Virus record (IMG/VR): IMGVR_UViG_3300025072_002801
Source: a virus
Lineage: Duplodnaviria > Heunggongvirae > Uroviricota > Caudoviricetes
Direction: 5' to 3' (one strand)
Length of the DNA stretch: 64,000 nucleotides
Shown here: positions 1-64,000 of the stretch, piece after piece
Layout of the letters: every line of letters begins with the position of its first letter
How positions within the stretch are numbered: position 1 is the first letter of the stretch
The notes under the pieces: model-generated
The model's database searches: none
What the model was told of the DNA's origin: nothing
Seen by the model: the letters and a program-made list of their open reading frames with translations, nothing else
Translations under genes and position numbers: made by a program

Positions 1-4
1 TTGT

Positions 5-1075
5 GTGGGGCAAAAGGTTGTCCCATCAAATTGTTTGACTACGACACACCCAAACTTGTCTAAGCAGTGGCACCCCGATAAAAACGGAGATCTTACTGCC
101 AATGATATAACGGCTGGCAGTAGTTGCAAAAAAGTGTGGTGGAGATGCGATGTTGTTGATGATCATGAATGGGAAGCAGCAGTAAATAGTAGGGCAGAAG
201 GAAAAGGTTGTCCTTGTTGTAATGGACGAAAGGTTGTCCTATCAAATTGCTTGTCCACTACACACCCAGATTTGGCTAAGCAGTGGCACCCCGATAAAAA
301 TGATTGCACTGCCAGTTGTGTGACAGCGGGAAGCCATAAAAGGGCATGGTGGAAGTGTGATGTTTCTGATGATCATGAATGGGAAGCAATAGTGAGTAGC
401 AGGTCAAAAAACAATGGAAATGGATGCCCTTGTTGTAGTGGACGAAAGGTTGTCCTATCAAATTGCTTGTCCACCACACACCCAGATTTGGCTAAACAGT
501 GGCACCCTGATAAAAACGGAGATATTACTGCTGATGATATAGTGGCAGGAAGCAATAGGAAGTTTTGGTGGAAATGCAATGTTGCCGATGATCATGAATG
601 GGAGTCTACATCTAATAATAGATCAAACGGAAGAAGTGGCTGTCCTTGTTGTGGTGGACAAAAAGCTGTTCCATCAAACTGTTTGTCCGCCACACATCCA
701 AAGCTGGCTAATCAATGGCATAAAAATAAAAATATTAATATTAGTACAACTGATATAACGTCTGGAAGTGCTTATAAGGCATGGTGGAAATGTGATGTTG
801 CCGATGATCATGAATGGGAGGCATTGGTGAGAGATCGAGCAAACGGAACAGGTTGTCCTTGTTGTGCTGGCAGAAAGGTTGTCCTATCAAATTGTTTGTC
901 CACTATACGACCAGATTTGGTTAAGCAATGGCATCCGAATAAAAATGATAATTCTGTTCCTAACGAGGTTACAATTGGAAGTCACAAGATGGTTTGGTGG
1001 AAGTGTGATGTTGATCATGAATGGAAAGCAACAGTTAACGGAAGATCTAATAATGGGTGTCCTTTTTGTAGTGAA
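5..1075 (+). repeat. ~210-bp tandem DNA repeats encoding the zinc-ribbon modules; copies at about 222-300 and 434-515 are roughly 90% identical
   Basis: Direct comparison of nucleotide blocks (ggacgaaaggttgtcctatcaaattgcttgtccac(t/c)acacacccagatttggctaa(g/a)cagtggcaccc(c/t)gataaaaa). Confidence 0.7.
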
Positions 1076-1519
1076 TCTAAGGGAGAAAAAAGAATTGGAA
1101 TTTATTTGGAATCAAACAATATAGAGAAAGAACATCAATACAGATTTAAGAAGTCTGAGATAAAAAATAGTAAATTTGATTTTTCTGTGGCAAGAGGAGA
1201 GGAACAATGTTTAATAGAGTATCATGGGCAGCAGCATTATAGTCCAGTTTCTTTTGGTTCAAAAAAAGAACATGGTGACAAAATAAATTTCAGAAAGGCA
1301 ATAAGGCGTGATTTTGTTAAGAAGAAATGGTGTATTGAAAACAACATGACTTTATTGGAAATACCTTTTTGGGATTATGATCGAATAGAAGAAATACTTG
1401 ATTGTTTTTTTGCAAAAAAGCCAATATTGTTTACAGAGCCGCCAGAAATTGTAGTTAAATATGAGCCAATTATAAAAAAAGAGTTGAATAGACTTAAAAA
1501 TTATAATCCCCAGAATTAA
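5..1519 (+). CDS. Multi-repeat zinc-ribbon protein (6-7 tandem ~70-aa treble-clef 'probable zinc-ribbon'/DUF4379-like modules) with a C-terminal putative PD-(D/E)xK/Vsr-like nuclease-like domain; 5' end truncated at the window edge
   Basis: The unit HP(D/K)L(A/V)KQWHP(D/N)KN...WWKCDV(A/S)DDHEWEA...NG(T/N)GCPCC(S/N)GRKV recurs about every 70 aa. The C-terminal part (GEKRIGIYLE...FDFSVARGEEQCLIEYHGQQHY...KKWCIENNMTLLEIPFWDY) looks like a small nuclease fold. The ORF opens at position 5 with GTG and no upstream stop, so it probably continues beyond the window. Confidence 0.6.
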   Translation: MGQKVVPSNCLTTTHPNLSKQWHPDKNGDLTANDITAGSSCKKVWWRCDVVDDHEWEAAVNSRAEGKGCPCCNGRKVVLSNCLSTTHPDLAKQWHPDKNDCTASCVTAGSHKRAWWKCDVSDDHEWEAIVSSRSKNNGNGCPCCSGRKVVLSNCLSTTHPDLAKQWHPDKNGDITADDIVAGSNRKFWWKCNVADDHEWESTSNNRSNGRSGCPCCGGQKAVPSNCLSATHPKLANQWHKNKNINISTTDITSGSAYKAWWKCDVADDHEWEALVRDRANGTGCPCCAGRKVVLSNCLSTIRPDLVKQWHPNKNDNSVPNEVTIGSHKMVWWKCDVDHEWKATVNGRSNNGCPFCSESKGEKRIGIYLESNNIEKEHQYRFKKSEIKNSKFDFSVARGEEQCLIEYHGQQHYSPVSFGSKKEHGDKINFRKAIRRDFVKKKWCIENNMTLLEIPFWDYDRIEEILDCFFAKKPILFTEPPEIVVKYEPIIKKELNRLKNYNPQN

Positions 1520-1525
1520 TTAGAA

Positions 1526-2128
1526 TTGCTCTATATAATTATTATGAGCAATACAGAAGATTATATGAAAGACCTAAACAACTGGGCAGACATGTATGAA
1601 AAAGCGTGTTCCGATGGCATATTTGGCGATGCACCTAAACCCTACACTCCTTCATCTCAAACTGGGCAAGATGATTTTTTTGGAATGGTTGATTCACATC
1701 CATCACCAGAAATCGACAATGTTGATGCGTCTTATTGGGACGCTATTTATAATGATGGACAATTGGCAGATCCTAGTGTTGGGGCACCAGAAGAGTTGCT
1801 TCAAGAATCTGTGAGCCCAGAAAAGTTCGAGAAATTAAAAGACCACCCAGCATCTAAGAAAGCCCTTAGCCCTAATCCAGTTGACCCAGAGACAGTTGGT
1901 AAAGACCAGCGTAGAAAGGTTACGCCTAATTGGACAGAGGGAGAAGAGTTGGAGGAATTGGACAGCCTAAAAAGAAGCTTGTACGACCTAGAATGCAAAC
2001 TTAGCGGTAAAGAAGGATTGTTGGAAAATAATGAAAAGATCGTAAAAAAGCTTGATTCTCTCAAAATCAAGATTGATGAGTTGAGTCAAGAGCTAATTCC
2101 AACAGGTTGGAAAGATACAGAATCTTAA
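1526..2128 (+). CDS. Hypothetical acidic protein with a C-terminal coiled-coil
   Basis: ORF with an Asp/Glu-rich N-terminal half and heptad-like LEELDSLKRSLYDLECKLSGKEGLLENNEKIVKKLDSLKIKIDELSQ; no recognisable domain. Confidence 0.5.
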   Translation: MLYIIIMSNTEDYMKDLNNWADMYEKACSDGIFGDAPKPYTPSSQTGQDDFFGMVDSHPSPEIDNVDASYWDAIYNDGQLADPSVGAPEELLQESVSPEKFEKLKDHPASKKALSPNPVDPETVGKDQRRKVTPNWTEGEELEELDSLKRSLYDLECKLSGKEGLLENNEKIVKKLDSLKIKIDELSQELIPTGWKDTES

Positions 2129-2143
2129 AAAATACAAGAATTT

Positions 2144-2180
2144 AAGCCCGTCGATGCCTAGCATCTGGCGGGCTTTTTTC
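2144..2180 (+). terminator. Rho-independent terminator
   Basis: AAGCCCG-tcGATGCctaGCATCtgg-CGGGCTT nested hairpin followed by TTTTTT. Confidence 0.7.
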
Positions 2181-2188
2181 GTATACTC

Positions 2189-2749
2189 TTGGACTGGTTA
2201 CTTAATTCGATTTACAGGAGATTTAACATGTCCAATGTTTGGAAAGCCCCAGGACCTATTTTTGACCTTACTACAGAAGTCAAAGAGAGGCATCACATGC
2301 CCCGATTGAGGGATGCAAAAATAACCGTCGCCATGCACGACAGCAAACCATTCAAGAATAATCGTCTGAATTGGGGGAAAACGTCAAAGTTTTCCCAGTT
2401 TAACAAAATATGGCAGGGAGACGTTTTAGACTTCTGTATAGTGCTTTGTGCCGATGTTTGGCACTCTGTTTTGGACGAAAATCAAAGAGAAGCATTAATT
2501 GATTTACATTTGACCAGATGTGAAGTAGAATATGTTCCAGAGCTTAATGAGGACGAGAAGCCAGTTAAGGACGAATTTGGAAGGACTTCATATACTGACG
2601 AGATAAAATTGGACGACGAAGGCAAAAAAAAATGGCAGGTCGTTCCATTGGACTTAATTGTTTTTTCTTCCAATGTGCGTAGATATGGTCTGTGGATTGA
2701 GGAAATAGACAATTTTGGACATGCACTAAAGCGTGCTGAGGAGGAGTGA
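2189..2749 (+). CDS. Hypothetical protein
   Basis: 186-aa ORF (alternative start at 2228, MSNVW); contains an A9 homopolymer at about 2624-2632; no confident domain. Confidence 0.5.
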   Translation: MDWLLNSIYRRFNMSNVWKAPGPIFDLTTEVKERHHMPRLRDAKITVAMHDSKPFKNNRLNWGKTSKFSQFNKIWQGDVLDFCIVLCADVWHSVLDENQREALIDLHLTRCEVEYVPELNEDEKPVKDEFGRTSYTDEIKLDDEGKKKWQVVPLDLIVFSSNVRRYGLWIEEIDNFGHALKRAEEE

Positions 2750-3194
2750 GATGGGAATCTTGAAACGACAGTATGAAAGATTTAAGAGCGATCCTATTTT
2801 GGTGATTCTGATACTGTTAGTATTGGCATTTGCCGTTGCTATTCCTCAGATGAGGAAAAGTCCTAAAGTGGAAATTCCTATAGTTGTATTTGACGAAGGT
2901 TTGAAACCTGGACAGATTTACGATGTCAAAAGAATAACTGTAATTGAAGGTCATACGTTGGATATTATTCTGTCTGACGACAGAAGAATATTTTCCAAGC
3001 TGGACATTGTTTCGCCGCCCGAAGCGGCACAAAAAGTCAAGAATTATTTCAACACATGCGTAAACCCTCAAGTTAAGTTGATTGCCAAAAAAGACGATCA
3101 TATATGGATGGTTGACGTAGTTTCTGAGAGAGATGGAGAAAGACAATGGCTGTCCCAGTTCTTAAAAGATCAAGGGCTAATATATCAGCGATGA
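2733..3194 (+). CDS. Membrane-anchored protein with a possible SNase (thermonuclease)-like domain
   Basis: N-terminal TM segment ILVILILLVLAFAVAI. VKRITVIEGHTLDIILSDDRRIFSKLDIVSPPE...DHIWMVDVVSERDGERQWLSQFLKDQGL loosely follows the staphylococcal nuclease pattern (DGDT...RLLGVDTPE...YGR.LAYV...G). Confidence 0.35.
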   Translation: MLRRSEMGILKRQYERFKSDPILVILILLVLAFAVAIPQMRKSPKVEIPIVVFDEGLKPGQIYDVKRITVIEGHTLDIILSDDRRIFSKLDIVSPPEAAQKVKNYFNTCVNPQVKLIAKKDDHIWMVDVVSERDGERQWLSQFLKDQGLIYQR

Positions 3195-3772
3195 TAGAAG
3201 AAGAAGAAAATATTCCAATAAATGGAACCGTAGTTCGCAAAGCTTCTAAAAAGAAGGCGTCAGAAGTTTCTGATGATTCTTATAGCATAGTTGAGCAAGA
3301 GAGAATGAAAAGTGTCATTCGACACATCTCTCATGTTCAACAGTCTTGCTCGCTATTGGGCGAGAGGCTTATTTTGCAGGGAGAAGTTGGTATGGGGCGA
3401 AAGCTTATTGCCAATGGATTCATCCATGATAATTCTAAATTTTATGGAATTGAATGGAAGCATTTGCATGATGATGTAAAGGTGGAATCGCCAGAGTTAT
3501 TCGCGTCCGCTTTACAGCAGCATGTTCTTACGAATCGACATCATCCTGAATATTGGGATGGGATAGAGAATATGCCACGACTGTTTCTTGCAGAGATGAT
3601 CTGTGATTGGCATGCACGCAGTAGTGAGTTTGGCACAGATCTAAGAGGCTTCATAAAGGAAGTCGCAACTAAGAAGTTTAAGTTCACCTTGCAAGGTAAG
3701 GTATACAAAGATTTGAAGTATTTTGTGGACAGTCTTTTGGACCAACCGTTTCAAAAATCAACAAAAAAGTGA
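3146..3772 (+). CDS. Hypothetical protein, possible HD-type phosphohydrolase
   Basis: Spaced His/Asp motifs (RHISH...FIHDN...WKHLHDD...LTNRHHPEYW...CDWH); weak call. The true start may be internal (MIEEEEN or MKSV). Confidence 0.4.
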   Translation: MAVPVLKRSRANISAMIEEEENIPINGTVVRKASKKKASEVSDDSYSIVEQERMKSVIRHISHVQQSCSLLGERLILQGEVGMGRKLIANGFIHDNSKFYGIEWKHLHDDVKVESPELFASALQQHVLTNRHHPEYWDGIENMPRLFLAEMICDWHARSSEFGTDLRGFIKEVATKKFKFTLQGKVYKDLKYFVDSLLDQPFQKSTKK

Positions 3773-3776
3773 TTTT

Positions 3777-3980
3777 ATGAAAAACAAAAAACTACTTAAG
3801 AAGCAAATCGTTCCACATTGTCCCGTATGTGATAAGGTTGTGCATGTTGAAACAACTAAGTCCATGCCGTTTTGTGGAGAGCGTTGTCGTACCATTGATC
3901 TAGGTCGATGGCTAACTGAAGATTATGGGGTTCCATTCGAAGGCGAAGAAGATTGCGAACTTTTCGAACAAGAAAGTTAA
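3777..3980 (+). CDS. yacG: YacG-like zinc-binding DNA gyrase inhibitor
   Basis: HCPVCDKVVHVETTKSMPFCGERCRTIDLGRWLTEDYGVPF closely parallels E. coli YacG (CPTCGK...[23 protein letters not shown]); the start was chosen at the internal ATG (MKNKKLLKK). Confidence 0.75.
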   Translation: MKNKKLLKKQIVPHCPVCDKVVHVETTKSMPFCGERCRTIDLGRWLTEDYGVPFEGEEDCELFEQES

Positions 3981-3983
3981 ACA

Positions 3984-4442
3984 ATGTCAATAGTACAAAA
4001 GATTAGGGATCAGTTCCTACAAGCAAGGAAGAGTAAGAACCAGATAGAGAAGTCAATACTGTCTGTGGTGTTGGGCGAAGTAGAGAATCTAACGCCCGCT
4101 ACGGCTAAATCGGCAAAACCTGTTACCGATGATCAAGTCTGTGGTATCATCAAAAAGACCATTAAAAACAATCGAATAACGATTGAGTCCCTTCAGTCAG
4201 ACGATAGCCGTTTAGCGTGTTTACAAAAAGAGAATGAAGTCTTGGAGTCGTTTCTTCCACAATATCTTGATGAGTCGCAAGTTGAATCTGCGTTAGTGGA
4301 AATCAGACAAAATATTCTCGATGCCTCAGGAGACGGTCCCGCCACAGGACAAGCCATGAAATGCTTGCGAGAGCAAGGACATGCAGTTGAGGGACAAGTA
4401 GTGTCTTCTGTTGTTTCTAAGATACGAAAGGAATTGAACTGA
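3984..4442 (+). CDS. GatB/YqeY-domain protein
   Basis: N-terminus MSIVQKIRDQFLQARKSKNQIEKSILSVVLGEVEN and C-terminus TGQAMKCLREQGHAVEGQVVSSVVSKIRKEL match the YqeY/GatB C-terminal domain family pattern. Confidence 0.6.
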   Translation: MSIVQKIRDQFLQARKSKNQIEKSILSVVLGEVENLTPATAKSAKPVTDDQVCGIIKKTIKNNRITIESLQSDDSRLACLQKENEVLESFLPQYLDESQVESALVEIRQNILDASGDGPATGQAMKCLREQGHAVEGQVVSSVVSKIRKELN

Positions 4443-4448
4443 AAATAG

Positions 4449-4706
4449 ATGATTATCAAATTGACCGATGGTAGCGACATTGATGTGGATGACGTGAGTT
4501 TGTATTACCCAGATTCCGATCCTCTTGAAGTTCATTTGTCAAATGGTAATTCTATGTTTTTATCTGGCGAAGATCGCTTGAGAGTTAGGTGCGTCTTGAA
4601 AGAGCATACGACGGATGGAAAAGACATTACGCCCGATGATATTGCTCACATTGATCACCCTGGAATGAGTTTTTCTGAAATGTTGCGATTTTTTAGAGGT
4701 GTGTGA
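4449..4706 (+). CDS. Hypothetical small protein
   Basis: 85-aa ORF in the operon; no domain. Confidence 0.45.
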   Translation: MIIKLTDGSDIDVDDVSLYYPDSDPLEVHLSNGNSMFLSGEDRLRVRCVLKEHTTDGKDITPDDIAHIDHPGMSFSEMLRFFRGV

Positions 4707-4757
4707 ACATTTTTTGTCAGATTTCATCATCTCAAGCAACATACGCTAGGTGAGCAA

Positions 4758-4790
4758 GAAACGCCACAATCATTTTTTGTGGCGTTTTTT
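4758..4790 (+). terminator. Rho-independent terminator
   Basis: AAACGCCACAA-tcatttt-TTGTGGCGTTT followed by a T-run. Confidence 0.75.
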
Positions 4791-4819
4791 AATGAAGAGA
4801 AAAAATTTTAGAGATTGTG

Positions 4820-4848
4820 TTTACAATTACCCTGATTCAAAGTATAAT
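4820..4848 (+). promoter_or_regulatory. Sigma-70-like promoter (TTTACA-17-TATAAT), copy 1 of a tandem duplicated ~60-bp promoter module
   Basis: TTTACA at 4820-4825, 17-nt spacer, TATAAT at 4843-4848; the whole module is repeated about 70 bp downstream. Confidence 0.55.
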
Positions 4849-4889
4849 AGGGTATAAGATGGCGACAAAAAATTTTTTAGAGATTGCCA

Positions 4890-4918
4890 TTAACAATTAA
4901 CCTGATTCAAAGTACAAT
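4890..4918 (+). promoter_or_regulatory. Sigma-70-like promoter (TTAACA-17-TACAAT), copy 2 of the duplicated module, followed by an AAGGAAG RBS and the ATG at 4939
   Basis: TTAACA at 4890-4895, 17-nt spacer, TACAAT at 4913-4918; Shine-Dalgarno AAGGAAG at 4927-4933. Confidence 0.55.
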
Positions 4919-4938
4919 GGTACTGAAAGGAAGCTGAA

Positions 4939-6075
4939 ATGAATGCTGACGAAAAGAAGAAAGAATTGTTGAAATTGGCAAAAAAGGGAGGAAAAAGACC
5001 TAGTAAAAAGTCTCATCCTTTGGGACAGGCTTTAAGCAGTTACATATGCAAGTCCAGTGGTTGTTGTGACGAATCCTTCGTTAAGGAAATCAAAAAATTA
5101 GCCCCACATTGGTTTGTGACTTCAATATCTAACGCCAATCAAAAGAAAAAAGAGTTGTTGAAATTGGCTAGAAAGGGAGGGGAAAGACCAAAAAGAAAGG
5201 ATGCTTTGGGATCTGTTTTCTCCTCTTATGTAAATAATTCGCAAACTTCTTATGATGCATCATTCGCCAAAGAGATTAAAAAAATCGCCCCACATTGGTT
5301 TGTGAATCAATCAGACATTGCCAACCAAAAGAAAGAAGAGTTGCTGAAGTTGGCTAGGAAGGGAGGAAAAAGGCCAAATAGAGCGACTCACCCGCTAGGG
5401 CATGCTTTTGTTTCTTACATGAATTCGTCAAGTGATGCTTACGACGAATCTTTCACTAAAGAAATTAAAGAATTAGCTCCACATTGGTTTAGGCGCAAAT
5501 ATGATCCCGATGCAAAAAAGAAGGAATTGTTAGACTTGGCTAAAAAAGGTGGAAAGCGACCAATGAAGTTGGAGTCTCCCGCCTCAAGAGACAATTATTC
5601 TATTATAGGGCATTACACATGCAGTAAAGACCCTTCTTACGACGCATCCTTTACTGAAGAGATTAAAAAATTAGCGCCACATTGGTTCGAAAATCGTCAA
5701 TCAGACATTGCCAATAAAAAGAAAGAAGAGTTGCTTGAGTTGGCTAAGAATGGAGGAGAAAGACCAAAGCAGAAAAAAAATACTTTGGGTCAGTCTCTTT
5801 CTCGCTACACAAGAAATAATAACAGGAGTTATGACGCAACATTCGCAAAAGTAATTAAAAAATTAGCCCCACATTGGTTTGTGACTAGCACCAATTCTTC
5901 TAAGGAAAATAAAGAAGAGTTGTTGAAGATGGCTAGAAAGGGATCAGCAAAACCTAAGTGGGGGACTAAGTTGGGGAATGCGTTGGTTAATTATTGCGGC
6001 AAATCCAATTCCTACGACCCAGTTTTCGAAAAAGAAATTAAAAAAATCGCACCACATTGGTTCAAGAAAGGATAG
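4939..6075 (+). CDS. Lys-rich tandem-repeat protein (6 copies of a ~65-aa 'KKELLKLARKGGxRP...HPLG...YDxSF(T/A)KEIKK(L/I)APHWF' module), family member A
   Basis: Six APHWF-terminated modules visible in the translation; the C-terminus ends ...APHWFKKG; lacks the MKIPKSDLKKM N-terminal region of members C-E. Confidence 0.75.
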   Translation: MNADEKKKELLKLAKKGGKRPSKKSHPLGQALSSYICKSSGCCDESFVKEIKKLAPHWFVTSISNANQKKKELLKLARKGGERPKRKDALGSVFSSYVNNSQTSYDASFAKEIKKIAPHWFVNQSDIANQKKEELLKLARKGGKRPNRATHPLGHAFVSYMNSSSDAYDESFTKEIKELAPHWFRRKYDPDAKKKELLDLAKKGGKRPMKLESPASRDNYSIIGHYTCSKDPSYDASFTEEIKKLAPHWFENRQSDIANKKKEELLELAKNGGERPKQKKNTLGQSLSRYTRNNNRSYDATFAKVIKKLAPHWFVTSTNSSKENKEELLKMARKGSAKPKWGTKLGNALVNYCGKSNSYDPVFEKEIKKIAPHWFKKG

Positions 6076-6079
6076 TCTA

Positions 6080-6676
6080 ATGGCACAGCCAAAATATCAC
6101 AAAATCAAAGAGAAGATAAAGGCAAGAGAGCAGGTTGTGAAGTTTTATAGAGATACAGCAGAAAGAAAGTCCATACCAGAAGATCGAGGTTATTGGACGC
6201 TTTGCAACGAGCAGCCAGATGAAGAAGGGTCTGAAATAAACCAAATGGCTGAATGCGGGTTGATTGAAAAATCTCAATTCTTTGGCGTTGATTTCGATAA
6301 AAGAATTATAAAAGCAAATCGCAAGCACCACCCAGAAGCCAATTGGCTTGCAGGAGATTGGCTGGAGTGTATCGAGGACAGTTATGATAATGGAACATTT
6401 AATCCCGCGCTTGTTTACCTGGATTGTACTTGCACTATCTTAAATAGTCTGAAGATTCTTGGCGATACAATGAATATGTGTCCCGAGGGAACATTAGTCG
6501 CAGCAAATTTTATGTTGTCAAATGGTCGCTCTAAAGAAGTCATCGACCCAGATGATTTGGTGGAAGTAATTAATGTCTCTGGAGTTTTTTGGGACGATTG
6601 GGGTTTACAGAGAAGCTATTATCCATATACAGCCAGTCGCACGCCGATGGCAACTTACTTTTTTGAAAGAATTTGA
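6080..6676 (+). CDS. Hypothetical protein embedded in the repeat-gene array
   Basis: Start chosen at MAQPKYHKIKE just after the stop of gene A. The upstream extension (from 5978) overlaps gene A in another frame and is probably an artefact. No confident domain. Confidence 0.5.
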   Translation: MAQPKYHKIKEKIKAREQVVKFYRDTAERKSIPEDRGYWTLCNEQPDEEGSEINQMAECGLIEKSQFFGVDFDKRIIKANRKHHPEANWLAGDWLECIEDSYDNGTFNPALVYLDCTCTILNSLKILGDTMNMCPEGTLVAANFMLSNGRSKEVIDPDDLVEVINVSGVFWDDWGLQRSYYPYTASRTPMATYFFERI

Positions 6677-6677
6677 A

Positions 6678-8573
6678 ATGATTAAACCAGTTAATGTTAA
6701 ATATGAGCCACAACGCAAGCTAATTAAAAAGAATTGGAAGCCAATTGATGATGCGAAGCCAAGAGTTCTTGGTTATGACGGAAGAGAACATCAGAAAAAG
6801 TGTTTTAAGAAGTTTGCTGGCGAAAGGTTGACAATTTTCATTTCTCCAACTGGAAGTGGAAAGAGTTTGGTTCAAGTGTTTAATGCAGGCAGAGAGATTC
6901 TTGAGTCTGATTATAGACAGAAACAAGTGTTTATTGTTCCGCAATTAAATATTGGGAATGGGTTTTCTGGATTTAAGCACGGAAAGCTAAGAGTTGGAAG
7001 GAATGTATACGGCTGGCACATCACAGAGGATTGCTGCAAGAACAACAACGATTCAGTGAAGAGAATTAGAGCATTTTTGTTGGGAGGACAAAAGAAGCAT
7101 AAGCGATTTAAGAACAAAGATGTGTTGGGTGGATGCACTGCCGTAGTAAGCTATCCTGCATTGATACGGGCTTTTAAGGGAATGAGCAAAAAGGATAAAT
7201 TGAAAGCAATTAAAAATGTATCTTTTCGTATTGATGAAGTTCATCATATATCTGGGGTAGACGAAGTTGGAAATTATGCGAACGAATTGGGTAAATTCAC
7301 AAAATTTGTATTGGACAACAAAGGTAGTCTGCATTTGACAACAGCGACATTTTTTCGTGGGGACAAAGGAGAGATTATATCTCAGAAGTATCTTAAAGAT
7401 TTTTGTGTTTTTCGTGTTCCGTTTTTAGACCATTGGAAAACATTGGGGTTAAAATCTCTTAACTTTAATTACAATTGTTACAAAAACAGTACGGAATTGA
7501 TGCACCAAATTATTGAGGAAATTAAGAAAGAGCCAAACGAATCACCGTTGGTAATCGTCCCAGCAGATAACGCTAAGTTCTTTAGGGGAATTTCAAAGGC
7601 CAGATGGGTGAAGAGGTTAGTTGTAAGGATGGAGGAAATATACGGAAAGGGCAAGGTTCTTGATTTAGTCAATGCGGACAGTCAGAAGATCGACAAGCAT
7701 CGTCTGACTACAGAGAAGCAGGACTTCTCGGCTATTGTGACCTGTCAGATAGGAAAAGAAGGAACTGACTGGCCAGCATGTTCTCGCATCCATAATACGC
7801 TTTTGGACGGAAATATTTTACAGTTGATCCAGAAGCTAGGACGAGCATTGAGGCCATATAAGGGGAAAACAGATGTTGTAATGACAAATTACATTAAAGA
7901 AATGAAAAGTTGGGGAGATTCGGAAGTCAGAGATAGTTTGTCAGACTTATTCAATACTGTTATGGCATCGTCAATGTTAGATGATATGTTCTATCCTCTT
8001 TTGATGCCAACCCTTCCGCAAGACAAGGAAGGCAATAAACAAAGGTCTAAGAACGTTGATTTGGAAGAAGTGTATGGAGAGCATAGGGGTGCTTTAATTG
8101 ATGATATGATGAGACGTGTTTTTGTAGAAGATGATATTGACGCAGAAAAAATTGATGAAATTATCGAAGAATTAATCGTAGAATATTCCGATCTCATGTT
8201 AGAAAACGTGGATCATGATGTTCTTAAAGATAGATTAAGAAAGGAATTGTTGCGTAGACAAAATCCTAATGACGCCGATTTAAGAGGATTGGATGGAATC
8301 ACGTTGGATTTCATTCGCAAGGAAGGTGGATGGGATAAGGTTGTCAAAAAGTACATCGCCAATAATTCGCCATTCCATGGAAAGGTTGGTACAAAAGATC
8401 TTAAGGAGTTGAAGAAGTTTTTGAACGCTTTTTGTGTGGAAGAGTGGGCGGAAAATTTTAACAGAATCAATAAGATTGGCTTAGAAAATTTGGACAAAGA
8501 TTCAGCCGATTATCGTTGGTGGCGATTGCAATGCATAAACCGTCCGCATTGGGAGGGTGAGACAAATGCTTAA
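6678..8573 (+). CDS. Superfamily-2 helicase (DEAD/DEAH-like, ResIII/Helicase_C-type)
   Basis: Walker A FISPTGSGKSLVQ; motif II IDEVHHISG (DEVH); motif VI TCQIGKEGTDWPAC...ILQLIQKLGRALRP; about 250-aa C-terminal extension. Start chosen at MIKPVNVKYEP; the 6573-6677 extension overlaps the previous gene. Confidence 0.7.
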   Translation: MIKPVNVKYEPQRKLIKKNWKPIDDAKPRVLGYDGREHQKKCFKKFAGERLTIFISPTGSGKSLVQVFNAGREILESDYRQKQVFIVPQLNIGNGFSGFKHGKLRVGRNVYGWHITEDCCKNNNDSVKRIRAFLLGGQKKHKRFKNKDVLGGCTAVVSYPALIRAFKGMSKKDKLKAIKNVSFRIDEVHHISGVDEVGNYANELGKFTKFVLDNKGSLHLTTATFFRGDKGEIISQKYLKDFCVFRVPFLDHWKTLGLKSLNFNYNCYKNSTELMHQIIEEIKKEPNESPLVIVPADNAKFFRGISKARWVKRLVVRMEEIYGKGKVLDLVNADSQKIDKHRLTTEKQDFSAIVTCQIGKEGTDWPACSRIHNTLLDGNILQLIQKLGRALRPYKGKTDVVMTNYIKEMKSWGDSEVRDSLSDLFNTVMASSMLDDMFYPLLMPTLPQDKEGNKQRSKNVDLEEVYGEHRGALIDDMMRRVFVEDDIDAEKIDEIIEELIVEYSDLMLENVDHDVLKDRLRKELLRRQNPNDADLRGLDGITLDFIRKEGGWDKVVKKYIANNSPFHGKVGTKDLKELKKFLNAFCVEEWAENFNRINKIGLENLDKDSADYRWWRLQCINRPHWEGETNA

Positions 8574-9594
8574 AAGCGATATGAAGAAATGCTTAAAGAT
8601 GATGGAAGGAGTCCCTGGATGGGAGTCCATATTCATAAAGCCACTTCATGAGTCTGCCGACAAGAAGAAGAAAGAGTTGTTGAAGTTGGCTAGGAAGGGA
8701 GGAAAAAGGCCAAATCAGAAAACTCATCCTTTGGGATCTGCTCTTTGTAATTACGCGAGCAAGTCAAGTGATTGTTATGATGAAGACTTCACTAAAGAAA
8801 TTAAAAAATTAGCACCAAATTGGTTTGAAAAAACTGCCGACAACAATAAGAAAGAGTTATTGAAGTTGGCTAAAAAGAAAAAGGCAAAGAAGCCTCATCA
8901 CAAGACTCTTTTGTGGGCTTATCTTATCGAGTACACAAACATAAAAAAAGGAAAAAAAGGCTCTTACGACGCAGACTTTACTAAAGAGATTAAAAAATTC
9001 GCCCCACATTGGCTTTTAACTAAATCAGATGGTGTTATTAAAAAGAAAGAAGAGTTATTGAAGTTGGCTAGGAAGGGAGGAAAAAGGCCAAGTGAAAAAG
9101 TCCATCCTTTAGGAAAGGCTCTTACTCATTATACAAGTGAGTCAAGTGGAAATTATGACGCATCTTTTGCTAAAAAAATCAAAAAATTAGCTCCACATTG
9201 GTTTGTAGCTAAATCTGATATTGCTAATCAAAAGAAGAAAAAGTTGTTGGGATTGGCTAAAAAAGGTGGAAAAAGACCAAATGGAAGAACTCATCCTTTG
9301 GGGTCTGCTCTTTCCACTTATACGAGAAAGTCGCATAAGTCTTATGATGCATCCTTCACTAAAGAAATTAAAAAATTAGCTCCATATTGGTTTGTGACTC
9401 CATCAGACATTGCCAATCAAAAGAAAAAGGAGTTGTTGAAGTTAGCTAGAAAAGGTGGAGACAGACCAAAAAAAACTCACCATTTGGGATCTGTTCTTTC
9501 CAATTACACAAGCAATTGCACACGATACAATTCTTACGACCCCGCCTTCACAAAGCAAATCAAAAAATTAGCCCCACATTGGTTTAAGAAATGA
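8557..9594 (+). CDS. Lys-rich tandem-repeat protein, family member B (5 APHWF modules)
   Basis: N-terminus (MRQ)MLKSDMKKCLKMMEGVPGWESIF matches members C-E; alternative start at 8566; overlaps the helicase stop; ends APHWFKK with an ATGA overlap onto the next gene. Confidence 0.75.
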   Translation: MRQMLKSDMKKCLKMMEGVPGWESIFIKPLHESADKKKKELLKLARKGGKRPNQKTHPLGSALCNYASKSSDCYDEDFTKEIKKLAPNWFEKTADNNKKELLKLAKKKKAKKPHHKTLLWAYLIEYTNIKKGKKGSYDADFTKEIKKFAPHWLLTKSDGVIKKKEELLKLARKGGKRPSEKVHPLGKALTHYTSESSGNYDASFAKKIKKLAPHWFVAKSDIANQKKKKLLGLAKKGGKRPNGRTHPLGSALSTYTRKSHKSYDASFTKEIKKLAPYWFVTPSDIANQKKKELLKLARKGGDRPKKTHHLGSVLSNYTSNCTRYNSYDPAFTKQIKKLAPHWFKK

Positions 9595-10382
9595 AGATTC
9601 CCAAAAGCGACCTTAAAAAAATGATCAAGATGATGGAAGGAGTCCCTGGATGGGAATCCATCTATGTTAAGTCAAAGCATGCGTCTTCAGACAGGAATAA
9701 AAAAGAGTTGCTGAAGTTGGCAAAAAAGGGAGGCGAAAGACCTAGTTCCAAAACTCATCCTTTGGGGCGTTTCGTTTTTAGCTACGCCAATAAGTTAAGT
9801 AATTGTTACGACGCAGATTTCGCCAAAGAGATTAAAAAATTAGTGCCACATTGGTTTGTGACTCGATCTAATCAAAAGAAAGAACAGTTGTTTGAGTTAG
9901 CTAGGAAAGGAGAAAAGAAGCCTCATTGCAAAACTCCTTTAGGAAGATATTTTTTTAGTTACACCAACAAGTTAAGCGGTTCTTATAACGAAGTATTCAC
10001 GGAAGAAATTAAAAAATTAGTACCACATTGGTTTGTTGGATATGTTGTAAGGCAAAAGAAAGAAGAGTTATTGAAATTGGCTAAAACTGGAGGAAAAAGA
10101 CCAACTCAAAAAACAAATTCTTCTTTATGCAGTTACGCAAATGAGTCAAGTAAATGCTATGACGCAACCTTTGCTAAAAAAATTAAAAAAATCGCCCCAC
10201 ATTGGTTTGAAAAAACTTCCAAAAAAAAGAAAGAAGAGTTATTGAAGTTGGCTAAAAAGGGAGGAGAGAAGCCTTGTTGGAGGGATCATCCTTTGGGGAA
10301 GGATTTTTACAACTACACAAGCAGGACATCATCCTTTACCAAACAAATCAAAAAATTAGCTCCACATTGGTTCAAGAAATGA
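9591..10382 (+). CDS. Lys-rich tandem-repeat protein, family member C (4 modules)
   Basis: MKIPKSDLKKMIKMMEGVPGWESIYVKSKHASSD N-terminal region followed by repeats; ATGA start/stop overlaps at both ends. Confidence 0.75.
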   Translation: MKIPKSDLKKMIKMMEGVPGWESIYVKSKHASSDRNKKELLKLAKKGGERPSSKTHPLGRFVFSYANKLSNCYDADFAKEIKKLVPHWFVTRSNQKKEQLFELARKGEKKPHCKTPLGRYFFSYTNKLSGSYNEVFTEEIKKLVPHWFVGYVVRQKKEELLKLAKTGGKRPTQKTNSSLCSYANESSKCYDATFAKKIKKIAPHWFEKTSKKKKEELLKLAKKGGEKPCWRDHPLGKDFYNYTSRTSSFTKQIKKLAPHWFKK

Positions 10383-11383
10383 AGATTCCCAAAAGCGACC
10401 TTAAAAAAATGCTCAAGATGATGGATGAAGTCCCTGGATGGGAATCCATATACATTGAGTCAAAGCATGCGTCTTCGGATAAGAATAAGAAAGAATTGCT
10501 GACATTGGCTAGGAAGGGAGGGGAAAGACCAAATCAAAAGATGAGTTCTTTAGGAATTGCACTTTGTAGTTATACAAATAAGTCGCATAAGTCTTACAGC
10601 GAAGCCTTCACTAAAGAAATTAAAAAATTAGCACCACATTGGTTTGAAAACACTGCGGACAAAAAGAAAGAAGAGTTGCTTGAGTTGGCTAGGAAGGGAG
10701 GAGAAAGACCAACTCAAAGAAATCATCCTTTGGGAGTTGCTCTTTCTCATTACACAATAAAGTTAGATAAGTCGTATGATGAGGTTTTCGCTAAAAAGAT
10801 TAAAAAAGTCGCCCCATACTGGTTTATAAGTCGATCAGACATTGCCAATCAAAAGAAAAAAGAATTGTTGAAGTTGGCTAAAAGTTCTAAAAAAGCAGAG
10901 AAAAGACCAAACTTAAAAACTGCTCTGGGATCTTCTTTTTCTCATTACACAAGAAAGTCAAGTGGTTCTTATGACGCATTCTTCACCAAAAGAATTAAAA
11001 AAATCGCTCCGCATTGGTTTGAAAATTCTGCCGACGAGAATAAAAAAGAGTTATTGAAGTTGGCTAGGAATGGAAAAAGACCCATAGCGACAACTTCTTT
11101 GGGGTCTGCTCTTTGCAAATATACATCAAAGTTAAGTGGTTATTGTGACGCGATCTTCACCAAAGAAATTAAAAAAATCGCTCCGCATTGGTTTGAAAAT
11201 TCTGCCGACGAGAATAAAAAAGAGTTATTGAAGTTGGCTGAAAAAGGAGGAGAGCGACCAAATCAAAAAACTAATCCTTGCTCGAAGTACCTTTCTGCTT
11301 ATACAAGCAAATCAAATCCTTGTTGCGACCCAACCTTCACAAAGCAAATCAAAAAATTAGCCCCACATTGGTTCAAGAAATGA
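10379..11383 (+). CDS. Lys-rich tandem-repeat protein, family member D (5 modules)
   Basis: Start set at MKIPKSDLKKMLKMMDEVPGW (ATG 10379, overlapping the TGA of member C). The ORF-track extension from 10274 is the out-of-frame tail of member C. Confidence 0.75.
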   Translation: MKIPKSDLKKMLKMMDEVPGWESIYIESKHASSDKNKKELLTLARKGGERPNQKMSSLGIALCSYTNKSHKSYSEAFTKEIKKLAPHWFENTADKKKEELLELARKGGERPTQRNHPLGVALSHYTIKLDKSYDEVFAKKIKKVAPYWFISRSDIANQKKKELLKLAKSSKKAEKRPNLKTALGSSFSHYTRKSSGSYDAFFTKRIKKIAPHWFENSADENKKELLKLARNGKRPIATTSLGSALCKYTSKLSGYCDAIFTKEIKKIAPHWFENSADENKKELLKLAEKGGERPNQKTNPCSKYLSAYTSKSNPCCDPTFTKQIKKLAPHWFKK

Positions 11384-12382
11384 AGATTCCTAAAAGCGAC
11401 CTTAAAAAAATGCTCAAGATGATGGAAGGAATGCCTGGATGGGAATCTATTTATCCAAAGTCAATGCATGAGTCTTCTGATAAAAAGAAAAAAGATTTGT
11501 TGAAGTTGGCTAGGAAGGGAGGGAAAAGGACACATTATAAAACTGCTTTCTGCCCTTAGTGATTATGTGTGTAGGGTCAGTGATTGTTACGACGCATCTT
11601 TCGCTAAAGAGATTAAAAAAATCGCCCCACATTGGTTTGTGACTCAATCAGATCTTGCCAACAAAAAGAAGGAGGCGTTATTGAAGTTGGCTAGAAAAGG
11701 AGGAAAAAAACCTGCCCCAAAAACAGTTTTGTATAGCCCTCTCAATAATTACATAAGAAAATCAAACGCATGTTACGACGCATCTTTCGCTAAAGATATT
11801 AAAAAATTAGCTCCACATTGGTTTGAAAACTCCGCAGACAAAAAGAAAAAAGAGTTATTGAAGTTGGCTAGAAAAGGAAAAGAAAGACCAAAACACAAAA
11901 CTTCTTTGGGACTTTCTTTTTTCAATTATATAAAAGAGACAAATGATTGCTACGACGAATCCTTCACCAAAAAGATTAAAATAATCTCCCCACATTGGTT
12001 TGCAACTCCATCAGATGTTGCCAACAAAAAGAAGGAGGCGTTATTGAAGTTGGCTAAAAAAGGAGGAAAAAGACCGCATCAAAAAACTAATCCTTTGGGA
12101 TCTGCTATTTGCACCTATACAAGTATCAAATCAATTTCTTATGATCCAACCTTCACCAAACAAATTAAAGAATTAGCACCACATTGGTTTATGGGAAGAT
12201 CAGGTTTAGCTAATCAAAAGAAAAAAGATTTATTGAAGTTGGCAAAAAGTGGAGAAAAGCCACATTGGAAGTCCTTTTTGGGAAGACCCATGCATTCTTA
12301 TATGAGTAAGTCGCACGGCTGCTACGACCCAGCCTTCACTAAAAAAATTAAAAAAATCGCCCCACATTGGTTCAAAACATAG
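11380..12382 (+). pseudogene. Lys-rich tandem-repeat protein family member E, interrupted by a +1 frame change/stop near 11540-11566 (probably an ~11-14-nt deletion of the HPLG segment)
   Basis: Frame 1 reads MKIPKSDLKKMLKMMEGMPGW...RKGGKRTHYKTAFCP* (stop at 11557). The repeat continues in frame 2 as ...LLSALSDYVCRVSDCYDASFAKEIKKIAPHWF... to 12382 (5 modules in total). The consensus HPLG is missing at the junction. Confidence 0.5.
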
Positions 12383-12463
12383 TTTTGGGGCGTTTTAATT
12401 TTACCTCATCAGCACATCTAAACAAAATAATACCTAAACAAGCCCTACTTACTACCTTAACCT

Positions 12464-12649
12464 GTGGAGAAAAAATTTTTAATTCGGTGTAGAGACTGTC
12501 GTTGGAGCAAGCTTTCAACGGGGATAAAGAGCGATCTTGAAGGCATGATAGAGATTCGAGATTGTTCCAACTGTGGCAAGGCCAGGAAGTTCAGGTGTCC
12601 CAAATGCGGTAGATATGCCTACATGAGCAGGTTGAATAGTCGAAGATGA
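12464..12649 (+). CDS. Small zinc-ribbon protein (GTG start)
   Basis: CRDCRW...CSNCGKARKFRCPKCGRYAY: two to three CxxC pairs in 61 aa. Confidence 0.45.
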   Translation: MEKKFLIRCRDCRWSKLSTGIKSDLEGMIEIRDCSNCGKARKFRCPKCGRYAYMSRLNSRR

Positions 12650-13827
12650 TAAGAAAGCACCTTAAGTCTAGCGCGGTATCTTCTAAGAAGCATGAGCGAG
12701 AGCCATTGGTTGATGATTTAGGTTTTACTGTTCACAGTTTCAATAACAGGACCAGACCAACCGACAAGCGTAGGATTTTAATTATCAGTTGTTTTTCTGA
12801 GTTTGGTTGCGAGACAATTGGTACGATGTATTGTATTCCTCGCATTCTTCAGATGTATCCAAATTTCTACACGATAGTAGTAGGTTGGCATGGTCGAGAA
12901 TATTTGTACCGTCATTTGGTTGACGAATATTGGGAGATAGCTGAGGAGCATCAGTGGTTACGAGATTATTGTCGTGCCTTCCACCATGTATCTAAGAATT
13001 TAAAGAAGTGTGAAGAGTCTTTGAAGGATTATGGTCAGGTTTTAGACTCTGGATTTGTTGGCATGGTTGCAGTTGGAAACATATGCAATGGATGCAAGAA
13101 CTTTTGGGGCGAAAACGAACGAGCAGTTTCTTGTCCTAAGTGTCAGAGTACGCAAGTTGTTCAATCTATTTTGAGCAATGTTCAATTTTATAAGCCTCAG
13201 GCTATAAAAATTCCTAAGCCATCCAAGAGTCTTATGGATGAGGCATCTAAATACTTGGGAGAACGTCCCGTTGGCATTTTTGCTCGTGGTCGCAAGACTT
13301 ATGGCAGGAATTTAGAGCCGGAGTTTTATGTGGATCTCATAAAGACTCTTGAGGACAAAGGGTACACTCCTATTTGGCTTGGCGAGAAGCAGAACACGTT
13401 AGAGTGTCCAGTCGATCATATCGTTGATATGAGCCGTAATCCCGTCAGCAGGGACTTGGAGTTAACATTGGCAATAGTTGCCCAACTTGAGTTTACAGTC
13501 CAATTCTGGACAGCCTCGACACGCTTAGCGGCAATGATGGAGACTCCCTATCTTTTGTTTGAAAGTCCAGAGCAGATATTTGGACCTAAGGGGCAGGAGG
13601 GCATAAGAATTAATTTGGTGACAACAGGTAATAAGAAGATTTGCATTTCTCATTTTCTTAGTGTTTATGACGATCCTGATGCAGGGATAGCCTTGGTCAA
13701 ATCGTGTGTAGAAGAAATGGAAGATGACAATTGGGAAGATGTAATTGGCATGGTAGACAGTAAAGAAACTATAACTGCTTTACGAGATGCCAATCTAAAG
13801 AGAATAGGAGCGATTCCAGATGAATAA
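12646..13827 (+). CDS. GT9-family (ADP-heptose:LPS heptosyltransferase-like) glycosyltransferase with an inserted Cys-rich zinc-ribbon
   Basis: N-terminal ILIISCFSEFGCETIG...YPNFYTIVVGWHGREYL and C-terminal GERPVGIFARGRKTYGRNLEPEFYVDLIKTLEDKGYTPIWLGEK...DMSRNPVSRDLELTLAIVAQLEFTVQFWTASTRLAAMMETPYLLFESPEQIFGP align well with the WaaF/RfaF pattern (RP.IG..PGA...KRWP...LA..L...G..VVLFG...NLAG.T.L..A..LIA....V.NDSG.MH.AAAL..P.VALYGP). CNGCKNFW...CPKCQ insert. Confidence 0.6.
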   Translation: MIRKHLKSSAVSSKKHEREPLVDDLGFTVHSFNNRTRPTDKRRILIISCFSEFGCETIGTMYCIPRILQMYPNFYTIVVGWHGREYLYRHLVDEYWEIAEEHQWLRDYCRAFHHVSKNLKKCEESLKDYGQVLDSGFVGMVAVGNICNGCKNFWGENERAVSCPKCQSTQVVQSILSNVQFYKPQAIKIPKPSKSLMDEASKYLGERPVGIFARGRKTYGRNLEPEFYVDLIKTLEDKGYTPIWLGEKQNTLECPVDHIVDMSRNPVSRDLELTLAIVAQLEFTVQFWTASTRLAAMMETPYLLFESPEQIFGPKGQEGIRINLVTTGNKKICISHFLSVYDDPDAGIALVKSCVEEMEDDNWEDVIGMVDSKETITALRDANLKRIGAIPDE

Positions 13828-14959
13828 AGTTTCAGAAACGTTAAAAAAATGTGCGGCGGATACAGGTTTTGTTAGAGAGGTCTTTGATGATACTAAGGCT
13901 CCAGTGAATGCGGAGGACGTAATAGTAATTCCATTCTTTGGCGACATTCGTTCAACATTTATTTTTTCAACATTATTGTGTAAGCGAATGAAGGAATTGA
14001 ATAGTTCCAAATATGTTGTTGTAGCCACATGGCCAGGACATAAGGGACTGTATCCATATGCTGACGAATGTTGGTCGCTTGCTAACATGGATAAGGTTGA
14101 GGAGTTGTACAATTCTTCTGATGGGTTTGAGAATTCTGATAGAGCGGTATACCTCATGTATCGGGTTTTGAACAGATACTTTACAGTTGTTGGTCATGAG
14201 GATATTGAGAAGTATTACCATAATGGTTTGACAACAGCATTTTGGAAAGATTTTAAATTTGTTGAGAGATCATTCCCAAGTGTCCCATCAGTGACTATTT
14301 TGGGCGAAAAATTTAATTCTGAGCTTCAAAAGCGACCTGGATTCAAGGTTTTTATATGTCCGTCCAAATGGATAACGTACTGGAATCAGGGGAAATTAGT
14401 AAAAGCTCGTTGTCCTAAGGATTTTTGGGTAGGATTAGTTTCCCATCTTTTGGAGAATGAATTTGTTCCAATAATACATTTTGGACCTCTTGTTCATGAC
14501 ATATCTGATGTATTTGTTGAGAAATGCGTTTATTTGAACGAGCCAGACATTACTAAGGTTATGGGTGCAATGCGAGCAATTGGGTGTACTTTGGATGTAT
14601 TTTCTGACTTTTCTCGTATATCTATGATGGCTAGATGTCCTTATGTAAGTGTAACAGAGAGAGGAAAGCATGCTAGTGCTAAGGATTTCGAGTTGGATGG
14701 TCTGTGTGGTAAAGGTCTTCCAAAAGAGCATATTTTTTACTTTCCTACTATTATAGATAATAAGCAGTCTGCACATAGCGTTTATGAAATTGCAGCAACA
14801 AGATTAAAAAACTTTATACCTAATATTGATTTTGGAGCCTTGCCTCCTGCATCCGAATCTAGCATCGAAGTATCTTACGACGAAGTTAAGCGGGTGAAGA
14901 GGAAAAAGCGAGGAGCAAGATTTATAAGAATTCCTATAGAAAGGGAACTTGATGGCTAA
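13820..14959 (+). CDS. GT9-family glycosyltransferase paralog
   Basis: Same length and architecture as 12646-13827 (VIVIPFFGDIRSTFIFSTLLCKRMKE...YVVVATWPGHKGLY; C-terminal KVFICPSKWI...GAMRAIGCTLDVFSDFSRISMMARCPYVSV); start overlaps the previous stop. Confidence 0.55.
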   Translation: MNKVSETLKKCAADTGFVREVFDDTKAPVNAEDVIVIPFFGDIRSTFIFSTLLCKRMKELNSSKYVVVATWPGHKGLYPYADECWSLANMDKVEELYNSSDGFENSDRAVYLMYRVLNRYFTVVGHEDIEKYYHNGLTTAFWKDFKFVERSFPSVPSVTILGEKFNSELQKRPGFKVFICPSKWITYWNQGKLVKARCPKDFWVGLVSHLLENEFVPIIHFGPLVHDISDVFVEKCVYLNEPDITKVMGAMRAIGCTLDVFSDFSRISMMARCPYVSVTERGKHASAKDFELDGLCGKGLPKEHIFYFPTIIDNKQSAHSVYEIAATRLKNFIPNIDFGALPPASESSIEVSYDEVKRVKRKKRGARFIRIPIERELDG

Positions 14960-15215
14960 CGTAACACGAGTTAGAGTCGTTCAAAAATATCAACTGTCAG
15001 ATAGAGCATCCAAAGAAGAGAAAGAAAGAGCCTTTAAGGGACTGTTTACTGCGTTCAAGAGACAAGTGACTGACGCTGGCATTTTGCACTTGTGCAAGAA
15101 GTATGAGCGATATGAGAAGCCTTCTGAAAAGCGTCATCGCAAGAAGAAGGAAAAGAACTTGGAGCGAATCAAGGCTCTCAGAGGCACAGATCCACGTAGT
15201 AAAAAGAAGAAATAA
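14949..15215 (+). CDS. rpsU: Ribosomal protein bS21
   Basis: ERAFKGLFTAFKRQVTDAGILHLCKKYERYEKPSEKRHRKKKEKN parallels E. coli S21 ([43 protein letters not shown]); very basic C-terminus. Confidence 0.7.
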   Translation: MMANVTRVRVVQKYQLSDRASKEEKERAFKGLFTAFKRQVTDAGILHLCKKYERYEKPSEKRHRKKKEKNLERIKALRGTDPRSKKKK

Positions 15216-15226
15216 GGGAGGCTTTA

Positions 15227-15616
15227 ATGGCTAATACGAAAATTGTATCTTTCTCTATCCGTCCAGAGCAACACGACTTGCTAAAGAAAGAGAAAACTGT
15301 TAAAAAGGCAAATAGTGTGTCTGAAGTCATTCGTGGCATCGTAGACGACCATTTGAGTGGTTCTAATGTTTCTTTGGAATCGGACTTGAAAGATCAGGTG
15401 GATGAGGTATCATTAAGTAAGGGCGTTTCATCTAACGAAGTTGTGAACGACTTATTGAAGCGATACCTTGCGCCCGATGAAAAAGGTAGAAGCGTTGTAA
15501 AAGGCGAATCTCTTCCCGTTGTATTGAAGATACCATCGGAACTTAAAGGAAATCGTAAAGAGCTTGCGGAATGGCTGCAAGCACGAGCGCAATTCATCTT
15601 GAACAAATTGGCCTAA
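15227..15616 (+). CDS. Hypothetical protein, possible ribbon-helix-helix DNA-binding N-terminus
   Basis: MANTKIVSFSIRPEQHDLLKKEK...SEVIRGIVDDHL resembles an Arc/CopG-type RHH; good RBS GGGAGG upstream. Confidence 0.45.
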   Translation: MANTKIVSFSIRPEQHDLLKKEKTVKKANSVSEVIRGIVDDHLSGSNVSLESDLKDQVDEVSLSKGVSSNEVVNDLLKRYLAPDEKGRSVVKGESLPVVLKIPSELKGNRKELAEWLQARAQFILNKLA

Positions 15617-15618
15617 AA

Positions 15619-16158
15619 ATGCCCACAGAAAATGAGCGGAAGTTTGTTTTAAAGTTTTGTGAAGAAGAGATAAAAGCAATTGCTGATAAGAAGCTGGACA
15701 TTCATCAAGGGTATCTTGACTCTGGATCGTCACGGATACGGCATACTGAGATTATGCTTGAAAAGTCTCATAAGTTTGTTTTTACATTCAAAAAAAGAGT
15801 TAATGGTCGCGTTGTTGAAATCGAAAGAAGTATTTCTCAACGCGACTTTCTTGATTTGTGGGACTCCACACATTCTAAACTTCGAAAGATAAGATATAAC
15901 GTCAAATCTGAAGGATATGTTTGGGAAGTTGATTTTTTTAAAACTTTGAATGATAAAAAAACATACTTTGCCATGGCAGAAGTTGAGTTGCCAGAAGGCA
16001 AAGAGATGCCAGATTCAGTTCCTTCTTTCATTAAGGATAATCTCTTGTATCTGGTTGATGAAGGTGATGATAGATTCAGTAGCAAATCTCTTTCAGATCA
16101 TTCTCATGCAGATGATATGCTTGAACTTATAAAGGTGTATAAAGATGGAGCTAGTTGA
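15619..16158 (+). CDS. CYTH-domain (triphosphate tunnel metalloenzyme) protein
   Basis: N-terminal E-x-E-x-K signature (TENERKFVL), RIRHTEI, beta-rich repeats and the acidic VELPEGKEMPD motif typical of CyaB/ThTPase-like CYTH domains. Confidence 0.6.
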   Translation: MPTENERKFVLKFCEEEIKAIADKKLDIHQGYLDSGSSRIRHTEIMLEKSHKFVFTFKKRVNGRVVEIERSISQRDFLDLWDSTHSKLRKIRYNVKSEGYVWEVDFFKTLNDKKTYFAMAEVELPEGKEMPDSVPSFIKDNLLYLVDEGDDRFSSKSLSDHSHADDMLELIKVYKDGAS

Positions 16159-16618
16159 TTGCCAAGACATTCCCAGGAAAGAAGATGTTGAAAAGCTCTT
16201 TAAAGAAGACGCTGATGTTGTAAGGATGTACAATAATTTCATAAAAATGAAAAAGCTGTGTGAAGAAACCAAAGGAGTGGGGCTTTCTGCTGTTCAAGTG
16301 GGGTTGCCACTTTCTATGTTTGTGGCTAAACTTGATGCTGGGTGGCGTAATTTTTTAAATTGTGAATACGAACGAGCGCCAGACGCCAAGGAAATTAAAT
16401 CACTAGAGGGATGTTTGTCCTTGCCAGGAAGAGGGTTTCGTGTCTCAAGACATGATAGGATCGTGGTGAGAGGGCAAGATATGATTGTGGACGCAGACAT
16501 TCTTGTTAGAGATATAGAGGAAGAATTGACTGGGTTTGATGCAATCGTTGTTCAGCACGAAATAGATCATCAAAATGGAATTTTGATTTCTGACATTGGA
16601 ACCGAAGTAGATACTTAA
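16145..16618 (+). CDS. def: Peptide deformylase
   Basis: All three PDF motifs present: GVGLSAVQVG (GxGxAAxQ), EGCLSLPG (EGCLS) and QHEIDHQNG (HExxH). Confidence 0.85.
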   Translation: MELVDCQDIPRKEDVEKLFKEDADVVRMYNNFIKMKKLCEETKGVGLSAVQVGLPLSMFVAKLDAGWRNFLNCEYERAPDAKEIKSLEGCLSLPGRGFRVSRHDRIVVRGQDMIVDADILVRDIEEELTGFDAIVVQHEIDHQNGILISDIGTEVDT

Positions 16619-16631
16619 AAAAGAGAGAACA

Positions 16632-16910
16632 ATGGCTTTATCTAAAAAACAAACAGAAGATATTTGTCTTCAGACTTTAAGCAACCACAAAACTTGCAGG
16701 TACTTAGCTCAAGATGACCTGGACAGCAAGAAGTTCTATTGCTTGAAGAAGTCTGTTAAAAAGGCAATTGCTGATACAGAAGTAGGTGAATTCATGGGCA
16801 AAATGAAAAAGGCTGGACAAGATCCAAATGCTCAAGGGTTGCCTCTTGGAGACAATTGTACAGGCTATCCAATAATGGGCTATCTAGAACAAGGCTATGA
16901 CGTTGACTAG
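16632..16910 (+). CDS. Hypothetical protein
   Basis: 92-aa ORF with AGAGAAC RBS; no domain. Confidence 0.45.
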   Translation: MALSKKQTEDICLQTLSNHKTCRYLAQDDLDSKKFYCLKKSVKKAIADTEVGEFMGKMKKAGQDPNAQGLPLGDNCTGYPIMGYLEQGYDVD

Positions 16911-17419
16911 CGGCAAATCCCACGTTTAGTCTGGCTTTTTAAAACAACGTTATATACGTCCTTCTCAATGTTGTCGTTAATTGCTTGGTAGAAGATGGCG
17001 TCTTCAAGATCTAAGTCATCTTGGTCTGCTATTGCATCTGCAAGCAATGACGATACCTTTTCGCTTTTCTGTGCGCGATTTCTATAATGGAAGGTCGTTA
17101 AAATTAAAATAACGCCCAATCCAAATACCATTATGAGCGCTCCATCTCCTTGCAATATTTGTACTCCACTATTCTCATTGTGTGACAGTTTTGCATTTAG
17201 GTTGACTAAGCCTTGTTGGAAATTGTCCAGGTTTTCAGAGATTACACTGGCTTCTTGTCTAAGCTTCCCAAGTTCAGTAACTATGCTGTTTTGGTTTTGC
17301 TTTAATTCTTCTATTTCCCCACCCTGGTTATCTATTTCGTTTTCTAATCGTGGGGATAAATTTCCACACCCAGAGAAGAATAATAAAGAAGCCAAAGCTG
17401 TTGCAATTACGTATTTCAT
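16907..17419 (-). CDS. Lipoprotein with coiled-coil region and C-terminal TM helix
   Basis: MKYVIATALASLLFFSGCGN (lipobox FSGC); heptad-rich middle; C-terminal ALIMVFGLGVILILTTF. Start set at the internal Met, so the 8 upstream codons are excluded. Confidence 0.55.
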   Translation of the reverse strand: MKYVIATALASLLFFSGCGNLSPRLENEIDNQGGEIEELKQNQNSIVTELGKLRQEASVISENLDNFQQGLVNLNAKLSHNENSGVQILQGDGALIMVFGLGVILILTTFHYRNRAQKSEKVSSLLADAIADQDDLDLEDAIFYQAINDNIEKDVYNVVLKSQTKRGICR

Positions 17420-17549
17420 TTTTTCCACCTTATCAAAATCCATCTATCTTATATTTATTATTTATGTTATATTTTTATATTCCAGTCTTAAGTCTTTAAT
17501 TAAAGAGGATCATGAATTGTTTGATTCAAAAGAAAATAAACATGTTGAG

Positions 17550-17903
17550 ATGACAGTATTGCAAGCAAAAAAGCTGGCAGCAGATTATTTGCAGGCATAT
17601 TTTCATTCTAAAAAACTTCACTCAGGTGAACCAATTTCCAAAGAGATGATAAACCATCCATATACAATATCAAGGGTTTTGAATACAAAGTCTTCAGATG
17701 GGTTTGAAATGGCTCATAAGATGCTTGGAGAGCCTACCAAAGAAGAAAGAAGAAAGGTAGAGAAGACGAGTGGCGTTTATGGGAATACCGAGGTGATAAT
17801 ACAAATTCTTGAAGAATGTTCAAAAATGGGTATCCCAAAGTGCTTTGCAGCAGGCATTTTGCTTTTACATCTAGAACTTTGTGCAGGATTGAGCGTCAAT
17901 TAA
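17550..17903 (+). CDS. Hypothetical protein
   Basis: Start set at MTVLQAKKLAADYL. The 5' part of the tracked ORF (17133-17443) overlaps the minus-strand lipoprotein gene and is rejected. Confidence 0.4.
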   Translation: MTVLQAKKLAADYLQAYFHSKKLHSGEPISKEMINHPYTISRVLNTKSSDGFEMAHKMLGEPTKEERRKVEKTSGVYGNTEVIIQILEECSKMGIPKCFAAGILLLHLELCAGLSVN

Positions 17904-17915
17904 CTTTAATAAGGC

Positions 17916-18230
17916 ATGAGTGATTTAGACTTTATTTCAGGTAATTTTTTTGACGTTGATTTGCCTCGTGAGTGGAAGTATTTGGAAAAATACTTCCACT
18001 CAGACGTTCAAAGGGCGTTTTTATATTACTACTATACCTTTGACAACACTGAATTGATGGCAGACCATACTGGTCATCCTGTCAGTAAGCGTTGGTTGCG
18101 TAAGTTGAAGAGTAAATTAAGAAACATACGCAATGCACATAAAAAGGCTAAAAGTGAATTTGACATAGAAATGGTCGCTATTATTGAAAGCGGAAAATTT
18201 AGGGGATTTTATAAAACAGATGGCACATAG
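17916..18230 (+). CDS. Hypothetical protein
   Basis: 104-aa ORF; no domain. Confidence 0.45.
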   Translation: MSDLDFISGNFFDVDLPREWKYLEKYFHSDVQRAFLYYYYTFDNTELMADHTGHPVSKRWLRKLKSKLRNIRNAHKKAKSEFDIEMVAIIESGKFRGFYKTDGT

Positions 18231-19734
18231 AAAATCTTGTGGGCAATGCGGCATTGAGTTTAACGGACAGAAGTTAAAGACTAAGTTTTGTTCTAAAGTC
18301 TGTGCTGGAAAGGCTAAGAGAACTTCATACAACAAGAAGTGCGAAGAGTGCGATAATGTATTTGAAACTAATCCATCGGCTAATGCTAAGTTTTGTTCCA
18401 AGGATTGCAATTACAAAAATGCTGGAAGAACTGGCAGGATAAATGTAGCTCGTATTGAGAAATGTTGCGAATTTTGCGAAAAAACATTTGGCATCACACC
18501 GGGAGCGGAACGTAAACGCATCAAACAATTTGGTGTTGGGGCAAAATTTTGCTCTGCCAAATGTATGGGAGCATATAAATCTGCTCAATTCGACCATCCA
18601 GACGTGAATAGGAAATGTGAGTTCTGTGGAAATGGATTTGTTGTCGAAAAGCCTTGCAAGAAAAATAGGTTTTGCACGAAAAAATGTTCGTGTGAAGCAA
18701 TTAAAGAAGAAAATGAGAAAAAACGAAGCCGAATAGTTCCCTTGATGAAGGAGTATCGTCTCGCCAATACTGTCATAGAGACGGCGAAAAAGTTTGATAT
18801 GTCTCCTTCTGGAATTCGGCAATGGGGAGTATTAGGACTAGAGGCGGAAAAGAGATTATCTTGCCCCAACCAACTTACTACGGAGCAAGAAGAGGTTTTA
18901 GTTGGCAACCTCTTGGGAGATGGCTATTTGAGATGCATAAAACCAAACACAAATCAGAACACCCATTTTGGAATTCAGCAAAAATTGGAGCGATCTGAGT
19001 ATCTAAAAGGATTGTATGATATTTATTCCCATTTTTCAAGCGGATATGGAGAGGGAAAAGCCAAAAAGCCAAGCAGGGTTAATGGCAAGATTACACATGC
19101 AGCAGAGCATTGGAACGGAGAGTGGTCAGAATGGTGTCAATTGCGCACAGTTTCCCATCCAGTTTTTAATGATTATCGTGTCAAGTGGTACGAAGAACCA
19201 TATGTTAAAAACAGTCTAAAAATAATCCCAGACGATATTCGTTTGACGTGGAGAACGGCGGCAATTTGGATGTGTGATGATGGATCTAATCATGTGAACG
19301 ATGTTATCAAGGGGAGAAATTATGGTCCAAGATATTTGATGATACATACCGAATCATTTTCCGAAAATGAAGTTCAATTTCTGATCCAATGCCTGCAAAG
19401 GGATCTAGACATTAAAGGAACGCTGAACTACCATGATGGAAAGCCGACACTTCGTATTGGTGGCGATGACTGGTATAGATTTATTGAAAATATAAAACCC
19501 TATATTCCTTGGGAGTGTTTTCAATATAAATGTAAAAACCGTAAGAAAATCAATAGGAATAAGTCTGGGTTTGTGGGTGTAAGATTTCGTAGTGGGTCTT
19601 GGCACGCATACAAGTCATTTCGAGTAAGTGGAAAATACAAACAGTTCCATATTGGATCATTTGAGACTCCCGAAGCAGCCGTTGATGCTCGTAAACGATG
19701 GATTGATAAATTTTCTCAAAAAGGGAATAAGTAA
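18220..19734 (+). CDS. Free-standing LAGLIDADG homing endonuclease with C-terminal AP2-type DNA-binding domain and an N-terminal array of 4-5 FCS/TRASH-like zinc ribbons
   Basis: Repeated Cx2C-x(12-16)-(K/R)FCS(K/A)xC units (KFCSKVCAGKAKR, KFCSKDCNYKNAGR, KFCSAKCMGAYK, RFCTKKCSCE). LAGLIDADG motif 1 LVGNLLGDGYL and motif 2 AAIWMCDDGS. C-terminal SGFVGVRFRSGSWHAYK...GSFETPEAAVDARKRW (AP2). Confidence 0.65.
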   Translation: MAHRKSCGQCGIEFNGQKLKTKFCSKVCAGKAKRTSYNKKCEECDNVFETNPSANAKFCSKDCNYKNAGRTGRINVARIEKCCEFCEKTFGITPGAERKRIKQFGVGAKFCSAKCMGAYKSAQFDHPDVNRKCEFCGNGFVVEKPCKKNRFCTKKCSCEAIKEENEKKRSRIVPLMKEYRLANTVIETAKKFDMSPSGIRQWGVLGLEAEKRLSCPNQLTTEQEEVLVGNLLGDGYLRCIKPNTNQNTHFGIQQKLERSEYLKGLYDIYSHFSSGYGEGKAKKPSRVNGKITHAAEHWNGEWSEWCQLRTVSHPVFNDYRVKWYEEPYVKNSLKIIPDDIRLTWRTAAIWMCDDGSNHVNDVIKGRNYGPRYLMIHTESFSENEVQFLIQCLQRDLDIKGTLNYHDGKPTLRIGGDDWYRFIENIKPYIPWECFQYKCKNRKKINRNKSGFVGVRFRSGSWHAYKSFRVSGKYKQFHIGSFETPEAAVDARKRWIDKFSQKGNK

Positions 19735-19794
19735 AAAATATTGTTCACACTCAGTTAAATGAAAGTATTATTTAACACAAAGATGAAATAGGCT

Positions 19795-19989
19795 ATGAGA
19801 GAAGATTTACTGACGGAATATAAGGCTGTGCTGGGCATGATTGACGAAACTGAGGAAAAAGCCAAATTGCTTCTTGTTCGTTTAGATGATGGGGAAATCA
19901 TATCAGAAGAGGAAGTAGTTGACATAGAAGAGGACACTTCCACATATATGCAGAGATTATTCCAACTTGAGCTATCTTTGGGTGTTTAA
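19795..19989 (+). CDS. Hypothetical small acidic protein
   Basis: 64-aa ORF directly upstream of the IS element. Confidence 0.35.
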   Translation: MREDLLTEYKAVLGMIDETEEKAKLLLVRLDDGEIISEEEVVDIEEDTSTYMQRLFQLELSLGV

Positions 19990-19994
19990 TGATT

Positions 19995-21300
19995 GATATG
20001 CTAAACTAAAAGAAAGACGTGATGGGGTGAACTGCCCAACTAATCGTTGAACTTCATGCTTCATAGACAATTGGTTATTGCTAACTCTTACATCGTCTCC
20101 ACATGTGTAATCGACTGTCCCAGCCGATGTGTTTTAGTTTAATCCTTCATCAAGAATGTTTTTTGCTGCGTTTAAGTCACGATCTAATTCATGACCATTG
20201 GCGCAAGTCCATTTTCTATCTGAAAGCTTTAACTCTTGATTTATCCAACCACAAATATTACATGTTTTACTGCTTGGGAAAAATCTATTTATTTTAACTA
20301 CTTGCCTATCATTCCATTCCGCCTTGTAAGACAGATATTGAATAAATGTTCCCCAACTAGCATCAGAAATATGTTTTGCTAATTTGTGATTTTTAACCAT
20401 ACCTTTAACATTTAAGTCTTCGCAACAAATTATATCATAATCGCAAATTAATTTATTTGATATTTTGTGAAGATTGTCATGACGACAATTGGCAATTTTT
20501 TCATGAATTAAAGCAACTTTTTTCTTTTGCCTTAAATATAAATTACTGTCTTTTTGCTTTCTGCTTAAATGTTTTTGTGCCGTAGCTAATTCCTTTTCAT
20601 GCTTTTTTAAAAATCTATGATTCTTAAACCGCATATCATCTGATGTAATTATGAGTTCTTTTAGTCCTAGATCAATTCCAACTTTTTGATTGGTTTTCTC
20701 TTTAGGTTGATATTCTTCTTTGACTAAAATTGAAACATAATACTTGCCAGACTGTGTTTTTGAAATTGTAAAATTTCTTATCTCTCCATTAATTTCCCTG
20801 TGTTGCTTAACTTTGATTCCATTTTTAAATTTTGGAAAATAAATTTTACCGTTTTCCAATTTAATGGATTGTGGAACATGAAAACTATTTTTCTTTCTCT
20901 TTGATTTGTAATTTGGAAACTTTGAATTGCCTCTAAAGAAATTAACATAAGCAATTTCAAGATTCCTCAAAGCATGTTGAACAGATTGACTATTCACTTC
21001 TTTCAACCAAGTTAATTCTTTTTTGAGTTTCGTTAAAGATTTTGCTTGAGCAAAATAATTATCTGACTTTTTTTCTTTTTGATATTGTTCTTGTCTTTGT
21101 TTAAGAAAGTGATTGTACACAAATCTCACGCAACCAAAATGCTTGCCAAGAAGGTTTTTTTGGTCTTCGTTAGGGCGTAACCTAAATTTATATGCTCTTT
21201 GTATTTTCTTCACATAATATAATAGTATTGTTATTTACAAAAATAACGATAATTTTGTAAATTTTATAAAATACACAAACTTCACCTAAGAAAGCAGGAA
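19995..21300 (-). mobile_element. IS200/IS605-family TnpB-only insertion element (IS1341/ISC-like); the ends are approximate
   Basis: Single minus-strand tnpB gene, noticeably more AT-rich than its surroundings; non-coding flanks of about 140 bp (3' side, expected omega/reRNA region) and about 90 bp (5' side). Confidence 0.55.
20134..21213 (-). CDS. tnpB: TnpB (OrfB) RNA-guided nuclease-type transposase accessory protein
   Basis: N-terminal MKKIQRAYKFRLRPNEDQKNLL (OrfB_IS605 HTH); RuvC-like GIDLGLKELI; C-terminal CNICGWINQELKLSDRKWTCANGHELDRDLNAAKNI zinc finger / RuvC-III. Confidence 0.85.
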   Translation of the reverse strand: MKKIQRAYKFRLRPNEDQKNLLGKHFGCVRFVYNHFLKQRQEQYQKEKKSDNYFAQAKSLTKLKKELTWLKEVNSQSVQHALRNLEIAYVNFFRGNSKFPNYKSKRKKNSFHVPQSIKLENGKIYFPKFKNGIKVKQHREINGEIRNFTISKTQSGKYYVSILVKEEYQPKEKTNQKVGIDLGLKELIITSDDMRFKNHRFLKKHEKELATAQKHLSRKQKDSNLYLRQKKKVALIHEKIANCRHDNLHKISNKLICDYDIICCEDLNVKGMVKNHKLAKHISDASWGTFIQYLSYKAEWNDRQVVKINRFFPSSKTCNICGWINQELKLSDRKWTCANGHELDRDLNAAKNILDEGLN

Positions 21301-21325
21301 AAGGAAACTGATTGCTAAATAAAGT

Positions 21326-21874
21326 ATGGATTTAAATTTTAGAACATGGTTTGATAGTCAAGACAAGAATGAATCGAGTGCTTTTACTCGTTCGAGAAGA
21401 CAGTTTGCATTGGGCTTAGGTCCAGCACTTCCTGACGCTGCCCTTCATTCTCGTTCAACTTGTCCTCCAGGCGAACTTGAGGCAATCAAGAAGAACAAGA
21501 AAAAGAAGAAGAAGAAAGTAAAAAAAAAAGTAGTTAAAGAAGAGAACGACATTGATAAATGGCTATCAGCAGTTGATGATCTCAAGCGTGACATGGATGA
21601 ACTCGGCAAAGAAAAGCCTGAGGACGAAGAAGATATAGATCCAGAAGAAGACGAAGACGGTATAGAAGACGAAGACATTCCAGCCGACGATGCCGACGAT
21701 GCCGACGATGCTGATGATTCTGAGGAAGAAGAAGATGAAGATCACGAAGATAATCTTCTTACCCAAATAAAAGGTCAATCGCCAGAATCACCAGAAATGC
21801 CTGATGATCTAGATTCTAAATTAAAGAGTGCTTTCAAAACAGGCGATGAAAGCGAAGAAGACGATGAACTATAA
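21326..21874 (+). CDS. Hypothetical highly acidic protein with a Lys-run
   Basis: KKNKKKKKKKVKKKVVKEE followed by poly-D/E (DDADDADDADDSEEEEDEDHED); contains an A10 homopolymer (about 21518-21527) and a 12-bp x3 gacgatgccgac repeat. Confidence 0.5.
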   Translation: MDLNFRTWFDSQDKNESSAFTRSRRQFALGLGPALPDAALHSRSTCPPGELEAIKKNKKKKKKKVKKKVVKEENDIDKWLSAVDDLKRDMDELGKEKPEDEEDIDPEEDEDGIEDEDIPADDADDADDADDSEEEEDEDHEDNLLTQIKGQSPESPEMPDDLDSKLKSAFKTGDESEEDDEL

Positions 21875-22200
21875 TGTTGGATTATATTGAAAGAATCGTC
21901 TATTCATTCATGTGGCTTGTAATCGGAGCCGTTTCTGCAATTGATACTTATTGGTCAGTTGAATTAGGTGAATCTCTCTACGCTGACGAAATGAATCCAG
22001 TGGGTCGTTTAATTATGTCCTTGGATGGTGGCGGAGTGGCTTTATTTATGGGACTCAAATTTATGGGTACTGTCTTTGTTTTAGGCTACTTTGTTTACAT
22101 CTTCTCTAAATCGAAGAACTTTGCTTGGTCTACCATAGTTCCTATATTTCTTCTGCAACTTATGCTTCTTGTGTACCTGTATACGGGATTTAACTTCTAA
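21874..22200 (+). CDS. Small integral membrane protein (about 3 TM)
   Basis: Hydrophobic stretches VYSFMWLVIGAVSAI, VALFMGLKFMGTVFVLGYFVYIF, IVPIFLLQLMLLVYLY; ATGA overlap with the upstream gene. Confidence 0.5.
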   Translation: MLDYIERIVYSFMWLVIGAVSAIDTYWSVELGESLYADEMNPVGRLIMSLDGGGVALFMGLKFMGTVFVLGYFVYIFSKSKNFAWSTIVPIFLLQLMLLVYLYTGFNF

Positions 22201-22229
22201 GATAACTATATTATTGTTAGGAGTTAAAG

Positions 22230-22973
22230 ATGGATAAGCCAAGTTTCCCAGAGTTTTTAAAAAGTATTGAAGTAGAATCATTTTGGTCGATTTGCCAATT
22301 AAGTGGCAATTACAATGAAATTCCCAAACATTTTGAATTGTATGATTATCAAAAAGACTTGGTAAACGCATATGAAAATGAAGATTTTATAATTCTTAAG
22401 AAGTTTAGGCAAGGAGGGTTTACGACACTATCTGTAGTCTATTCATTGTATCTGTGTTATCTTGGCGAGAAGGATGAAAGTATTTTTCTTGCATTTAATA
22501 TGGATCGTGAAGCATGTTGTGTTGGCAACTTGATTGATAGGTTGATGCAAGGCATTCCAGAAGGAATTATGCCAAACCTTGTTAAACAAACAGATCATGA
22601 AAAGGTGTTCGATAACGGATGTTCAATCTTGTTGTTGTCTTCGCAGTCGGGTTCATTGCGTGGAAGGTCTTTTTCTAGGATTTTTATTGATGAGTCGGCG
22701 TTTCATAGAGATATGGATAATTTTTGGAAAGCAATATATCCATGTATTTCCGAAGGAGGAAAAGTTGTTGTGCAATCTACTCCAAGCGTCCATGATGGAG
22801 GAAGTTGGTTTAAAAAGACTTATTTAGACGCAATGAAATTGAAAAACAAATTTAGAATATTTCATACAAGTTACAAAGAGAATCCACAATACACTCCAGA
22901 ATTCATAGAAACGCTACGATCTAATCTGGGTGACAAAGGATTCAAGCTGGAAATAGAAGCAGAATTTATTTAA
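22230..22973 (+). CDS. Terminase large-subunit ATPase-domain-like protein (T4 gp17 N-terminal-domain-like), stand-alone 247 aa
   Basis: YDYQKDLV / KKFRQGGFTTL / NGCSILLLSSQSGSLRGRSFSRIFIDESAFH / WKAIYPCISEGGKVVVQSTPSVHDGGSWF align with T4 gp17 (YQRDML / SRQLGKTTVV / [30 protein letters not shown] / WLAIQPVISSGRRSKIIITTTPNG). The Walker-A lysine position is Phe, but a Lys lies five residues upstream (lambda gpA-like deviant KxxxxGxxT). Confidence 0.65.
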   Translation: MDKPSFPEFLKSIEVESFWSICQLSGNYNEIPKHFELYDYQKDLVNAYENEDFIILKKFRQGGFTTLSVVYSLYLCYLGEKDESIFLAFNMDREACCVGNLIDRLMQGIPEGIMPNLVKQTDHEKVFDNGCSILLLSSQSGSLRGRSFSRIFIDESAFHRDMDNFWKAIYPCISEGGKVVVQSTPSVHDGGSWFKKTYLDAMKLKNKFRIFHTSYKENPQYTPEFIETLRSNLGDKGFKLEIEAEFI

Positions 22974-23510
22974 ATGTTCCAAATAATCGGAGTAGGCGAA
23001 TTAGGTGGCAATAGAGACAAGTTCACTCGCCTGTACAATAAGAAAGTAGGAAAAGGAAACTGGTTTTGGGGCTTCTGTGCCAAGAAAAACTTGTATTCTT
23101 GGGATATAGGCATGCAATTGTATGAGGATGCCTACTGGAACTACTTTAGAGGTCATAAAGCAGCTTTGAAGGGCGTTGTGAGCTATTCTAACGTCTTTGT
23201 GGAAAGATCCAGTGATGTTGAGTCTGGATTGGACTATCGCACTCAGCAGGGCTATGAGGACCATTATGAGGACATCGCAGTAAGAAGATGCCTCAGGAGA
23301 ATGGGAGTGTGGTTCAAAGGCGAAAAAGACAGGTATTTGAACGTCAATAGCTCCCCATTAAGCTCTCAACTCGTTAAATTCCACCTTCCACACCTTTTGG
23401 ATGAAGGCGAAGATAATTGTGTAGCGTCATGGATATTAAACCATAGAGTTGTTATAATCGCTGACGAACCATCAGACCAACAACAATTAGCAGAGATTCT
23501 AATACGATGA
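22974..23510 (+). CDS. Hypothetical protein (possibly the second part of a split or degenerate terminase)
   Basis: Starts 1 nt after the terminase-ATPase stop; MFQIIGVGELGG loosely resembles an RNase-H-fold strand 1 but lacks the Asp; no confident nuclease motifs. Confidence 0.4.
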   Translation: MFQIIGVGELGGNRDKFTRLYNKKVGKGNWFWGFCAKKNLYSWDIGMQLYEDAYWNYFRGHKAALKGVVSYSNVFVERSSDVESGLDYRTQQGYEDHYEDIAVRRCLRRMGVWFKGEKDRYLNVNSSPLSSQLVKFHLPHLLDEGEDNCVASWILNHRVVIIADEPSDQQQLAEILIR

Positions 23511-24196
23511 GTGATGAAATTAAAAAGCCCAATAATTCGACAATAGTTCGAGTCGAAGTGACTAATGATCAATTGATCTCCGAACCAGGGGCAAATATAG
23601 AAGTTCACTCCTTTGATATAAAAACGACAGAAGTTCCAACTGTTGAAAGTAAAATTAAAACGCCCCCAAGGAAAGTTCCGACAAAAGATGATTTTTATAT
23701 GGGAATGGCATTTGCTTCATCCGAAGAATCTAAAGATCCAAATACGCAAGTAGGAGCATTTATTGTAGCTCCAGACAATGAACCTTTAGGATATGGATTT
23801 AATGGACCTCCAAGGAGTGTTGATGATGATGCAATGGATTGGTCTAGACCCGCTAAATATTTTAAAATAGTTCACGCTGAGATCAATGCTATTAGGCACT
23901 CCAGAAGAGAGCAATTAAAGGGATCAACGATTTATGTGACAGCAATGCCATGTAAGGATTGTATTCTCGATATAGCGAATTATGGCATAAGTAAGGTCGT
24001 TTACGCAGATATGAAAATAAACGACCCAAATTCTTCTTTGACTTTGAACAATGACGATAAGAAATGCAAAACATTAGAAATTGCCGAAGATACTGGTGTG
24101 GAAGTTGTTAAATACACTGGAAGCTTAAATTGGCTAGAGAAAGTTGTCTCTAGGGCTAAACAGCAGGGTCTTATACATGAAGAACAATTGGACTAA
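23507..24196 (+). CDS. dCMP deaminase (ComEB/CDA zinc-dependent deaminase family), copy 1
   Basis: HAEINAI and PCKDC zinc-ligand motifs with dCMP-deaminase-type spacing; about 75-aa N-terminal extension. Confidence 0.75.
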   Translation: MSDEIKKPNNSTIVRVEVTNDQLISEPGANIEVHSFDIKTTEVPTVESKIKTPPRKVPTKDDFYMGMAFASSEESKDPNTQVGAFIVAPDNEPLGYGFNGPPRSVDDDAMDWSRPAKYFKIVHAEINAIRHSRREQLKGSTIYVTAMPCKDCILDIANYGISKVVYADMKINDPNSSLTLNNDDKKCKTLEIAEDTGVEVVKYTGSLNWLEKVVSRAKQQGLIHEEQLD

Positions 24197-24557
24197 AAGT
24201 TTTGAAAACAGATGTTATGTTGAAGTTCCAAATCATGGAGTGGTAGATTTGGAGCCATTTGTGTGGGGCGCATTTTTTTATAAGCCAATTTTTGATGAAG
24301 AAGAACCTTTGAGAGTGATATTGGATTTGGATGTTCCTCGAAAAGACACTACAAGTTGGCAGTCCGATGACCCAGACATGATGGCAGTTTATGACACACT
24401 TCATTCGTCAATCAGTAACCGTGTCTCTGTTTGTAAGTTTAAGCCTCCGAAAAAGAGAGAGTCCATGGCATCTCTTAGAAAGATTGGCATGGGAGATTCC
24501 CCTTACAAGGGTCGTCATCAAATAAGATTAGTAAGGCTTGAATGGTGGTTAGTATGA
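24177..24557 (+). CDS. Hypothetical protein
   Basis: Start set at the internal MKNNWTKSF to minimise overlap; no domain. Confidence 0.4.
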   Translation: MKNNWTKSFENRCYVEVPNHGVVDLEPFVWGAFFYKPIFDEEEPLRVILDLDVPRKDTTSWQSDDPDMMAVYDTLHSSISNRVSVCKFKPPKKRESMASLRKIGMGDSPYKGRHQIRLVRLEWWLV

Positions 24558-24605
24558 GTTTTAAATTGGAGTTGGTAATTTCAGCTACTAACAATATATA
24601 AATGT

Positions 24606-25415
24606 ATGGCAGTTAGAGGATCATCAATAGGAGTATCGTGCGGTTCCAGTAGTGGATGCACTGATGAATTTGGATGCGTTGAAGGCGTATGCCCAGATTT
24701 TACAATTCGTCGTCACGACACCAAGCCTGATTTCAGGGTTTCGGTTGAAGATTGTGATGGCCCAATGGATTTGACTGATTTAGTTTTAGAAGTCAATATG
24801 TGGGCGAAAGCTAAGCTTAAAGCGGCAATAACAGATACAGATACTTATTTTGCTTTGGCAGATGGCATTGGTTTTCAACAAATTATGGTTGGAGACATTA
24901 TTGTCATGGATAGGGTTAGGCTTCCAGAGCGAATGTTGGTTACTGGTTTTGATGAAACCAATAAGCTCGTTCAGGTAACAAGAGGTTATCAAGGGACGAC
25001 AGAAGGTGCATACAAAAAAGGCACATCTTTAAGGATTATTAGAATAATAGATTCTTCTGCCCAAACCGAAATGGTTTTGGATGATGTGATACAAACTGAT
25101 GGAACTACCGCCAAAGACCAATTAGTAGAAAGTTTTTTCATTTATTCTTTTGGACCTAATGACACTTGCTTGCCAGGATGTTATTGGTTAGAATTTAAGC
25201 TAATGAAGATGGAAGATGTGGTAGTAAGTGGGTCAAGTGTCTCGATTATGGCGACAAGTGATGCAAGTATAATTCCAACATTCACAGATCCTAGTTTGAC
25301 TCCAACTGATTTTGGATGCAAGCTAGGTGATGGAGTCGAGTGGATGAGACGTTACCCAACTGTAGGAGAAGGATTCCTCATTCAAATTGTGGATTCTCCA
25401 ACTGTAGAGCTTTAA
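24606..25415 (+). CDS. Hypothetical protein (possibly structural)
   Basis: 269-aa ORF with a Gly/Ser/Cys-rich N-terminus (GSSIGVSCGSSSGCTDEFGCVEGVCPDF); no enzyme motifs. Confidence 0.5.
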   Translation: MAVRGSSIGVSCGSSSGCTDEFGCVEGVCPDFTIRRHDTKPDFRVSVEDCDGPMDLTDLVLEVNMWAKAKLKAAITDTDTYFALADGIGFQQIMVGDIIVMDRVRLPERMLVTGFDETNKLVQVTRGYQGTTEGAYKKGTSLRIIRIIDSSAQTEMVLDDVIQTDGTTAKDQLVESFFIYSFGPNDTCLPGCYWLEFKLMKMEDVVVSGSSVSIMATSDASIIPTFTDPSLTPTDFGCKLGDGVEWMRRYPTVGEGFLIQIVDSPTVEL

Positions 25416-25444
25416 CTTTTCACAATTTATAAGAAAGGCGGATA

Positions 25445-27070
25445 ATGGCTACTTTATCTGAGTTCTTGATCGAGCGTTTGGAAAACGCAGGGATTAAGCA
25501 TGTGTTTGGTGTACCTGGAGATTATTGCTTAAAGTTTTACGAGCAATTATACAACAGTCCAATTGATGTCATTAACACAACTGATGAAGCACACGCAGGA
25601 TTTGCTGCCGACGCTTATGCTCGTTTGAATGGCGCTGGTTGTGTGTGCGTCACATATAATGTAGGAACTTTAAAATTAGCAAATGCTGTTGCTTGTGCTT
25701 ATGCTGAAAAATCCCCATTGGTAGTGATTTCAGGTTCGCCTGGAGTAGTAGAGCGAAATGATGACATGCTTCTCCATCACACGGTTAGAAGTTACGATTG
25801 TCAAAAAGACGTTTTTAAAAATATAACTTGTGCCAGTACGGTTTTAGATAATCCTGATACTGCTGGATATGAAATTGACCGTGTATTAGGTGAAATGAAG
25901 CATCACAAGCTTCCAGTATACATTGAATTGCCAAGAGATTTGGTAGAAAAGCCTATTACTTACGATGTTTATGGAATTGGCACTCCAAAAATGCAAGAAA
26001 CAGACCCAGAGAACTTGGAAGAGGCTTTGGAGGAGGTTGTTGGCTGGATTGATTCGGCTAAGAATCCAGTCATATTAGCTGGCGTTGAAGTAGCTAGATT
26101 TGGATTAGGAAAGCAACTTTTGAAGTTTGCCGAAAAGGGCAACATACCTATAGCCACAACATTGTTGAGTAAGTCGGTAATTAGCGAGACTCATCCATTG
26201 TTCGCTGGAGTTTATTCAGGCAGCGCAAGTCGTGAAGGGGTTAGTGATCTTGTGGAAGAATCGGATTGTTTAATTATGTTTGGGGTTTTGTTAACGGACT
26301 TAACTCTTAGCTTCAATCCAAAGAGATTTGCCAAGCGACAAACAGTTGCCGTTTCTGTTTCCGAACTTAAAGTTAAAAATCACACATATACAAATGTGTT
26401 GATGACAGATTTTTGCGAGTCTCTATTCAAAGCAGAAGTAAAAGAACGACCCATTGGAGATCTTCCAAAGAAAGCTGTTGTTGAGGATTTTGTTCCTAAG
26501 CCAGATACACCATTGACTACCAAGCGTTTGTTTGAAAAGATAAATGCCATCCTTGACAAGAATATGGCGATACTCGCTGATATTGGTGATAGCCTGTTTG
26601 GTGCATCAGATTTGGTTGTTCATGATTCTAATCAGTTTATATCACCAGCATTTTACACATCCATGGGAGCTTCAATTCCAGGTGCGTTGGGTGTTCAGTC
26701 GTTGAATCCAAAGACAAGACCAATCGTAATTGTTGGCGACGGAGCTTTTCAAATGGCTTGCACTGAGCTAGGAACAATTGTAAAGCGTGGATTGAATCCA
26801 ATTGTCATAGTTCTTAACAATGGCGGATATAATACGGAAAGGCTTATCTTAGATGGCGATTTTAATGACATTCCAGATTGGGAATATGAAAAAATTGTGG
26901 AAATGATCGGTGGAGGCAAAGGATTTAGGGTGGAGACGGAGGAATCTTTAGACTCTGCCATGGATATTGCTCTTGACTCTGACGAACTAACCGTGTTAAA
27001 TGTGTTAGTGGGAAGAGAAGTATCTCCCGCTTTAGAACGCATTACAAGTGGTTTATCTAAACGAATTTAA
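25445..27070 (+). CDS. Thiamine-diphosphate-dependent 2-keto-acid decarboxylase (pyruvate/indolepyruvate/phenylpyruvate decarboxylase family)
   Basis: N-terminal GVPGDY...AADAYAR (PYR domain), central domain, and C-terminal TPP-binding GDGAFQM...NNGGY motif; 541 aa as in PDC/IPDC. Confidence 0.75.
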   Translation: MATLSEFLIERLENAGIKHVFGVPGDYCLKFYEQLYNSPIDVINTTDEAHAGFAADAYARLNGAGCVCVTYNVGTLKLANAVACAYAEKSPLVVISGSPGVVERNDDMLLHHTVRSYDCQKDVFKNITCASTVLDNPDTAGYEIDRVLGEMKHHKLPVYIELPRDLVEKPITYDVYGIGTPKMQETDPENLEEALEEVVGWIDSAKNPVILAGVEVARFGLGKQLLKFAEKGNIPIATTLLSKSVISETHPLFAGVYSGSASREGVSDLVEESDCLIMFGVLLTDLTLSFNPKRFAKRQTVAVSVSELKVKNHTYTNVLMTDFCESLFKAEVKERPIGDLPKKAVVEDFVPKPDTPLTTKRLFEKINAILDKNMAILADIGDSLFGASDLVVHDSNQFISPAFYTSMGASIPGALGVQSLNPKTRPIVIVGDGAFQMACTELGTIVKRGLNPIVIVLNNGGYNTERLILDGDFNDIPDWEYEKIVEMIGGGKGFRVETEESLDSAMDIALDSDELTVLNVLVGREVSPALERITSGLSKRI

Positions 27071-27588
27071 TGTCAAAAATAAAAAAAGATGAAGAAAGTC
27101 GTGTAAACTATCAAATTCGCGCACACAGAGTTTTGGTCATACACGATGGTCAGAAACTCGGAGAAATGCATCCTAAAGATGCTATTGCAAAAGCACAGGA
27201 ATTGGAGTTAGATCTTGTTGAGGTTGCTCCAAATGCAAAGCCTCCTGTGTGTACCATCATGGATTATGGAAAGTGGAAGTACGATCAATCTAAAAAAGAT
27301 CGTTCTTCCCAATCTCACTCTTCAAAGTCTGAAGTTAAAACTGTGAGAATGAGGCAGAACACGGAAGACCATGATGTAGAAACTAAACTTAAGTTAATTA
27401 AAAAGTTTCTAATTAGTGGCAAGAAAGTCCAATTGCAAATAAGAAGCAAAGGACGAGAGCTTGCTCACAAGGATCGTGGTCTGGAAATTGCCAAGCATAT
27501 AATTAAAGAGCTTGAAGAAATTGGCAAGCCAGAAGCTACTCCGCGAATCAATGGCAACGAAGTTAGTTGCCGTATCAACCCTGTGTAA
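27070..27588 (+). CDS. infC: Translation initiation factor IF-3
   Basis: VNYQIRAHRVLVIHDGQKLGEMHPKDAIAKAQELELDLVEVAPNAKPPVCTIMDYGKWKYDQSKK and the C-terminal domain align residue-by-residue with E. coli IF3. Confidence 0.9.
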   Translation: MSKIKKDEESRVNYQIRAHRVLVIHDGQKLGEMHPKDAIAKAQELELDLVEVAPNAKPPVCTIMDYGKWKYDQSKKDRSSQSHSSKSEVKTVRMRQNTEDHDVETKLKLIKKFLISGKKVQLQIRSKGRELAHKDRGLEIAKHIIKELEEIGKPEATPRINGNEVSCRINPV

Positions 27589-27615
27589 GAAATATAAAGT
27601 TTCTAAAGGAATATT

Positions 27616-27882
27616 ATGGAATTAATGTTTGGACCAGGAGATGTCGTAATTCATTTGCTTACTAGCGAATGGCTTATGATACTCGCTCAAGTTACAGAAG
27701 AAGAGCCCAAAGGCTATACTGTTCGTAGGTCAAGTGATTATAGTATAATGAACTTGGCACATTTCGAAGTTGGAGTCCCAAAGGAAGAAAAAAATGACAG
27801 CAATCAAGATAACGGAAGAAGCACAGAAGGAAATCAAGAAGGTGTTCGAGGACCAGAAACTATCGAAGACGACGGTTCTTAG
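27616..27882 (+). CDS. Hypothetical small protein (DUF2158/YodC-like N-terminus?)
   Basis: GPGDVVIHLLTSEWLMILAQVTEEEPKGYTV resembles the small-protein YodC fold; the 3' 90 nt overlap the iscA-like gene in another frame, so the true end is uncertain. Confidence 0.35.
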   Translation: MELMFGPGDVVIHLLTSEWLMILAQVTEEEPKGYTVRRSSDYSIMNLAHFEVGVPKEEKNDSNQDNGRSTEGNQEGVRGPETIEDDGS

Positions 27883-28129
27883 AATTGCTGCCGAAGGCGG
27901 GGGATGCTCTGGCATCAGACATACGCTTAACTTTGAAGAAACAAAGGATAGTGAAATTGATGAAACTCAAAATCTTGTCGTAGAATTTGATGGATTCAAA
28001 TCAGTAATAGATAAAAAGTCTTTGCTGTTCATGGATGGAACAACTATTGATTATCTTCAAGATGCTGACAAAAGAGGGTTCGTGTTTGAAAATCCAAATG
28101 CAACAGGTTGCGGTGGTTGCGGGCAATGA
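27793..28129 (+). CDS. IscA/HesB-family A-type iron-sulfur cluster carrier
   Basis: MTAIKITEEAQKEIKKVF...LRIAAEGGGCSGIRHTLNFEE...FENPNATGCGGCGQ: the three conserved Cys (C-x(n)-CGCG) and the family spacing. Confidence 0.8.
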
Positions 28130-28407
28130 GCGAAGAAGCAAGATGTGCAGGCGCATGTTTGACGCATTGCTGCAAAATACATGGATGTAAATACAGAGAT
28201 CCTAATTGCCCAGTTGCAAACAACAAGCAAGAAGGAATAGCTGGATGCGAAGAATGCGGATTAGAGGCAGAGGGATATTATGGATGTTCTGACAAAGATG
28301 CATGGGACATGATATTAGAGATAGTTGCAGAAATCCATTCATTGCCTCCTGAATCATTTGCTCAGCGCAAGAAAGACCTTATAGCCATTGTAAGGAAGTA
28401 TATTTAA
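28126..28407 (+). CDS. Cys-rich small protein
   Basis: ATGA overlap with the iscA-like gene; 14 Cys in 93 aa (CAGACLTHCCKIHGCKYRDPNCP...GCEECG). Confidence 0.45.
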   Translation: MSEEARCAGACLTHCCKIHGCKYRDPNCPVANNKQEGIAGCEECGLEAEGYYGCSDKDAWDMILEIVAEIHSLPPESFAQRKKDLIAIVRKYI

Positions 28408-28691
28408 TTATTGAAGAAGTTCTGATAACCAGATTTTTTATCTCTATTTCCGGCACTCCATCCCGCTCTATACTCGTTGGCCGTTACCCAGTTTAACGGT
28501 GCCAGCCAATTTCCATCATAGCCATCGTGATAACCACGAATAAAAGATGAATCGTATACTTTGTCTCGATTCAGACTTTCTTTTGGCTTCTCTTCCACAA
28601 TTGGCTTAACAGGTACAGCCTTAGGTTCTGGGGTCTTTGCGCATCCTACGAACAAAGTGGACACGAATAATATTAAAAATAGTCTTGTCAT
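28404..28691 (-). CDS. Lipoprotein
   Basis: MTRLFLILFVSTLFVGCAKTPEP lipobox; convergent with the upstream plus-strand genes. Confidence 0.5.
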   Translation of the reverse strand: MTRLFLILFVSTLFVGCAKTPEPKAVPVKPIVEEKPKESLNRDKVYDSSFIRGYHDGYDGNWLAPLNWVTANEYRAGWSAGNRDKKSGYQNFFNN

Positions 28692-28734
28692 TGATACTCC
28701 TTTTGTTTAATATTTATGACTGGAGATAATTATT

Positions 28735-28920
28735 ATGAAAGAATTTGTTCTGGCTTTTCTGTCCATTTTTATAGCAATGGCTGTATGTCCTTTGTCATGG
28801 GGTATGTGGGGCGTATTTTTTATTTCAGCACCACTCTATTCAATGGCACTTCTTTGGCCTAAAAGGCACTTAATTATGAATTATATAAAAAAAATTAAAA
28901 CGCCCCTTGATGTGGGATAG
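28735..28920 (+). CDS. Small membrane protein
   Basis: Two hydrophobic helices in 61 aa. Confidence 0.35.
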   Translation: MKEFVLAFLSIFIAMAVCPLSWGMWGVFFISAPLYSMALLWPKRHLIMNYIKKIKTPLDVG

Positions 28921-28941
28921 GATTTTATTTAATATAAAGAT

Positions 28942-29148
28942 ATGAATAATACCCCAATGACACAGACGCCTGATGGACGATGGGTTCCTGCCCAACCATT
29001 GCCTTTTTGCAAAGATACACGTCCTTGGTATGTTAGAATTTATCATAAAATTTTAGTAATTTGTGGGCAGGATGAAGATGAGTTGATGGATTCTTGGTAT
29101 GTTCCAATGGAGCCTCCTATTGAAGATTTAAATAAGGTTAGAGGATAA
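28942..29148 (+). CDS. Hypothetical small protein
   Basis: 68-aa ORF preceding the MORN gene. Confidence 0.4.
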   Translation: MNNTPMTQTPDGRWVPAQPLPFCKDTRPWYVRIYHKILVICGQDEDELMDSWYVPMEPPIEDLNKVRG

Positions 29149-29150
29149 TT

Positions 29151-29705
29151 ATGAAAAATCATTGGGTTAATTTTGATAAAGTAGAAGACGTACTAAAAGT
29201 AGAAGACGTACTAAAAGTAGAAGACGTACTAAAAGTAGAAGACGGACTAATTGAGTACGAAGATGGAACAAAGATGTGGATTAAAGGTGGAGATTGCCAT
29301 CGCTTAGACGGTCCAGCAATTGAGTGGAGTGATGGAACAAAAGAATGGTGCGTAGCTGGGGGCTGGCATAGATTGGACGGTCCAGCACTTGAATTTTCAG
29401 ACGGGGAAAAATCTTGGTGGAAGAACGGTAGGCGTCATAGATTAGACGGTCCAGCGGTAATATGCTCAGATGGATCAGAGGTTTGGTACAGAGATGGAGT
29501 TAAAATAGATCCACCAAAAACAGGAAATAGGATGAATGACTTCCCTGGCGAGCACGACAACCATGTGCAACAACTTGCAAGTGGTGATGACGCTAGGTAT
29601 TCATCAGGAATTAAAGTAGAAATGCCTCCTATCATGAAGCCTCTTATGGAAGTTGAAGTTCCTCCAAAAGCGGTTGGCGAAGCAGAATGGGAGTTAGACG
29701 TATGA
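29151..29705 (+). CDS. MORN-repeat protein 1 with an N-terminal VEDVLK x4 heptad
   Basis: Repeats of the form W..NG..HR.DGPA.E..DG (GDCHRLDGPAIEWSDGTKEW, GGWHRLDGPALEFSDGEKSWW, GRRHRLDGPAVICSDGSEVWY). Confidence 0.7.
   Translation: MKNHWVNFDKVEDVLKVEDVLKVEDVLKVEDGLIEYEDGTKMWIKGGDCHRLDGPAIEWSDGTKEWCVAGGWHRLDGPALEFSDGEKSWWKNGRRHRLDGPAVICSDGSEVWYRDGVKIDPPKTGNRMNDFPGEHDNHVQQLASGDDARYSSGIKVEMPPIMKPLMEVEVPPKAVGEAEWELDV
29180..29251 (+). repeat. 18-bp perfect tandem repeat x3 plus one degenerate copy (gtagaagacgtactaaaa) encoding VEDVLK
   Basis: Read directly from the sequence. Confidence 0.9.
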
Positions 29706-30226
29706 GCAATGGTGACTTATATGCTGATTGGTTGAGACAAGCATACGAAGAAGCCACAAAGAGTCCTGATCCATCAACTCAAAATGGGGCTTTGTTGGTT
29801 TATGACACTTTTGCGAATGGCGTGCCAATAGACGACCCAGACATAGTTGCTGTTGATCATAATCGTTTTCCAGATGGTGTTGAATATTTGAATGAACGTT
29901 GGGAAAGACCATTAAAATACAAGATCATTGAACATGCAGAACGAAATGTGATATACAAAGCGGCATCCAAACGTACTGGCACAGGTGGATCAACAATGGT
30001 TTGTCCTTGGGCTGCATGTAGTGATTGTGCAAGAGCAATAATTCAATCTGGAGTTAAGAAGCTTGTGACTCACAAGCAAGCAGGTGATCGTTCTCCTCCA
30101 TTTTGGAAAGAAGAAATTAAAGTTGCCTTTGAAATGTTGAATGAGGCAAAAGTAGAGATTGTTTTGTTTGATGGAAAAGTAGATGGACCAGAGGTTCGTC
30201 ATAGTGGCGAGGTTTGGACTCCATGA
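29702..30226 (+). CDS. dCMP/cytidine deaminase-family protein, copy 2
   Basis: HAERNVIYKAA and PWAACSDCARAIIQSGVKKLV zinc-ligand motifs; ATGA overlap with the MORN gene. Confidence 0.7.
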   Translation: MSNGDLYADWLRQAYEEATKSPDPSTQNGALLVYDTFANGVPIDDPDIVAVDHNRFPDGVEYLNERWERPLKYKIIEHAERNVIYKAASKRTGTGGSTMVCPWAACSDCARAIIQSGVKKLVTHKQAGDRSPPFWKEEIKVAFEMLNEAKVEIVLFDGKVDGPEVRHSGEVWTP

Positions 30227-30265
30227 TGACATTTGATGACCTATCCGTTGGAGACAGGAGTGTAA

Positions 30266-31126
30266 ATGAGTTTTTTCAGATACCCAGGTGGTAAATCTAA
30301 ATTACGAAATCAAATTGCATCTAAGTTAAATTCTATAGGTGAATCTGATCTTGAATATAGAGAGCCTTTTTTTGGTGGAGGAAGCATTGGAATTAAATTG
30401 CTTCAAGAAACTGATATAAAAAAAATGTGGGTAAATGATTTTGATCCAGGTATTTTTTGCTTGTGGTCTACGCTCATAAACCGACCAGATCTTCTCAAAG
30501 ATAGGGTGAATGATTTTAAGCCATCTGTGGATCGTTTCTACGAATACAAAGAACATCTTACTGATAAGCCACCAGAACTAACATCAGATGATCTAGTCGC
30601 AGAGTACGGATTTAAAAAATTAGCCATCCATCAGATTTCATATTCGGGTTTAGGAACAAAGTCTGGTGGACCTTTAGGTGGAGCAAGTCAAAAGTCGGAT
30701 TATAAGGTTGACTGCCGATGGTCGCCTAAATACATCTGCAAGAAAATAGACAAGTTGAACAATAGATTTTCTGAATTGAATATTAGATGCACCAACTTAG
30801 ATTTCTCTGAGTTGATTTTAGACACTGAATGTGATGCAGTAATTTATTTAGATCCTCCATACTTTGTTAAGGGAAATGAGTTATATCAACACGGTTTCAA
30901 TGAGGAAGATCACAATCGTTTAGCCAAGGCATTAAAGGAAACAAACCATAAGTGGGTATTGTCCTACGATGACTGTGAAGAAATTCGTTCACTTTATGAA
31001 GGTTGGTCTAACATTGAAGTTATAGATGGAATAAACTATAGCATCACAGCGTTGAAAAATAAAGAAACTGGCGAGAGATCAAGTCGCACAAAAACAGAGT
31101 TGCTTATTATGTCGAGAAATAATTAA
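30266..31126 (+). CDS. N6-adenine DNA methyltransferase, Dam (D12 class) family
   Basis: Motif I FRYPGGKSKL and motif IV DPPY (IYLDPPYF) in Dam order. Confidence 0.8.
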   Translation: MSFFRYPGGKSKLRNQIASKLNSIGESDLEYREPFFGGGSIGIKLLQETDIKKMWVNDFDPGIFCLWSTLINRPDLLKDRVNDFKPSVDRFYEYKEHLTDKPPELTSDDLVAEYGFKKLAIHQISYSGLGTKSGGPLGGASQKSDYKVDCRWSPKYICKKIDKLNNRFSELNIRCTNLDFSELILDTECDAVIYLDPPYFVKGNELYQHGFNEEDHNRLAKALKETNHKWVLSYDDCEEIRSLYEGWSNIEVIDGINYSITALKNKETGERSSRTKTELLIMSRNN

Positions 31127-31621
31127 ATGAAAAATCATTGGGTTAATGTTGATAAAGTAGAATTTGAAGTTGACCGTGATGGAACTAAAAGTTGGAGTAA
31201 AAATGGAATGGTTCATCGAGAAGACGGACCAGCAGTTGAACATTTCAATGGAACAAAGTCTTGGATACAAAACGGAGAGTATCATCGTTTAGATGGACCA
31301 GCAATGGAATTTGCGAGCGGAAGAAAGGTTTGGCTGATGCATGGAAAGTATCATAACTTAGAAGGTCCAGCGATAATTACTCAAGATGGTCATAAAGAAT
31401 GGTGGCTAGACGGATCACGTCATCGAGGAAATGGACCAGCAATAGAACGAACGAATGGAAGAAATGAATGGTTTATAGATGGAAAGCGTCATAGGTTGGA
31501 TGGACCAGCAGTTGAACAGTTAGATGGTCATAAAGAATGGTGGGTAGAGGGCGTCTTGCAATGTGTTAAATATGCAAAAGGAAATGTCGTTCCTCTGGAT
31601 GAAATTTTAAAAAACAATTAA
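31127..31621 (+). CDS. MORN-repeat protein 2
   Basis: Six MORN-like units (HREDGPAVEHFNGTKSW, HRLDGPAMEFASGRKVW, HNLEGPAIITQDGHKEWW, HRGNGPAIERTNGRNEWF, HRLDGPAVEQLDGHKEWW). The first 12 codons are identical or near-identical to those of the MORN gene at 29151. Confidence 0.75.
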   Translation: MKNHWVNVDKVEFEVDRDGTKSWSKNGMVHREDGPAVEHFNGTKSWIQNGEYHRLDGPAMEFASGRKVWLMHGKYHNLEGPAIITQDGHKEWWLDGSRHRGNGPAIERTNGRNEWFIDGKRHRLDGPAVEQLDGHKEWWVEGVLQCVKYAKGNVVPLDEILKNN

Positions 31622-31633
31622 GGAATAAAATAA

Positions 31634-33103
31634 ATGTTTGTTGGAGTTAATTATGTCAATGGCGAGTTTGGTCAACACTCAGCCGATTTTGCAAGTATCA
31701 ACCCTGCCAATGAAAAGCAGTTGGGAATGTTTCCAATAACCAAAGGCAAGGGAGTTGATGAAGCCGTAGATGCTGCAAGGTGTGCATTTAATACATGGCG
31801 TGAACTTAGTCGAGTCAAACGTGGTGAGTATTTTGACAACTTGGCTCAGATCATGAAGAAGGAACATGATAGATTAGTTGAAACTATTACATTAGAAACT
31901 GGTAAGACTCTCAATGAAGCACATGCGGAAGTGACAGAAGCACGTCACATGGTCGAGTATGTGGTTGGCATGTCAAGAATGCCGTATGGAGAGGTAATCG
32001 CTAGTGAAGTCTCGGAGAAGGACGCTTACACGTTCCGTAAGCCCAAGGGAGTTGTTGCTATTGTTTCCCCTTGGAATTTTCCGATGGCTATAGGAGGCTT
32101 CTGGAACGCCGCCCCAGCTATCGCAGAGGGTAACTGTGTGGTGTGGAAGCCGAGTGAGTTGACTCCAATGTGCGCTCAGGTTGTAACTGAGCTTTATGAT
32201 CAAGCTGGCTTTCCACCAGGAGTTTTTAATTTAATTCATGGTATGGACAAGACAGGTGAGGAACTTGTTCATAACCAAGTGGACTGCATCTTGTTTACGG
32301 GATCGGCAGAGGTGGGCATGTTGATACGTCAGCATTGTGCGTCCACATGGCACAAAACATGCGCTTGCGAAATGGGTAGCAAGTCAGCCGTTGTCTTATT
32401 TGATGACGCGAATATGAATCTGGCGATAGATGCCTGTATCGCAAGCGCATTTAAATTAAGTGGTCAAAGATGTGTTTCTTCTGGAAGAATGATTGTCCAG
32501 AGAAGTCGTCTTGACGAGTTTACCAGTCTGTTCGTTGAGCGGGCTGGGACTTTGAAAGTTGGTGATCCAATGTTGGAAGATGGATTGTTTTATGGTCCAA
32601 TGATTAGTGCAGAGCAGATGCTTAGAGTCCAAGACTTTAATAGAACCGCATCTGGAGATCCTGATGCTGATGTTTTGATGAATGGAGTTCATGTTGGAGA
32701 CAAAGGTTATTGTCTGTCTCCTCATGTTTATGGGATGGAATGGGCGGATAAAATTACTTTAAAAAATGAAGTATTTGGTCCACATGTTGCCATCATTCCT
32801 TTCGACGATGTGGATGAAGGCATTGATATTTATAATGATACTAAATTTGCATTAGCGGTTGGAATCATCACAGATAATTTTAAAATTGCAAGACGTTGCC
32901 GCACTAGAATGGATTATGGAATGGGATACTGGAATGGGTCAAGCATTGGTGCAGAGAGCCATCTTCCATTTTCAGGTTTAAAGGCCAGCGGGAACTCCAG
33001 ACCTTCTGCTGCTCATTGTTATCGCTCTGTTACAGATGAGGTGTCTTGGACGGTAAATCATGAAGATGGTCTTACATTTTGCCAAGGAATGGATACAAAA
33101 TAA
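31634..33103 (+). CDS. NAD(P)-dependent aldehyde dehydrogenase
   Basis: ALDH signatures: SPWNFP, EMGSKSA (ELGGKSP-type Glu motif), FKLSGQRCVSSGR (catalytic Cys) and the C-terminal E..FGP motif. Confidence 0.85.
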   Translation: MFVGVNYVNGEFGQHSADFASINPANEKQLGMFPITKGKGVDEAVDAARCAFNTWRELSRVKRGEYFDNLAQIMKKEHDRLVETITLETGKTLNEAHAEVTEARHMVEYVVGMSRMPYGEVIASEVSEKDAYTFRKPKGVVAIVSPWNFPMAIGGFWNAAPAIAEGNCVVWKPSELTPMCAQVVTELYDQAGFPPGVFNLIHGMDKTGEELVHNQVDCILFTGSAEVGMLIRQHCASTWHKTCACEMGSKSAVVLFDDANMNLAIDACIASAFKLSGQRCVSSGRMIVQRSRLDEFTSLFVERAGTLKVGDPMLEDGLFYGPMISAEQMLRVQDFNRTASGDPDADVLMNGVHVGDKGYCLSPHVYGMEWADKITLKNEVFGPHVAIIPFDDVDEGIDIYNDTKFALAVGIITDNFKIARRCRTRMDYGMGYWNGSSIGAESHLPFSGLKASGNSRPSAAHCYRSVTDEVSWTVNHEDGLTFCQGMDTK

Positions 33104-33129
33104 TTGAAACACTACTCTTTTATAGCATG

Positions 33130-33369
33130 CTAAGAAAGAGAAGAAACAATAAAATCACTGGAAAGTATCTGGTGACAGACCCCGATGGGAAAGAATACAC
33201 TGTTTTAGAGTACACTTTTGTGATACAATCTAAAGCACGTAATATTGTTACCAAAGAGGTTGAAGGCGTTGTTAGCTACAAGACATCTGATGGAAAAGAG
33301 GTTCAAGTGGAAGATGAACAATTATTTCTGGATGGTGTTAAATTAGAAATTCAAGAGATAATCCTTTAG
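33130..33369 (+). CDS. Hypothetical small protein
   Basis: Tracked ORF 33079-33369 overlaps the ALDH stop; an internal Met was chosen. Confidence 0.35.
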   Translation, partial: LRKRRNNKITGKYLVTDPDGKEYTVLEYTFVIQSKARNIVTKEVEGVVSYKTSDGKEVQVEDEQLFLDGVKLEIQEIIL

Positions 33370-33379
33370 GAGATAAAGA

Positions 33380-33808
33380 ATGAGTCAAGTCCCAGATGTT
33401 GTAGACTTTAAGCCAGTTGGATCAAATATTTTGATCGAATTAGTCAATAGTGAAGAGTTGTTGCCAGCAAGCGTCCTTGAAATCGTAGGTGAAACTGCGA
33501 ATAAAATGGCAGATGATTTTGGTGCTCCACAAGCATATGTTTTGGCAGTAGGACCTGCTGCAAAGCCAGAAGATTGGGGATTTAGTGTTGGCGACCGTGT
33601 TGCCATTAGTGCAAAAATGACACCATTGCCACCAGTTGCTTTGTCAACAGATTCCCCAGAACTTTTGGACGTTCATGGCAAGCCAAGACGTGCAAGAGGT
33701 ATTTTGGATAGCCCTGCTGGAATTAAGGCTGTATTGGTCGAAGCAGATGCAAGTGCAAATGCAGAGACGACAGAGAAGTGCTGTGGTGGAGGCTCTTGTA
33801 AGGTTTAA
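33380..33808 (+). CDS. Possible co-chaperonin (GroES/gp31-like) protein
   Basis: FKPVGSNILIELV and AYVLAVGPAA...VGDRVAIS loosely parallel the GroES pattern IRPLHDRVIVKR / GEVLAVGNG...VGDIVIF; sits immediately upstream of dnaJ; longer than GroES and Cys-rich at the C-terminus. Confidence 0.4.
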   Translation: MSQVPDVVDFKPVGSNILIELVNSEELLPASVLEIVGETANKMADDFGAPQAYVLAVGPAAKPEDWGFSVGDRVAISAKMTPLPPVALSTDSPELLDVHGKPRRARGILDSPAGIKAVLVEADASANAETTEKCCGGGSCKV

Positions 33809-34782
33809 TGGATGATCTTTATTCTATATTAGGTGTCTCTGAAGACGCTACTCAGGATGAGATCAGTGCCGAGTACAAGAAACTAGCAATCAAATTCCAC
33901 CCTGATGCTAGTTCTGAAGAAGGTGCATCCGAGAAATTTAAGCAAATATCAACTGCCTACGAGACGCTAGGAGATCCGGCGAAACGTAGGCAGTATGATA
34001 TGCGCGGTCAAGGTGGCTTTAATATAAATATAAACGATTTCTTTGGAAGAGTTCGTAAAGCCGCGAACTCGCAGGCAAAGATTGAAGTTTCATTAGAAGA
34101 AGCCAAAACTGGTTGTACGAAGATACTAAAAATTAAACGCCCAATGAAGTGTGTTTTATGTAGTGGTACTGGTGCATCGAAGACTGAAAAGTGCGGAAAT
34201 TGCCGTGGATCTGGCGTAGTGAATATGTCTGTTGATGGTCCGTTTAATGTCCAGTCTGCTTGTAATGTTTGTGGTGGTCGTGGAATGAAGATTTTAGAAA
34301 GTTGCAATGATTGCAATAACGGTATGGTTTCTGGTGAATCAGAAGAGGTTAGAGTCGAGATTCCTGCTGGCATAATGTCTGGGATGGCATTGAGGTTCCC
34401 AGGAAAGGGATCAGAGGGCGTTGAAGACCAGATGCCAGGGGATCTTATAGTTCATATAAACGTCAAGAAGCATGATGTTTTTGATGTTAAGGGCGTTAAT
34501 TTAATTTATAGAACCCCTATTTCTTACGCAAAGTTGGTAATGGGTTGTAAATTAGATGTTCCAACTTTAGATGGCGAGGTAATGGAAGTCACTATACCGC
34601 CAGGAACATTGAGTGGTTCTAATTTTAAATTAAGAGGTTTGGGCATGCCTGATCTGAACTATGATGGGTCAGGAGATCTGTATGCTGTGATAGATGTTGA
34701 GATACCGAAAGATTTGAGTGAAGAACATTTGAAAATAATAGAACAATTAGTTGAGATTGAAAATGAAAAAAATAAACAATAG
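33808..34782 (+). CDS. dnaJ: DnaJ-like chaperone (J domain plus four CxxCxGxG zinc-finger repeats plus C-terminal substrate-binding domains)
   Basis: DLYSILGVSEDATQDEISAEYKKLAIKFHPD (HPD motif); CVLCSGTG, CGNCRGSG, CNVCGGRG, CNDCNNG repeats. Confidence 0.8.
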   Translation: MDDLYSILGVSEDATQDEISAEYKKLAIKFHPDASSEEGASEKFKQISTAYETLGDPAKRRQYDMRGQGGFNININDFFGRVRKAANSQAKIEVSLEEAKTGCTKILKIKRPMKCVLCSGTGASKTEKCGNCRGSGVVNMSVDGPFNVQSACNVCGGRGMKILESCNDCNNGMVSGESEEVRVEIPAGIMSGMALRFPGKGSEGVEDQMPGDLIVHINVKKHDVFDVKGVNLIYRTPISYAKLVMGCKLDVPTLDGEVMEVTIPPGTLSGSNFKLRGLGMPDLNYDGSGDLYAVIDVEIPKDLSEEHLKIIEQLVEIENEKNKQ

Positions 34783-34996
34783 TCAAAAAATTATGTTGGT
34801 TGTAGCAGTAACGATGATGTCTGTGCTTTTGTTGTTTTCTTTTGGATCTCCAATAATTGCAAAAATACCATCTGTTCAAGATGCTGTAATTAACCAATTG
34901 AAAAAAGACAAGGGATTCTGCCCTTCTCCTTACGGTCCTGGCTTTAGTCCCGATAGAGTGGAAATGACTGAGTTTGAGGGCTGGAAAGATGATTGA
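34751..34996 (+). CDS. Small secreted/membrane protein
   Basis: N-terminal hydrophobic MLVVAVTMMSVLLLFSFGSPIIA. Confidence 0.35.
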   Translation: MRLKMKKINNSQKIMLVVAVTMMSVLLLFSFGSPIIAKIPSVQDAVINQLKKDKGFCPSPYGPGFSPDRVEMTEFEGWKDD

Positions 34997-35237
34997 AGAA
35001 AAAATATACGAACACAATAGTTGCACTTATGTTCGATATTACATGGCTCACAATGGCATGTATAGAGAAAACGGCAGGATGATCTATGAGACGGTCCCAG
35101 AAATTGGCGACATAATACATCCATTCTCTATACGATCAGATGACAAATGGAGAGTTGTTGACGTTAAATTTCCTCATGATCCAAAGACAGAGAAGTTTTG
35201 CTGCATGGACATTTATTATGAGAATGTCTACCCCTGA
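34974..35237 (+). CDS. Hypothetical small protein
   Basis: 87-aa ORF. Confidence 0.4.
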   Translation: MRAGKMIEEKIYEHNSCTYVRYYMAHNGMYRENGRMIYETVPEIGDIIHPFSIRSDDKWRVVDVKFPHDPKTEKFCCMDIYYENVYP

Positions 35238-35599
35238 ACAGTAATTTTATCTATTTGTTCAGTATCTCCTTGAAAGATGACATTCATCATTCTTCCGACC
35301 TTTGGCTCTGGTCTTAATTCATCAAACCTAGATCTTGGTATAGCCAATTGATATGTTTTGTGATTTGCATCCATAATCCCGACTTTCACTGGATCTTCTT
35401 TATATCTTACTTTGAAGATAGTTCCACTTACTGGTCTTGCATTTATTATCCCAAGTTCTGTGCTTGGTAGCATTCCACGGTCATCACTGCTTGTCTCTGA
35501 CCCTGTTTGAGCACTATCTGTGTAGGCTCCTGTAGCATAGTCTCCCATGCCTCCAGGGATGTTTGTTTCGACAGCAATTAAAAATTCTTTGAATCTCAT
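35228..35599 (-). CDS. Hypothetical protein (minus strand)
   Basis: 123-aa ORF convergent with the flanking plus-strand genes; no domain. Confidence 0.45.
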   Translation of the reverse strand: MRFKEFLIAVETNIPGGMGDYATGAYTDSAQTGSETSSDDRGMLPSTELGIINARPVSGTIFKVRYKEDPVKVGIMDANHKTYQLAIPRSRFDELRPEPKVGRMMNVIFQGDTEQIDKITVQG

Positions 35600-35613
35600 A
35601 CTAAAGTATTTAT

Positions 35614-36009
35614 ATGCATGAGACAGAAAACGTAGTGATTAAAACGGCTGATGTGGATAAAAATATTGTTCCTTTGGTGAATTGGATAAATTCATTTGAT
35701 GACTTAGAAACCTTATTTTGTTGTGAGGGCAATCAAAATGACCCAAATCTAGTAACTCGCGCATATGTAATGTTCTGCTCTCAATCGCAATGGTCGCTCA
35801 TGCAAGTAATGAAGGTTTTCGAGGATTTCAATAGAACAATTGATGAAAAATATATAGCAGAGCATTTGGATGGTAATGGAATTTTTAATATTCCTACAGT
35901 GGATATAAGTTTTGAACCAAATTATTGTTCATCGCTGAGATATACAATGGGATTTCAAAACAGAGACGTAATGATGGATTTTATTGATTATATAGGAAAT
36001 AAAAAATGA
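35614..36009 (+). CDS. Hypothetical protein
   Basis: 131-aa ORF. Confidence 0.45.
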   Translation: MHETENVVIKTADVDKNIVPLVNWINSFDDLETLFCCEGNQNDPNLVTRAYVMFCSQSQWSLMQVMKVFEDFNRTIDEKYIAEHLDGNGIFNIPTVDISFEPNYCSSLRYTMGFQNRDVMMDFIDYIGNKK

Positions 36010-36368
36010 GTGTACCAGCTTGGGAATTGGCATCAGTAGAGATGCTTGTTCCAGTATATATAAATTGTCACATGAGCCTAGAAAATAGCAATGACATTAG
36101 TAAAATTAAAGTTTTTGGATATGTAAATATGATTAAAGGAATTCTATATTTGCATGACGAATTGCCAGAAGGTGTTGATGAAGAGGAGTTTAAGAAAGCC
36201 GCACTAAATGCAGTAAAAAACCCTCCTCAGCCGATCCTTCCAGTTGTCCCAGAAGAACTTTATAGCAGATTTCATGAAGTTCAATCTATACAAGTACCAG
36301 AGAGAGCTTTTAAGTCTGATCCACCCGAACGTCCAAAAGAGGAAGAAGAAGATGCCAGAGAAGATTAA
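36006..36368 (+). CDS. Hypothetical protein
   Basis: 120-aa ORF, ATGA-coupled to the upstream gene. Confidence 0.45.
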   Translation: MSVPAWELASVEMLVPVYINCHMSLENSNDISKIKVFGYVNMIKGILYLHDELPEGVDEEEFKKAALNAVKNPPQPILPVVPEELYSRFHEVQSIQVPERAFKSDPPERPKEEEEDARED

Positions 36369-36579
36369 TCTAAGCGTTGGTGGAGGAAGCTCATCCCCTT
36401 GGTTCCCAATAAAATGCACCACACATGAACAGGTGATTAAAGAGATAAAGAGACATAGATATGAGCCAAAAGTTACCGCAAAGTTAATTAAGGCTGTTAA
36501 ATCATATCCAAACAATGCAATTGGATCTTTTATTAAAAACTTTAACACTCATTTGGCAAAAGCTCAAGGAAAAAAGTAA
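36352..36579 (+). CDS. Hypothetical small basic protein
   Basis: Internal Met of the tracked ORF 36244-36579 chosen to avoid overlap. Confidence 0.35.
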   Translation: MPEKINLSVGGGSSSPWFPIKCTTHEQVIKEIKRHRYEPKVTAKLIKAVKSYPNNAIGSFIKNFNTHLAKAQGKK

Positions 36580-36618
36580 ATTTATACTCTGATAGTAATA
36601 TCCTAAGGAGTATAAATT

Positions 36619-37239
36619 ATGGCTAATATAAATACAGGGAGACACGTTGTATCTCCTGGCGAAGATCGTAGAAAGAAAGTATTGGATGCTGGTGGAGGAG
36701 TTGTAGATGTAAGCCAACTATCTCCCGAAGACAGAGCGAAGTTTATCGCATCCCAAGAAGCAAACAAGCCTCTAGGCGAATGTTGCAAAGCACCCGATAA
36801 AACATTGGATGACCTCAAAAAGGTGTTAGAGCCTTGTTCTGTAGACAGTCTTCCAAAAGTGACTGTCACACCAGACGCACAGCAGTTCATTCCTACAAGA
36901 CAGGCTGGCTTGGCTGGTTTTGATGTTGTGGCTAATGTAGATGCAGATGGCGCTGGAAGAAAGGTTATTTCATTGCCGCCACGAGGAAGTGTGACCGTGG
37001 ATTGCGGGTTTTATATTAACGTCCCAGATAATATGTCAGCATTCATTTCTATCAGTGATGAATTGGCTGAAGCTGGCGTTATAATTAAAAACGCCCCTGC
37101 TGTTGTCAGAAACGGAGATAGAGCCAAGATTATGGTCGCAAACATAAGCAAAGGTTCTGTAATCAACATAGATCATGGACAAAAAGTTGCGCAACTTAGA
37201 TTGGTTGAAACTGTCTTCTTTGATGTTGAGGTTGGATAA
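36619..37239 (+). CDS. dUTPase-fold (dUTPase/dCTP-deaminase-like) protein with an about 75-aa N-terminal extension
   Basis: QAGLAGFDVVA (motif 1-2 like GSAGLDL), GSVINIDHGQKVAQLRLVE (motif 4-like); motif 3 is degenerate and there is no C-terminal motif 5 (GFGSTG). Confidence 0.45.
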   Translation: MANINTGRHVVSPGEDRRKKVLDAGGGVVDVSQLSPEDRAKFIASQEANKPLGECCKAPDKTLDDLKKVLEPCSVDSLPKVTVTPDAQQFIPTRQAGLAGFDVVANVDADGAGRKVISLPPRGSVTVDCGFYINVPDNMSAFISISDELAEAGVIIKNAPAVVRNGDRAKIMVANISKGSVINIDHGQKVAQLRLVETVFFDVEVG

Positions 37240-37339
37240 TGAAAAATCCGTGGATTGAAAATGATGAAAACAGCATTAAGGTCAATGTGACTTTTGATTC
37301 AGGAAAAATGCACGTTACAATTGGAAAAGGTAGTTTGAA

Positions 37340-37546
37340 ATGAAAAAAGTATTTGTAGTTTTCAAAGTTGCACGTCAGGTACAAGGCGAATACGTCATGG
37401 TCCAAACTTTGGGCGTTTTTAATTCATCTCAAACAGCAGAGAAGTTTGGGAAGTCCCAAGCAAAAGGTACTGAATTAGTGGCAACCCCAGAAGGAAAAGT
37501 GGAATGCCATTGCGAAGTCGGAATACATGAAGCAGAGCTTAAATAA
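37340..37546 (+). CDS. Hypothetical small protein
   Basis: 68-aa ORF. Confidence 0.4.
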   Translation: MKKVFVVFKVARQVQGEYVMVQTLGVFNSSQTAEKFGKSQAKGTELVATPEGKVECHCEVGIHEAELK

Positions 37547-37554
37547 GGAATCTA

Positions 37555-38319
37555 ATGGAATCTAATAAAATTATTACGCCCCACAATCCTCTTGAGGGCG
37601 AAAAGCCAGAAATGAACATCCCACTGAGGGATAACACGGATGAGCAAGTTTCTATAATTATCGTTCATAGAAATAAGCCAGATTATCTTAGCATGTTGCT
37701 TCAATCTATCACAGTTACAAGTTTTAACAATAACTATGAAATCATTGTTGTTGATAATGGATCTGGTAAGGAGTCGCAAGATTTCTTGGATGAATTAGAG
37801 CAAGAAGGCGAAATAAAAATAATTAGAAATGAAGAGAATTTGTATTGGAGCGCAGCAGCAAACAAAGGCGCTGCTGCGGCTGATGAAAATTCAAAGCATT
37901 TTATATTCATGCATCATGATGTTGTAGTTCTTCACCCAGGCTGGATTGATCTTTTTGTGAATGTAGCAGAAGGGCGTGAATCTGGAATCGTTGGAACAGA
38001 ACTTGCAGAATACATGATTGCAGGACAAAAGGTTTCATATCTGCAAGAGTGGTGCTTGTTGGTTAGCAGAGAAGTGTGGGGGTATGTGGGTCCGTTTGAA
38101 GAATCATTGCCACAAGTAGGGCATTCTTTCGTTCTTACATTCAAAGCACAAAAAATGGGATTCAAGCCTCAAATTATCGGAACATCAGTTGTTCATCATT
38201 ACAGAGTGTTTGAGCTTGATATTAACGATTATGAAAGGTTGATAGAAACTGCAATGACAGAAATTCCAAAGCTGATTACAGACATTCAAAGCAAGCCTCT
38301 GAATAACCCCATTCTATAA
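37555..38319 (+). CDS. Family-2 glycosyltransferase (GT-A fold)
   Basis: IIIVHRNKPDYLSMLLQSI...YEIIVVDNGS (DxD region) then ...FMHHDVVV. Confidence 0.7.
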   Translation: MESNKIITPHNPLEGEKPEMNIPLRDNTDEQVSIIIVHRNKPDYLSMLLQSITVTSFNNNYEIIVVDNGSGKESQDFLDELEQEGEIKIIRNEENLYWSAAANKGAAAADENSKHFIFMHHDVVVLHPGWIDLFVNVAEGRESGIVGTELAEYMIAGQKVSYLQEWCLLVSREVWGYVGPFEESLPQVGHSFVLTFKAQKMGFKPQIIGTSVVHHYRVFELDINDYERLIETAMTEIPKLITDIQSKPLNNPIL

Positions 38320-38357
38320 CCATATATATCACTAGGTTATTTAAGGGAGAATTTAAT

Positions 38358-38489
38358 ATGGTACAAACTCCATCAGATGAAGTTGTTATAAATTTTGGAA
38401 ATCAAACTGTAACTGGACACTTGCAATTTGTTCCATCTAACATAACAGCCTCAGATTTAGAGACAAGTTCGTCAGTTTCAATGTTATAA
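38358..38489 (+). CDS. Possible 43-aa ORF
   Basis: AGGGAG RBS 8 nt upstream of the ATG; ends at the terminator; below the ORF-track cutoff. Confidence 0.3.
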   Translation: MVQTPSDEVVINFGNQTVTGHLQFVPSNITASDLETSSSVSML

Positions 38490-38520
38490 AAAAACGCCCC
38501 CTAGCTAGGGGGCGTTTTTT
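38489..38520. terminator. Bidirectional rho-independent terminator between convergent genes
   Basis: AAAAACGCCCCCTAG/CTAGGGGGCGTTTTTT perfect palindrome. Confidence 0.8.
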
Positions 38521-38522
38521 AT

Positions 38523-39905
38523 TTACTCTGGTGTTTCCTCATCCCTGAGTCCTATCAGATCCATGAATTTTCCAGCATTCCCAGATTTAACTTCTTCATT
38601 GATCCATTCACCAGATTCTTTCGCCGCTTCTTTTCTCTTTTCCATTTCTTTTTTTGAAGCAGCACGCTGCGCATCAGATCCTCTTCCAATGTCGCTCAAA
38701 CATGTAAATATATTGTCCCTTAAAACACGTTCATCTGTAACGTTGATGTTTTGCAGGATTATACTTCTCATTGTAGAGCAGTCTTCGCCAGGAGTAGCTT
38801 TTTCTTCTTTTTCTCCACGAATTTTTTGGAGTTTGATTTCCCATTTTTTAAGCATTTGCTTTCCAAACAGTTCATACGCAAGATTCTTCTGAGTTAGATT
38901 TTTATCTTGCCACTTTTTAACTTTGCCAACGGCAAGGTCAATAAGTTCATTTAATTTCGCAGTGATTAGATCTGTCTTCTCCTTGGCATGAGGGAAGTAT
39001 GAGATAATTTCTTCCTCTTCCCCTTCCAGCACTTTTGGAACAAGTCTCTTCATAGACAATTCACCAATGAAGTGATGTTTTTCAACATAGCCTGGATCTT
39101 TGACTTTGACACGTTTCCCTGTATTTCTATCTCGGAAGACGTATCCTTCAAAGTCAGGAGTATCTTTGTTGATTTCATCCATCATTCTTTGAATTTCGCT
39201 TTGATCATCAATGGAATCCCATCGTCGTGGTCTAAAAGCCCCGATACGATCTGCGATTTCATCTAGTTGATCTTCGCAAGACTCTCTGTGCGTTTCTATA
39301 TTTCTTGCTCCCAAGAGATATAGACCGTATTGTTCCTTTTTATACTTTGTCAATACAGCACTTGCTTCATGGATGAATTCAAACACATAGGTGTGTGGCA
39401 TATCTCCTTTATGGAATTTTAAGTCTAAAACATATGTTCCAATCAGAGGCATGAATTCATATCTTTTGCCATAGAAGCTAGTGAGTTGCATTTGCATATC
39501 TTGATCTGAATCAGACACCATTTTTCTGGTGTGCCAATTTGGATTTTTTGCTAGTTCGTTTGGGAAGAACACTCCAACCATCGTGCCGTCCATTTTTTCT
39601 AGCATTTCAGCGTTGGACATATCGACAGGATCAGCGCCTTTTTCTGCCTTGTTCAGAAATCGCACGAATGGGAAGCTGGCGATAAGCGAAAGTGGATCTC
39701 CATTAAAGCCATCGACTTTTCGCACAACCATACCTCTCACTAGACGATTGTATTCGTTTCGTCCACCAGGAGCGTAATTCAGTACCCAGTATTGTCCTTT
39801 ATCTCCCCAATGGATTTCTTGGCGATTTAGCCATTCTGCATCGCCATCAACCAAAGCTTGGATAATAGTGCGTAAATTGTCTTTTTCGACTTGTGTGGTT
39901 TCCAT
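38523..39905 (-). CDS. ATP-dependent RNA ligase (T4 Rnl1-like nucleotidyltransferase)
   Basis: Motif I EKMDGT (KxDG); motif IV EGYVFRD; motif V KVKDPGYVEKHH; N-terminal N-x-W...Y region; Lys/Glu-rich C-terminal tail. Confidence 0.6.
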   Translation of the reverse strand: METTQVEKDNLRTIIQALVDGDAEWLNRQEIHWGDKGQYWVLNYAPGGRNEYNRLVRGMVVRKVDGFNGDPLSLIASFPFVRFLNKAEKGADPVDMSNAEMLEKMDGTMVGVFFPNELAKNPNWHTRKMVSDSDQDMQMQLTSFYGKRYEFMPLIGTYVLDLKFHKGDMPHTYVFEFIHEASAVLTKYKKEQYGLYLLGARNIETHRESCEDQLDEIADRIGAFRPRRWDSIDDQSEIQRMMDEINKDTPDFEGYVFRDRNTGKRVKVKDPGYVEKHHFIGELSMKRLVPKVLEGEEEEIISYFPHAKEKTDLITAKLNELIDLAVGKVKKWQDKNLTQKNLAYELFGKQMLKKWEIKLQKIRGEKEEKATPGEDCSTMRSIILQNINVTDERVLRDNIFTCLSDIGRGSDAQRAASKKEMEKRKEAAKESGEWINEEVKSGNAGKFMDLIGLRDEETPE

Positions 39906-40044
39906 TTTTATCTCCCTTTATTCGATGTTGTTGCTTGAGATTGGACAATCTGACAACATATTTCCAAATTATACTCAATAAATGGTCAATTGTAAACAAA
40001 GTTCCGAAACATACATAAGATATAACCTTTTTTAGGAGGATGAT

Positions 40045-40710
40045 TTGGCAAAATCTCGAACAGCGAGTCGTAAAAAAAACAGTAAGTTTCACATGGAATT
40101 CCTAAACACGCACCAGCAGATAGCTTATGGAGCCTATCAGCAGCATGACATTATATTCCTTCTTGGTCCAGCAGGTGTAGGCAAAACTCACTTGGCAATG
40201 TCATTTGCGATAAATGACATTTTGGCAGGGGATAAAAGCAAGGTTGTTTTGACCCGTCCGATTGTTGAAGCTGGGGAAAGCCTTGGCTATTTGCCAGGAG
40301 ATTTTGAAGAAAAGGTAAATCCTTATATGCTTCCTATGTTTGACTGCTTGGAGAAGATGGTTGGAAAAGGAGAAACGCCTCAAAAAGACACGTTGAAAAG
40401 GGCGATTGAAGTTGCGCCTTTGGCGTACATGAGAGGACGCACTTTTGACGATTCTGTTTGCATTTTTGATGAGGCTCAAAACGCGACTAAGACGCAATTG
40501 AAGTTGTTCTTAAGTCGCTTGGGCAAGGACAGCAAAATGATTATTACGGGAGATCCAAATCAAAGTGACCGTCATAGTGTAGGTGATGTGCATTTAGAAG
40601 ATGTTGTCCACAGGCTTGAGAACGTTAAAGGCGTGTCCATCATACGTTTTGACAACTCAGCAATTGTTAGGCATGAACTTGTAGGAAAGATTTTAGATAA
40701 GTTAGTATAA
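40045..40710 (+). CDS. phoH: PhoH-like ATPase
   Basis: GPAGVGKTHLA Walker A; DEAQN Walker B; GDPNQSD; overall PhoH-family length and order. Confidence 0.85.
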   Translation: MAKSRTASRKKNSKFHMEFLNTHQQIAYGAYQQHDIIFLLGPAGVGKTHLAMSFAINDILAGDKSKVVLTRPIVEAGESLGYLPGDFEEKVNPYMLPMFDCLEKMVGKGETPQKDTLKRAIEVAPLAYMRGRTFDDSVCIFDEAQNATKTQLKLFLSRLGKDSKMIITGDPNQSDRHSVGDVHLEDVVHRLENVKGVSIIRFDNSAIVRHELVGKILDKLV

Positions 40711-40711
40711 T

Positions 40712-42184
40712 ATGGCACTTCTTACATACGTAGTTTCCGAACCAGTAATTACAGTGACCCCAGAGTCTACGATAGTCGCATCTTGTGACTTCAATGATAA
40801 TAGGGACTTTAGTTGGGATGTAATTACTGAGCCGATTCTTTATAATTTCCGAGTAGAATCGGAATGTAGCACCGAATTGAATTGCAATCCTGATTCCGAT
40901 CAAGATTGCAATATCAGTATGTTTGGCGTAGATTCCCCAGGAGAGCGAGTTGTAATTAACGTGGTTGCAACAGACGTTTCTGACGTGTGCCAACAATTGT
41001 CTGATCGTGGGTTTGATTTTTTGATAAGCAGTATCAAAAAATTTAGTCGCCCCTTTGATCGTTCTCAGAGAGAAGCGTTAGAAGCCGCTGGGTTTGATTT
41101 TACATGTAACACTTTAGAAGAACAAGATCTTGGTAATGCCGAGTGTGATGAATTTATTTTGACGAGTGGAGAATTCGACTTCACAGTCACAGCAACAGTT
41201 ACAACTTCGGGAGGAATATTTTTCTCATATCCTCCAGATGAAGGTGGTGGACTGTTTATTATGTACACATCGCCAACAGTCACAGTTGCGCCTGAATCAA
41301 CATTGGGGATTAGTTCTGGAGTAGCATTTTCTTACATATCTAATGCTGCTGTGACGGTTACTAGTGAATCTGAAATGTCGTCAGGCACAGATCTAGGGGT
41401 ATTGTCTACAGCAGGCAGTTCCCTGGTGTCTCTGTTGGACTTTGTGGCATTTTTTGGCACTACGACAGGAGCGACATTGGAGGGACTGGAAGAGACTTTA
41501 ATACCAGTAGATTGCGATTGCAATCCGCTTCCTTCTACTTTGGAATTGCATCACAACATTGTGAGGGGTGACAATCCTTTGCAGTTTTTCTTGACCAGAA
41601 ATTCGTTAGATTTTGCTAGTCCAGCAGATTTGGTATTCAGTCGAGGTAATGTGTCTGACATACAGTACGATGGTGCGTGGCAAGAAATAAATAGTTTCTC
41701 TGGGCTCGGAAATTCAGGAGATCAAGAAAGTTGGTCAGTTTCTTCTGAATGGTCTTGTACCGATCAACAGAGTGCCTTTGACCTGGACGGAGCATTTTAT
41801 TGGAGGTTTTCCATCTACATTAGGCAAAATCTTTATGATGGAACATATAGGGATACGAGAATATTGGTAAGGTTCTCATCTGTGGGAGTTTGTTTGACAG
41901 ATGTTGGCAAAGATATAGATTTTGTGTTCGATTTAGACACAGAAAACAAGACTGTTTCTGTCGTAAGAGGGGAGGCAACTATAAGTTCAATTGTGTTGAG
42001 AGATGGAATTGGGCTATTTAAAACAAAAGAATGGACAGAAGATCCAAATTTACGAATTAAGATTACTAAATTAGATTTGTCAACAGTCGCTCCAAGACTG
42101 GACATTAGCCCACTTTTCCCAGATCAACCTTCCCCGCAATTAGTCGCTGAAGACGAATCCGGGGTTTTTGTAGAGGTCCAATAA
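40712..42184 (+). CDS. Hypothetical large protein (possibly virion-associated)
   Basis: 490-aa Ser/Thr/Val-rich ORF with no catalytic motifs; ATGA-coupled to phoH. Confidence 0.45.
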   Translation: MALLTYVVSEPVITVTPESTIVASCDFNDNRDFSWDVITEPILYNFRVESECSTELNCNPDSDQDCNISMFGVDSPGERVVINVVATDVSDVCQQLSDRGFDFLISSIKKFSRPFDRSQREALEAAGFDFTCNTLEEQDLGNAECDEFILTSGEFDFTVTATVTTSGGIFFSYPPDEGGGLFIMYTSPTVTVAPESTLGISSGVAFSYISNAAVTVTSESEMSSGTDLGVLSTAGSSLVSLLDFVAFFGTTTGATLEGLEETLIPVDCDCNPLPSTLELHHNIVRGDNPLQFFLTRNSLDFASPADLVFSRGNVSDIQYDGAWQEINSFSGLGNSGDQESWSVSSEWSCTDQQSAFDLDGAFYWRFSIYIRQNLYDGTYRDTRILVRFSSVGVCLTDVGKDIDFVFDLDTENKTVSVVRGEATISSIVLRDGIGLFKTKEWTEDPNLRIKITKLDLSTVAPRLDISPLFPDQPSPQLVAEDESGVFVEVQ

Positions 42185-42543
42185 TGGGAACAATATTAAC
42201 GATTTTATTTTGCATATTGCTTGTAGTAGGAGCAATATGTTCAATTGCTGGTTTTTTAATCGCAATGTCACTGTCTAATCTACTAGTCAACTTGAATGAA
42301 AGGTTGGCTCAATTGGTAGAAATTTTGTTTGTTTTAGGAGAACAAAAGAAGGCGATTGATCCATCAATAGAAAGAATTCCAGGTCGAGGACAGGGATTAC
42401 AAGATTTGAAAAATAACGGAACATATGATCCACGGCATGCAACGCAGGCTCAACCGTCGCCAGAGATGAAGTGGGGAGAAAACACCCCAATCGCTCCTGA
42501 TGGTAATCCAGCTAATGGAACGTGGGACAAAAACTTACAATAA
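42184..42543 (+). CDS. Membrane protein
   Basis: N-terminal TM ILTILFCILLVVGAICSIAGFLIAM. Confidence 0.45.
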   Translation: MGTILTILFCILLVVGAICSIAGFLIAMSLSNLLVNLNERLAQLVEILFVLGEQKKAIDPSIERIPGRGQGLQDLKNNGTYDPRHATQAQPSPEMKWGENTPIAPDGNPANGTWDKNLQ

Positions 42544-42625
42544 AACTTGCAAACTGCTAAAGTAGTGGTTTGAAACTAACGATACTAACGTAAAATATAC
42601 ATAAAGAATAACTAAGGACAACTAT

Positions 42626-43153
42626 ATGTTAACTATAAATAAACGTAATGAACTAATACTTTCACATATGCCACTAGCTGATAAAATAGCTTTTTATAAA
42701 AAAGGAAAAGTTCCTTATTTCATAGATGTTGATGAACTAAAATCAGCAGCGTATTTTGGACTTGTAGACGCAGCATGCAAATATAACCCAAAATACAAGT
42801 CTTTCGCAGGATATGCATCTATTAGAATTTCTGGGTCAATCTGTGACTTTCTCAGATCATTGGGTTGGGGAAGCAAATGTCAATACACTGTCATTTTTTG
42901 CGATGAAGATTCTCCTTTAGATTCATGGAAAGAAGCCGATCCAGAAGATGATTGGCAATCTTTTAAGGATGTAATTAAAAAATTGGACAAAATTGAGCAA
43001 CAGGTCTTGATGTGGTATTATGGTGAAGGCTATAATATGAGAGAAATCGGAGACAAGCTAGATGTTAGCGAGTCCCGAATCAGTCAGATAATCAAAAGAT
43101 GCAAGATTTTACTGAAAAGACAGTGGGAAGATAAAAAGGATGAATTGTACTAA
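42626..43153 (+). CDS. Sigma-70-family RNA polymerase sigma factor (regions 2 and 4 only; sigma-28/ECF-like size)
   Basis: Region 2 LVDAACKYNPKYKSFAGYASIRISGSICDFLRS; region 4 HTH QQVLMWYYGEGYNMREIGDKLDVSESRISQIIKRC. Confidence 0.7.
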   Translation: MLTINKRNELILSHMPLADKIAFYKKGKVPYFIDVDELKSAAYFGLVDAACKYNPKYKSFAGYASIRISGSICDFLRSLGWGSKCQYTVIFCDEDSPLDSWKEADPEDDWQSFKDVIKKLDKIEQQVLMWYYGEGYNMREIGDKLDVSESRISQIIKRCKILLKRQWEDKKDELY

Positions 43154-44033
43154 TAAAATTTACGCCCCTATATTATGCGTATTTTTGCTAACATCGTCAG
43201 TTTTTGCGGTGGACTATAATGTTCGAACATCAACAGGAAGTGTTGGCATACCAATTCCTACAGGAGTTGCTGAATTAGATCCATCTATAGAAATAAAAAA
43301 TTGGTGGAGAGGCGTTTCTGGGGATTTTGAGGTAATTAGTCTTGATGATGAAAAAGGAAAATGGATTGAAAATAATATCAATAAATTCAAAAATGAAATT
43401 TTGCCAAAGTGGGGACTGCCAAATGTGAAAATTACCGCCCCTGTCAGGGTCATTTTGGTCCCTGACAAAGAAATCATGAAAAAGCTTTTCAGAATAGAGG
43501 AATCGAGAATTGAAGTTTTTCGTGATTATAAAGGGGAAAAAATTCATGTCATTTACATGGTTACAGAAGATACTGTAGAAAGTACAGTAAATCCCTGTTT
43601 GATGAAAATGATGTTGGCAGAATTCGCTCTTGAGCAAAATTTAAAATTTCCTTTTTGGATATACCAAGGGATGTCTGGACTGTCTTCTTCCCCAAAGTCA
43701 GTTCGTGATATGTTGAGAAAAAACAAATATCAAAGTGTTGAAGATGTTTTTTCTGGAACAGAAGTAGAGTGGAGGAAGTTGGACGTTTATAATCGAGCGT
43801 CATTTGATTATCGGTGTATGGTTTTAACTTTGCTTTTAAGACAAGAGTTTGGAGAACGGAATTTACATAAGTATTTGAAAGCGGAATCCACAGATAGTAT
43901 AAAAGATGTGTATGGATTTAGGGATATTTCTCAATTTGATTCGGTTTACAAAAGGTATTCTGATGACTTGAAAGAAGCCTTTGATAGGAAAAGAGTCCCT
44001 GATAAATACTTGAAAATTTTACCTGCAAAATAA
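43140..44033 (+). CDS. Secreted hypothetical protein
   Basis: Signal peptide MNCTNKIYAPILCVFLLTSSVFAVDYN. Confidence 0.5.
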   Translation: MNCTNKIYAPILCVFLLTSSVFAVDYNVRTSTGSVGIPIPTGVAELDPSIEIKNWWRGVSGDFEVISLDDEKGKWIENNINKFKNEILPKWGLPNVKITAPVRVILVPDKEIMKKLFRIEESRIEVFRDYKGEKIHVIYMVTEDTVESTVNPCLMKMMLAEFALEQNLKFPFWIYQGMSGLSSSPKSVRDMLRKNKYQSVEDVFSGTEVEWRKLDVYNRASFDYRCMVLTLLLRQEFGERNLHKYLKAESTDSIKDVYGFRDISQFDSVYKRYSDDLKEAFDRKRVPDKYLKILPAK

Positions 44034-44045
44034 GAGGTTTTTAAA

Positions 44046-44339
44046 ATGTTTAGTTTAATCGGTTGGATAGTATACGGATTGATAGTAGGTCTTATTGCTA
44101 AGGCTTTACACCCAGGTGACGATCCAGTGGGTTTTGTCCCAACGGTAGGGATTGGTGTGGCTGGAAGTTTTGTTGGCGGATTTGTAAATTGGACAATAGG
44201 AAATGGACACTCGCCATTGGCAACATCAGGAATTATGATGGGTGTGGTTGGTGGCATTGCATTCTTGTTTGCTTACAGGTACATTCGTCTAAAGTGGCTG
44301 TCTGATGAGCCAAGAAGTTTTTGGACAGGCAAAAAATGA
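44046..44339 (+). CDS. GlsB/YeaQ/YmgE ('transglycosylase-associated') family small membrane protein
   Basis: GWIVYGLIVGLIAKALHPGDDPVGFVPTVGIGVAGSFVGGFV: Gly-zipper pattern characteristic of the family. Confidence 0.65.
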   Translation: MFSLIGWIVYGLIVGLIAKALHPGDDPVGFVPTVGIGVAGSFVGGFVNWTIGNGHSPLATSGIMMGVVGGIAFLFAYRYIRLKWLSDEPRSFWTGKK

Positions 44340-44584
44340 ATGATTTCCCGCCTGATGTAGTAGAGGCTCTTAAGAAACGATATTCAAAAATACCCCCCTT
44401 GGTATTTCATCGTTCTTGTGAGCGAGTACAGACAGTTGGAGAGTTGTTTGATGTGTTGGATGACTATCCTTATGAATGTCCAATAGTTTGGTCTGAGGAA
44501 AGCAAAAGATGGGTTACGACCAAAGATTTGTTTCAAACTGAAAATTTTGATTTATTTAAAGAGACTGAAAATGAAAGAGATTAA
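44336..44584 (+). CDS. Hypothetical small protein
   Basis: ATGA overlap with the upstream gene. Confidence 0.4.
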   Translation: MNDFPPDVVEALKKRYSKIPPLVFHRSCERVQTVGELFDVLDDYPYECPIVWSEESKRWVTTKDLFQTENFDLFKETENERD

Positions 44585-44882
44585 GACGCAAGAAGAATTG
44601 AATGAACTGTCTAGTTCTAAGATGGTAGTTGTAGATTTTTATGCAACTTGGTGCGGTCCATGCATGGCTTTATCGCCTGTGCTTGAAAAGATTTCAGAAG
44701 AAACTGAGAATTCAACAATTGTGAAAGTGAATACCGAAGAAGCACCATCGTTGGCAGAGAAGTATAAAATTTCTGCAATACCAGCGATTCTCTTCATCAA
44801 AGATGGAGAAGAAGTTGAAAGATTGGTTGGTTTACAATCTGAGGCAAACATTAAAAGTAAATTGGAGACTTTAAGTGAGTAG
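44571..44882 (+). CDS. trx: Thioredoxin
   Basis: VVDFYATWCGPCM active site; thioredoxin length. Confidence 0.8.
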   Translation: MKEIKTQEELNELSSSKMVVVDFYATWCGPCMALSPVLEKISEETENSTIVKVNTEEAPSLAEKYKISAIPAILFIKDGEEVERLVGLQSEANIKSKLETLSE

Positions 44883-45894
44883 AGTATTGTTGACCGGCGC
44901 TGGTGGTTTTATTGGCGCTCATTGTGTTGAGTATTTTTTAGAGAATACAGATTGGAATTTAGTTTTATTTGATTCCTTTCGACACAAAGGTCTTCATCAA
45001 AGACTGATCGACATAGTTGGCGATCAGCTTTTTGATGAACGTGTTGAAATTCATAAGGTTGATCTGTCTGTTCCAATTCCTGCCCCATTAGAAAATCTAG
45101 TTGCTGGCGATAAGCCAATTGACATGATAATCAATATGGCTTCTAACTCTGCTGTGGAGAGATCTACTCAAGATCCAACTGAATGTTTGAGAAATAATTT
45201 TGATTTGTCAATTAACATGTTGGAATTTGCTCGCAGAATAAAACCAAATCTTTTCATCCAGATTTCTACAGATGAAGTGTATGGTGAAGCACGCCCAGGA
45301 GAGGCACACAAGGAGTGGGATGAAATTATGCCTTCCAATCCTTATGCAGCATCGAAGGCTGCACAAGAGGCTGTGGCGATCTCCTATTGGCGAACCTATG
45401 GAGTTCCTGTTGTAATTACAAATACAATGAACGTAATCGGAGAAGCCCAAGATACAGAGAAGTTTCTTCCAAAAATCATAAAGATGGTAAATGCTGGAAA
45501 GACCATGCCAATTTATGGCGAAAGCATAGACAACATAGGCACGAGGTTTTATTTGCATGCAGCTAATTTTGCTGATGCACTTGTGTTTATTTCTAAAATG
45601 CCTCCAGCCAGCTATGATGGGGGGCATGGAGCCGACCGCCCAGACAGGTACAACATTGTTGGCGATTCTGAATTAAATAACTTGGAATTAGCACAAAAAG
45701 TTGCCGAATCGGTTGGAAAGCCTCTTAAGTGGGAGTTGGTATCTTCAGAATCGGCTCGCCCTGGATATGACCGCAGATATGCTCTGGATGGTCAAAAATT
45801 GGCGCAATTAGGGTGGAAACAGCCTATTTCGTTTGATGAGTCCATTCAAAGGATTGTAAAATGGACATTGGAAAAATCTCATTGGACAGCATGA
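44875..45894 (+). CDS. NAD-dependent nucleotide-sugar epimerase/dehydratase (SDR extended family, dTDP-glucose 4,6-dehydratase-like)
   Basis: LLTGAGGFIGAH Rossmann motif; YAASKAAQE (YxxxK catalytic dyad). Confidence 0.8.
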   Translation: MSRVLLTGAGGFIGAHCVEYFLENTDWNLVLFDSFRHKGLHQRLIDIVGDQLFDERVEIHKVDLSVPIPAPLENLVAGDKPIDMIINMASNSAVERSTQDPTECLRNNFDLSINMLEFARRIKPNLFIQISTDEVYGEARPGEAHKEWDEIMPSNPYAASKAAQEAVAISYWRTYGVPVVITNTMNVIGEAQDTEKFLPKIIKMVNAGKTMPIYGESIDNIGTRFYLHAANFADALVFISKMPPASYDGGHGADRPDRYNIVGDSELNNLELAQKVAESVGKPLKWELVSSESARPGYDRRYALDGQKLAQLGWKQPISFDESIQRIVKWTLEKSHWTA

Positions 45895-45907
45895 GATATT
45901 TTTCTTG

Positions 45908-45936
45908 TTGTCAAATCGACTCATCTCAAGTATGAT
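45908..45936 (+). promoter_or_regulatory. Sigma-70-like promoter TTGTCA-17-TATGAT
   Basis: Exact 17-nt spacer; AAG immediately 5' of the -10 element, as in the other copies. Confidence 0.45.
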
Positions 45937-45941
45937 GTAGT

Positions 45942-46253
45942 ATGTGGATAGCATCATTATTGCCGATAACTTGGATTGCACTTGGAGGACTTTTCCCGTT
46001 TTTTAGAAAAGGGAGAGGAAAGATGTTGTGGTCGATTGTTCATATCTATATTTGTTTGAATGCATCGTTTTTCGCAGCGATTAGCGCAGTATATTATGAG
46101 CGACCAATATTTTTATTCTCCATGTGGATGTTCCTAGCGGGACTTGAAATGGTTAGTTTCAAATACGATCTTCATAACGAAGGTTGGGAAATGAGAAGGA
46201 GATTGAGAAACATGCAATATCGCATTGGGTGGGAAGAGTGGGAAAATGGTTAA
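45942..46253 (+). CDS. Small membrane protein
   Basis: Three hydrophobic helices. Confidence 0.4.
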   Translation: MWIASLLPITWIALGGLFPFFRKGRGKMLWSIVHIYICLNASFFAAISAVYYERPIFLFSMWMFLAGLEMVSFKYDLHNEGWEMRRRLRNMQYRIGWEEWENG

Positions 46254-46611
46254 CATTTTAGAATATCATAATTGCATTTTCGCAACTGCGTTAATTCTTT
46301 TGTTCGTTGGCTTTTTTTTGAAATTCGCATACAATGATGTGATTGCTTTTCAGGTTTTTCATGTCTATGTCTGCATTTTTATGGCGTTTTCAATTACTCT
46401 CAATGAGGTTGTCCAAGATCATACATCATGTCTTGTTGTCGTGTGGTTTTTTTTGTTGTATACAGAGCTTAAACAGTTCAAGGCTTTACTTGACTTAAAA
46501 CAATTATTTTTGGAATTAGAACTTCGTGGATTGAGAGTTCCAGAGCCTATAAGACCAGGAGAAGCTGTTATTAGGATGTTTCAAATAGATGGACCACCAC
46601 GTCCAGTTTAG
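46246..46611 (+). CDS. Small membrane protein
   Basis: Hydrophobic helices; start set at the internal MVNILEY. Confidence 0.4.
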   Translation: MVNILEYHNCIFATALILLFVGFFLKFAYNDVIAFQVFHVYVCIFMAFSITLNEVVQDHTSCLVVVWFFLLYTELKQFKALLDLKQLFLELELRGLRVPEPIRPGEAVIRMFQIDGPPRPV

Positions 46612-46623
46612 AAAGGTTATAAG

Positions 46624-47340
46624 ATGATGAGGAAGATGTTTGCTTGCGCTGATTGGCATTGGGATCATGCCAATATTTTGTTTTACACCAAAAGATTTGC
46701 GTTTATGTCGCAAAGAGAGATAAAAGAAACAAAAGAGGCGGCAGGTAGTGGCAGAAAAAGAGTGAAATACAGTAGGGATACTGTTGAACGAATGAACACA
46801 GCCATTATTGATGATTGCAACTCTAAGGCAGGACCAGAAGACGTTATTTGGAATTTAGGAGATGTTCTTTTTGGTCCAAATGATCCAGATGCGTTTTATG
46901 GCAGGTTGATGGAATTGCGTTCGAGAATAAATTGTAAAAATTTGAACTTGGTTCTAGGAAATCATGACAAAAAATTAGATGTAAGATCCCCACGAAAATA
47001 TCGTTCATTGTCAGAAGATCAGATACATAACGTTTTCAATGAAGTGCATTCCAAGGTGATGATACAGACCTTTCAAGGACAGTATATTTTATGCGACCAC
47101 ACAATGCATTGCATTTGGGAAGGGAACCATAAAGGAATATGGCACTTATATGGTCACAGTCATACAAATGCTGAAGGCATTCGAGAAGAGTGGCTTCCAA
47201 ATGCGAAAATGCTTGATGTCGGTATCGACAATGCGGCACGACTTGGATTAGGATATACAATGTTCGATGTGTCAAATGGGTCATGGCTAAAAGGTTTTAT
47301 GGACAACAAAAAAGGACAAGCAATAGATTGCGTTAGGTAA
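46624..47340 (+). CDS. Calcineurin-like metallophosphoesterase
   Basis: ACADWHWD (DxH), NLGDVLFG (GDxxD), LVLGNHD (GNHD/E), YGHSHTN (GHxH). Confidence 0.7.
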
Positions 47341-47344
47341 AATT

Positions 47345-47590
47345 ATGAATAAGAAAAAAGAAGAAGGAATCGAAATTTCTGGCGTTGTTACAGCAGCAAT
47401 GGGTGGAGATAAATTTAAGGTTGCCGTTAAAGATGAAGAAGGAAACCTAGTTGAAGGACATGAAGTAGTTGCTCATCTCGCAGGAAAAATGCGCAGATTT
47501 TACATCCGAATAGTACCAGGAGATGATGTCAAGGTGGAACTTTCGCCATACGATCTCACTAAAGGAAGAATCACTTACAGGAATAAGTAA
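47345..47590 (+). CDS. infA: Translation initiation factor IF-1
   Basis: [67 protein letters not shown] aligns almost position-for-position with E. coli IF1. Confidence 0.9.
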
Positions 47591-47591
47591 A

Positions 47592-48014
47592 ATGACAAAA
47601 AATCTTACAGTTGTGCCAAAAGAAAATTTGCTACTTGCAACATTTCCAGCAAAAGGATGCGATGCTGGTATCGGAGTTGCAATGCACAAAGATGAAGGGT
47701 ATGGATATTTTGTAGATGTTGGAATTGCTGGAATCCAAAAACATGCCAGTGATGTCATTAAGTGGTTGGCTAAAGCGAAAATGGTAGACCATAAGCCGAC
47801 AGTTGTTGACCTGGAAATGAAGCCAAAATTTGTGAAACAAATTTTAACGCCCAATCAATTGAAGATATGTTCTAAGGGAATAATGGTAAAAATTCCAAAT
47901 TCGGATGATTTCATCTTGGTGTCTATGACTAAAGAGGAAATGTCAGATCATGCTCAAAGGGCCCTGAGGTTTTACACAAAACTTCAAGCAGACAAGACCA
48001 CAAGGAATCTCTAA
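47592..48014 (+). CDS. Hypothetical protein
   Basis: Start set at MTKNLTVVPKE just after the infA stop. Confidence 0.45.
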   Translation: MTKNLTVVPKENLLLATFPAKGCDAGIGVAMHKDEGYGYFVDVGIAGIQKHASDVIKWLAKAKMVDHKPTVVDLEMKPKFVKQILTPNQLKICSKGIMVKIPNSDDFILVSMTKEEMSDHAQRALRFYTKLQADKTTRNL

Positions 48015-48045
48015 GCCCCCCTCTAGGCTGGTTTCTGTCTTTTTT

Positions 48046-48074
48046 AAGAATCTTCTTACCAAATGCTCCTAATT
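48046..48074 (+). promoter_or_regulatory. Sigma-70-like promoter TTACCA-17-TACAAT
   Basis: Same -35 hexamer as the 53928 copy; GAAGTACAATGG matches the 4905 copy. Confidence 0.5.
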
Positions 48075-48169
48075 GAAGTACAATGGTACAGCTACGCAAT
48101 TATGCGAGAACAAAATAGTTGGCAAAATTGATTGCCAAAAAGCAGTTAACATTTTTTTGGAGAAGTTTA

Positions 48170-49681
48170 ATGGGAAATCGTTTAGGACTTATGCTTGGAC
48201 TCACCGCTTGTGGTGTGGTTATGGCATTGGCGGGATTTTGGATTGTATGGACAAGTTTTAGGATTGATGTCCCAGAAAAGCATTGTGCTGTTTTGACTCG
48301 ACGAACTGGAATGGACATTCCTAACGATGCTGAAATTTCTCCACTTCCTAAGGATGGATGGCATTACAAGGGCGTTCAACAAGAGGTTCTGTTGGAGGGT
48401 CGTTATTTTTACAATTGTTACAACTACGGTTGGAATGTAATTCCAATGTTTGAGGTTCCTACTGGCAAGTTGGCGGTCAAGGTTCGACGCATTGGAGCCG
48501 ATCTTCCTGTCGGACAGTTGGTGGCTAGAAGTGAGGATCAAAAAGGAATTGTTTCTGAGGTTTTACGACCTGGACGTTACGCGATTAATCCACACATCTA
48601 TGATGTAAAGCTATTCGATCCTGTCACTGTTCCTGCTGGATTCCGTGGAGTGAGAACGAATTTGAGCGGACCAATGCCAGAAGATCCAAATGTATTGTTG
48701 GTCACTGAAGGTTTTCGTGGAGTTCAGGAAAAGACATACGAAGAAGGAACTTATTACGTCAACCCTTATGTCGAACGAATTAATTTGGTTGATTGTCGAA
48801 GCAAGCGATTTAATTTGAATGAATCTGGCGAGATGGGATTCCCATCTAAGGATGGATTTTGGGTAAGTCTTGATGGTCGTCTTGAATTTAGAATTCAACC
48901 TGACAAAGCTGCAATTGTATTTGTTACCTATAATGATGTGACAAATAAGGTGGGCATGACAGACCCGTTGGATCAAGAGATTATCAATAAAGTTATTATG
49001 CCAAATGCCAGATCATATTGTCGCTTGCGTGGTTCTGACAACAGTGGTCGTGATTTTATTGGAGGTTCCACTCGTGAAGCTTTCCAAACCGATTTCTCTG
49101 ATAAGATGGTTGCCGCATGTTCTCCACAAGGCGTAGAGATCGTTCAAGCTCTTATTACAAGAGTGGTTCCACCAAAGAGAATTGCCGATCCTGTTAGAGA
49201 GCGTGAGGTTTCTCTTCAGACTCTCGACCATTATACGCAAGAGATTAAGCTTCAAGAGGCTGAGAAGTCGTTGGCAATCTCTTCTGAGATGGTAAAGCGT
49301 GGACCCGCTATTAGAGCGGCTGAACAAAGTGTAACTAAAATTGTTGAGGCTGCTAACAAAGAGCAGAAAATTGCATTGCAAGAGGCAAATAAGAATTTTG
49401 GAGTTGCTGAGCGTGATTTAGAAGCTGCTAAGGATAAAGCTGAAGCAATTTTGGCGAGAGGCAAAGCAACAGCAGCAGTTATCATATTCAACAATGAGGC
49501 ACTTGCCGCTGGATGGAAAGAAGGAGTGACAGCTTTTAATGGAGACGGGGATGCATATTCTCGAATGTTCCTATTGCAAAAGGTTGCCCCAGGCTTTACG
49601 GGCATCATGGTTAATACGGCTGAAGATTCTAGTCCCTTGATGGACATTTTCAAAGAATTTAACGAACAGCCACAAAAGTAA
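48170..49681 (+). CDS. SPFH/Band-7 (flotillin/HflK-C-like) membrane protein, paralog 1
   Basis: N-terminal TM GLMLGLTACGVVMALAGFWIVW; SPFH core; C-terminal Ala/Glu/Lys coiled-coil (QEAEKSLAISSEMVKRGPAIRAAEQ...). Confidence 0.7.
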   Translation: MGNRLGLMLGLTACGVVMALAGFWIVWTSFRIDVPEKHCAVLTRRTGMDIPNDAEISPLPKDGWHYKGVQQEVLLEGRYFYNCYNYGWNVIPMFEVPTGKLAVKVRRIGADLPVGQLVARSEDQKGIVSEVLRPGRYAINPHIYDVKLFDPVTVPAGFRGVRTNLSGPMPEDPNVLLVTEGFRGVQEKTYEEGTYYVNPYVERINLVDCRSKRFNLNESGEMGFPSKDGFWVSLDGRLEFRIQPDKAAIVFVTYNDVTNKVGMTDPLDQEIINKVIMPNARSYCRLRGSDNSGRDFIGGSTREAFQTDFSDKMVAACSPQGVEIVQALITRVVPPKRIADPVREREVSLQTLDHYTQEIKLQEAEKSLAISSEMVKRGPAIRAAEQSVTKIVEAANKEQKIALQEANKNFGVAERDLEAAKDKAEAILARGKATAAVIIFNNEALAAGWKEGVTAFNGDGDAYSRMFLLQKVAPGFTGIMVNTAEDSSPLMDIFKEFNEQPQK

Positions 49682-49711
49682 TTTATTTCAAACAAAAAGA
49701 AAGACAGATAA

Positions 49712-51379
49712 ATGTTGAATAACTTAAAGAAGTATGGACTCCCGGTTTTGTTGCTTGCAGTAGTGGTTGGGGTTAGCGTGTTGTTCGTCCAGTGGACAAT
49801 CAACAGAGTTTATGTTCCAGAGGGATGTAGCATGGTATTGCGGTACAAAGGTCCGTTGCCATTCGTCCCAGGAAAAAGAAGGTATGCCAAAGAAGGTCAC
49901 TTCGCAGTAGTTGACAAAGATGGACATCAAGAGATTGGAATCCTTGCAGACCTAAAAGGACCAGGGCGACATTTTTATTGTCCAATCTGGTGGGAAAGAA
50001 CAATTTTTGATCATGAAGGATTGGGAAGAGGCGATAACCCAAGTGATACGAATGTAATGCTTGTTCGACCAGGACAGGTTGCAGTTGTTCGATCTGCTGT
50101 AGGAGATGACCTTCCAGAAGGAGAGTATCTTGTTGATGGCGAATTGGGAGAAACTAACAATAAAGGAATCCTGCGAAAAGTTTACGGACCAGGAATCTAT
50201 CGAGCGCATCCTTACGCTTATCAGTTCACAATTGTTGGAGAAGAGGTAGAAGATAAGGGCGGACAAGTTAAGCATTCTGGTTGGGTCGAAATTCCAACTG
50301 GATATGTTGGAGTTGTTACAAATAAAGCGAATATTCCAGCAAAGAAGCTCACAAAGGGAATTCAAAAAAATGTCCTCCCACCAGGATTGTATCCAATCAA
50401 TGGAAAAGAACAGGAAATTGATATTGTCGAAATTGGCTATCGAGAAACGACCGTTCGGGTAGTCAACAAAACAGATAAAGCTGGAAAAGTTTTGAAGTCG
50501 GATTCAGGAGAACCATTGATTGCTGATGGATCATCTGGAATTGACTTTCCAAGTAGCGATGGATTTGAAATCTACATGGACTTCACTGCAATTTGGGGAG
50601 TTATGCCAGACCAAGCAGCGTCTATTATTAGCCGATTTGGAAATGTCGATGCAATTGAAAATAGAGTGATACTTCCTCAAATCGAGAGTATCGGAAGAAA
50701 TAAAGGATCTTCATATTCGGCAAAGCAATTGTTGGTAGGAACGGATCGAGCGGTTTTCCAAAAAAGTATTTCCGATAAATTTAGGACAGTTTTGGAAGGG
50801 AAAAGCTTGACGTTAAGCGAAGGGTTGGTAAGGGCTGTTTATATCCCACAAGAGGTGCTGAAGCCAATCCAAGATAAGTATGTCGCTGACGAAAATAAAA
50901 TTACTCGCGAACAGCAGCAAGAAACTGCGTTAGAAGAAGCGAAACTACGCGATGCAGAGCAAGAGGTTGCTTTAGAACGTCAAGTTGTTGAGTCTCAAAC
51001 TGATGTGTTGGTTGGAGATGAGTTAGCTGCTGGCGATAAGGAAGTGGGAGAAATTCAAGCCGACACCAGAAAGCTGGTTGCCGAAATTGATAAGAAAACA
51101 GCGATGCTTGAGGCTCAAGCTGAAATTTTACTTGGACAAGCATCGGCAGACGCTAAAAAAATGAAAGCTGAAGCTGAGGCTGGGAAGTTCAAACTAGCTG
51201 TCGCGGCGTTTGGATCACCACTAGCTTACAATAAGTACATCTTTGCCTCGCAACTGCCAGAGAGTGTAAAGTTGAACTTCATGTATGCTGGAGAAGGAAC
51301 TTTGTGGACGGATTTGAATAAGGCTGGAAAAGGAATTCAACCTACAATTCCTTTGCGACAAGCGCCTGAAAACAAATAG
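49712..51379 (+). CDS. SPFH/Band-7 membrane protein, paralog 2
   Basis: N-terminal TM LPVLLLAVVVGVSVLFVQW; SPFH core; long coiled-coil (ETALEEAKLRDAEQEVALERQV...). Confidence 0.7.
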   Translation: MLNNLKKYGLPVLLLAVVVGVSVLFVQWTINRVYVPEGCSMVLRYKGPLPFVPGKRRYAKEGHFAVVDKDGHQEIGILADLKGPGRHFYCPIWWERTIFDHEGLGRGDNPSDTNVMLVRPGQVAVVRSAVGDDLPEGEYLVDGELGETNNKGILRKVYGPGIYRAHPYAYQFTIVGEEVEDKGGQVKHSGWVEIPTGYVGVVTNKANIPAKKLTKGIQKNVLPPGLYPINGKEQEIDIVEIGYRETTVRVVNKTDKAGKVLKSDSGEPLIADGSSGIDFPSSDGFEIYMDFTAIWGVMPDQAASIISRFGNVDAIENRVILPQIESIGRNKGSSYSAKQLLVGTDRAVFQKSISDKFRTVLEGKSLTLSEGLVRAVYIPQEVLKPIQDKYVADENKITREQQQETALEEAKLRDAEQEVALERQVVESQTDVLVGDELAAGDKEVGEIQADTRKLVAEIDKKTAMLEAQAEILLGQASADAKKMKAEAEAGKFKLAVAAFGSPLAYNKYIFASQLPESVKLNFMYAGEGTLWTDLNKAGKGIQPTIPLRQAPENK

Positions 51380-51390
51380 TTCCTAGTGGC

Positions 51391-51424
51391 AAAATTAACG
51401 CCCTTCGGGGCGTTAATTTTTACG
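51391..51424 (+). terminator. Rho-independent terminator
   Basis: AAATTAACGCCCC-TTCG-GGGCGTTAATTTTT perfect hairpin with a TTCG tetraloop. Confidence 0.8.
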
Positions 51425-51447
51425 CCCCGATACAATGCAAGTGTGTT

Positions 51448-52071
51448 ATGAGACTTATTTATTCGAATAAATTCAAAGTTGTTGTAGAGCAGCCTCCGTC
51501 TTGTAGGTCTGTTAAAATAGTTTCAAATAGGTTTAATTTGAATCGTAATTTTTTTCTTTCTTTTCCATATGTGGTATATGCGTTAGACAAAAAAGACTTT
51601 ATACTTCAGGTTGGATTTCGAAATAAGCCAACAAATAAAAAGGATTTTGAAGATGGAGGAATTTATCTTCCTCCCCTTCCAAATGTTTACTCTGATGATT
51701 TAGAGACTTGTTTGGGAGACAATGTTCCAGAGAGTGCAAAAGAAGAAAAGTGGGACATTAGAAAAATGATAAGTGTGTTTTGGCAATCTACGTTTATTGA
51801 AGATGAGGAGTCGTGGGTTTCAGTCGATTCATGTTACTCTTCTTTTTCTAAGGTTGCAAGAAAGCAAGCTATACATCCACGGTTTAAGGATACGCCATCT
51901 GAGGGCGGATATTACATCTGGGAAGCCTTGTCTAAGAAAGATCCTAACTTTGTGCTAAAGATGGATTGGCCAAAGCCTCGTGCTTATAGCAGGGATTCCG
52001 CAAAAGTTGAGTCTGTGATTGATTTTACATTTGTGGATTTGAATGGAAATCAAAATGAATGGGTTAATTAA
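51448..52071 (+). CDS. Hypothetical protein
   Basis: 207-aa ORF. Confidence 0.45.
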   Translation: MRLIYSNKFKVVVEQPPSCRSVKIVSNRFNLNRNFFLSFPYVVYALDKKDFILQVGFRNKPTNKKDFEDGGIYLPPLPNVYSDDLETCLGDNVPESAKEEKWDIRKMISVFWQSTFIEDEESWVSVDSCYSSFSKVARKQAIHPRFKDTPSEGGYYIWEALSKKDPNFVLKMDWPKPRAYSRDSAKVESVIDFTFVDLNGNQNEWVN

Positions 52072-52584
52072 ATGTCAAGAGTAAAAGACTTTTTGTTTGG
52101 GACGCCAGTGAACGTAATAGAGGTAAAGTCGCCAGATTCACTGATGGGACGCAGTGACAAGTGTAATATTTTCCCTATTGTCTTTTTGGGTGGGGGAATT
52201 TCTGGAACGGAAGATTGGCAAGCGGGATTTTCGGAAAGAATTTCTGATGTTGATATTACAGTGATAAACCCAAGACAGGAAGTGTATGTGGAGGGAGAAC
52301 AGAGCGCAATGGACCAAGTTAGATGGGAATACAACCATTTTAAGGTTGTCGAGCGTGCTGAAGGCTTGTTCTTTTTTTGGTTCCCTCCAGAAACATTGTG
52401 TCCTATAACTTTGTTTGAACTTGGAAAATTTATTCGACAAGATCATTTGATTGTTGGTTGCGACCCTGGATACAAAAGAAGATTCGATGTAAAAGAACAA
52501 TTGAAATTAGAGCGACCAGACGTTACCGTTTTTGATTCATTGGATGCAATGGAAGACGGAGTAAGAAGATGGGCGTTAAAGTGA
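52072..52584 (+). CDS. Nucleoside 2-deoxyribosyltransferase-like protein
   Basis: IVFLGGGISGTEDWQ (compare NDT YFGAGWFTDRQ) and LFFFWFPPETLCPITLFELGKFI (compare DxG..MELGYA catalytic Glu region). Confidence 0.5.
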   Translation: MSRVKDFLFGTPVNVIEVKSPDSLMGRSDKCNIFPIVFLGGGISGTEDWQAGFSERISDVDITVINPRQEVYVEGEQSAMDQVRWEYNHFKVVERAEGLFFFWFPPETLCPITLFELGKFIRQDHLIVGCDPGYKRRFDVKEQLKLERPDVTVFDSLDAMEDGVRRWALK

Positions 52585-52593
52585 TTTTTTTTG

Positions 52594-52622
52594 TTTACAA
52601 ACATTGAAATGTGAAGTATAAT
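52594..52622 (+). promoter_or_regulatory. Sigma-70-like promoter TTTACA-17-TATAAT
   Basis: Exact consensus spacing; GAAGTATAAT extended -10-like context. Confidence 0.55.
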
Positions 52623-52659
52623 CAATTACAAGACTTAAAGACCTAGTTTAGGATGAAAA

Positions 52660-53832
52660 ATGTCAACTGCAAAAAATAGAAGAAAAGTGGCGCATAAAAT
52701 TTCTAGGGGAGTTGAGAAATTCCTTGAGGAAAACAAGGATTCGACAGAGCCAGCCAAGGTAGCTGTCCACACTGCTGTGGAAGGAACTTTGAAAAGCTTG
52801 CAGGGCAATATCGGCGCTGATCTTGACGCAGTGGCAAGAGAGCAGAGTATTGCATTGGCGAAAACTTTGCAAAAATCACTTTTTCAATTGGCTAACGACA
52901 CTTGGTTCGACCATGACAAGGGAGATATGATGATAGTGCCAGAAGGCACTAGATTTGTACATCGTCAAGGAACAACTGTTTACATCGCAATTGAAGAAAA
53001 GCCTCAAGTTAGAAGTATTAGATACGAAAAAGGAAATAGAACCTATAATTACAGGGTTGCTTTGCCTTATTGTATCTTTATTTTCCCCGTTGGGACTTTT
53101 GTTGATGATAACGGAAATCCACGTTACAACCTGAATCAAGGAAAGTTGGCATTTTCGAAACAGCCACTTACATCTCTTGATCAGGAGGTGTATTGTCCGT
53201 GCCTTCCTAACATCAATACAGAAGATAGAGAATTGAAGATTTGCATGGGTGGAGCGTTTAACTTCAATGTAAATGAAACTCTGTGCGAACAAATAAGACT
53301 TTACATAACTCACTTCTGGGGCGCTCCATTCGGAACAGATTGGGCACATGAATTTGAAAGAATGGGCGGAAAAGACAGAAGGTTTGCAAATTTCAACAGA
53401 TGGCAAACTGCATCGGAAGAAAATCCGTTGTTTGTTTTGGAAGATGAAATCGAATATAGATCTGCCGGAACATTTGGAAAGTTGGTGCTGGAGAACATTA
53501 CTGACAGCAGCGATATTAACGTTCCGTTGCGTAAGATTGTAAAAACTGCTGTTGACAGTCTTGGTCAAGATGTGATCAGAACATTGAGACAGGCTGACTT
53601 GCTGAAAAACTTTGACGCCAAGACGGTTGACAAGTGTGTGTATGAGTTGATGTGTAAGTGTGTTCGTGATTGCGTTGATTCTGTTACAGATGATTTGGTT
53701 GTTGAAGACAGAGAAGAATTCAACAGTTCCAGAGATAGCCTTGAGGACGACTTGACCGACCTTCTTGTCACTCTTGAGAAAAGAGTAACCAAAGAAAAAG
53801 GTGAATCGTCTGGTTATTGGGGAAAAATTTAA
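52660..53832 (+). CDS. Hypothetical protein, paralog of 57326-58294, with a possible divergent UBC/E2-like core
   Basis: Shares P.GTRF...VY...E..P.VRSI.Y with the 57326 protein; LPNINTEDRELKICMGG resembles a degenerate E2 HPNI...G.ICL active-site stretch (H replaced by L). Confidence 0.5.
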   Translation: MSTAKNRRKVAHKISRGVEKFLEENKDSTEPAKVAVHTAVEGTLKSLQGNIGADLDAVAREQSIALAKTLQKSLFQLANDTWFDHDKGDMMIVPEGTRFVHRQGTTVYIAIEEKPQVRSIRYEKGNRTYNYRVALPYCIFIFPVGTFVDDNGNPRYNLNQGKLAFSKQPLTSLDQEVYCPCLPNINTEDRELKICMGGAFNFNVNETLCEQIRLYITHFWGAPFGTDWAHEFERMGGKDRRFANFNRWQTASEENPLFVLEDEIEYRSAGTFGKLVLENITDSSDINVPLRKIVKTAVDSLGQDVIRTLRQADLLKNFDAKTVDKCVYELMCKCVRDCVDSVTDDLVVEDREEFNSSRDSLEDDLTDLLVTLEKRVTKEKGESSGYWGKI

Positions 53833-53841
53833 TCATTTCAT

Positions 53842-53870
53842 TTGTCAATTGTACGATTCTTAAGTATAAT
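53842..53870 (+). promoter_or_regulatory. Sigma-70-like promoter TTGTCA-17-TATAAT
   Basis: Exact 17-nt spacer. Confidence 0.5.
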
Positions 53871-53927
53871 GGTTATAACGACGAACGAAAAGAAAAGTTG
53901 ATGACGGAAAAATTTGGTAATTTTTCA

Positions 53928-53956
53928 CTTACCAAATCAAAGTTTACGAAGTATAA
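53928..53956 (+). promoter_or_regulatory. Sigma-70-like promoter TTACCA-17-TATAAT
   Basis: Exact 17-nt spacer; 45 nt upstream of the JAB gene. Confidence 0.45.
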
Positions 53957-53999
53957 TCTCTAGTAGAAGTTAAAACATTTTCGAGTTTGGGAGAAAAAG

Positions 54000-55163
54000 A
54001 TGAGTTTGACATTTCCTATCTACGTTGCTGAAAAAGGCAAGAAGTTGCCTGCAAAGGGAACGTATTATGTTGTGGGTCGCACAAGAAATTACTTGCATAA
54101 AGACACTGGACTTGTGCGTGCATTGGTTGAAGTTGATTCTATCGGTGCTTTGCAAGACATTGAGCCATACGTTCAATTGTTGCTTCCAAAGCTTCCGCCA
54201 GACATTTTGTATCGTGCATGGAAGTTTTTCAATGCGGCATACAATAAGTTTAAGTCGGAATCTGCCGTAGTGATTCACTACAACAAAGATGATGGAGAAT
54301 ACTATCTCCATTGCCCAGAGCAAACAGTTAGTCATGGAAGTGTCAACTATGATCTGGATGATCGTTTTGAAAACTATCAATTGGTAGGAACGATCCACAG
54401 TCACGCAGATTTCAATGCGTTCCACAGTGGAACAGACATTGATGATGAAGTCGATCAGGATGGAGTTCACATCACACTCGGTCATGTGGATGGCAAATAT
54501 TTTTCGGCTTCCGCTTGTTTGGTTGTGAATGGGACTCGTTTTGAAACGGCATTGGAGAACACTGGTCTTGGTGTTCGCAGAGTTACGATGAAAGATGGTG
54601 ATCCAAATATTTCGGCTGGACGTGCCGACCGATACATGGTGTCATTGAGCGATGAGGAAAAAGCCGCTGTTGATGCCGCTTATGATCAAGAGATCAAGGA
54701 TTGGGTTAAGGATAAGGTGTCTGGGAGACAAACTGGGTTCAACAGAGGTTCCGTTGTAAGTTACCCAAGCACAACCCCTGCCAGCAATGGCAATAGTAGT
54801 GGTGTTTCTTCGACTTCGACTCGAAATGAGAGCACTTTTGTTCATCGTCTCGATCCAAAGGGGTCTGGTCGCAAGGGTTGGTTCAACCAAAATGGCGATG
54901 AATTGAATCCTTCCGATAATGAAACTTCTGCGGAAAAGCCAGAAAACGAAACTTCTGAGCAACCAGAAAACTGGGACGCTGAGGCGGTTTTGGCAGAGAA
55001 TGATTTGCTTGAAGGTGCCGAACTGCCTAAAGCTGACGACGATGTTGTCGATTTGACTATTGCTGATGATTCTTCGGAAGAATCTTCGGACGATGTTCCT
55101 GCTGGTGTTGCGGATCATCTTGACGAAAAAGAAGAGCCCACGATTGGGCAGAAGGACAGTTAA
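54000..55163 (+). CDS. JAB/MPN+ (JAMM) metallopeptidase with a long acidic C-terminal tail
   Basis: E...HSHADFNAFHSGTD = E-x(n)-HxH-x7-S-x2-D JAMM zinc motif; C-terminal 150 aa Asp/Glu/Ser-rich. Confidence 0.75.
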   Translation: MSLTFPIYVAEKGKKLPAKGTYYVVGRTRNYLHKDTGLVRALVEVDSIGALQDIEPYVQLLLPKLPPDILYRAWKFFNAAYNKFKSESAVVIHYNKDDGEYYLHCPEQTVSHGSVNYDLDDRFENYQLVGTIHSHADFNAFHSGTDIDDEVDQDGVHITLGHVDGKYFSASACLVVNGTRFETALENTGLGVRRVTMKDGDPNISAGRADRYMVSLSDEEKAAVDAAYDQEIKDWVKDKVSGRQTGFNRGSVVSYPSTTPASNGNSSGVSSTSTRNESTFVHRLDPKGSGRKGWFNQNGDELNPSDNETSAEKPENETSEQPENWDAEAVLAENDLLEGAELPKADDDVVDLTIADDSSEESSDDVPAGVADHLDEKEEPTIGQKDS

Positions 55164-55916
55164 GTGATTAATAAATTAGAATGCCCCGAAATTAACAGCA
55201 TCAGAGTTATTGGTGTTGGAGGGATTGGACTTAGCCTCCTACCTTCTCTTTGCCGGTATTTGAACTACCACCCAGAGATTGATGATGTTGACGTGTTTCT
55301 GATTGATGGCGACGAATACGAAGCTCGCAATCAGAGTCGTCAAGCATTTCAAGAGATGGGGAACAAGGCTGAAGTTACAAGAAGACAGTATGAGACGGAG
55401 TTTCAAAATCTTTTTTTCAATGCTGTTCAGGAATATTTGACAGAAGACAATATTGGGTATCACGTTCGTGAAGGAGATATTATCTTTTGTTGTGTTGACA
55501 ATCATTCCACAAGAAAGCTTGTTATTGAAGAGTGTCAAAACTTGGAAAATATGATCTTGATTTCTGGTGGAAACGATTTGTACGACGGAAATGTTTCCAT
55601 CTACATTCGAGTTGATGGCGAAGATGTTACCAAGTCTCCAATCGAAGTATACCCTGAAATTGCGTCACCTCCAGAAGGAGACGAAAATCCAGGTGATGTC
55701 GATGAAGAGAGAGAAGGTGGTTGTGCAAACGAAGTTGAGTCAACACCTCAGATTTTGTTCGCCAACAACATGGCGGCAGCTATGATGGGAAATGCTTTCT
55801 ATCAAGTGGTTGAAGGCAAGCATGGTAATCGCGGAGATTGGTACTTTGACATTAATACCAACGCTACCCGTCAAAACGAAAGAGCTATGCCAAACGAAGC
55901 TCAAAAAATTAATTGA
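55164..55916 (+). CDS. E1-like ThiF/MoeB-family adenylyltransferase
   Basis: IRVIGVGGIGLSLLPSLCRY (GxGxxG) ...LIDGDEYEARNQSRQ; IIFCCVDNHSTRKLV; GGCANE (candidate catalytic Cys) in the same order as MoeB. Confidence 0.8.
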   Translation: MINKLECPEINSIRVIGVGGIGLSLLPSLCRYLNYHPEIDDVDVFLIDGDEYEARNQSRQAFQEMGNKAEVTRRQYETEFQNLFFNAVQEYLTEDNIGYHVREGDIIFCCVDNHSTRKLVIEECQNLENMILISGGNDLYDGNVSIYIRVDGEDVTKSPIEVYPEIASPPEGDENPGDVDEEREGGCANEVESTPQILFANNMAAAMMGNAFYQVVEGKHGNRGDWYFDINTNATRQNERAMPNEAQKIN

Positions 55917-55923
55917 GAATCTA

Positions 55924-55952
55924 TTTAACATTTAGCATTATATGAAGTATAA
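55924..55952 (+). promoter_or_regulatory. Sigma-70-like promoter TTAACA-17-TATAAT
   Basis: Exact spacing; ATGAAGTATAATG. Confidence 0.5.
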
Positions 55953-63100: not shown

Positions 63101-63171
63101 AGGTGTGTAGTGTAGTGGTAGCACGACTATCTCCAAAATAGTAAGTCGAGGTTCGATTCCTTGCATGCCTG
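63101..63171 (+). tRNA. tRNA-Trp (CCA)
   Basis: Acceptor AGGTGTG/CATGCCT (two G-U pairs), D arm GTGT-AGTGGTA-GCAC, anticodon stem ACTAT/ATAGT with loop CTCCAAA, T arm CGAGG-TTCGATT-CCTTG. Confidence 0.8.
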
Positions 63172-63180
63172 CTTGATGAT

Positions 63181-63228
63181 TGCGGTTGAATTCCGCACTT
63201 AACAGGTTCGATTCCTGGTTTGGGGCAC
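63181..63228 (+). other. tRNA 3'-half-like fragment (anticodon-arm-like TGCGG-TTGAATT-CCGCA with GAA, plus T-arm-like CAGG-TTCGATT-CCTG) lacking acceptor and D arms
   Basis: Hand folding; no complementary 5' acceptor strand found upstream. Confidence 0.3.
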
Positions 63229-63269
63229 TCCCCCAGATGTGGTGATTATGGCTATGACACACATCATAC

Positions 63270-63343
63270 GGTAGCGTAGTGTAGTGGTTTCTGCACACCT
63301 GTCTGTCGAACAGGAAGCGTGAGTTCAATTCTCATCGTTACCG
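63270..63343 (+). tRNA. tRNA-Asp (GTC)
   Basis: Acceptor GGTAGCG/CGTTACC, D arm GTGT-AGTGGTTTCT-GCAC, anticodon stem CCTGT/ACAGG with loop CTGTCGA, T arm GTGAG-TTCAATT-CTCAT, discriminator G. Confidence 0.85.
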
Positions 63344-63388
63344 CTTAGGGTTCGATTCACAAATGTCTGCAATTTACTATATAATTGT

Positions 63389-64000
63389 ATGGCATATAAA
63401 GATCGAAAAAAACAATTGAAGTATCAGTCAGAGCATTATCAATTAAATAAAGAAATTTATAAAGAGAGATTAAGGCAAAGACGTTCTTCGAATAAGGAAT
63501 TTGTAAACGACATAAAAAGTAAAGGCAAGTGCAAATGTGGAGAAAATGATATTGATTGCTTGGATTATCATCACTTAAATCAAGAAGATAAATGTTTTTC
63601 AATAAATTACGCAGTTAAACAAGGTTATTCTGAAAAGAGAATACTTGAAGAGATTGAAAAGTGTGAATTAATTTGTGCAAATTGTCATTCGATTTTGCAT
63701 GAAAGGACAATAGTTGAATACACGTCGAAGAGAAGAGAGAGAAATGCGAATTGGTTGAAAGAATATAAAAGCGACAAACATTGCAGTGTTTGTGGAAAAG
63801 ATGATCAAAGGTATTTGTGTTTTCATCACATAAAAGATAAAGATAAAAAAGATGCAGTTGCAAATATGGCTACAAGCAGTTATTCAATCTCTTCAATTTT
63901 GAAAGAGATTGAAAAATGCATAATATTATGTTCGAATTGCCATCGGAAAAAGCATAAAGGAAATCGTTGGCTGGGAAGTAGTTGTAAGAAGAATAATTAA
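63389..64000 (+). CDS. HNH endonuclease with two tandem HNH/zinc-finger modules
   Basis: CKCGENDIDCLDYHHLNQ...CELICANCHSILHE and CSVCGKDDQRYLCFHHIKDK...CIILCSNCHRKKH (Cx2C...HH...Cx2CH twice); stop at the last codon of the window. Confidence 0.65.
   Translation: MAYKDRKKQLKYQSEHYQLNKEIYKERLRQRRSSNKEFVNDIKSKGKCKCGENDIDCLDYHHLNQEDKCFSINYAVKQGYSEKRILEEIEKCELICANCHSILHERTIVEYTSKRRERNANWLKEYKSDKHCSVCGKDDQRYLCFHHIKDKDKKDAVANMATSSYSISSILKEIEKCIILCSNCHRKKHKGNRWLGSSCKKNN

What the first reader, a model, noticed from the sequence alone, without database searches (positions are those of the whole stretch)
14949..47590. Phage-encoded translation-initiation toolkit: IF-1, IF-3, ribosomal protein bS21, peptide deformylase and an initiator tRNA
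infC (27070), infA (47345), rpsU (14949), def (16145) and an initiator-type tRNA-Met (62288) are all present. bS21, IF1 and IF3 all act at the 30S initiation step. Established: huge phages and some pelagiphages are known to carry S21 and initiation factors. The full combination with PDF and an initiator tRNA in one 64-kb stretch suggests deliberate capture of initiation on phage mRNAs.
Basis: partly seen in the sequence, partly recalled or inferred. Interest (0 to 1): 0.6.

Follow-up and report, generated by a model that had tools for sequence, protein, structure and literature searches.

The report
Huge-phage translation-initiation gene set
This stretch of a very large bacteriophage genome carries intact phage copies of ribosomal protein bS21, peptide deformylase, initiation factors IF3 and IF1 and an initiator-type tRNA, a gene set already described for huge phages and shared with its nearest sequenced relative.

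Summary
All four protein genes and the initiator-type tRNA are at the stated coordinates. They score above curated family cut-offs and keep their functional residues.

The window is phage. It has a terminase ATPase-domain ORF, PhoH and T4-type RNA ligase genes. About 35 kb is syntenic with the 595-kb uncultured phage LR756511.1. The same IF3 protein occurs on a 389-kb contig.

The combination is not special to this window. LR756511.1 carries all five parts, and a 527-kb IMG/VR contig carries bS21, PDF and IF3 in the same order. Al-Shayeb et al. 2020 already reported IF1, IF3, S21 and PDF in huge phages.

I found no sequence support for selective capture of phage mRNAs. The genes lie in separate units, and phage genes use ordinary Shine-Dalgarno sites and ATG starts.

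Three details appear not to have been reported:
- The IF3 subclade has lost Arg25 and Arg66, which contact the initiator-tRNA elbow in E. coli.
- The lineage's initiator tRNAs keep a 1:72 mismatch through unusual bases (A×C, A×A) and have only two of the three G:C pairs.
- infC is directly followed by def in 11 of 43 IMG/VR phage loci.

Verdict: a new member of a known kind, of modest interest.

The parts
14949..15215 (+). rpsU: phage ribosomal protein bS21. 87 aa from the ATG at 14952. It has a ~15-aa insertion after the first strand and a Lys-rich tail without aromatic residues.
   Evidence: Pfam and TIGRFAM matches. PDB bS21 chains match at E 3e-5. phrog_21469. The insertion is shared by about 100 cluster representatives of 77-105 aa.
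16145..16618 (+). def: short phage-type peptide deformylase, 157 aa. All three catalytic motifs are present; the C-terminal helix is absent.
   Evidence: including phage Vp16 PDF, 5mtc; phrog_2890. 51% identical to the LR756511.1 PDF.
27070..27588 (+). infC: IF3, 172 aa, two domains. The ATG start overlaps the stop of the upstream gene (TAATG). L25, K33 and T66 stand in place of E. coli R25, Q33 and R66.
   Evidence: phrog_9787.
47345..47590 (+). infA: IF1, 81 aa, with a unique 7-aa insertion in the loop between strands 2 and 3.
   Evidence: phrog_30201.
62289..62363 (+). Initiator-type tRNA(CAU). A1×C72 mismatch, G2:C71, C3:G70, A11:U24, G12:C23, and anticodon stem A29:U41, G30:C40, G31:C39. 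No CCA is encoded.
   Evidence: Criteria from PMC1635315 and PMC5389676.
61446..61520 (+). Elongator-type tRNA(CAU), most likely tRNA-Ile2 (lysidine) because of G3:C70.
62900..63344 (+). tRNA-Pro(TGG), tRNA-Trp(CCA) and tRNA-Asp(GTC): the start of a tRNA array.
   Evidence: The relative has 63 tRNAs at the matching position.
12646..14959 (+). Two paralogous proteins (393 and 379 aa) with a GT-B, heptosyltransferase-like fold that head the rpsU-def operon. The 393-aa protein has an invariant CxxC...CxxC motif.
15227..16158 (+). Two small ORFs between rpsU and def: 129 aa, CopG/RHH-like, and 195 aa, unknown. They overlap their neighbours.
16632..16910 (+). 92-aa ORF after def, conserved at 53% in LR756511.1.
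25445..27070 (+). Thiamine-pyrophosphate enzyme, 541 aa. Its stop codon overlaps the infC start. The same arrangement is seen in relative L013.
46624..47340 (+). Metallophosphoesterase directly upstream of infA.
3984..4442 (+). YqeY/GatB-like protein (tRNA-related domain).
   Evidence: PF09424; phrog_1460.
38523..39905 (-). T4 Rnl1-type RNA ligase (tRNA repair).
22230..22973 (+). ORF with a terminase large-subunit ATPase domain: the phage hallmark gene in the window.
   Evidence: Terminase_6N, 40 bits; phrog_2, E 3.5e-26.

Best explanation
SHOWN

- The window is part of a huge phage genome. The exact IF3 protein lies on a 389-kb contig, and the nearest deposited relative is the 595-kb uncultured phage LR756511.1.
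- It encodes intact but divergent phage versions of bS21, peptide deformylase, IF3 and IF1, an initiator-type tRNA and at least four other tRNAs.
- bS21, PDF and IF3 keep their gene order across the lineage at 35-60% protein identity. They are old, vertically inherited phage genes, not recent host captures.

INFERRED

- During infection these products join host 30S subunits and nascent-chain processing as extra or replacement parts.
- bS21 would sit on the platform next to the anti-SD.
- IF1 and IF3 would raise the pool of initiation-competent 30S subunits.
- The initiator tRNA would supply fMet-tRNA. This needs host MetRS, Fmt and the CCA-adding enzyme, because no CCA is encoded and none of those genes is in the window.
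- The short PDF would remove formyl groups from a flood of phage proteins.
- The most likely effect is to sustain bulk initiation and N-terminal processing while host synthesis of these short-lived or limiting factors fails.

Two further inferences concern IF3:
- infC starts with ATG and overlaps the upstream stop codon. It therefore probably escapes the autoregulation that E. coli IF3 exerts on its own AUU start (my own knowledge).
- This IF3 lacks the Arg25 and Arg66 elbow contacts. It may check the initiator tRNA and the start codon less strictly than host IF3.
For: Identity and integrity
- Family scores, motifs and alignments.

Phage origin
- Terminase domain.
- PhoH, RNA ligase, homing endonucleases and a PhageMetallopep gene just upstream of the window.
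- Synteny with LR756511.1.
- 389-kb contig.
- No cellular gene context. rpmI-rplT do not follow infC, and fmt is not next to def.

Lineage conservation
- LR756511.1 has all five parts.
- IMG/VR contig L130 (527 kb) has the order GT393, S21, PDF, IF3, DnaJ.
- Relative L013 has the TPP-enzyme gene overlapping infC in the same way.
- IF3 has six metagenomic relatives at 50-70% identity. Identity then drops to 48% or less, across mixed bacterial phyla.

Ordinary initiation signals
- SD and ATG usage.

IF3 elbow residues
-, read against Singh et al. 2022, PMC9723500.

Published precedent
- PMC7162821 and PMC9723584.
Against: - No expression, ribosome-binding or activity data exist for any of these genes.
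- The host is unknown. The TnpB gene's best cellular hits are Bacteroidota at only 67-77%. The AGG..CCU anticodon stem is the alphaproteobacterial signature. These two hints conflict.
- The PDF scores below the NCBIfam equivalog cut-offs, 69.9 against 103.95.
- The bS21 TIGRFAM score is marginal.
- An Arg at position 23 and a Lys at position 33 of this IF3 could rebuild the tRNA-elbow contact, so relaxed fidelity is not established.
- LR756511.1 keeps R25, Q33 and R66 yet also has an initiator tRNA with two G:C pairs. The two traits are therefore not strictly linked.
Confidence: 0.6

Rival explanations
1. Selective capture. Phage bS21, together with phage IF1, IF3 and initiator tRNA, re-tunes host 30S subunits so that phage mRNAs are initiated in preference to host mRNAs.

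A specific version applies if the host is a Bacteroidia member, whose own bS21 hides the anti-SD. A phage bS21 without the sequestering aromatic residue would free the anti-SD and favour the SD-bearing phage genes.
For: - bS21 sits at the anti-SD, and phage bS21 has been proposed to select phage transcripts (PMC7162821; PMC9723584).
- F. johnsoniae ribosomes that lack bS21 or its C-terminal part gain SD recognition (PMC9976891).
- The window's bS21 has no aromatic residue in its C-terminal tail.
- Half of the phage genes carry SD cores.
- The TnpB gene's nearest cellular relatives are Bacteroidota.
Against: - The phage ribosome-binding sites are plain SD at the canonical spacing, which is what any SD-using host would read. 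No phage-specific leader motif was seen.
- The host is not identified, and a consensus-like TTGACA-N17-TATAGT promoter-like sequence and the alphaproteobacterial tRNA signature argue against Bacteroidia.
- The equivalent of Tyr54 was not aligned against a verified Bacteroidia bS21 sequence.
Confidence: 0.2
2. Counter-defence spare parts. The phage copies are variants that host abortive-infection effectors cannot cleave or modify. Such effectors include nucleases that cut initiator tRNA or other tRNAs, and toxins that act on initiation factors. Translation would then survive the host's defence response.
For: - A T4 Rnl1-type RNA ligase, which repairs cleaved tRNA, is in the window.
- Al-Shayeb 2020 notes genes for ligating tRNAs cleaved by host defences.
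- Chen 2022 suggests that bS21 replacement may counter stalling of phage protein synthesis.
- The relative has a large tRNA array.
- The phage initiator tRNA and IF3 are unusually divergent at conserved positions.
Against: - No defence system that targets IF1, IF3, bS21 or PDF was identified here.
- The divergence may simply reflect long independent evolution in phages.
Confidence: 0.15
3. Cellular origin. The window comes from a small-genome bacterium, a plasmid or a mis-assembled contig, and these are ordinary housekeeping genes.
For: - All four proteins belong to universal bacterial families.
- Metabolic genes (a TPP enzyme, an aldehyde dehydrogenase, an epimerase) and DnaJ are present.
Against: - The window has a terminase ATPase-domain ORF.
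- It is syntenic with a deposited 595-kb phage genome.
- None of the bacterial operon contexts is present, and there are no rRNA or other ribosomal protein genes.
- IF3 is at most 48% identical to any named cellular IF3.
- Almost all genes lie on one strand, with homing endonucleases among them.
Confidence: 0.03
4. Decaying passenger genes with no current function.
For: - The bS21 TIGRFAM score is marginal, and the PDF scores below the NCBIfam cut-offs.
Against: - The reading frames are intact, and the catalytic and binding residues are kept.
- Order and sequence are conserved across relatives at 35-60% identity, which requires purifying selection.
Confidence: 0.02

Closest known systems
Uncultured huge phage LR756511.1 (595,163 bp). 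I infer from neighbouring accessions and matching genome sizes that it belongs to the Al-Shayeb et al. 2020 genome set.
   Same: - Window 12.6-47.3 kb is collinear with LR756511.1 336→293 kb.
- It has the same rpsU-def operon headed by two GT-B paralogues, and the same TPP-enzyme, infC, aldehyde dehydrogenase, DnaJ, PhoH and sigma-factor order.
- It also carries IF1 and an initiator-like tRNA with a 1:72 mismatch, A11:U24 and two G:C pairs.
   Different: - Protein identity is only 30-62%, and there is no nucleotide-level match.
- Its IF1 lies about 146 kb away and lacks the 7-aa insertion.
- Its IF3 keeps R25, Q33 and R66, and its infC start does not overlap the TPP-enzyme gene's stop codon.
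- Its initiator tRNA has A1×A72 and U29:A41 rather than A1×C72 and A29:U41.
Translation genes of huge phages as described by Al-Shayeb et al. 2020 (PMC7162821)
   Same: That paper reports IF1, IF3, rpS21 with extra N-terminal sequence, PDF, tRNAs and tRNA-repair genes, and proposes that they intercept host translation.
   Different: - The main-text passages I searched contain no mention of an initiator tRNA.
- I did not read the whole paper or its supplements, so I cannot say whether the IF3 elbow-residue losses, the infC-def adjacency or this rpsU-def operon are described there.
bS21-encoding phages of Bacteroidetes (Chen et al. 2022, PMC9723584) and phage bS21 in general (Mizuno et al. 2019, PMC6375957)
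   Same: A phage-encoded bS21 is conserved within a phage lineage and is proposed to replace host bS21.
   Different: - In those phages bS21 lies among capsid, protease and terminase genes and keeps Tyr54 or another aromatic residue.
- Here it lies between glycosyltransferase-like genes and def, and its tail has no aromatic residue.
Phage peptide deformylases: cyanophage S-SSM7 PDF (Frank et al. 2013, cited) and Vibrio phage Vp16 PDF (PDB 5mtc)
   Same: A short enzyme with the three PDF motifs and no C-terminal helix. It matches 5mtc at E 1.2e-8.
   Different: - About 32-33% identity to the Vibrio phage PDFs listed.
- It is linked to rpsU, and in other huge phages to infC, which I did not find described.
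Bacterial initiator tRNA-fMet
   Same: - It has A11:U24 and G12:C23, which discriminate fMet tRNAs completely from the other two CAT tRNAs.
- It has G2:C71, C3:G70, A73, R29-G30-G31/Y39-C40-Y41 and no Watson-Crick 1:72 pair.
   Different: - The mismatch is A1×C72 instead of C1×A72. In the 234 bacterial genomes analysed in PMC1635315 the only alternatives reported were A1-U72 and U1-A72.
- The first G:C pair is A:U, as in alphaproteobacteria.

Membership tests
Translation initiation factor IF3 (infC) | N-terminal and C-terminal IF3 domains joined by a Lys-rich linker; score above the equivalog cut-off | tested here: met
   PF05198 94.8 bits, PF00707 83.1 bits, TIGR00168 159 bits against a cut-off of 60.
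Translation initiation factor IF3 (infC) | Conserved C-domain and linker residues: Y70, Y75, R99, K110, R133, H137 (E. coli numbering) | tested here: met
   All are kept in the window and in its six close relatives.
Translation initiation factor IF3 (infC) | N-domain Arg25 (invariant in bacteria) and Arg66 (well conserved), which contact the initiator-tRNA elbow | tested here: not met
   - The window has L25 and T66. All 7 subclade members lack a basic residue at both sites.
- The other 113 database hits have R/K25 in 104 of 108 and R/K66 in 109 of 113.
- Criterion from PMC9723500.
Translation initiation factor IF3 (infC) | Unusual start codon used for autoregulation (AUU in E. coli; my own knowledge) | tested here: not met
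   The ATG at 27070 overlaps the TAA of the upstream gene.
Translation initiation factor IF1 (infA) | S1-like OB fold of about 70 aa with the GKMR..YIRI and KGRI motifs; equivalog score | tested here: met
   TIGR00008 87.2 bits against 61.15. Both motifs are kept, and there is one extra 7-aa loop.
Ribosomal protein bS21 (rpsU) | Match to the S21 profile, including FKR..AG.L...E.YEKPS.KR.RK | tested here: met
   PF01165 41.1 bits against 27. TIGR00030 29.4 against 28.95, which is marginal. PDB bS21 chains match at E 3e-5.
Ribosomal protein bS21 (rpsU) | Incorporation into 30S subunits | not testable with these tools
   This needs biochemistry. PMC9976891 reports that a pelagiphage bS21 enters E. 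coli ribosomes.
Peptide deformylase (def) | Three motifs, G.GL(A/S)A.Q, EGC(L/I)S and HE..H, which provide the metal ligands Cys, His, His and the catalytic Glu | tested here: met
   GVGLSAVQ, EGCLS and QHEIDH are present. Pfam scores 88.9 bits.
Peptide deformylase (def) | Bacterial Def equivalog score, and the C-terminal helix that in E. coli binds the ribosome (the latter is my own knowledge) | tested here: not met
   - TIGR00079 scores 69.9 against 103.95.
- The protein ends 8 residues after the Asp that aligns with E. coli D150, as in short phage PDFs such as 5mtc.
Bacterial initiator tRNA | A11:U24 and G12:C23 in the D stem | tested here: met
   Read directly from the sequence. Criterion from PMC1635315.
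Bacterial initiator tRNA | No Watson-Crick pair at 1:72, with G2:C71 and C3:G70 (formylation determinants) | tested here: met
   A1×C72 is flagged as non-standard by Infernal. The base identities differ from the canonical C1×A72.
Bacterial initiator tRNA | Three consecutive G:C pairs at 29:41, 30:40 and 31:39 | tested here: inconclusive
   - The window has A29:U41, G30:C40, G31:C39.
- The essential middle pair is present.
- The au/GC/GC variant is natural in alphaproteobacteria and sustains E. coli with a slight defect (PMC5389676).
Bacterial initiator tRNA | Formylation by Fmt and use in the P site | not testable with these tools
   This needs an enzymatic assay.
Huge phage lineage of LR756511.1 | Shared gene order and a phage packaging gene | tested here: met
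   28 window proteins have matches in LR756511.1, most of them in collinear order. TerL ATPase domain. Capsid and portal genes were not looked for.

The most novel reading that the evidence does not exclude
This phage lineage may run its own initiation-fidelity regime.

- Its IF3 has a rebuilt or lost contact with the initiator-tRNA elbow: R25L and R66T, with Arg23 and Lys33 gained.
- Its initiator tRNA departs from the bacterial rule at both hallmark sites: A×C or A×A at 1:72, and only two G:C pairs.

Together these could form a partly orthogonal pair that lets phage-programmed 30S subunits initiate under rules that host IF3 would reject. The recurrent infC-def pairing in huge phages would then be a functional cassette that joins relaxed initiation to N-terminal processing.
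Probability: 0.15. Interest if true: 0.65.

Novelty: new member of a known kind. Interest (0 to 1): 0.33.

Why it matters
Phage takeover of translation is usually inferred from gene lists. This case adds a clean, lineage-conserved set of five initiation-related genes with every functional motif intact, which makes them good candidates for complementation and in vitro tests.

The most useful lead is the natural IF3 variant. It lacks the two arginines whose alanine substitution lowers initiation fidelity in E. coli, and a non-canonical initiator tRNA is encoded in the same genome.

If that IF3 really relaxes or redirects start-site and tRNA checking, it would show how a virus changes the rules of initiation rather than only adding capacity. 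It might also offer parts for orthogonal initiation systems.

If it does not, the finding is one more instance of a pattern published in 2020.

Tried and rejected
- A megablast of 24 kb of the window against GenBank phages found nothing.
- An exact 51-mer from infC was not found in IMG/VR. No close relative is deposited in either collection.
- tblastn of bS21 against GenBank phages found nothing at E 1e-3 or better.
- The word-indexed search found only three bS21 proteins. The exhaustive HMMER search was needed.
- Promoter and terminator scans over 11-30 kb gave counts equal to shuffled sequence: 54 against 51.5, and 12 against 12.1. Transcription units could therefore not be defined this way.
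- Sequence searches of the 393-aa and 379-aa operon proteins against the PDB gave nothing, singly or as a profile. Only the fold search placed the 393-aa protein with GT9-type glycosyltransferases.
- Host inference from the TnpB gene was inconclusive. The best hits are 67-77% identical, mostly in Bacteroidota but also in mixed metagenome bins.
- I considered co-evolution of the IF3 elbow changes with the tRNA elbow and rejected it. The window tRNA keeps G18, G19 and the UUCAAAU T loop, as in E. coli.
- I considered strict linkage between loss of R25/R66 and the two-G:C tRNA and rejected it. LR756511.1 has the tRNA trait but keeps the arginines.
- One IF1 hit at 80-90% identity in GenBank phages was not listed among the best rows and was not followed up. 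It is probably the one record whose match covers less than 80% of the query.

Full report
1. OBSERVATION

The ORF list and the profile searches confirm each gene at the coordinates given.

| Gene | Coordinates | Size | Scores (cut-off) |
|---|---|---|---|
| bS21 | 14949-15215 (gene callers use the ATG at 14952) | 87 aa | PF01165 41.1 bits (27); TIGR00030 29.4 (28.95) |
| Peptide deformylase | 16145-16618 | 157 aa | PF01327 88.9 bits (22.8) |
| IF3 | 27070-27588 | 172 aa | PF05198 and PF00707 both matched; TIGR00168 159 bits (60) |
| IF1 | 47345-47590 | 81 aa | TIGR00008 87.2 bits (61.15) |

- ARAGORN and Rfam find five tRNAs at 61.4-63.3 kb, two of them with anticodon CAT.
- All four proteins also match existing phage protein families: phrog_21469, phrog_2890, phrog_9787 and phrog_30201.

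2. ARE THE GENES INTACT?

- PDF keeps GVGLSAVQ, EGCLS and QHEIDH, that is, the Cys, His, His metal ligands and the catalytic Glu. It stops shortly after the last motif, so the C-terminal helix of E. coli Def is missing. Among solved structures it matches bacterial PDFs and the short Vibrio phage Vp16 enzyme, 5mtc.
- IF1 keeps GKMRxxYIRI and KGRI, and has one 7-residue insertion between strands 2 and 3.
- IF3 keeps Y70, Y75, R99, K110, R133 and H137.
- bS21 keeps the FKR...AGIL...YEKPSEKR core and matches bS21 chains from ribosome structures.
- An exhaustive HMMER search found only 217 cluster representatives at E 0.001 or better. Most of the better-scoring ones are 77-105 aa long and align from residue 1.
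- In the alignment of 27 of the best hits, most share a roughly 15-residue insertion after the first strand. This is presumably the N-terminal extension described by Al-Shayeb et al..

3. THE TWO CAT tRNAs

The tRNA at 62289-62363:
- It is closely similar to E. coli tRNA-fMet (sequence recalled from memory) in the acceptor stem, D arm and T loop.
- It has A11:U24 and G12:C23. Silva et al. found these to discriminate fMet tRNAs completely from the other two kinds of CAT tRNA (PMC1635315).
- It has G2:C71, C3:G70 and A73, and a non-standard 1:72 pair that Infernal flags.
- The mismatch is A1×C72, not C1×A72.
- Its anticodon stem is A29:U41, G30:C40, G31:C39. This au/GC/GC type is natural in alphaproteobacteria and some mycoplasmas. 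It sustains E. coli, and the essential middle pair is present (PMC5389676).

The tRNA at 61446-61520 has G3:C70, a marker of tRNA-Ile(CAT). It is not an initiator.

Initiator-like tRNA genes are common in phages. 327 GenBank phage records and 110 IMG/VR stretches match.

4. WHAT THE WINDOW IS

Composition and gene content:
- GC content is 36-42% with a constant positive GC skew, and nearly all genes lie on the + strand.
- The window holds a terminase large-subunit ATPase-domain ORF at 22230-22973 (phrog_2, E 3.5e-26).
- It also holds PhoH, a sigma-70-like factor, a dCMP deaminase, a T4 Rnl1-type RNA ligase, DnaJ, homing endonucleases and a TnpB gene.
- Just upstream of the window lie a DNA polymerase III alpha gene and a PhageMetallopep gene.

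Where the sequence occurs:
- The same proteins occur in ENA, JGI and Logan metagenome assemblies.
- The longest contig with the exact IF3 is 389,237 bp.

Relatives:
- There is no nucleotide-level match in GenBank phages or IMG/VR.
- At protein level, window 12.6-47.3 kb is collinear with 336→293 kb of the 595-kb uncultured phage LR756511.1, at 30-62% identity.
- A JGI contig with a 50%-identical IF3 shows the same order: dCMP deaminase, TPP enzyme, infC, HesB-like gene, DnaJ, dUTPase and glycosyltransferase.
- A 527-kb IMG/VR contig has GT393, S21, PDF, IF3 and DnaJ in the same order.
- The window is therefore a segment of a huge phage of that lineage.

5. HOW THE FIVE PARTS ARE ARRANGED

They do not form one module.

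- rpsU and def lie in a run of overlapping or abutting ORFs at 12646-16910. The run is headed by two paralogous proteins of 393 and 379 aa.
- The same operon exists in LR756511.1.
- The 393-aa protein has more than 900 homologues. The best 120 listed are 52-67% identical and occur on contigs of up to 634 kb.
- Its predicted structure has pLDDT 90 and is a GT-B fold. It is closest to GT9 heptosyltransferases such as WaaC and to the Cys4 protein heptosyltransferase TibC.
- infC starts with an ATG that overlaps the stop of a TPP-enzyme gene (TAATG). The relative L013 has the same overlap.
- infA follows a metallophosphoesterase gene. In LR756511.1 that phosphoesterase is present at the syntenic place, but IF1 lies at 180 kb. 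IF1 has therefore moved or was acquired separately.
- The window IF1 is at most 57% identical to any of the 80 best IMG/VR IF1 loci kept out of 407 relatives. The lengths of those 80 matches show that none has the insertion.
- The tRNAs open an array. LR756511.1 has 63 tRNAs and a tmRNA, mostly at 220-291 kb, next to the syntenic block.

6. IS THE COMBINATION UNUSUAL?

No.

- LR756511.1 has bS21, PDF, IF3 and IF1. It also has an initiator-like tRNA at complement 277952-278024, with A1×A72, A11:U24 and U29:A41, G30:C40, G31:C39.
- A 340-kb IMG/VR contig has a tRNA with the same anticodon arm as the window's and a U1×C72 mismatch.
- Al-Shayeb et al. 2020 list IF1, IF3, S21 and PDF among huge-phage genes and propose interception of host translation.
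- Chen et al. 2022 analyse phage bS21 in detail.

7. TESTS OF THE SELECTIVE-CAPTURE IDEA

I used 75 genes as called in the public assemblies.

- 39 have an SD core of 4 nt or more at -18..-4, against 16% of random positions. 19 have a core of 5 nt or more, against 5%.
- G content peaks at -11..-8.
- Start codons are 65 ATG, 7 GTG and 3 TTG.
- All three stop codons are used.

These are ordinary SD-led initiation signals, and no phage-specific leader motif stands out.

The host remains unknown:
- The TnpB gene's best cellular relatives are Sphingobacterium and other Bacteroidota, at only 67-77%.
- The AGG..CCU tRNA signature is alphaproteobacterial.
- A consensus-like TTGACA-N17-TATAGT promoter-like sequence lies at about 62.09 kb.

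If the host were a Bacteroidia member, a more specific model would apply. The phage bS21 tail has no aromatic residue. Tyr54 of F. johnsoniae bS21 helps to hide the anti-SD, and ribosomes without bS21 gain SD recognition (PMC9976891). A phage bS21 of this kind could therefore favour the SD-bearing phage genes. I could not test this.

8. DETAILS I DID NOT FIND DESCRIBED IN THE PAPERS I CONSULTED

(a) IF3 elbow contacts.
- In E. coli, R25, Q33 and R66 of the N domain touch the initiator-tRNA elbow. [quoted passage not shown]
- The triple alanine mutant allows more initiation with an initiator tRNA that lacks the 3GC pairs (PMC9723500).
- The window IF3 and its six relatives at 50-70% identity all have L25, K33 and T, I, L or S at position 66.
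- The other 113 best database hits have R/K25 in 104 of 108 and R/K66 in 109 of 113.
- Among 44 other phage IF3s, R25 is replaced by a non-basic residue in 17, while position 66 stays basic in 41.
- An Arg at position 23, in 5 of the 7, and Lys33 might partly restore the contact. The effect on fidelity is an inference.
- LR756511.1 keeps all three residues.

(b) The 1:72 mismatch in the initiator tRNA is maintained in the lineage through different bases: A×C, A×A and U×C. The 29:41 pair covaries, A:U or U:A, but is never G:C.

(c) In 11 of 43 IMG/VR loci with IF3, def follows infC within about 100-700 bp. Seven of those 11 contigs are between 194 and 459 kb long.

9. MECHANISM AND VERDICT

What is shown:
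- The genes are intact, conserved across the lineage and phage-borne.

What is inferred:
- The products supplement or replace host initiation components and the deformylase during infection, to sustain high-rate initiation and N-terminal processing.
- infC probably escapes IF3 autoregulation, because it starts with ATG and overlaps the upstream stop codon.
- Initiator checking may be looser.

Selective capture and counter-defence remain live alternatives. A cellular origin and gene decay are effectively excluded.

The finding is a new member of a known kind. The new elements are the IF3 and tRNA peculiarities and the infC-def linkage.

Noticed in passing
window 51448-55916 and 58284-59955: A gene set resembling ubiquitin-like conjugation, on a phage.
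- Prok-E2_D protein at 51448-52071.
- JAB-like 387-aa protein at 54000-55163 (Pfam Prok-JAB 23.9 bits, just under the cut-off).
- ThiF/E1 at 55164-55916.
- A few kb on, three small ORFs with the MIB_HERC2 domain, which I know mainly from eukaryotic E3 ligases.
   Followed up: no
window 12646-14959: Two paralogous proteins of 393 and 379 aa head the rpsU-def operon.
- The 393-aa protein has 936 homologues. The best 120 are 52-67% identical, on contigs of up to 634 kb.
- It has an invariant CxxC...CxxC motif and no Pfam family.
- Its predicted fold is GT-B, closest to WaaC and to the Cys4 protein heptosyltransferase TibC.
What it glycosylates, and why it travels with bS21 and PDF, is unknown.
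   Followed up: partly
IMG/VR loci L010, L146, L149, L152, L155, L156, L159, L160, L161, L163, L164: infC is directly followed by def in 11 of 43 IMG/VR phage loci that encode IF3. Seven of the 11 contigs are 194-459 kb long. This gene pair does not match the bacterial contexts I know (def-fmt, infC-rpmI-rplT).
   Followed up: partly
window 61711-61828; also 63172-63232 and 63345-63365: tRNA-like sequence that the default ARAGORN run and Rfam do not call.
- It has a GAGAGAG/CTCTCTC acceptor-like stem and two T-arm-like hairpins (GGTTCGATTCC and GGTTCGAATCC).
- With its intron option, ARAGORN calls it tRNA-Asp(GTC) with a 24-nt intron.
- Further isolated T-arm-like pieces lie between the later tRNAs.
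   Followed up: partly
window 62087-62225: A consensus-like promoter (TTGACA, 17 nt, TATAGT) is followed by about 100 nt that fold into a long hairpin (-37 kcal/mol) ending in a T-rich stretch, just upstream of the initiator tRNA. This may be a small RNA. A perfect 12-bp G+C-rich hairpin lies at 62853-62884.
   Followed up: no
window 20134-23510: A TnpB/IS605-type gene lies on the minus strand at 20134-21213. About 1 kb downstream is a 247-aa ORF that holds only the ATPase domain of the large terminase. The following 178-aa ORF has no family match. The terminase may be split or truncated here.
   Followed up: no
window 25445-27588; L013 3417-5569: The stop codon of a thiamine-pyrophosphate enzyme gene (acetolactate-synthase-like) overlaps the infC start. 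The overlap is conserved in a relative whose IF3 is 50% identical.
   Followed up: partly
LR756511.1 complement 179588-179661 and 180003-180212; complement 341280-341632: In the relative, a tRNA with anticodon CTA lies about 340 bp from its IF1 gene. ARAGORN labels it Pyl, which means an amber-reading tRNA. The genome also has a tmRNA with tag ANPEFAMAA and a tRNA-Ile(TAT).
   Followed up: no
window 4939-12382: ORFs at 4939-6075, 8557-9594, 10274-11383 and 11567-12382 share short matches to the same PHROG families of unknown function (phrog_13199, and phrog_2771 for the first two). The ORF at 10274-11383 also gives faint Ribosomal_S13_N/S15 hits, below cut-off. They are probably a paralogous family with a repeated short motif.
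   Followed up: no
window 3984-4442, 48119-51379: A YqeY/GatB-like protein, with a domain related to tRNA-dependent amidotransferases, lies 10 kb upstream of rpsU. Two adjacent large SPFH/Band-7 proteins follow infA.
   Followed up: no

Follow-up and report, generated by a model that had tools for sequence, protein, structure and literature searches.

Closest described systems

Bacterial ipdC-feaB loci (Acinetobacter feaB-lrp-ipdC-aroP; Enterobacter cloacae IPDC, 1ovm) share a keto acid-to-acid logic with the locus described here, and in the Acinetobacter record a cellular decarboxylase beside an aldehyde dehydrogenase (ALDH) gives a precedent for such a pair. As in that record, the window (the whole 64,000-nt stretch of viral DNA analysed) carries a PDC-family decarboxylase (DC) and an ALDH within a few kb; but identities are 31% for DC-IpdC and 29% for ALDH-FeaB, and unrelated phage genes stand between DC and ALDH. 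A. brasilense PPDC (AbPPDC, formerly IpdC; 2nxw) resembles DC in its three-domain TPP fold and has D26, E48, H111/H112, D285, D382, L384 and F385 in common with it, but is only 33% identical and has Met-Leu in place of the canonical T464-E465 of the phage enzyme; unlike AbPPDC, DC is phage-encoded and apparently coupled in translation to an IF3 gene. L. lactis KdcA and KivD of the Ehrlich branched-chain route (2vbf, 9msa, 6vgs) match DC at ~1e-83 with the D/E/HH/E catalytic set and a hydrophobic pocket, and hand their aldehyde to dehydrogenases, as is proposed for the phage DC. They are 32–33% identical to DC, the phage pocket differs from that of KdcA (F381 to Leu, Q377 to Ile, V461 to Thr, F542 to Leu), and they group apart from it, in a well supported clade (100/100) that also contains Acinetobacter IpdC and an S. 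aureus homologue.

The huge phages of Al-Shayeb et al. 2020 (PMC7162821) resemble the window phage in their size of hundreds of kb, their tRNAs and their IF3, S21, PDF and DnaJ genes. That paper stresses translation and nucleotide metabolism; its main and supplement text mentions no pyruvate- or indolepyruvate-type decarboxylase, and "aldehyde dehydrogenase" occurs only as a per-gene product annotation in the supplementary GenBank files. One of these phages, LR756511.1 (595 kb, "uncultured phage"), was the sole relative in a phage collection, and its DC and ALDH orthologues (53% and 52% identical) are ordered as in the window. An ALDH of the same clade as ours (49–57% identity) also occurs on 20–180 kb contigs of smaller phages, in an arginine/polyamine-like cassette, Glyoxalase_4 - ALDH - DDAH-like - Aminotran_3 - UDPG_MGDP_dh-like - Sacchrp_dh. 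This cassette lacks a TPP decarboxylase and the window lacks all its other genes, but many huge-phage relatives share its UDPG_MGDP_dh-like gene 3′ of ALDH.

Identification of the decarboxylase and aldehyde dehydrogenase genes

The DC gene (25445..27070, + strand) started with ATG, 5 nt downstream of an RBS-like AAAGGCGGA, and encoded 541 aa. Pfam domains TPP_enzyme_N (E 2e-28), TPP_enzyme_M (2e-27) and TPP_enzyme_C (1.9e-26) were detected. The top NCBIfam model was TIGR03394 (indolepyruvate/phenylpyruvate decarboxylase; 379.5 bits), while acetolactate synthase models all scored 197.5 or less. In the PDB, AbPPDC (4e-87) was followed by KivD, KdcA, IPDC and PDC, and acetolactate synthases matched only at ~1e-33. 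Residues D26, E48, H111, H112, E465 and GDG431-433...N459 were invariant among 42 relatives, and N458 was found in at least 90% of them. DC is, as judged by these matches, a full-length member of the PDC/IPDC/PPDC/KdcA family with its predicted catalytic residues intact. By NCBIfam, PDB and tree it did not go with sulfopyruvate or phosphonopyruvate decarboxylases, or with acetolactate synthases.

The ALDH gene (31634..33103, + strand; ATG, 489 aa) encoded a predicted NAD(P)+-dependent enzyme (Pfam Aldedh, 421.5 bits, E 4.7e-126). Its residues N148, E246, C280, K172, E175, G223, G228 and E379 were invariant among 32 relatives, and it is likewise full length with intact catalytic residues. Top PDB matches were betaine-, trimethylaminobutyr- and aminoaldehyde dehydrogenases (~240 bits), not aryl- or alkyl-aldehyde enzymes. 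No NCBIfam ALDH equivalog model reached its cut-off, all scores being far below; SSADH and alpha-ketoglutaric-semialdehyde DH models were among the best (290–320 bits). An earlier note on this DNA had placed a PDC/IPDC-family decarboxylase and an ALDH at these positions, and both ORFs proved to be exactly as described; neither is explicable as a chance ORF.

Phylogeny and substrate pocket of the decarboxylase

In a neighbour-joining (NJ) tree the phage DC clade was monophyletic (83/100 bootstraps) and adjoined a large uncharacterised cellular clade, chiefly of Planctomycetota and Verrucomicrobiota. Cellular homologues of DC had no conserved neighbour genes pointing to a pathway. No protein of the phage neighbourhood was better conserved than DC (49–69% identity, vs 31–47% for IF3 and 31–43% for DnaJ). 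This conservation, together with the monophyly, would fit a single acquisition followed by purifying selection.

The predicted pocket consisted of L286, I380, L384, F385, T464, I468, I533 and L537, corresponding in order to KdcA S286, Q377, F381, F382, V461, I465, M538 and F542. Met replaces L286 in most relatives; otherwise the same pocket was common to the phage clade, the sister clade of cellular enzymes and another viral group. The pocket was aliphatic throughout and lacked an additional basic residue to hold a distal carboxylate, and L384 sat where Zymomonas PDC has Trp392. Trp in PDC narrows the pocket for pyruvate. The aliphatic pocket, with Leu in place of this Trp, thus argues against a pyruvate specialist, but does not separate branched-chain, phenyl- and indole-pyruvate as likely substrates.

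A central keto acid might nevertheless be the substrate: pyruvate, converted via acetaldehyde to acetate in a PDH bypass, or 2-oxoglutarate, converted via succinic semialdehyde to succinate in a TCA bypass. The architecture is the same: the yeast PDH bypass consists of a TPP decarboxylase and an ALDH, as reportedly does the cyanobacterial-type TCA bypass (Zhang & Bryant 2011), and the SSADH and alpha-ketoglutaric-semialdehyde DH matches of ALDH point the same way. All these ALDH scores, however, were far below cut-offs, the pocket features are those expected of neither substrate, and true PDCs scored lower against DC than PPDC, KdcA and IPDC did. Unlike the 2-oxoglutarate decarboxylase of cyanobacteria, DC is not acetolactate-synthase-like. 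We regard a role in central metabolism as improbable.

The earlier note had described such a pair as the indole-3-pyruvate route to indole-3-acetic acid (IAA) and the Ehrlich-type route, and had proposed that it may make a signalling acid. A route from indole-3-pyruvate (or phenylpyruvate) to IAA or phenylacetate, acting on the host or neighbouring organisms, would agree with TIGR03394 being the top model, with AbPPDC being the top PDB match and nearest characterised enzyme in the tree, with the shared L384 and F385, and with bacterial ipdC adjoining feaB and aroP. But the DC score was far under the 554.5-bit equivalog cut-off of TIGR03394, and the TIGR03393 equivalog cut-off was also missed. 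The grouping with AbPPDC received 45/100 bootstraps, and identities to PPDC, KdcA, KivD and Acinetobacter IpdC, as to every characterised enzyme, were all alike (~31–33%). AbPPDC has Met and Leu at the pocket/catalytic positions T464 and E465, and Ile/Val occupies what is presumably the counterpart of E. cloacae IPDC Gln383. ALDH is distant from FeaB, as given above, and the window contained no aminotransferase, no aromatic amino-acid transporter and no Lrp regulator; nor does the genomic context offer a rationale for signalling. An aminotransferase performs the first step of both the indole-3-pyruvate and the Ehrlich-type routes. Production of IAA or another signalling acid is thus unlikely, and the claim found no support. 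As to a wider redirection of aromatic or branched keto-acid metabolism, conversion of a keto acid to an acid is plausible, but its amino-acid end lacks an aminotransferase in the window. Residues and phylogeny confirmed the PDC family without distinguishing IPDC, PPDC and KdcA.

Gene neighbourhood and phage origin

The IF3 homologue (27070..27588, + strand; Pfam IF3_N, IF3_C) overlapped the DC stop codon with its start (TAATG), suggesting that the two are co-expressed and translationally coupled; it lay 3′ of DC in 22 of 24 related loci. Upstream, up269 (24606..25415, + strand), without Pfam or PDB match, was directly 5′ of DC in 24/24 loci, with gaps of 10–113 nt. Its PHROG tail-protein matches were weak (E 3e-4), and in one relative (L296) a protein of 1,762 aa that also has ASST beta-propeller and Laminin_G_3 domains begins with it; up269 probably represents the N-terminal domain of a structural protein or adhesin rather than an enzyme partner of DC. 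An IscA/HesB-like Fe-S assembly gene (27770..28129, + strand; Pfam Fe-S_biosyn, 3.6e-15) often lay between IF3 and ALDH in relatives. These three genes serve as context only.

Further downstream, all on the + strand, were a dCMP-deaminase-like gene (29687–30226; Pfam dCMP_cyt_deam_1), a Dam-type N6-adenine methyltransferase gene (30266–31126; Pfam MethyltransfD12) and a lineage-specific ORF of 164 aa (31127–31621). The methylase and the 164-aa ORF were not found at this position in related huge-phage loci, and deaminase matches there were to a deaminase gene upstream of up269; the 29687..31621 genes are lineage-specific and outside the DC/ALDH module. With IF3, the IscA-like gene, the deaminase, the methylase and several small ORFs in the 4,563-nt gap, DC and ALDH are no tight operon pair here. 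Several relatives had no more than IF3 and one unknown gene between them, in some cases together with IscA.

Almost every gene of the window lay on the same strand; the gene content also included five tRNAs and, among proteins, a TerL-like fragment, PhoH, homing endonucleases, a phage metallopeptidase and a T4-type RNA ligase. Relatives were found on IMG/VR viral contigs up to 572 kb and metagenome contigs up to 693 kb. The module, here in a marine phage of very large size, recurs as optional cargo in a widespread lineage of 250–690 kb phages; DC is phage-borne, as the earlier note had held, and the pair belongs to an already known kind, the phage auxiliary metabolic gene.

Many "phage" records matching DC or ALDH are really bacterial contigs (e.g. 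Acinetobacter, Listeria, Staphylococcus, Salmonella), which could suggest that the two genes came from bacterial contamination or chimeric assembly, or are decaying pseudogenes. However, the order up269-DC-IF3...ALDH-unk142-DnaJ was seen on dozens of independent 40–690 kb contigs from separate projects, base composition was uniform over the region, and identical DC and ALDH proteins recurred in several further assemblies and on a contig of 389 kb. The coupling of DC to a phage IF3 gene and the intact ORFs with invariant catalytic residues also make such an origin scarcely credible.

Co-occurrence of the two enzymes

The association of DC and ALDH was surveyed in 62 dereplicated related lineages, found via up269, an unrelated neighbour marker independent of the decarboxylase. 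Both genes were present in 16, DC alone in 28, neither in 17 and ALDH alone in one (L294). ALDH thus accompanied DC in 16/44 lineages but occurred in 1/18 without it (Fisher p=0.014, phylogeny ignored), and these counts indicate that the module is accessory and that ALDH is carried almost only beside DC. The distance matrices of the two proteins were correlated (Mantel r=0.61, p~0.0015; mean divergence of both 0.44), and their co-divergence was at least equal to that of other syntenic genes. The association is therefore non-random; strict pairing is weakened by the 28/44 DC-bearing lineages lacking ALDH, the unrelated genes in between, the ALDH clade in DC-less smaller phages and the missing aminotransferase.

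The same data bear on whether DC and ALDH are functionally independent, their proximity reflecting a shared variable region beside IF3. DC would then act alone, its aldehyde being left to host enzymes or to nothing, and ALDH, of a phage-wide clade, would act on (amino)aldehydes derived from amino acids or polyamines. The slot of ALDH in related phages is constant (3′ of IF3/c3/IscA, 5′ of unk142-DnaJ), but it is a variable cargo site, holding sugar-modifying genes in other relatives, so adjacency to DC may be partly incidental. Same-clade ALDHs were found in a further 79 viral loci, none of which had a decarboxylase closer than 10 kb; the partners were Glyoxalase_4 (directly upstream in 53), Sacchrp_dh (48), UDPG_MGDP_dh-like (35), DDAH-like (23) and Aminotran_3 (21). 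Among huge-phage loci with ALDH, about half also had the UDPG_MGDP_dh-like partner (cluster c28) 3′ of it, and in the NJ tree huge-phage ALDHs were interleaved with those of contigs without a nearby decarboxylase. The aminoaldehyde-type PDB matches, the genes separating DC and ALDH, the frequent absence of ALDH beside DC and the solitary ALDH of L294 also favour independence. Against it stand the rarity of ALDH in DC-less lineages and the co-divergence of the two, and neither DDAH, aminotransferase, saccharopine DH nor glyoxalase genes were near ALDH in the window or the huge-phage loci. Independent cargo is possible, but we consider it the less probable explanation.

A putative two-step oxidative decarboxylation

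With moderate confidence, we favour DC and ALDH as an optional phage-borne route from 2-keto acid to acid in two steps. DC, the main part of the module, would with TPP and Mg2+ split a hydrophobic 2-keto acid of medium or large size into aldehyde and CO2; probable substrates are the keto acids that arise when branched-chain, aromatic or sulphur amino acids are transaminated. Where ALDH is present, it would oxidize the aldehyde irreversibly to the carboxylic acid with formation of NAD(P)H. Together they could replace the multi-subunit 2-oxoacid dehydrogenases or oxidoreductases of the host without CoA, lipoate or ferredoxin. The coupled, irreversible steps might draw host transaminations onward and so release amino nitrogen, in the form of glutamate, for making nucleotides, and reducing power might be gained and a toxic aldehyde removed. 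DC could also act alone, host enzymes taking the aldehyde, which would explain why DC without ALDH is far commoner than the reverse.

The other phage setting of the ALDH clade is amino-acid catabolic as well, with DDAH-like, class-III aminotransferase and saccharopine-dehydrogenase-like genes.

Decarboxylase and aldehyde dehydrogenase genes in a phage setting

A decarboxylase (25445–27070, +, 541 aa, with three TPP-enzyme domains) and an aldehyde dehydrogenase (ALDH; 31634–33103, +, 489 aa, Pfam Aldedh) were found at the positions proposed in an earlier note, separated by 4,563 nt. The window was co-directional, with ~39% GC and a steady positive GC skew, and encoded IF3, DnaJ, a Dam methylase, two dCMP-deaminase-like proteins, HNH and LAGLIDADG endonucleases, a T4-type RNA ligase, a TnpB-type transposase, a TerL-like fragment, PhoH, peptide deformylase, thioredoxin, a sigma-70 region 4 protein and a phage metallopeptidase. 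The two enzyme genes were of cellular type, had conserved phage flanks (a tail/adhesin-like gene, IF3 and DnaJ) and were variably present among related phages, as is typical of phage auxiliary metabolic genes. PHROGs contained families for both proteins (phrog_11199 and phrog_15577), each annotated as "unknown function".

LR756511.1 (a 595-kb "uncultured phage") was the only phage-collection record to encode close relatives of both enzymes (53% and 52% identity), with order and strand as in the window; a 9-kb region compared with phage records by megablast gave no match. A 389,237-bp contig encoded ALDH and TnpB proteins identical to those of the window, together with a decarboxylase falling into the same cluster at 90% identity; the identical ALDH also occurred in several other assemblies. 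Contigs with homologues at 60–75% identity reached 693 kb, and IMG/VR viral contigs with such homologues reached 572 kb. An artefact is hardly credible as the source of the pair. Scans of the window for promoters and terminators gave results at chance level, so transcription units were not callable.

Family and active site of the decarboxylase

TPP_enzyme_N (PYR), TPP_enzyme_M (middle) and TPP_enzyme_C (PP) were matched in one chain, all three above their Pfam cut-offs and spanning residues 3–520 of 541, which is the three-domain, ~550-aa architecture of the PDC/IPDC/PPDC/KdcA family. The top NCBIfam models were the indolepyruvate/phenylpyruvate decarboxylase equivalogs TIGR03394 (379.5 bits) and TIGR03393 (315.4 bits), versus at most 197.5 bits for each of the acetolactate synthase, pyruvate oxidase and sulfoacetaldehyde acetyltransferase models; no Ppd or ComDE model was among the best 25 of the 52 matching NCBIfam families. 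The PDB ranking was headed by A. brasilense PPDC (2nxw, 296 bits), with L. lactis KivD/KdcA structures at ~282 bits, IPDCs at ~252–256 and PDCs at 218–235, versus at most 118 bits for acetolactate synthase structures. These scores upheld the PDC/IPDC-family assignment of the earlier note, and by the same NCBIfam and PDB scores the enzyme did not group with sulfopyruvate or phosphonopyruvate decarboxylases or with acetolactate synthases, the outcome named there as contradicting it. A phosphonate (Ppd) or sulfopyruvate decarboxylase was ruled out by the three domains, by PDC-family models scoring best and by finding no PEP mutase among the families listed for the window. The equivalog cut-offs were missed (379.5 vs 554.5 bits for TIGR03394 and 315.4 vs 946 bits for TIGR03393), and the enzyme should therefore not be named an IPDC or a PPDC.

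Catalytic positions were placed via HMMER alignments to 2nxw, 9msa and 2vbf. D26, E48, H111, H112, E465, G431-D432-G433 and N459 were invariant across 42 decarboxylase sequences and N458 was present in at least 90%, so that the catalytic set and the GDG-X(24–27)-NN TPP/Mg2+ motif of the PDC family were both found. According to the literature, D26, E48, H111, H112 and E465 are equivalent to D27, E50, H113, H114 and E473 of Z. mobilis PDC (ZmPDC).

Phylogeny of the decarboxylase

A neighbour-joining (NJ) tree of 132 sequences was rooted on IlvB (25% identity). Decarboxylases of huge phages (the lineage of 250–690 kb phages bearing this gene) were monophyletic (83/100) and adjoined a large cellular clade at 45–51% identity, mostly from Planctomycetota and Verrucomicrobiota but also from anammox, Nitrospira, Nitrososphaera and Poribacteria genomes. 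The nearest characterised enzyme was A. brasilense PPDC, weakly placed (45/100), and the KdcA/KivD/Acinetobacter-IpdC/S. aureus group was set apart (100/100); the window enzyme was 27–33% identical to all characterised enzymes. Membership in the PDC family, as proposed in the earlier note, was borne out by phylogeny; an IPDC or PPDC identity was not, given the 45/100 link and the missed cut-offs. The decarboxylase is well conserved, widespread and attached to an orphan decarboxylase subfamily. No conserved partner gene was found beside the 80 closest cellular homologues, which therefore gave no clue to a pathway.

IMG/VR viral contigs of at least two further groups also encoded PDC-family decarboxylases. 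Those of loci L025–L045 (e.g. L041:9998–11668 and L037:9998–11728), from two such groups, were 34–38% identical to the window enzyme. In one group a tail-sheath gene adjoined the decarboxylase gene, and a short-chain dehydrogenase (SDR) gene lay two genes downstream; in the other the surrounding genes were of FadB-like, lipase, PRPP synthetase, FTR1 and DHODH type, which may point to a giant virus or a cellular contig.

Substrate pocket

The pocket was mapped from KdcA/KivD, EcIPDC and ZmPDC positions via HMMER alignments and the 132-sequence alignment. KdcA S286 corresponded to L286 (Met in most relatives), Q377 (EcIPDC Q383) to I380, F381 (ZmPDC W392) to L384, F382 to F385, V461 (ZmPDC I472) to T464, I465 to I468 (Leu in most relatives), M538 to I533 (Met in most relatives) and F542 to L537. 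The pocket was wholly aliphatic, was roomier than that of PDC, and hardly differed between the phage clade, the cellular sister clade and a second viral group. L384 was invariant at the position of ZmPDC W392, the bulky Trp that, according to the literature, closes the pocket to small substrates, so the Trp of pyruvate decarboxylases sensu stricto was absent.

A roomy aliphatic pocket speaks against specialisation on pyruvate and likewise against substrates carrying a distal charge. A bypass of pyruvate or 2-oxoglutarate, as an explanation of the pair, is accordingly quite improbable. The predicted pocket is compatible with indole-3-pyruvate or phenylpyruvate and diagnostic for neither. The choice among IPDC, PDC, PPDC and KdcA raised earlier was therefore narrowed in part: a pyruvate specialist was disfavoured, and branched-chain, phenyl- and indole-pyruvate were not separable by the pocket.

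Aldehyde dehydrogenase

The ALDH was full length (Pfam PF00171 Aldedh, 421.5 bits, residues 17–466). N148 (PWNFP), E246 (EMGSKS), C280 (GQRCVS), G223/G228 (FTGSxxVG), K172/E175 and E379 were invariant in 32 relatives, which includes the catalytic Cys, general-base Glu, oxyanion Asn and Rossmann GxxxxG of the superfamily. No specific equivalog (FeaB/StyD phenylacetaldehyde dehydrogenase, SSADH, BADH, AstD, GucD and others) was matched above its cut-off: the best was GucD (320 bits vs a 770-bit cut-off), and StyD (259, cut-off 850), SSADH (290, cut-off 646), BADH and AstD all lay at ~250–300 bits. The top PDB matches were betaine- and aminoaldehyde dehydrogenases at ~240 bits. The FeaB encoded beside ipdC in an Acinetobacter record was 29% identical to the window ALDH.

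Relatives at 49–57% identity were abundant on smaller viral contigs (20–180 kb) encoding DnaB, primase, split Pol III alpha, ThyX and SSB. There the gene lay in a cassette of Glyoxalase_4, ALDH, DDAH-like, class-III aminotransferase (Aminotran_3), UDPG_MGDP_dh-like and saccharopine-dehydrogenase-like (Sacchrp_dh) genes, in which no TPP decarboxylase was found. The cassette was seen in loci L131–L134 and L135–L214 (e.g. L133:7480–13408), and an ornithine-cyclodeaminase-like gene sometimes preceded it. The gene set resembles a catabolic or modification pathway of arginine, ornithine, lysine or polyamine type; no published description of it was found. Since this context differs from that in huge phages, phages use the ALDH clade in at least two settings, each resembling amino-acid catabolism.

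Linkage of the two genes

In 24 loci retrieved with the decarboxylase, gene order was kept as deaminase, up269 (the conserved gene directly upstream of the decarboxylase), decarboxylase, IF3, gene cluster c3, optional IscA, optional ALDH, optional c28 (a UDPG_MGDP_dh-like gene), gene cluster unk142, DnaJ and, further on, GT2. ALDH was present in half of them. In several related loci the enzyme genes were separated just by IF3, c3 and, in some, IscA; the deaminase, Dam methylase and 164-aa ORF that lie between them in the window were lineage-specific insertions. Relatives lacking ALDH carried sugar-modifying genes (epimerase, acetyltransferase, glycosyltransferase) in its place, indicating that the ALDH slot is a variable cargo region.

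The gene up269, which is unrelated to the decarboxylase, was employed as a lineage marker to avoid the bias of decarboxylase-based retrieval. Forty-nine IMG/VR loci and 80 JGI metagenome loci were dereplicated at 95% into 62 lineages, and presence of each enzyme was scored within 6–10 kb flanks. Both genes were present in 16 lineages, the decarboxylase alone in 28, neither in 17 and ALDH alone in one (L294), i.e. the decarboxylase in 44/62 and ALDH in 17/62. The two were associated (Fisher p=0.014, phylogeny ignored). In loci lacking the decarboxylase, IF3 directly followed up269, and both the decarboxylase-less and the ALDH-bearing states were scattered over the up269 tree. ALDH thus almost never occurred without the decarboxylase, which itself often occurred without ALDH. 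This pattern is expected if ALDH consumes the decarboxylase product; it is correlative and has one counter-example (L294).

Distance matrices of the two enzymes from 11 non-redundant loci were correlated (r=0.61, Mantel p~0.0015), at least as strongly as those of the decarboxylase with DnaJ (0.50), up269 (0.56) or IF3 (0.43), and mean divergence was the same for both (0.44). Judged from these distances, the co-divergence suggests that the two genes descended vertically together and were lost repeatedly. That the decarboxylase and ALDH are independent cargo genes, one of them in a variable slot, is a possibility of some weight, set against this co-divergence and the rarity of ALDH alone, though not the reading we prefer.

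Gene neighbours

The decarboxylase stop overlapped the start of IF3 (27070–27588, +) as TAATG, and the two are therefore predicted to be co-expressed. S21 and peptide deformylase genes lay 5–7 kb upstream of the decarboxylase in related phages (L002:3657–4851 and L003:3231–4387); together with IF3 and DnaJ they place the decarboxylase in a translation-related gene block. An IscA/HesB-like Fe-S assembly gene (27770–28129, +) was kept between IF3 and ALDH in many relatives; neither enzyme needs Fe-S clusters.

As an enzymatic partner, up269 (24606–25415, +) was ruled out: it had no Pfam or PDB profile match, it had weak matches to tail-protein PHROGs, and in L296:7941–13229 it made up the N-terminal part of a 1,762-aa protein that also had arylsulfotransferase-like beta-propeller and Laminin_G_3 (ConA-like lectin) domains. 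The PHROG matches and this fusion suggested a structural protein. A single-sequence AlphaFold model was unusable (pLDDT 33). The protein was Cys-rich, all-beta and conserved, with large variable insertions in some relatives, and probably serves the virion as an adhesin or fibre anchor.

No aminotransferase family was found in the window when 54 further ORFs were compared with Pfam (25 of 38 families listed) and 20 ORFs were searched individually. A complete indole-3-pyruvate or Ehrlich pathway, with the aminotransferase encoded beside the pair, was thus not found in the window, and the host would have to supply that step. The earlier note had pointed to the indole-3-pyruvate route to indole-3-acetic acid (IAA) and suggested, as one of two possible roles, production of a signalling acid. 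An auxin-like product would bear on phage–host–eukaryote signalling; the missed IPDC/PPDC cut-offs, the non-diagnostic pocket and the failure to find an aminotransferase in the window did not favour it, and we consider a signalling role through IAA or PAA unlikely.

A putative two-step oxidation module

The most likely reading, to which we give about an even chance, is an optional two-step module that converts a hydrophobic, amino-acid-derived 2-keto acid to an aldehyde and then to an acid. The TPP decarboxylase would form the aldehyde and ALDH would oxidise it to the acid, yielding NAD(P)H, which in sum would be a CoA-independent, Ehrlich-type oxidative decarboxylation. Candidate pay-offs would be nitrogen freed by pulling host transaminations forward, reducing power and removal of a toxic aldehyde.

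Neither enzyme is unusual within its well-known superfamily, auxiliary metabolic genes of phages are an established category, and the pair is not mechanistically surprising. Discussion of such genes in huge phages has centred mostly on translation and nucleotide metabolism; an optional yet conserved module running from keto acid through aldehyde to acid would add amino-acid catabolism and redox/nitrogen scavenging to this repertoire, and as a compact two-gene system it is directly testable by heterologous expression. The decarboxylase subfamily, without a characterised member, takes in hundreds of homologues from cellular genomes, chiefly of Planctomycetota and Verrucomicrobiota, so that assignment of a substrate would annotate many genomes.

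A more specific scenario is offered tentatively, as less probable than the module itself. A cosmopolitan lineage of 250–690 kb phages would have gained, once, a decarboxylase of the uncharacterised subfamily common to Planctomycetota, Verrucomicrobiota, Nitrospira and Nitrososphaera; with an ALDH of phage lineage it would form a minimal CoA-independent 2-oxoacid oxidation module, co-expressed with IF3 early in infection and stripping nitrogen and reducing power from host amino acids. If true, the scenario would add a class of phage metabolic reprogramming not described before and give the first functional handle on the orphan subfamily. No paper describing this decarboxylase, or the pair, in phages was found, nor was relevant literature on LR756511; huge-phage genomes served only as a search set in PMC8942020.

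Other features of the window

Around the enzyme pair lay dCMP-deaminase-like genes (23507–24196 and 29687–30226), a Dam-type methyltransferase gene (30266–31126) and a dUTPase/dCTP-deaminase-like gene (36619–37239). A nucleoside 2-deoxyribosyltransferase-like protein was also encoded in the window, and this set suggests nucleotide-pool remodelling or DNA modification.

Large homing-endonuclease-like ORFs were found at 5–1519 and 18184–19734 (+), one with HNH and one with HNH and LAGLIDADG. The IS200/IS605-type TnpB gene (OrfB_IS605 and Zn-ribbon; 20134–21213, −), one of the few long minus-strand ORFs, coincided with a local GC dip (0.335), and its product was ~40 aa shorter than most relatives (359 vs ~398 aa). 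The homing-endonuclease-like ORFs and TnpB mark the 18–23 kb stretch as a selfish-element hotspot. In L022 a TnpB homologue was inserted between the decarboxylase and IF3. The 247-aa ORF at 22230–22973 (+) aligned with the terminase large subunit over its central part only (phrog_2 positions 257–455 of 807; Pfam Terminase_6N). L002 and L004 shared the flanking genes of this ORF without such an ORF at that position; it could represent a fragment of TerL, a split gene or a mobile insertion. Genes for five tRNAs (Met, Met, Pro, Trp and Asp) were clustered at the 3′ end of the window (61446–63344).

Follow-up and report, generated by a model that had tools for sequence, protein, structure and literature searches.

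The capsid-targeting sequence of T-even phages is reportedly a leader common to a group of polymorphic internal-protein genes. Short repeated sequences of another kind, the promoter-early stem-loops (PeSLs), define cassettes that undergo modular shuffling and form mini-circles in T4-type phages (Arbiol et al. 2010, PMC2839356; Comeau et al. 2014, PMC4122927). Here we analysed a locus of an uncultured marine jumbo phage that partly resembles both, in which two paralogous genes with near-identical 5' ends flank a deaminase gene and a DNA methyltransferase gene (Table 1). As in PeSL cassettes, short direct repeats bracket non-essential genes in a hyperplastic part of a large phage's genome, and a crossover between the repeats would remove or add the genes that they enclose. 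PeSLs, however, lie between genes, number many per genome and combine a strong promoter with a terminator stem-loop, whereas the repeats here are coding 5' ends present in two copies. Unlike PeSLs, they show no promoter or terminator above chance and no significant stem-loop, and no variation bounded by them was observed across 18 contigs. The likeness to the capsid-targeting sequence is limited to a leader of ~10–12 N-terminal residues on otherwise divergent genes at a variable locus, although the leader here is carried by two genes only.

The individual proteins also have described counterparts. The two flanking proteins share a 23-residue period and an elongated beta-hairpin fold with MORN proteins (TbMORN1, 6T68; TgMORN1, 6T69; junctophilin; radial-spoke RSP1/10) and with the bacterial 'MORN variant / YwqK-like' family PF07661, whereas their consensus, W..nG..HR.DGPA.E..dG.k, departs from the MORN consensus YxGxW..GK.HG.G. 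The deaminase has the zinc-deaminase fold, the HAE and CxxC motifs and the small size of the PBCV-1 (7FH4), cyanophage S-TIM5 (4P9C) and T4 Cd (1VQ2) dCMP deaminases; it differs from small viral dCMP deaminases in its first Cys motif, A-C-S-D-C in place of P-C-x-x-C, and in being a second, divergent copy in one genome. The methyltransferase shares PF02086, the alpha-group motif order and DPPY with orphan D12 methyltransferases (T4 Dam, cyanophage 'Dam') and with M.CbeI; unlike Dam enzymes, it falls below the 'dam' cut-off and is much nearer to M.CbeI than to DpnM.

We consider the locus to be fairly ordinary, with a real repeat and no sign of gene movement or enzyme cooperation. The reading that we prefer, with moderate confidence, is an ameliorated accessory island in which the 5' ends of two paralogs were homogenised by gene conversion or by duplication of the leader, and in which the two enzymes are independent. 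Two old paralogs of a widespread MORN-like beta-hairpin family reside in the island of a large marine phage, and their first 12 codons would have become identical recently, most likely through a short gene-conversion tract; alternatively, the leader may have been copied upon arrival of the intervening genes. The deaminase and the methyltransferase would be unrelated accessory genes of the 'moron' type. If this ordinary reading is right, the locus adds a further case of large phages gathering accessory genes into variable islands, the gathered genes here encoding a nucleotide-metabolism paralog, an orphan methyltransferase and repeat proteins. Only if the leader is an active exchange site would the locus reveal something new about the mechanism of phage gene shuffling.

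Table 1 Features of the island and its flanks, with positions in the window, the whole 64-kb stretch of DNA analysed.
Feature	Position	Strand	Description
HesB/Fe-S-biogenesis-like gene	27770–28129		Conserved left flank of the island
Lineage-specific accessory island	28130–31633	+	3.5 kb, eight ORFs; fuzzy left edge overlaps ORF 28108–28407
Small ORF (up68)	28942–29148	+	68 aa; 2-nt gap to MORN-like 1
MORN-like repeat protein 1	29151–29705	+	184 aa
Direct repeat, copy 1	29151–29186	+	First 12 codons of MORN-like 1, MKNHWVNFDKVE
18-nt in-frame tandem repeat	29178–29250	+	AAAGTAGAAGACGTACTA, 4.1 copies, hexapeptide KVEDVL, in MORN-like 1
Small dCMP-deaminase-family zinc deaminase	29702–30226	+	174 aa; ATGA overlap with the MORN-like 1 stop
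Orphan D12-class (alpha-group) DNA amino-methyltransferase	30266–31126	+	286 aa; TAAATG junction with MORN-like 2
MORN-like repeat protein 2	31127–31621	+	164 aa
Direct repeat, copy 2	31127–31162	+	First 12 codons of MORN-like 2, MKNHWVNVDKVE
Aldehyde dehydrogenase (ALDH) gene	31634–33103		Conserved right flank of the island

The accessory island and its MORN-like paralogs

Two distant genomes, L045 and L046, were the only syntenic relatives found. In both, the ALDH homolog (from ~10001) comes immediately after the HesB homolog (9649–9957 and 9650–9961, respectively), and none of the island proteins had a match. The original prediction envisaged comparing relatives for presence or absence of the cassette around a single MORN gene; these relatives lack the entire block, both MORN-like genes included. 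Searches of IMG/VR for close relatives with MORN-like 2, IF3 and ALDH returned distant ones only (L026 and L045–L049), and no nucleotide match to the locus was found among 50,697 cultured-phage records. The GC, GC3 and codon-usage z-scores of the island genes lie within the range of the genome, and we therefore rejected the idea that the cargo genes were acquired recently from a foreign source.

From the 68-aa ORF through ALDH, all genes share a strand and either abut closely or overlap, so that they are probably co-transcribed. The 68-aa ORF itself had no Pfam or PHROG match; where it is called as a gene on contigs with a visible downstream gene, that gene is always MORN-like 1 (8/8 contigs).

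The flanking genes are old paralogs, and divergence between their repeat bodies has reached saturation. Their products are 45% identical (BLASTP E 3e-33), their DNA is 55–70% identical outside the leader, and the 69-nt units, compared within and between both genes, are 45–70% identical. MORN-like 1 consists of the leader, the KVEDVL tandem repeat, three full 23-residue units of the pattern '...W..nG..HRlDGPA.E', a partial fourth unit and a 65-residue non-repeat tail; MORN-like 2 consists of the leader, five full 23-residue units and a C-terminal cap. Neither further MORN-like copies nor frameshifted remnants in the MORN-like 1 tail were seen in the window.

The MORN label assigned originally is supported at the level of the predicted fold, while sequence profiles fail. 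Neither PF02493 (MORN) nor PF07661 (MORN_2) matched either protein, even at E ≤ 10, and neither protein reached any Pfam threshold, DUF6745 being sub-threshold only (19 bits versus a cut-off of 27). An AlphaFold2 model of MORN-like 2 (mean pLDDT 92.5) consists almost entirely of short beta strands arranged as beta-hairpin repeats, with residues 1–10 outside the repeat fold and modelled at lower confidence (first block pLDDT 69). The best Foldseek matches of this model in the PDB were the MORN1 proteins of T. brucei, T. gondii and P. falciparum (E 7e-6 to 6e-4, with probability 1.0 at 7e-6), together with radial-spoke MORN proteins, junctophilin and MORN4; TM-scores were just 0.3–0.48. We found 1,887 homologs of MORN-like 2 in phage and bacterial data, the best at ~55–62% identity, and a few of the homologs bear PF07661 or the name YwqK. 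A widespread HRxDGPA repeat family, unclassified by Pfam, thus appears to have a MORN-like fold.

The shared leader

Copy 1 of the direct repeat reads ATGAAAAATCATTGGGTTAATTTTGATAAAGTAGAA, and copy 2 differs solely by a G at position 22, so that 35 of 36 nt are identical. With up to three mismatches allowed, these are the only two sites in 64 kb, against an expectation of 0 from 100 shuffles, and the next-best 36-nt window between the two genes after the leader matches at 28/36 positions only. In this respect the original prediction was accurate, as it was for the boundaries of all four genes, for the paralogy of the flanking pair and for the deaminase being a second copy.

The encoded peptide, MKNHWVN(F/V)DKVE, is identical at 11/12 residues, compared with the 45% that applies to the proteins overall. 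All nine of its degenerate codons are identical, versus 27/48 at conserved residues elsewhere (P ~0.006 from the elsewhere-codon rate and ~0.002 from codon usage, with n = 9 codons only), and protein-level constraint alone is therefore insufficient to explain the nucleotide identity. The leader was found in 0/120 of the best MORN-like family members and is thus not a family-wide feature; nor does any other gene carry it, whether in the window or in the databases searched. The exact 21-nt repeat start had no match in IMG/VR. Its lone metagenome match (L050) lies in an unrelated ORF with no further similarity and was set aside as chance; the metagenome collection concerned evidently lacks the JGI contigs that carry this phage. 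Two matches of the back-translated leader, ATGAARAAYCAYTGGGTNAAY, to giant-virus MAGs in IMG/VR were both out of frame and were likewise attributed to chance.

Gene conversion in the preferred reading is awkward in one respect, in that the tract would run from about the start codon to codon 12 with little flanking homology. There are no intermediate relatives by which to date a conversion. Local duplications that leave similar 5' ends are a recurrent feature of this genome, as other paralog arrays with conserved 5' ends lie at 58.6–60.0 kb of the same window.

The bracketing repeats had been taken as a possible means of cassette gain, loss or exchange. In its most explicit form, this would have a unit of the MORN-like 1 body, the deaminase and the methyltransferase enter or leave by a single (Campbell-type) crossover at the 36-nt leader via a circle, much like a PeSL mini-circle. 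The arrangement of repeat, cargo and repeat is the exact product that such a crossover at 36 nt of homology would leave, the locus lies inside a variable island, and T4-type phages are known both for shuffling at short repeats and for mini-circles (PMC2839356, PMC4122927). We nevertheless regard this as unlikely, since the contigs of this phage population show no trace of it. The arrangement is retained in approximately 18 near-identical metagenome contigs (L027–L044), which come from roughly seven to ten samples; samples that carry the phage include SRR5705368, SRR11472026, ERR10542851 and those of JGI 3300006738, 3300006927, 3300017718, 3300025097 and 3300025114. Those contigs covering a junction are all collinear with the window at 99.6–100% identity. 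Among these assembled contigs we found neither the deletion junction, from the 68-aa ORF to the MORN-like 2 body, nor the junction from the methyltransferase to the MORN-like 1 body that a circle or duplication would create. Several independent assemblies break at 30203–30332, the junction of deaminase and methyltransferase, and these breaks could hide population variation. Contig L038 has a candidate alternative junction at 28874. Further points against movement are that the leader elsewhere gave chance matches only (in IMG/VR, searched with exact and with back-translated sequence, and in a single metagenome scan), that the distant relatives are without both repeat copies, that 64 kb holds just two copies and that the codon usage of the cargo is native.

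We assign a similarly low probability to selection having kept the 12 residues or the 36 nt identical as a signal, either as an N-terminal targeting or processing tag, like that of T4 internal proteins, or as an identical translation-initiation region for matched expression. The contrast between leader and overall protein identity would suit a tag, as would the predicted position of residues 1–10 outside the repeat fold, and both genes begin directly at the stop codon of the preceding gene. Protein-level selection, however, does not account for the identical synonymous positions (9/9), and folding z-scores in and around the repeat were not significant (−0.04, −0.76 and +0.86). The restriction of the leader to two genes also argues against this reading. 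Counts of promoter- and terminator-like sites at the repeat equalled the shuffled expectation.

It is highly improbable that the leader is both a modular 'address tag' and a recombination site for MORN-like cargo proteins, an idea under which tagged proteins would share a common fate, such as virion packaging or delivery to a host structure, and DNA-level identity would let gene sets swap between tagged genes; if true, it would be a coding-sequence analogue of PeSL and capsid-targeting-sequence shuffling in an uncultured marine jumbo phage.

The methyltransferase and the deaminase

The methyltransferase had been placed in the Dam family. Its D12 class is confirmed by a full-profile match to PF02086 (1.4e-24, 87.7 bits versus a cut-off of 22) and by phrog_56 (8e-48), and it carries the SAM-binding FxGxG motif as 'FFGGGS' and the catalytic DPPY as 'LDPPYF'; the narrower assignment fails, as TIGR00571 'dam' scored 75.7 bits, below the NCBIfam cut-off of 114.85. 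Against the PDB, the best match was M.CbeI (7m6b, 4.7e-20), with the GATC enzyme DpnM (2dpm) at only 5e-4. M.CbeI of Caldicellulosiruptor bescii (7M6B) is an N4-cytosine methyltransferase (PMC8616854). Because M.CbeI and not Dam is the closest solved relative, the target should not be taken to be GATC, or adenine, by default, and 'Dam' annotations in this clade need care. Identity to cultured-phage methyltransferases is only 27–33%, and no restriction-enzyme domain was seen in the adjoining genes.

For the orphan methyltransferase on its own, anti-restriction is the sensible default role: the enzyme would methylate the phage DNA, probably allowing it to escape a host restriction system. GATC is not avoided in the window, with 228 sites (observed/expected 0.83), but most other tetramer palindromes have similar ratios, and GGCC is the most avoided (0.18). 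Avoidance is extreme for palindromic hexamers, 28/64 of which are absent, and would fit largely unmodified DNA that relies on site avoidance. With an orphan methyltransferase and such unusually strong avoidance, this phage is a good case for studying which sites get protected.

The deaminase matched PF00383 (6e-12, 45.7 bits versus a cut-off of 25) and phrog_174 'dCMP deaminase' (1e-22). Its closest solved relative is 7fh4 (2.5e-18), ahead of T4 Cd (1vq2, 3.5e-9), and its HAE and CxxC motifs, 'EHAERN' and 'ACSDC', align with both. The 7FH4 structure is that of the chlorovirus PBCV-1 bifunctional dCMP/dCTP deaminase (bioRxiv 10.1101/2024.12.05.627091). The other deaminase of the window, at 23507–24196, is 33% identical. 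Homologs at 57–65% identity carry the name dCMP deaminase, and many of the closest come from Patescibacteria. ThyX and/or dNMP-kinase genes lie close by at 2/9 homolog loci, with ThyX adjoining in L054 and a dNMP kinase plus ThyX in L058. Together, the closest relatives and these neighbours point to dCMP, or dCTP, as the probable substrate. The second deaminase, acting on dCMP or possibly on dCMP and dCTP, may feed dUMP into dTMP synthesis for an A+T-rich genome (61%).

D12 amino-methyltransferases make N6-methyladenine or N4-methylcytosine on DNA, and to our knowledge neither is a substrate or product of a dCMP deaminase. This weighs against the earlier suggestion that the deaminase and the methyltransferase form a DNA-modification module, one pathway that makes or edits a modified base as anti-restriction, which we consider very unlikely. 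The two genes are adjacent and probably in one operon, and phage contigs that bear modified cytosines show an enrichment of dCMP-deaminase-family genes (bioRxiv 10.1101/2024.12.05.627091). Neither gene, however, keeps this linkage elsewhere: methyltransferase homologs (≤66% identity) at 25 viral loci had no deaminase or MORN-like neighbour, and at nine deaminase-homolog loci (L051–L055, L058–L061) neither a D12 methyltransferase nor a MORN-like gene was nearby. Modification-linked phage deaminases (mSCD type; bioRxiv 10.1101/2024.12.05.627091) have as their hallmark a thymidylate-synthase homolog no more than 3 kb away, and the Pfam-scanned or precomputed-annotated ORFs in that range of the two deaminases gave no Thymidylat_synt or Thy1 match. 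The absent hexamers, in so far as they reflect largely unmodified DNA, also tell against a module. Sitting less easily with independent enzymes, the closest solved relative of the methyltransferase acts on cytosine N4, and phage members of the dCMP-deaminase family can prefer 5-methyl- or 5-hydroxymethyl-dC (bioRxiv 10.1101/2024.12.05.627091).

A tandem repeat in MORN-like 1

The KVEDVL tandem repeat (TRF score 139, 98% matches), overlooked in the original prediction, begins within the final 9 nt of the 36-nt stretch common to both genes. Three contigs (L034, L036 and L040) are shorter here by 36 nt, or two units, which could be a real polymorphism or an assembly collapse. Two of these contigs, L034 and L036, are close counterparts of the JGI contigs L033 and L035, which have four KVEDVL copies; the right end of L034 coincides with that of L033 and the right end of L036 with that of L035, and L035 and L036 also have their left end in common.

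The shared 5' end of the MORN-like genes

All four ORFs named in the original prediction are present, with gene calls that were essentially right, and the near-identical 5' ends it described for the two MORN-like genes, which flank a deaminase and a methyltransferase (MTase), hold at 35 of the first 36 nt (12 codons, hereafter the leader). With up to three mismatches allowed, the 64-kb window has no leader site besides these two, and none turned up in 100 dinucleotide-preserving shuffles. The two genes agree at 11 of 12 leader residues and at all nine degenerate leader codons (9/9), against the same codon at 27 of 48 conserved residues outside the leader (P ~0.006 from the outside-leader rate; ~0.002 from the window's codon usage). 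The leader peptide, MKNHWVNxDKVE, is absent from all of the 120 best homologs, and the leader was not found in IMG/VR, either as exact sequence or as a back-translated pattern. Given the codon statistics and these absences, the identity is nucleotide-level, private to this genome and relatively recent; this indicates a short tract of gene conversion or copying of the leader, and not a family-wide protein constraint.

The leader might also be functional, either tagging the proteins for targeting or giving both genes a matched initiation region, a reading we regard as unlikely. No significant RNA structure was predicted in the leader region, promoter- and terminator-like signals there do not exceed chance, and 5' of the ATG the two copies have little in common beyond an AT-rich ATAATT. 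An in-frame 18-nt tandem repeat (AAAGTAGAAGACGTACTA; 4.1 copies, encoding KVEDVL) at 29178-29250, overlooked previously, starts within the final 9 nt of the shared leader.

Judging from their alignment (45% identity, BLASTP E 3e-33), the two flanking proteins are paralogs. Both are built from 23-residue units (consensus W..nG..HR.DGPA.E..dG.k), three full and a partial fourth in MORN-like 1 and five in MORN-like 2. Outside the leader, the 69-nt units are only 45-70% identical, within as well as between both genes, so the paralogs are old. As a sequence-defined family, the MORN-repeat label fails: a cut-off as loose as E <= 10 still gave no Pfam MORN or MORN_2 match for either protein, and Pfam yields only a sub-threshold piece of DUF6745. 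A few of the 1887 family matches, from phages and bacteria (best ~55-62% identity), carry a MORN_2 or 'YwqK antitoxin' name. As a fold, the label stands. An AlphaFold2 model of MORN-like 2 (38-sequence alignment, mean pLDDT 92.5) consists of beta-hairpin repeats, and its best Foldseek PDB matches are all MORN proteins, including MORN1 of T. brucei, T. gondii and P. falciparum (E 7e-6 to 6e-4), radial-spoke MORN proteins, junctophilin and MORN4; a MORN-like fold is therefore the right description at the level of the model.

Coordinates of the genes at the locus and of compared features in the window (counterparts are those at the same position)
Feature	Position (nt)	Details
LAGLIDADG endonuclease ORF	18184-19734	no counterpart in L045/L046
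TnpB/IS605 OrfB-like gene	20134-21213	minus strand; no counterpart in L045/L046
247-aa ORF, N-terminal domain only of T4-type large terminase	22230-22973	no counterpart in L045/L046
First dCMP deaminase	23507-24196	no counterpart in L045/L046
Cellular-type genes conserved with L045/L046	25445-28129, 31634-34782	TPP-dependent decarboxylase-like, IF3, HesB/Fe-S biogenesis, ALDH, DnaJ
MORN-like 1	29151-29705	184 aa
Deaminase	29702-30226	174 aa; ATG overlaps upstream TGA as ATGA
MTase	30266-31126	286 aa; 39-nt spacer before gene
MORN-like 2	31127-31621	164 aa; ATG abuts upstream TAA

The island in related contigs

Repeat-mediated gain or loss of the cassette had been proposed. Eighteen contigs of the same population (roughly seven to ten samples) align collinearly with the window at 99.6-100% identity. 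As far as the assemblies show, there is no repeat-mediated variation among them, a pattern that the original prediction had listed among the things that would count against it: every visible junction runs from the upstream 68-aa ORF into MORN-like 1 or from the MTase into MORN-like 2. Three contigs (L034, L036 and L040) have two KVEDVL units fewer (2 versus 4 copies). All of the 2-copy contigs are ENA re-assemblies, and L034 and L036 closely mirror JGI contigs with four units (L033, L035); the difference may be real or an assembly collapse. Positions 1-160 of L038 (JGI 3300025114) are 160 nt of unrelated sequence joined at 28874, replacing 28714-28873 and staying in frame into the same C-terminus (...MNYIKKIKTPLDVG). 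The N-terminus of this variant ORF, 'MAEIFIAGNVPSSKNGKRW', looks RusA-like, and the junction is either an island strain variant or a chimeric assembly. Contigs of at least four independent assemblies break off at 30203-30212 or begin at 30260-30263 or 30332, around the deaminase/MTase spacer and the MTase 5' end; unseen microdiversity or a gap in coverage could explain this.

Two distant relatives come from IMG/VR, L045 (188 kb) and L046 (262 kb). Their gene order is shared with the window across 16-18 genes, at ~25-56% protein identity. In each of them, the next gene after the HesB-like one is that for aldehyde dehydrogenase (ALDH), and nothing corresponds to 28130-31633, where the window has four small ORFs, the MORN-like pair, the deaminase and the MTase. 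Because the whole interval is missing, what varies at this depth is the 3.5-kb island rather than the pair of genes enclosed by the repeats. Seven genes at 18184-24557, three of them unknowns, also lack counterparts at this position, so both deaminases of the window lie in lineage-specific insertions. The G+C, GC3 and codon usage of the island match those of the genome.

We think it fairly probable that this is a long-resident accessory island in which two old MORN-like paralogs with homogenised 5' ends enclose two 'moron'-type enzymes that are independent of each other. The deaminase would probably add to dUMP supply for a 61% A+T genome, and the MTase would probably protect a site from restriction. 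If a circle had inserted by a Campbell-type event at the 36-nt homology, exactly this repeat-cargo-repeat structure would result, and PeSL mini-circles provide a precedent (PMC2839356), but we regard this origin as improbable at this locus. The shared 5' end is real, and the locus belongs to already known kinds of things.

The deaminase and the methyltransferase

By sequence, the 174-aa protein belongs to the dCMP-deaminase family of zinc enzymes (PF00383, 6e-12; phrog_174, 1e-22), and it is 33% identical to the window's other deaminase. Its HAE and CxxC motifs align with T4 Cd (3.5e-9) and with PDB 7fh4 (2.5e-18), the bifunctional dCMP/dCTP deaminase of chlorovirus PBCV-1 (bioRxiv 10.1101/2024.12.05.627091). 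The name dCMP deaminase is also given to homologs at 57-65% identity, many of them from Patescibacteria. At nine loci with deaminase homologs, one of them on a bacterial contig (L061), no D12 methyltransferase and no MORN-like gene lies alongside. A ThyX-like gene lies directly upstream of the homolog in L054, and in L058 a dNMP-kinase-like gene lies upstream and ThyX 3 kb downstream; the usual company of these genes appears to be dTMP synthesis.

The 286-aa protein is a predicted D12-class amino-methyltransferase (PF02086, 1.4e-24; FGGG and DPPY motifs). The proposed Dam-family assignment survives as D12 class and falls below the NCBIfam 'dam' cut-off. The closest solved relative is 7M6B (4.7e-20), M.CbeI, which is an N4-cytosine methyltransferase of the alpha class (PMC8616854), with the GATC enzyme DpnM at only 5e-4; such matches give no ground for assuming that the target is GATC, or that it is adenine. 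In none of 25 viral contigs with MTase homologs (<=66% identity), several of them 135-543 kb long, does a deaminase or MORN-like gene lie nearby.

As homologs of the two enzymes are never neighbours at these loci, the pairing is not conserved, and the suggested DNA-modification module is, like mobility, unsupported. A New England Biolabs (NEB) study tied phage dCMP-deaminase genes to cytosine hypermodification, mainly with a thymidylate-synthase homolog within <=3 kb (70% of modified versus 6% of unmodified contigs; bioRxiv 10.1101/2024.12.05.627091). No such homolog lies near either window deaminase among Pfam-scanned ORFs or those with precomputed annotations, and a coupled modification pathway of deaminase and MTase is very unlikely.

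Palindromes are very strongly avoided in the window: 28 of 64 palindromic hexamers, among them GATATC (about 13-21 expected), ATCGAT, AGTACT and GGATCC, are absent, versus 0.8% of non-palindromic ones. Relative to Markov expectation, tetramers stand at 0.18 (GGCC), 0.27 (CCGG), 0.32 (CGCG) and 0.83 (GATC). This avoidance suggests that the main anti-restriction strategy is site avoidance, not wholesale base modification; the MTase would then cover one remaining motif.

Genomic setting

We take the window to come from a large marine phage that has not been cultured. Its genes lie almost all on the plus strand, G+C is ~39%, and there are five tRNA genes at 61-63 kb. Pfam matches include a T4-type terminase N-terminal domain, PhoH, a sigma-70-like factor, RNA ligase, a LAGLIDADG endonuclease, a TnpB-like gene (minus strand) and IF3, DnaJ and SPFH proteins. 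Exact window proteins also occur on one 0.2-1 Mb contig and many short marine metagenome contigs, and cultured phages gave no DNA-level match to the locus. Cellular-type genes flanking the island are kept in L045 and L046; a 142-aa protein among them is putatively GroES-like, a label from position, without a Pfam hit.

A 504-aa protein (5-1519) has five DUF4379 treble-clef zinc-finger repeats (216-nt period) and a weak DnaJ match; its homolog lies near the MTase homolog in contig L014. A conserved 29-nt sigma-70-like promoter motif (TTTACAATTnnCCTGATTCAAAGTATAAT) occurs at 2503, 4820, 4890, 55925 and 61409, with no copy near the MORN-like/deaminase/MTase locus.

Many paralog arrays and internal repeats occur within the window. 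At least 24 copies of a ~174-198 nt unit (about 58-66 aa; '...KKKEELLKLARKGGKRP...HPLG...Y...YD..F.KEIKKLAPHWF') span several consecutive ORFs at 4940-12380, on both sides of a helicase gene, with only weak Pfam matches (Ish1, ribosomal S13/S15 N-terminal). Tandem arrays of small paralogous genes at 58377-60100 have conserved 5' ends and upstream regions (58602-58688 versus 58934-59020, 83%; 59641-59718 versus 59952-60029, 87%). Local duplication with 5'-end similarity is a habit of this genome, which tempers the leader finding.
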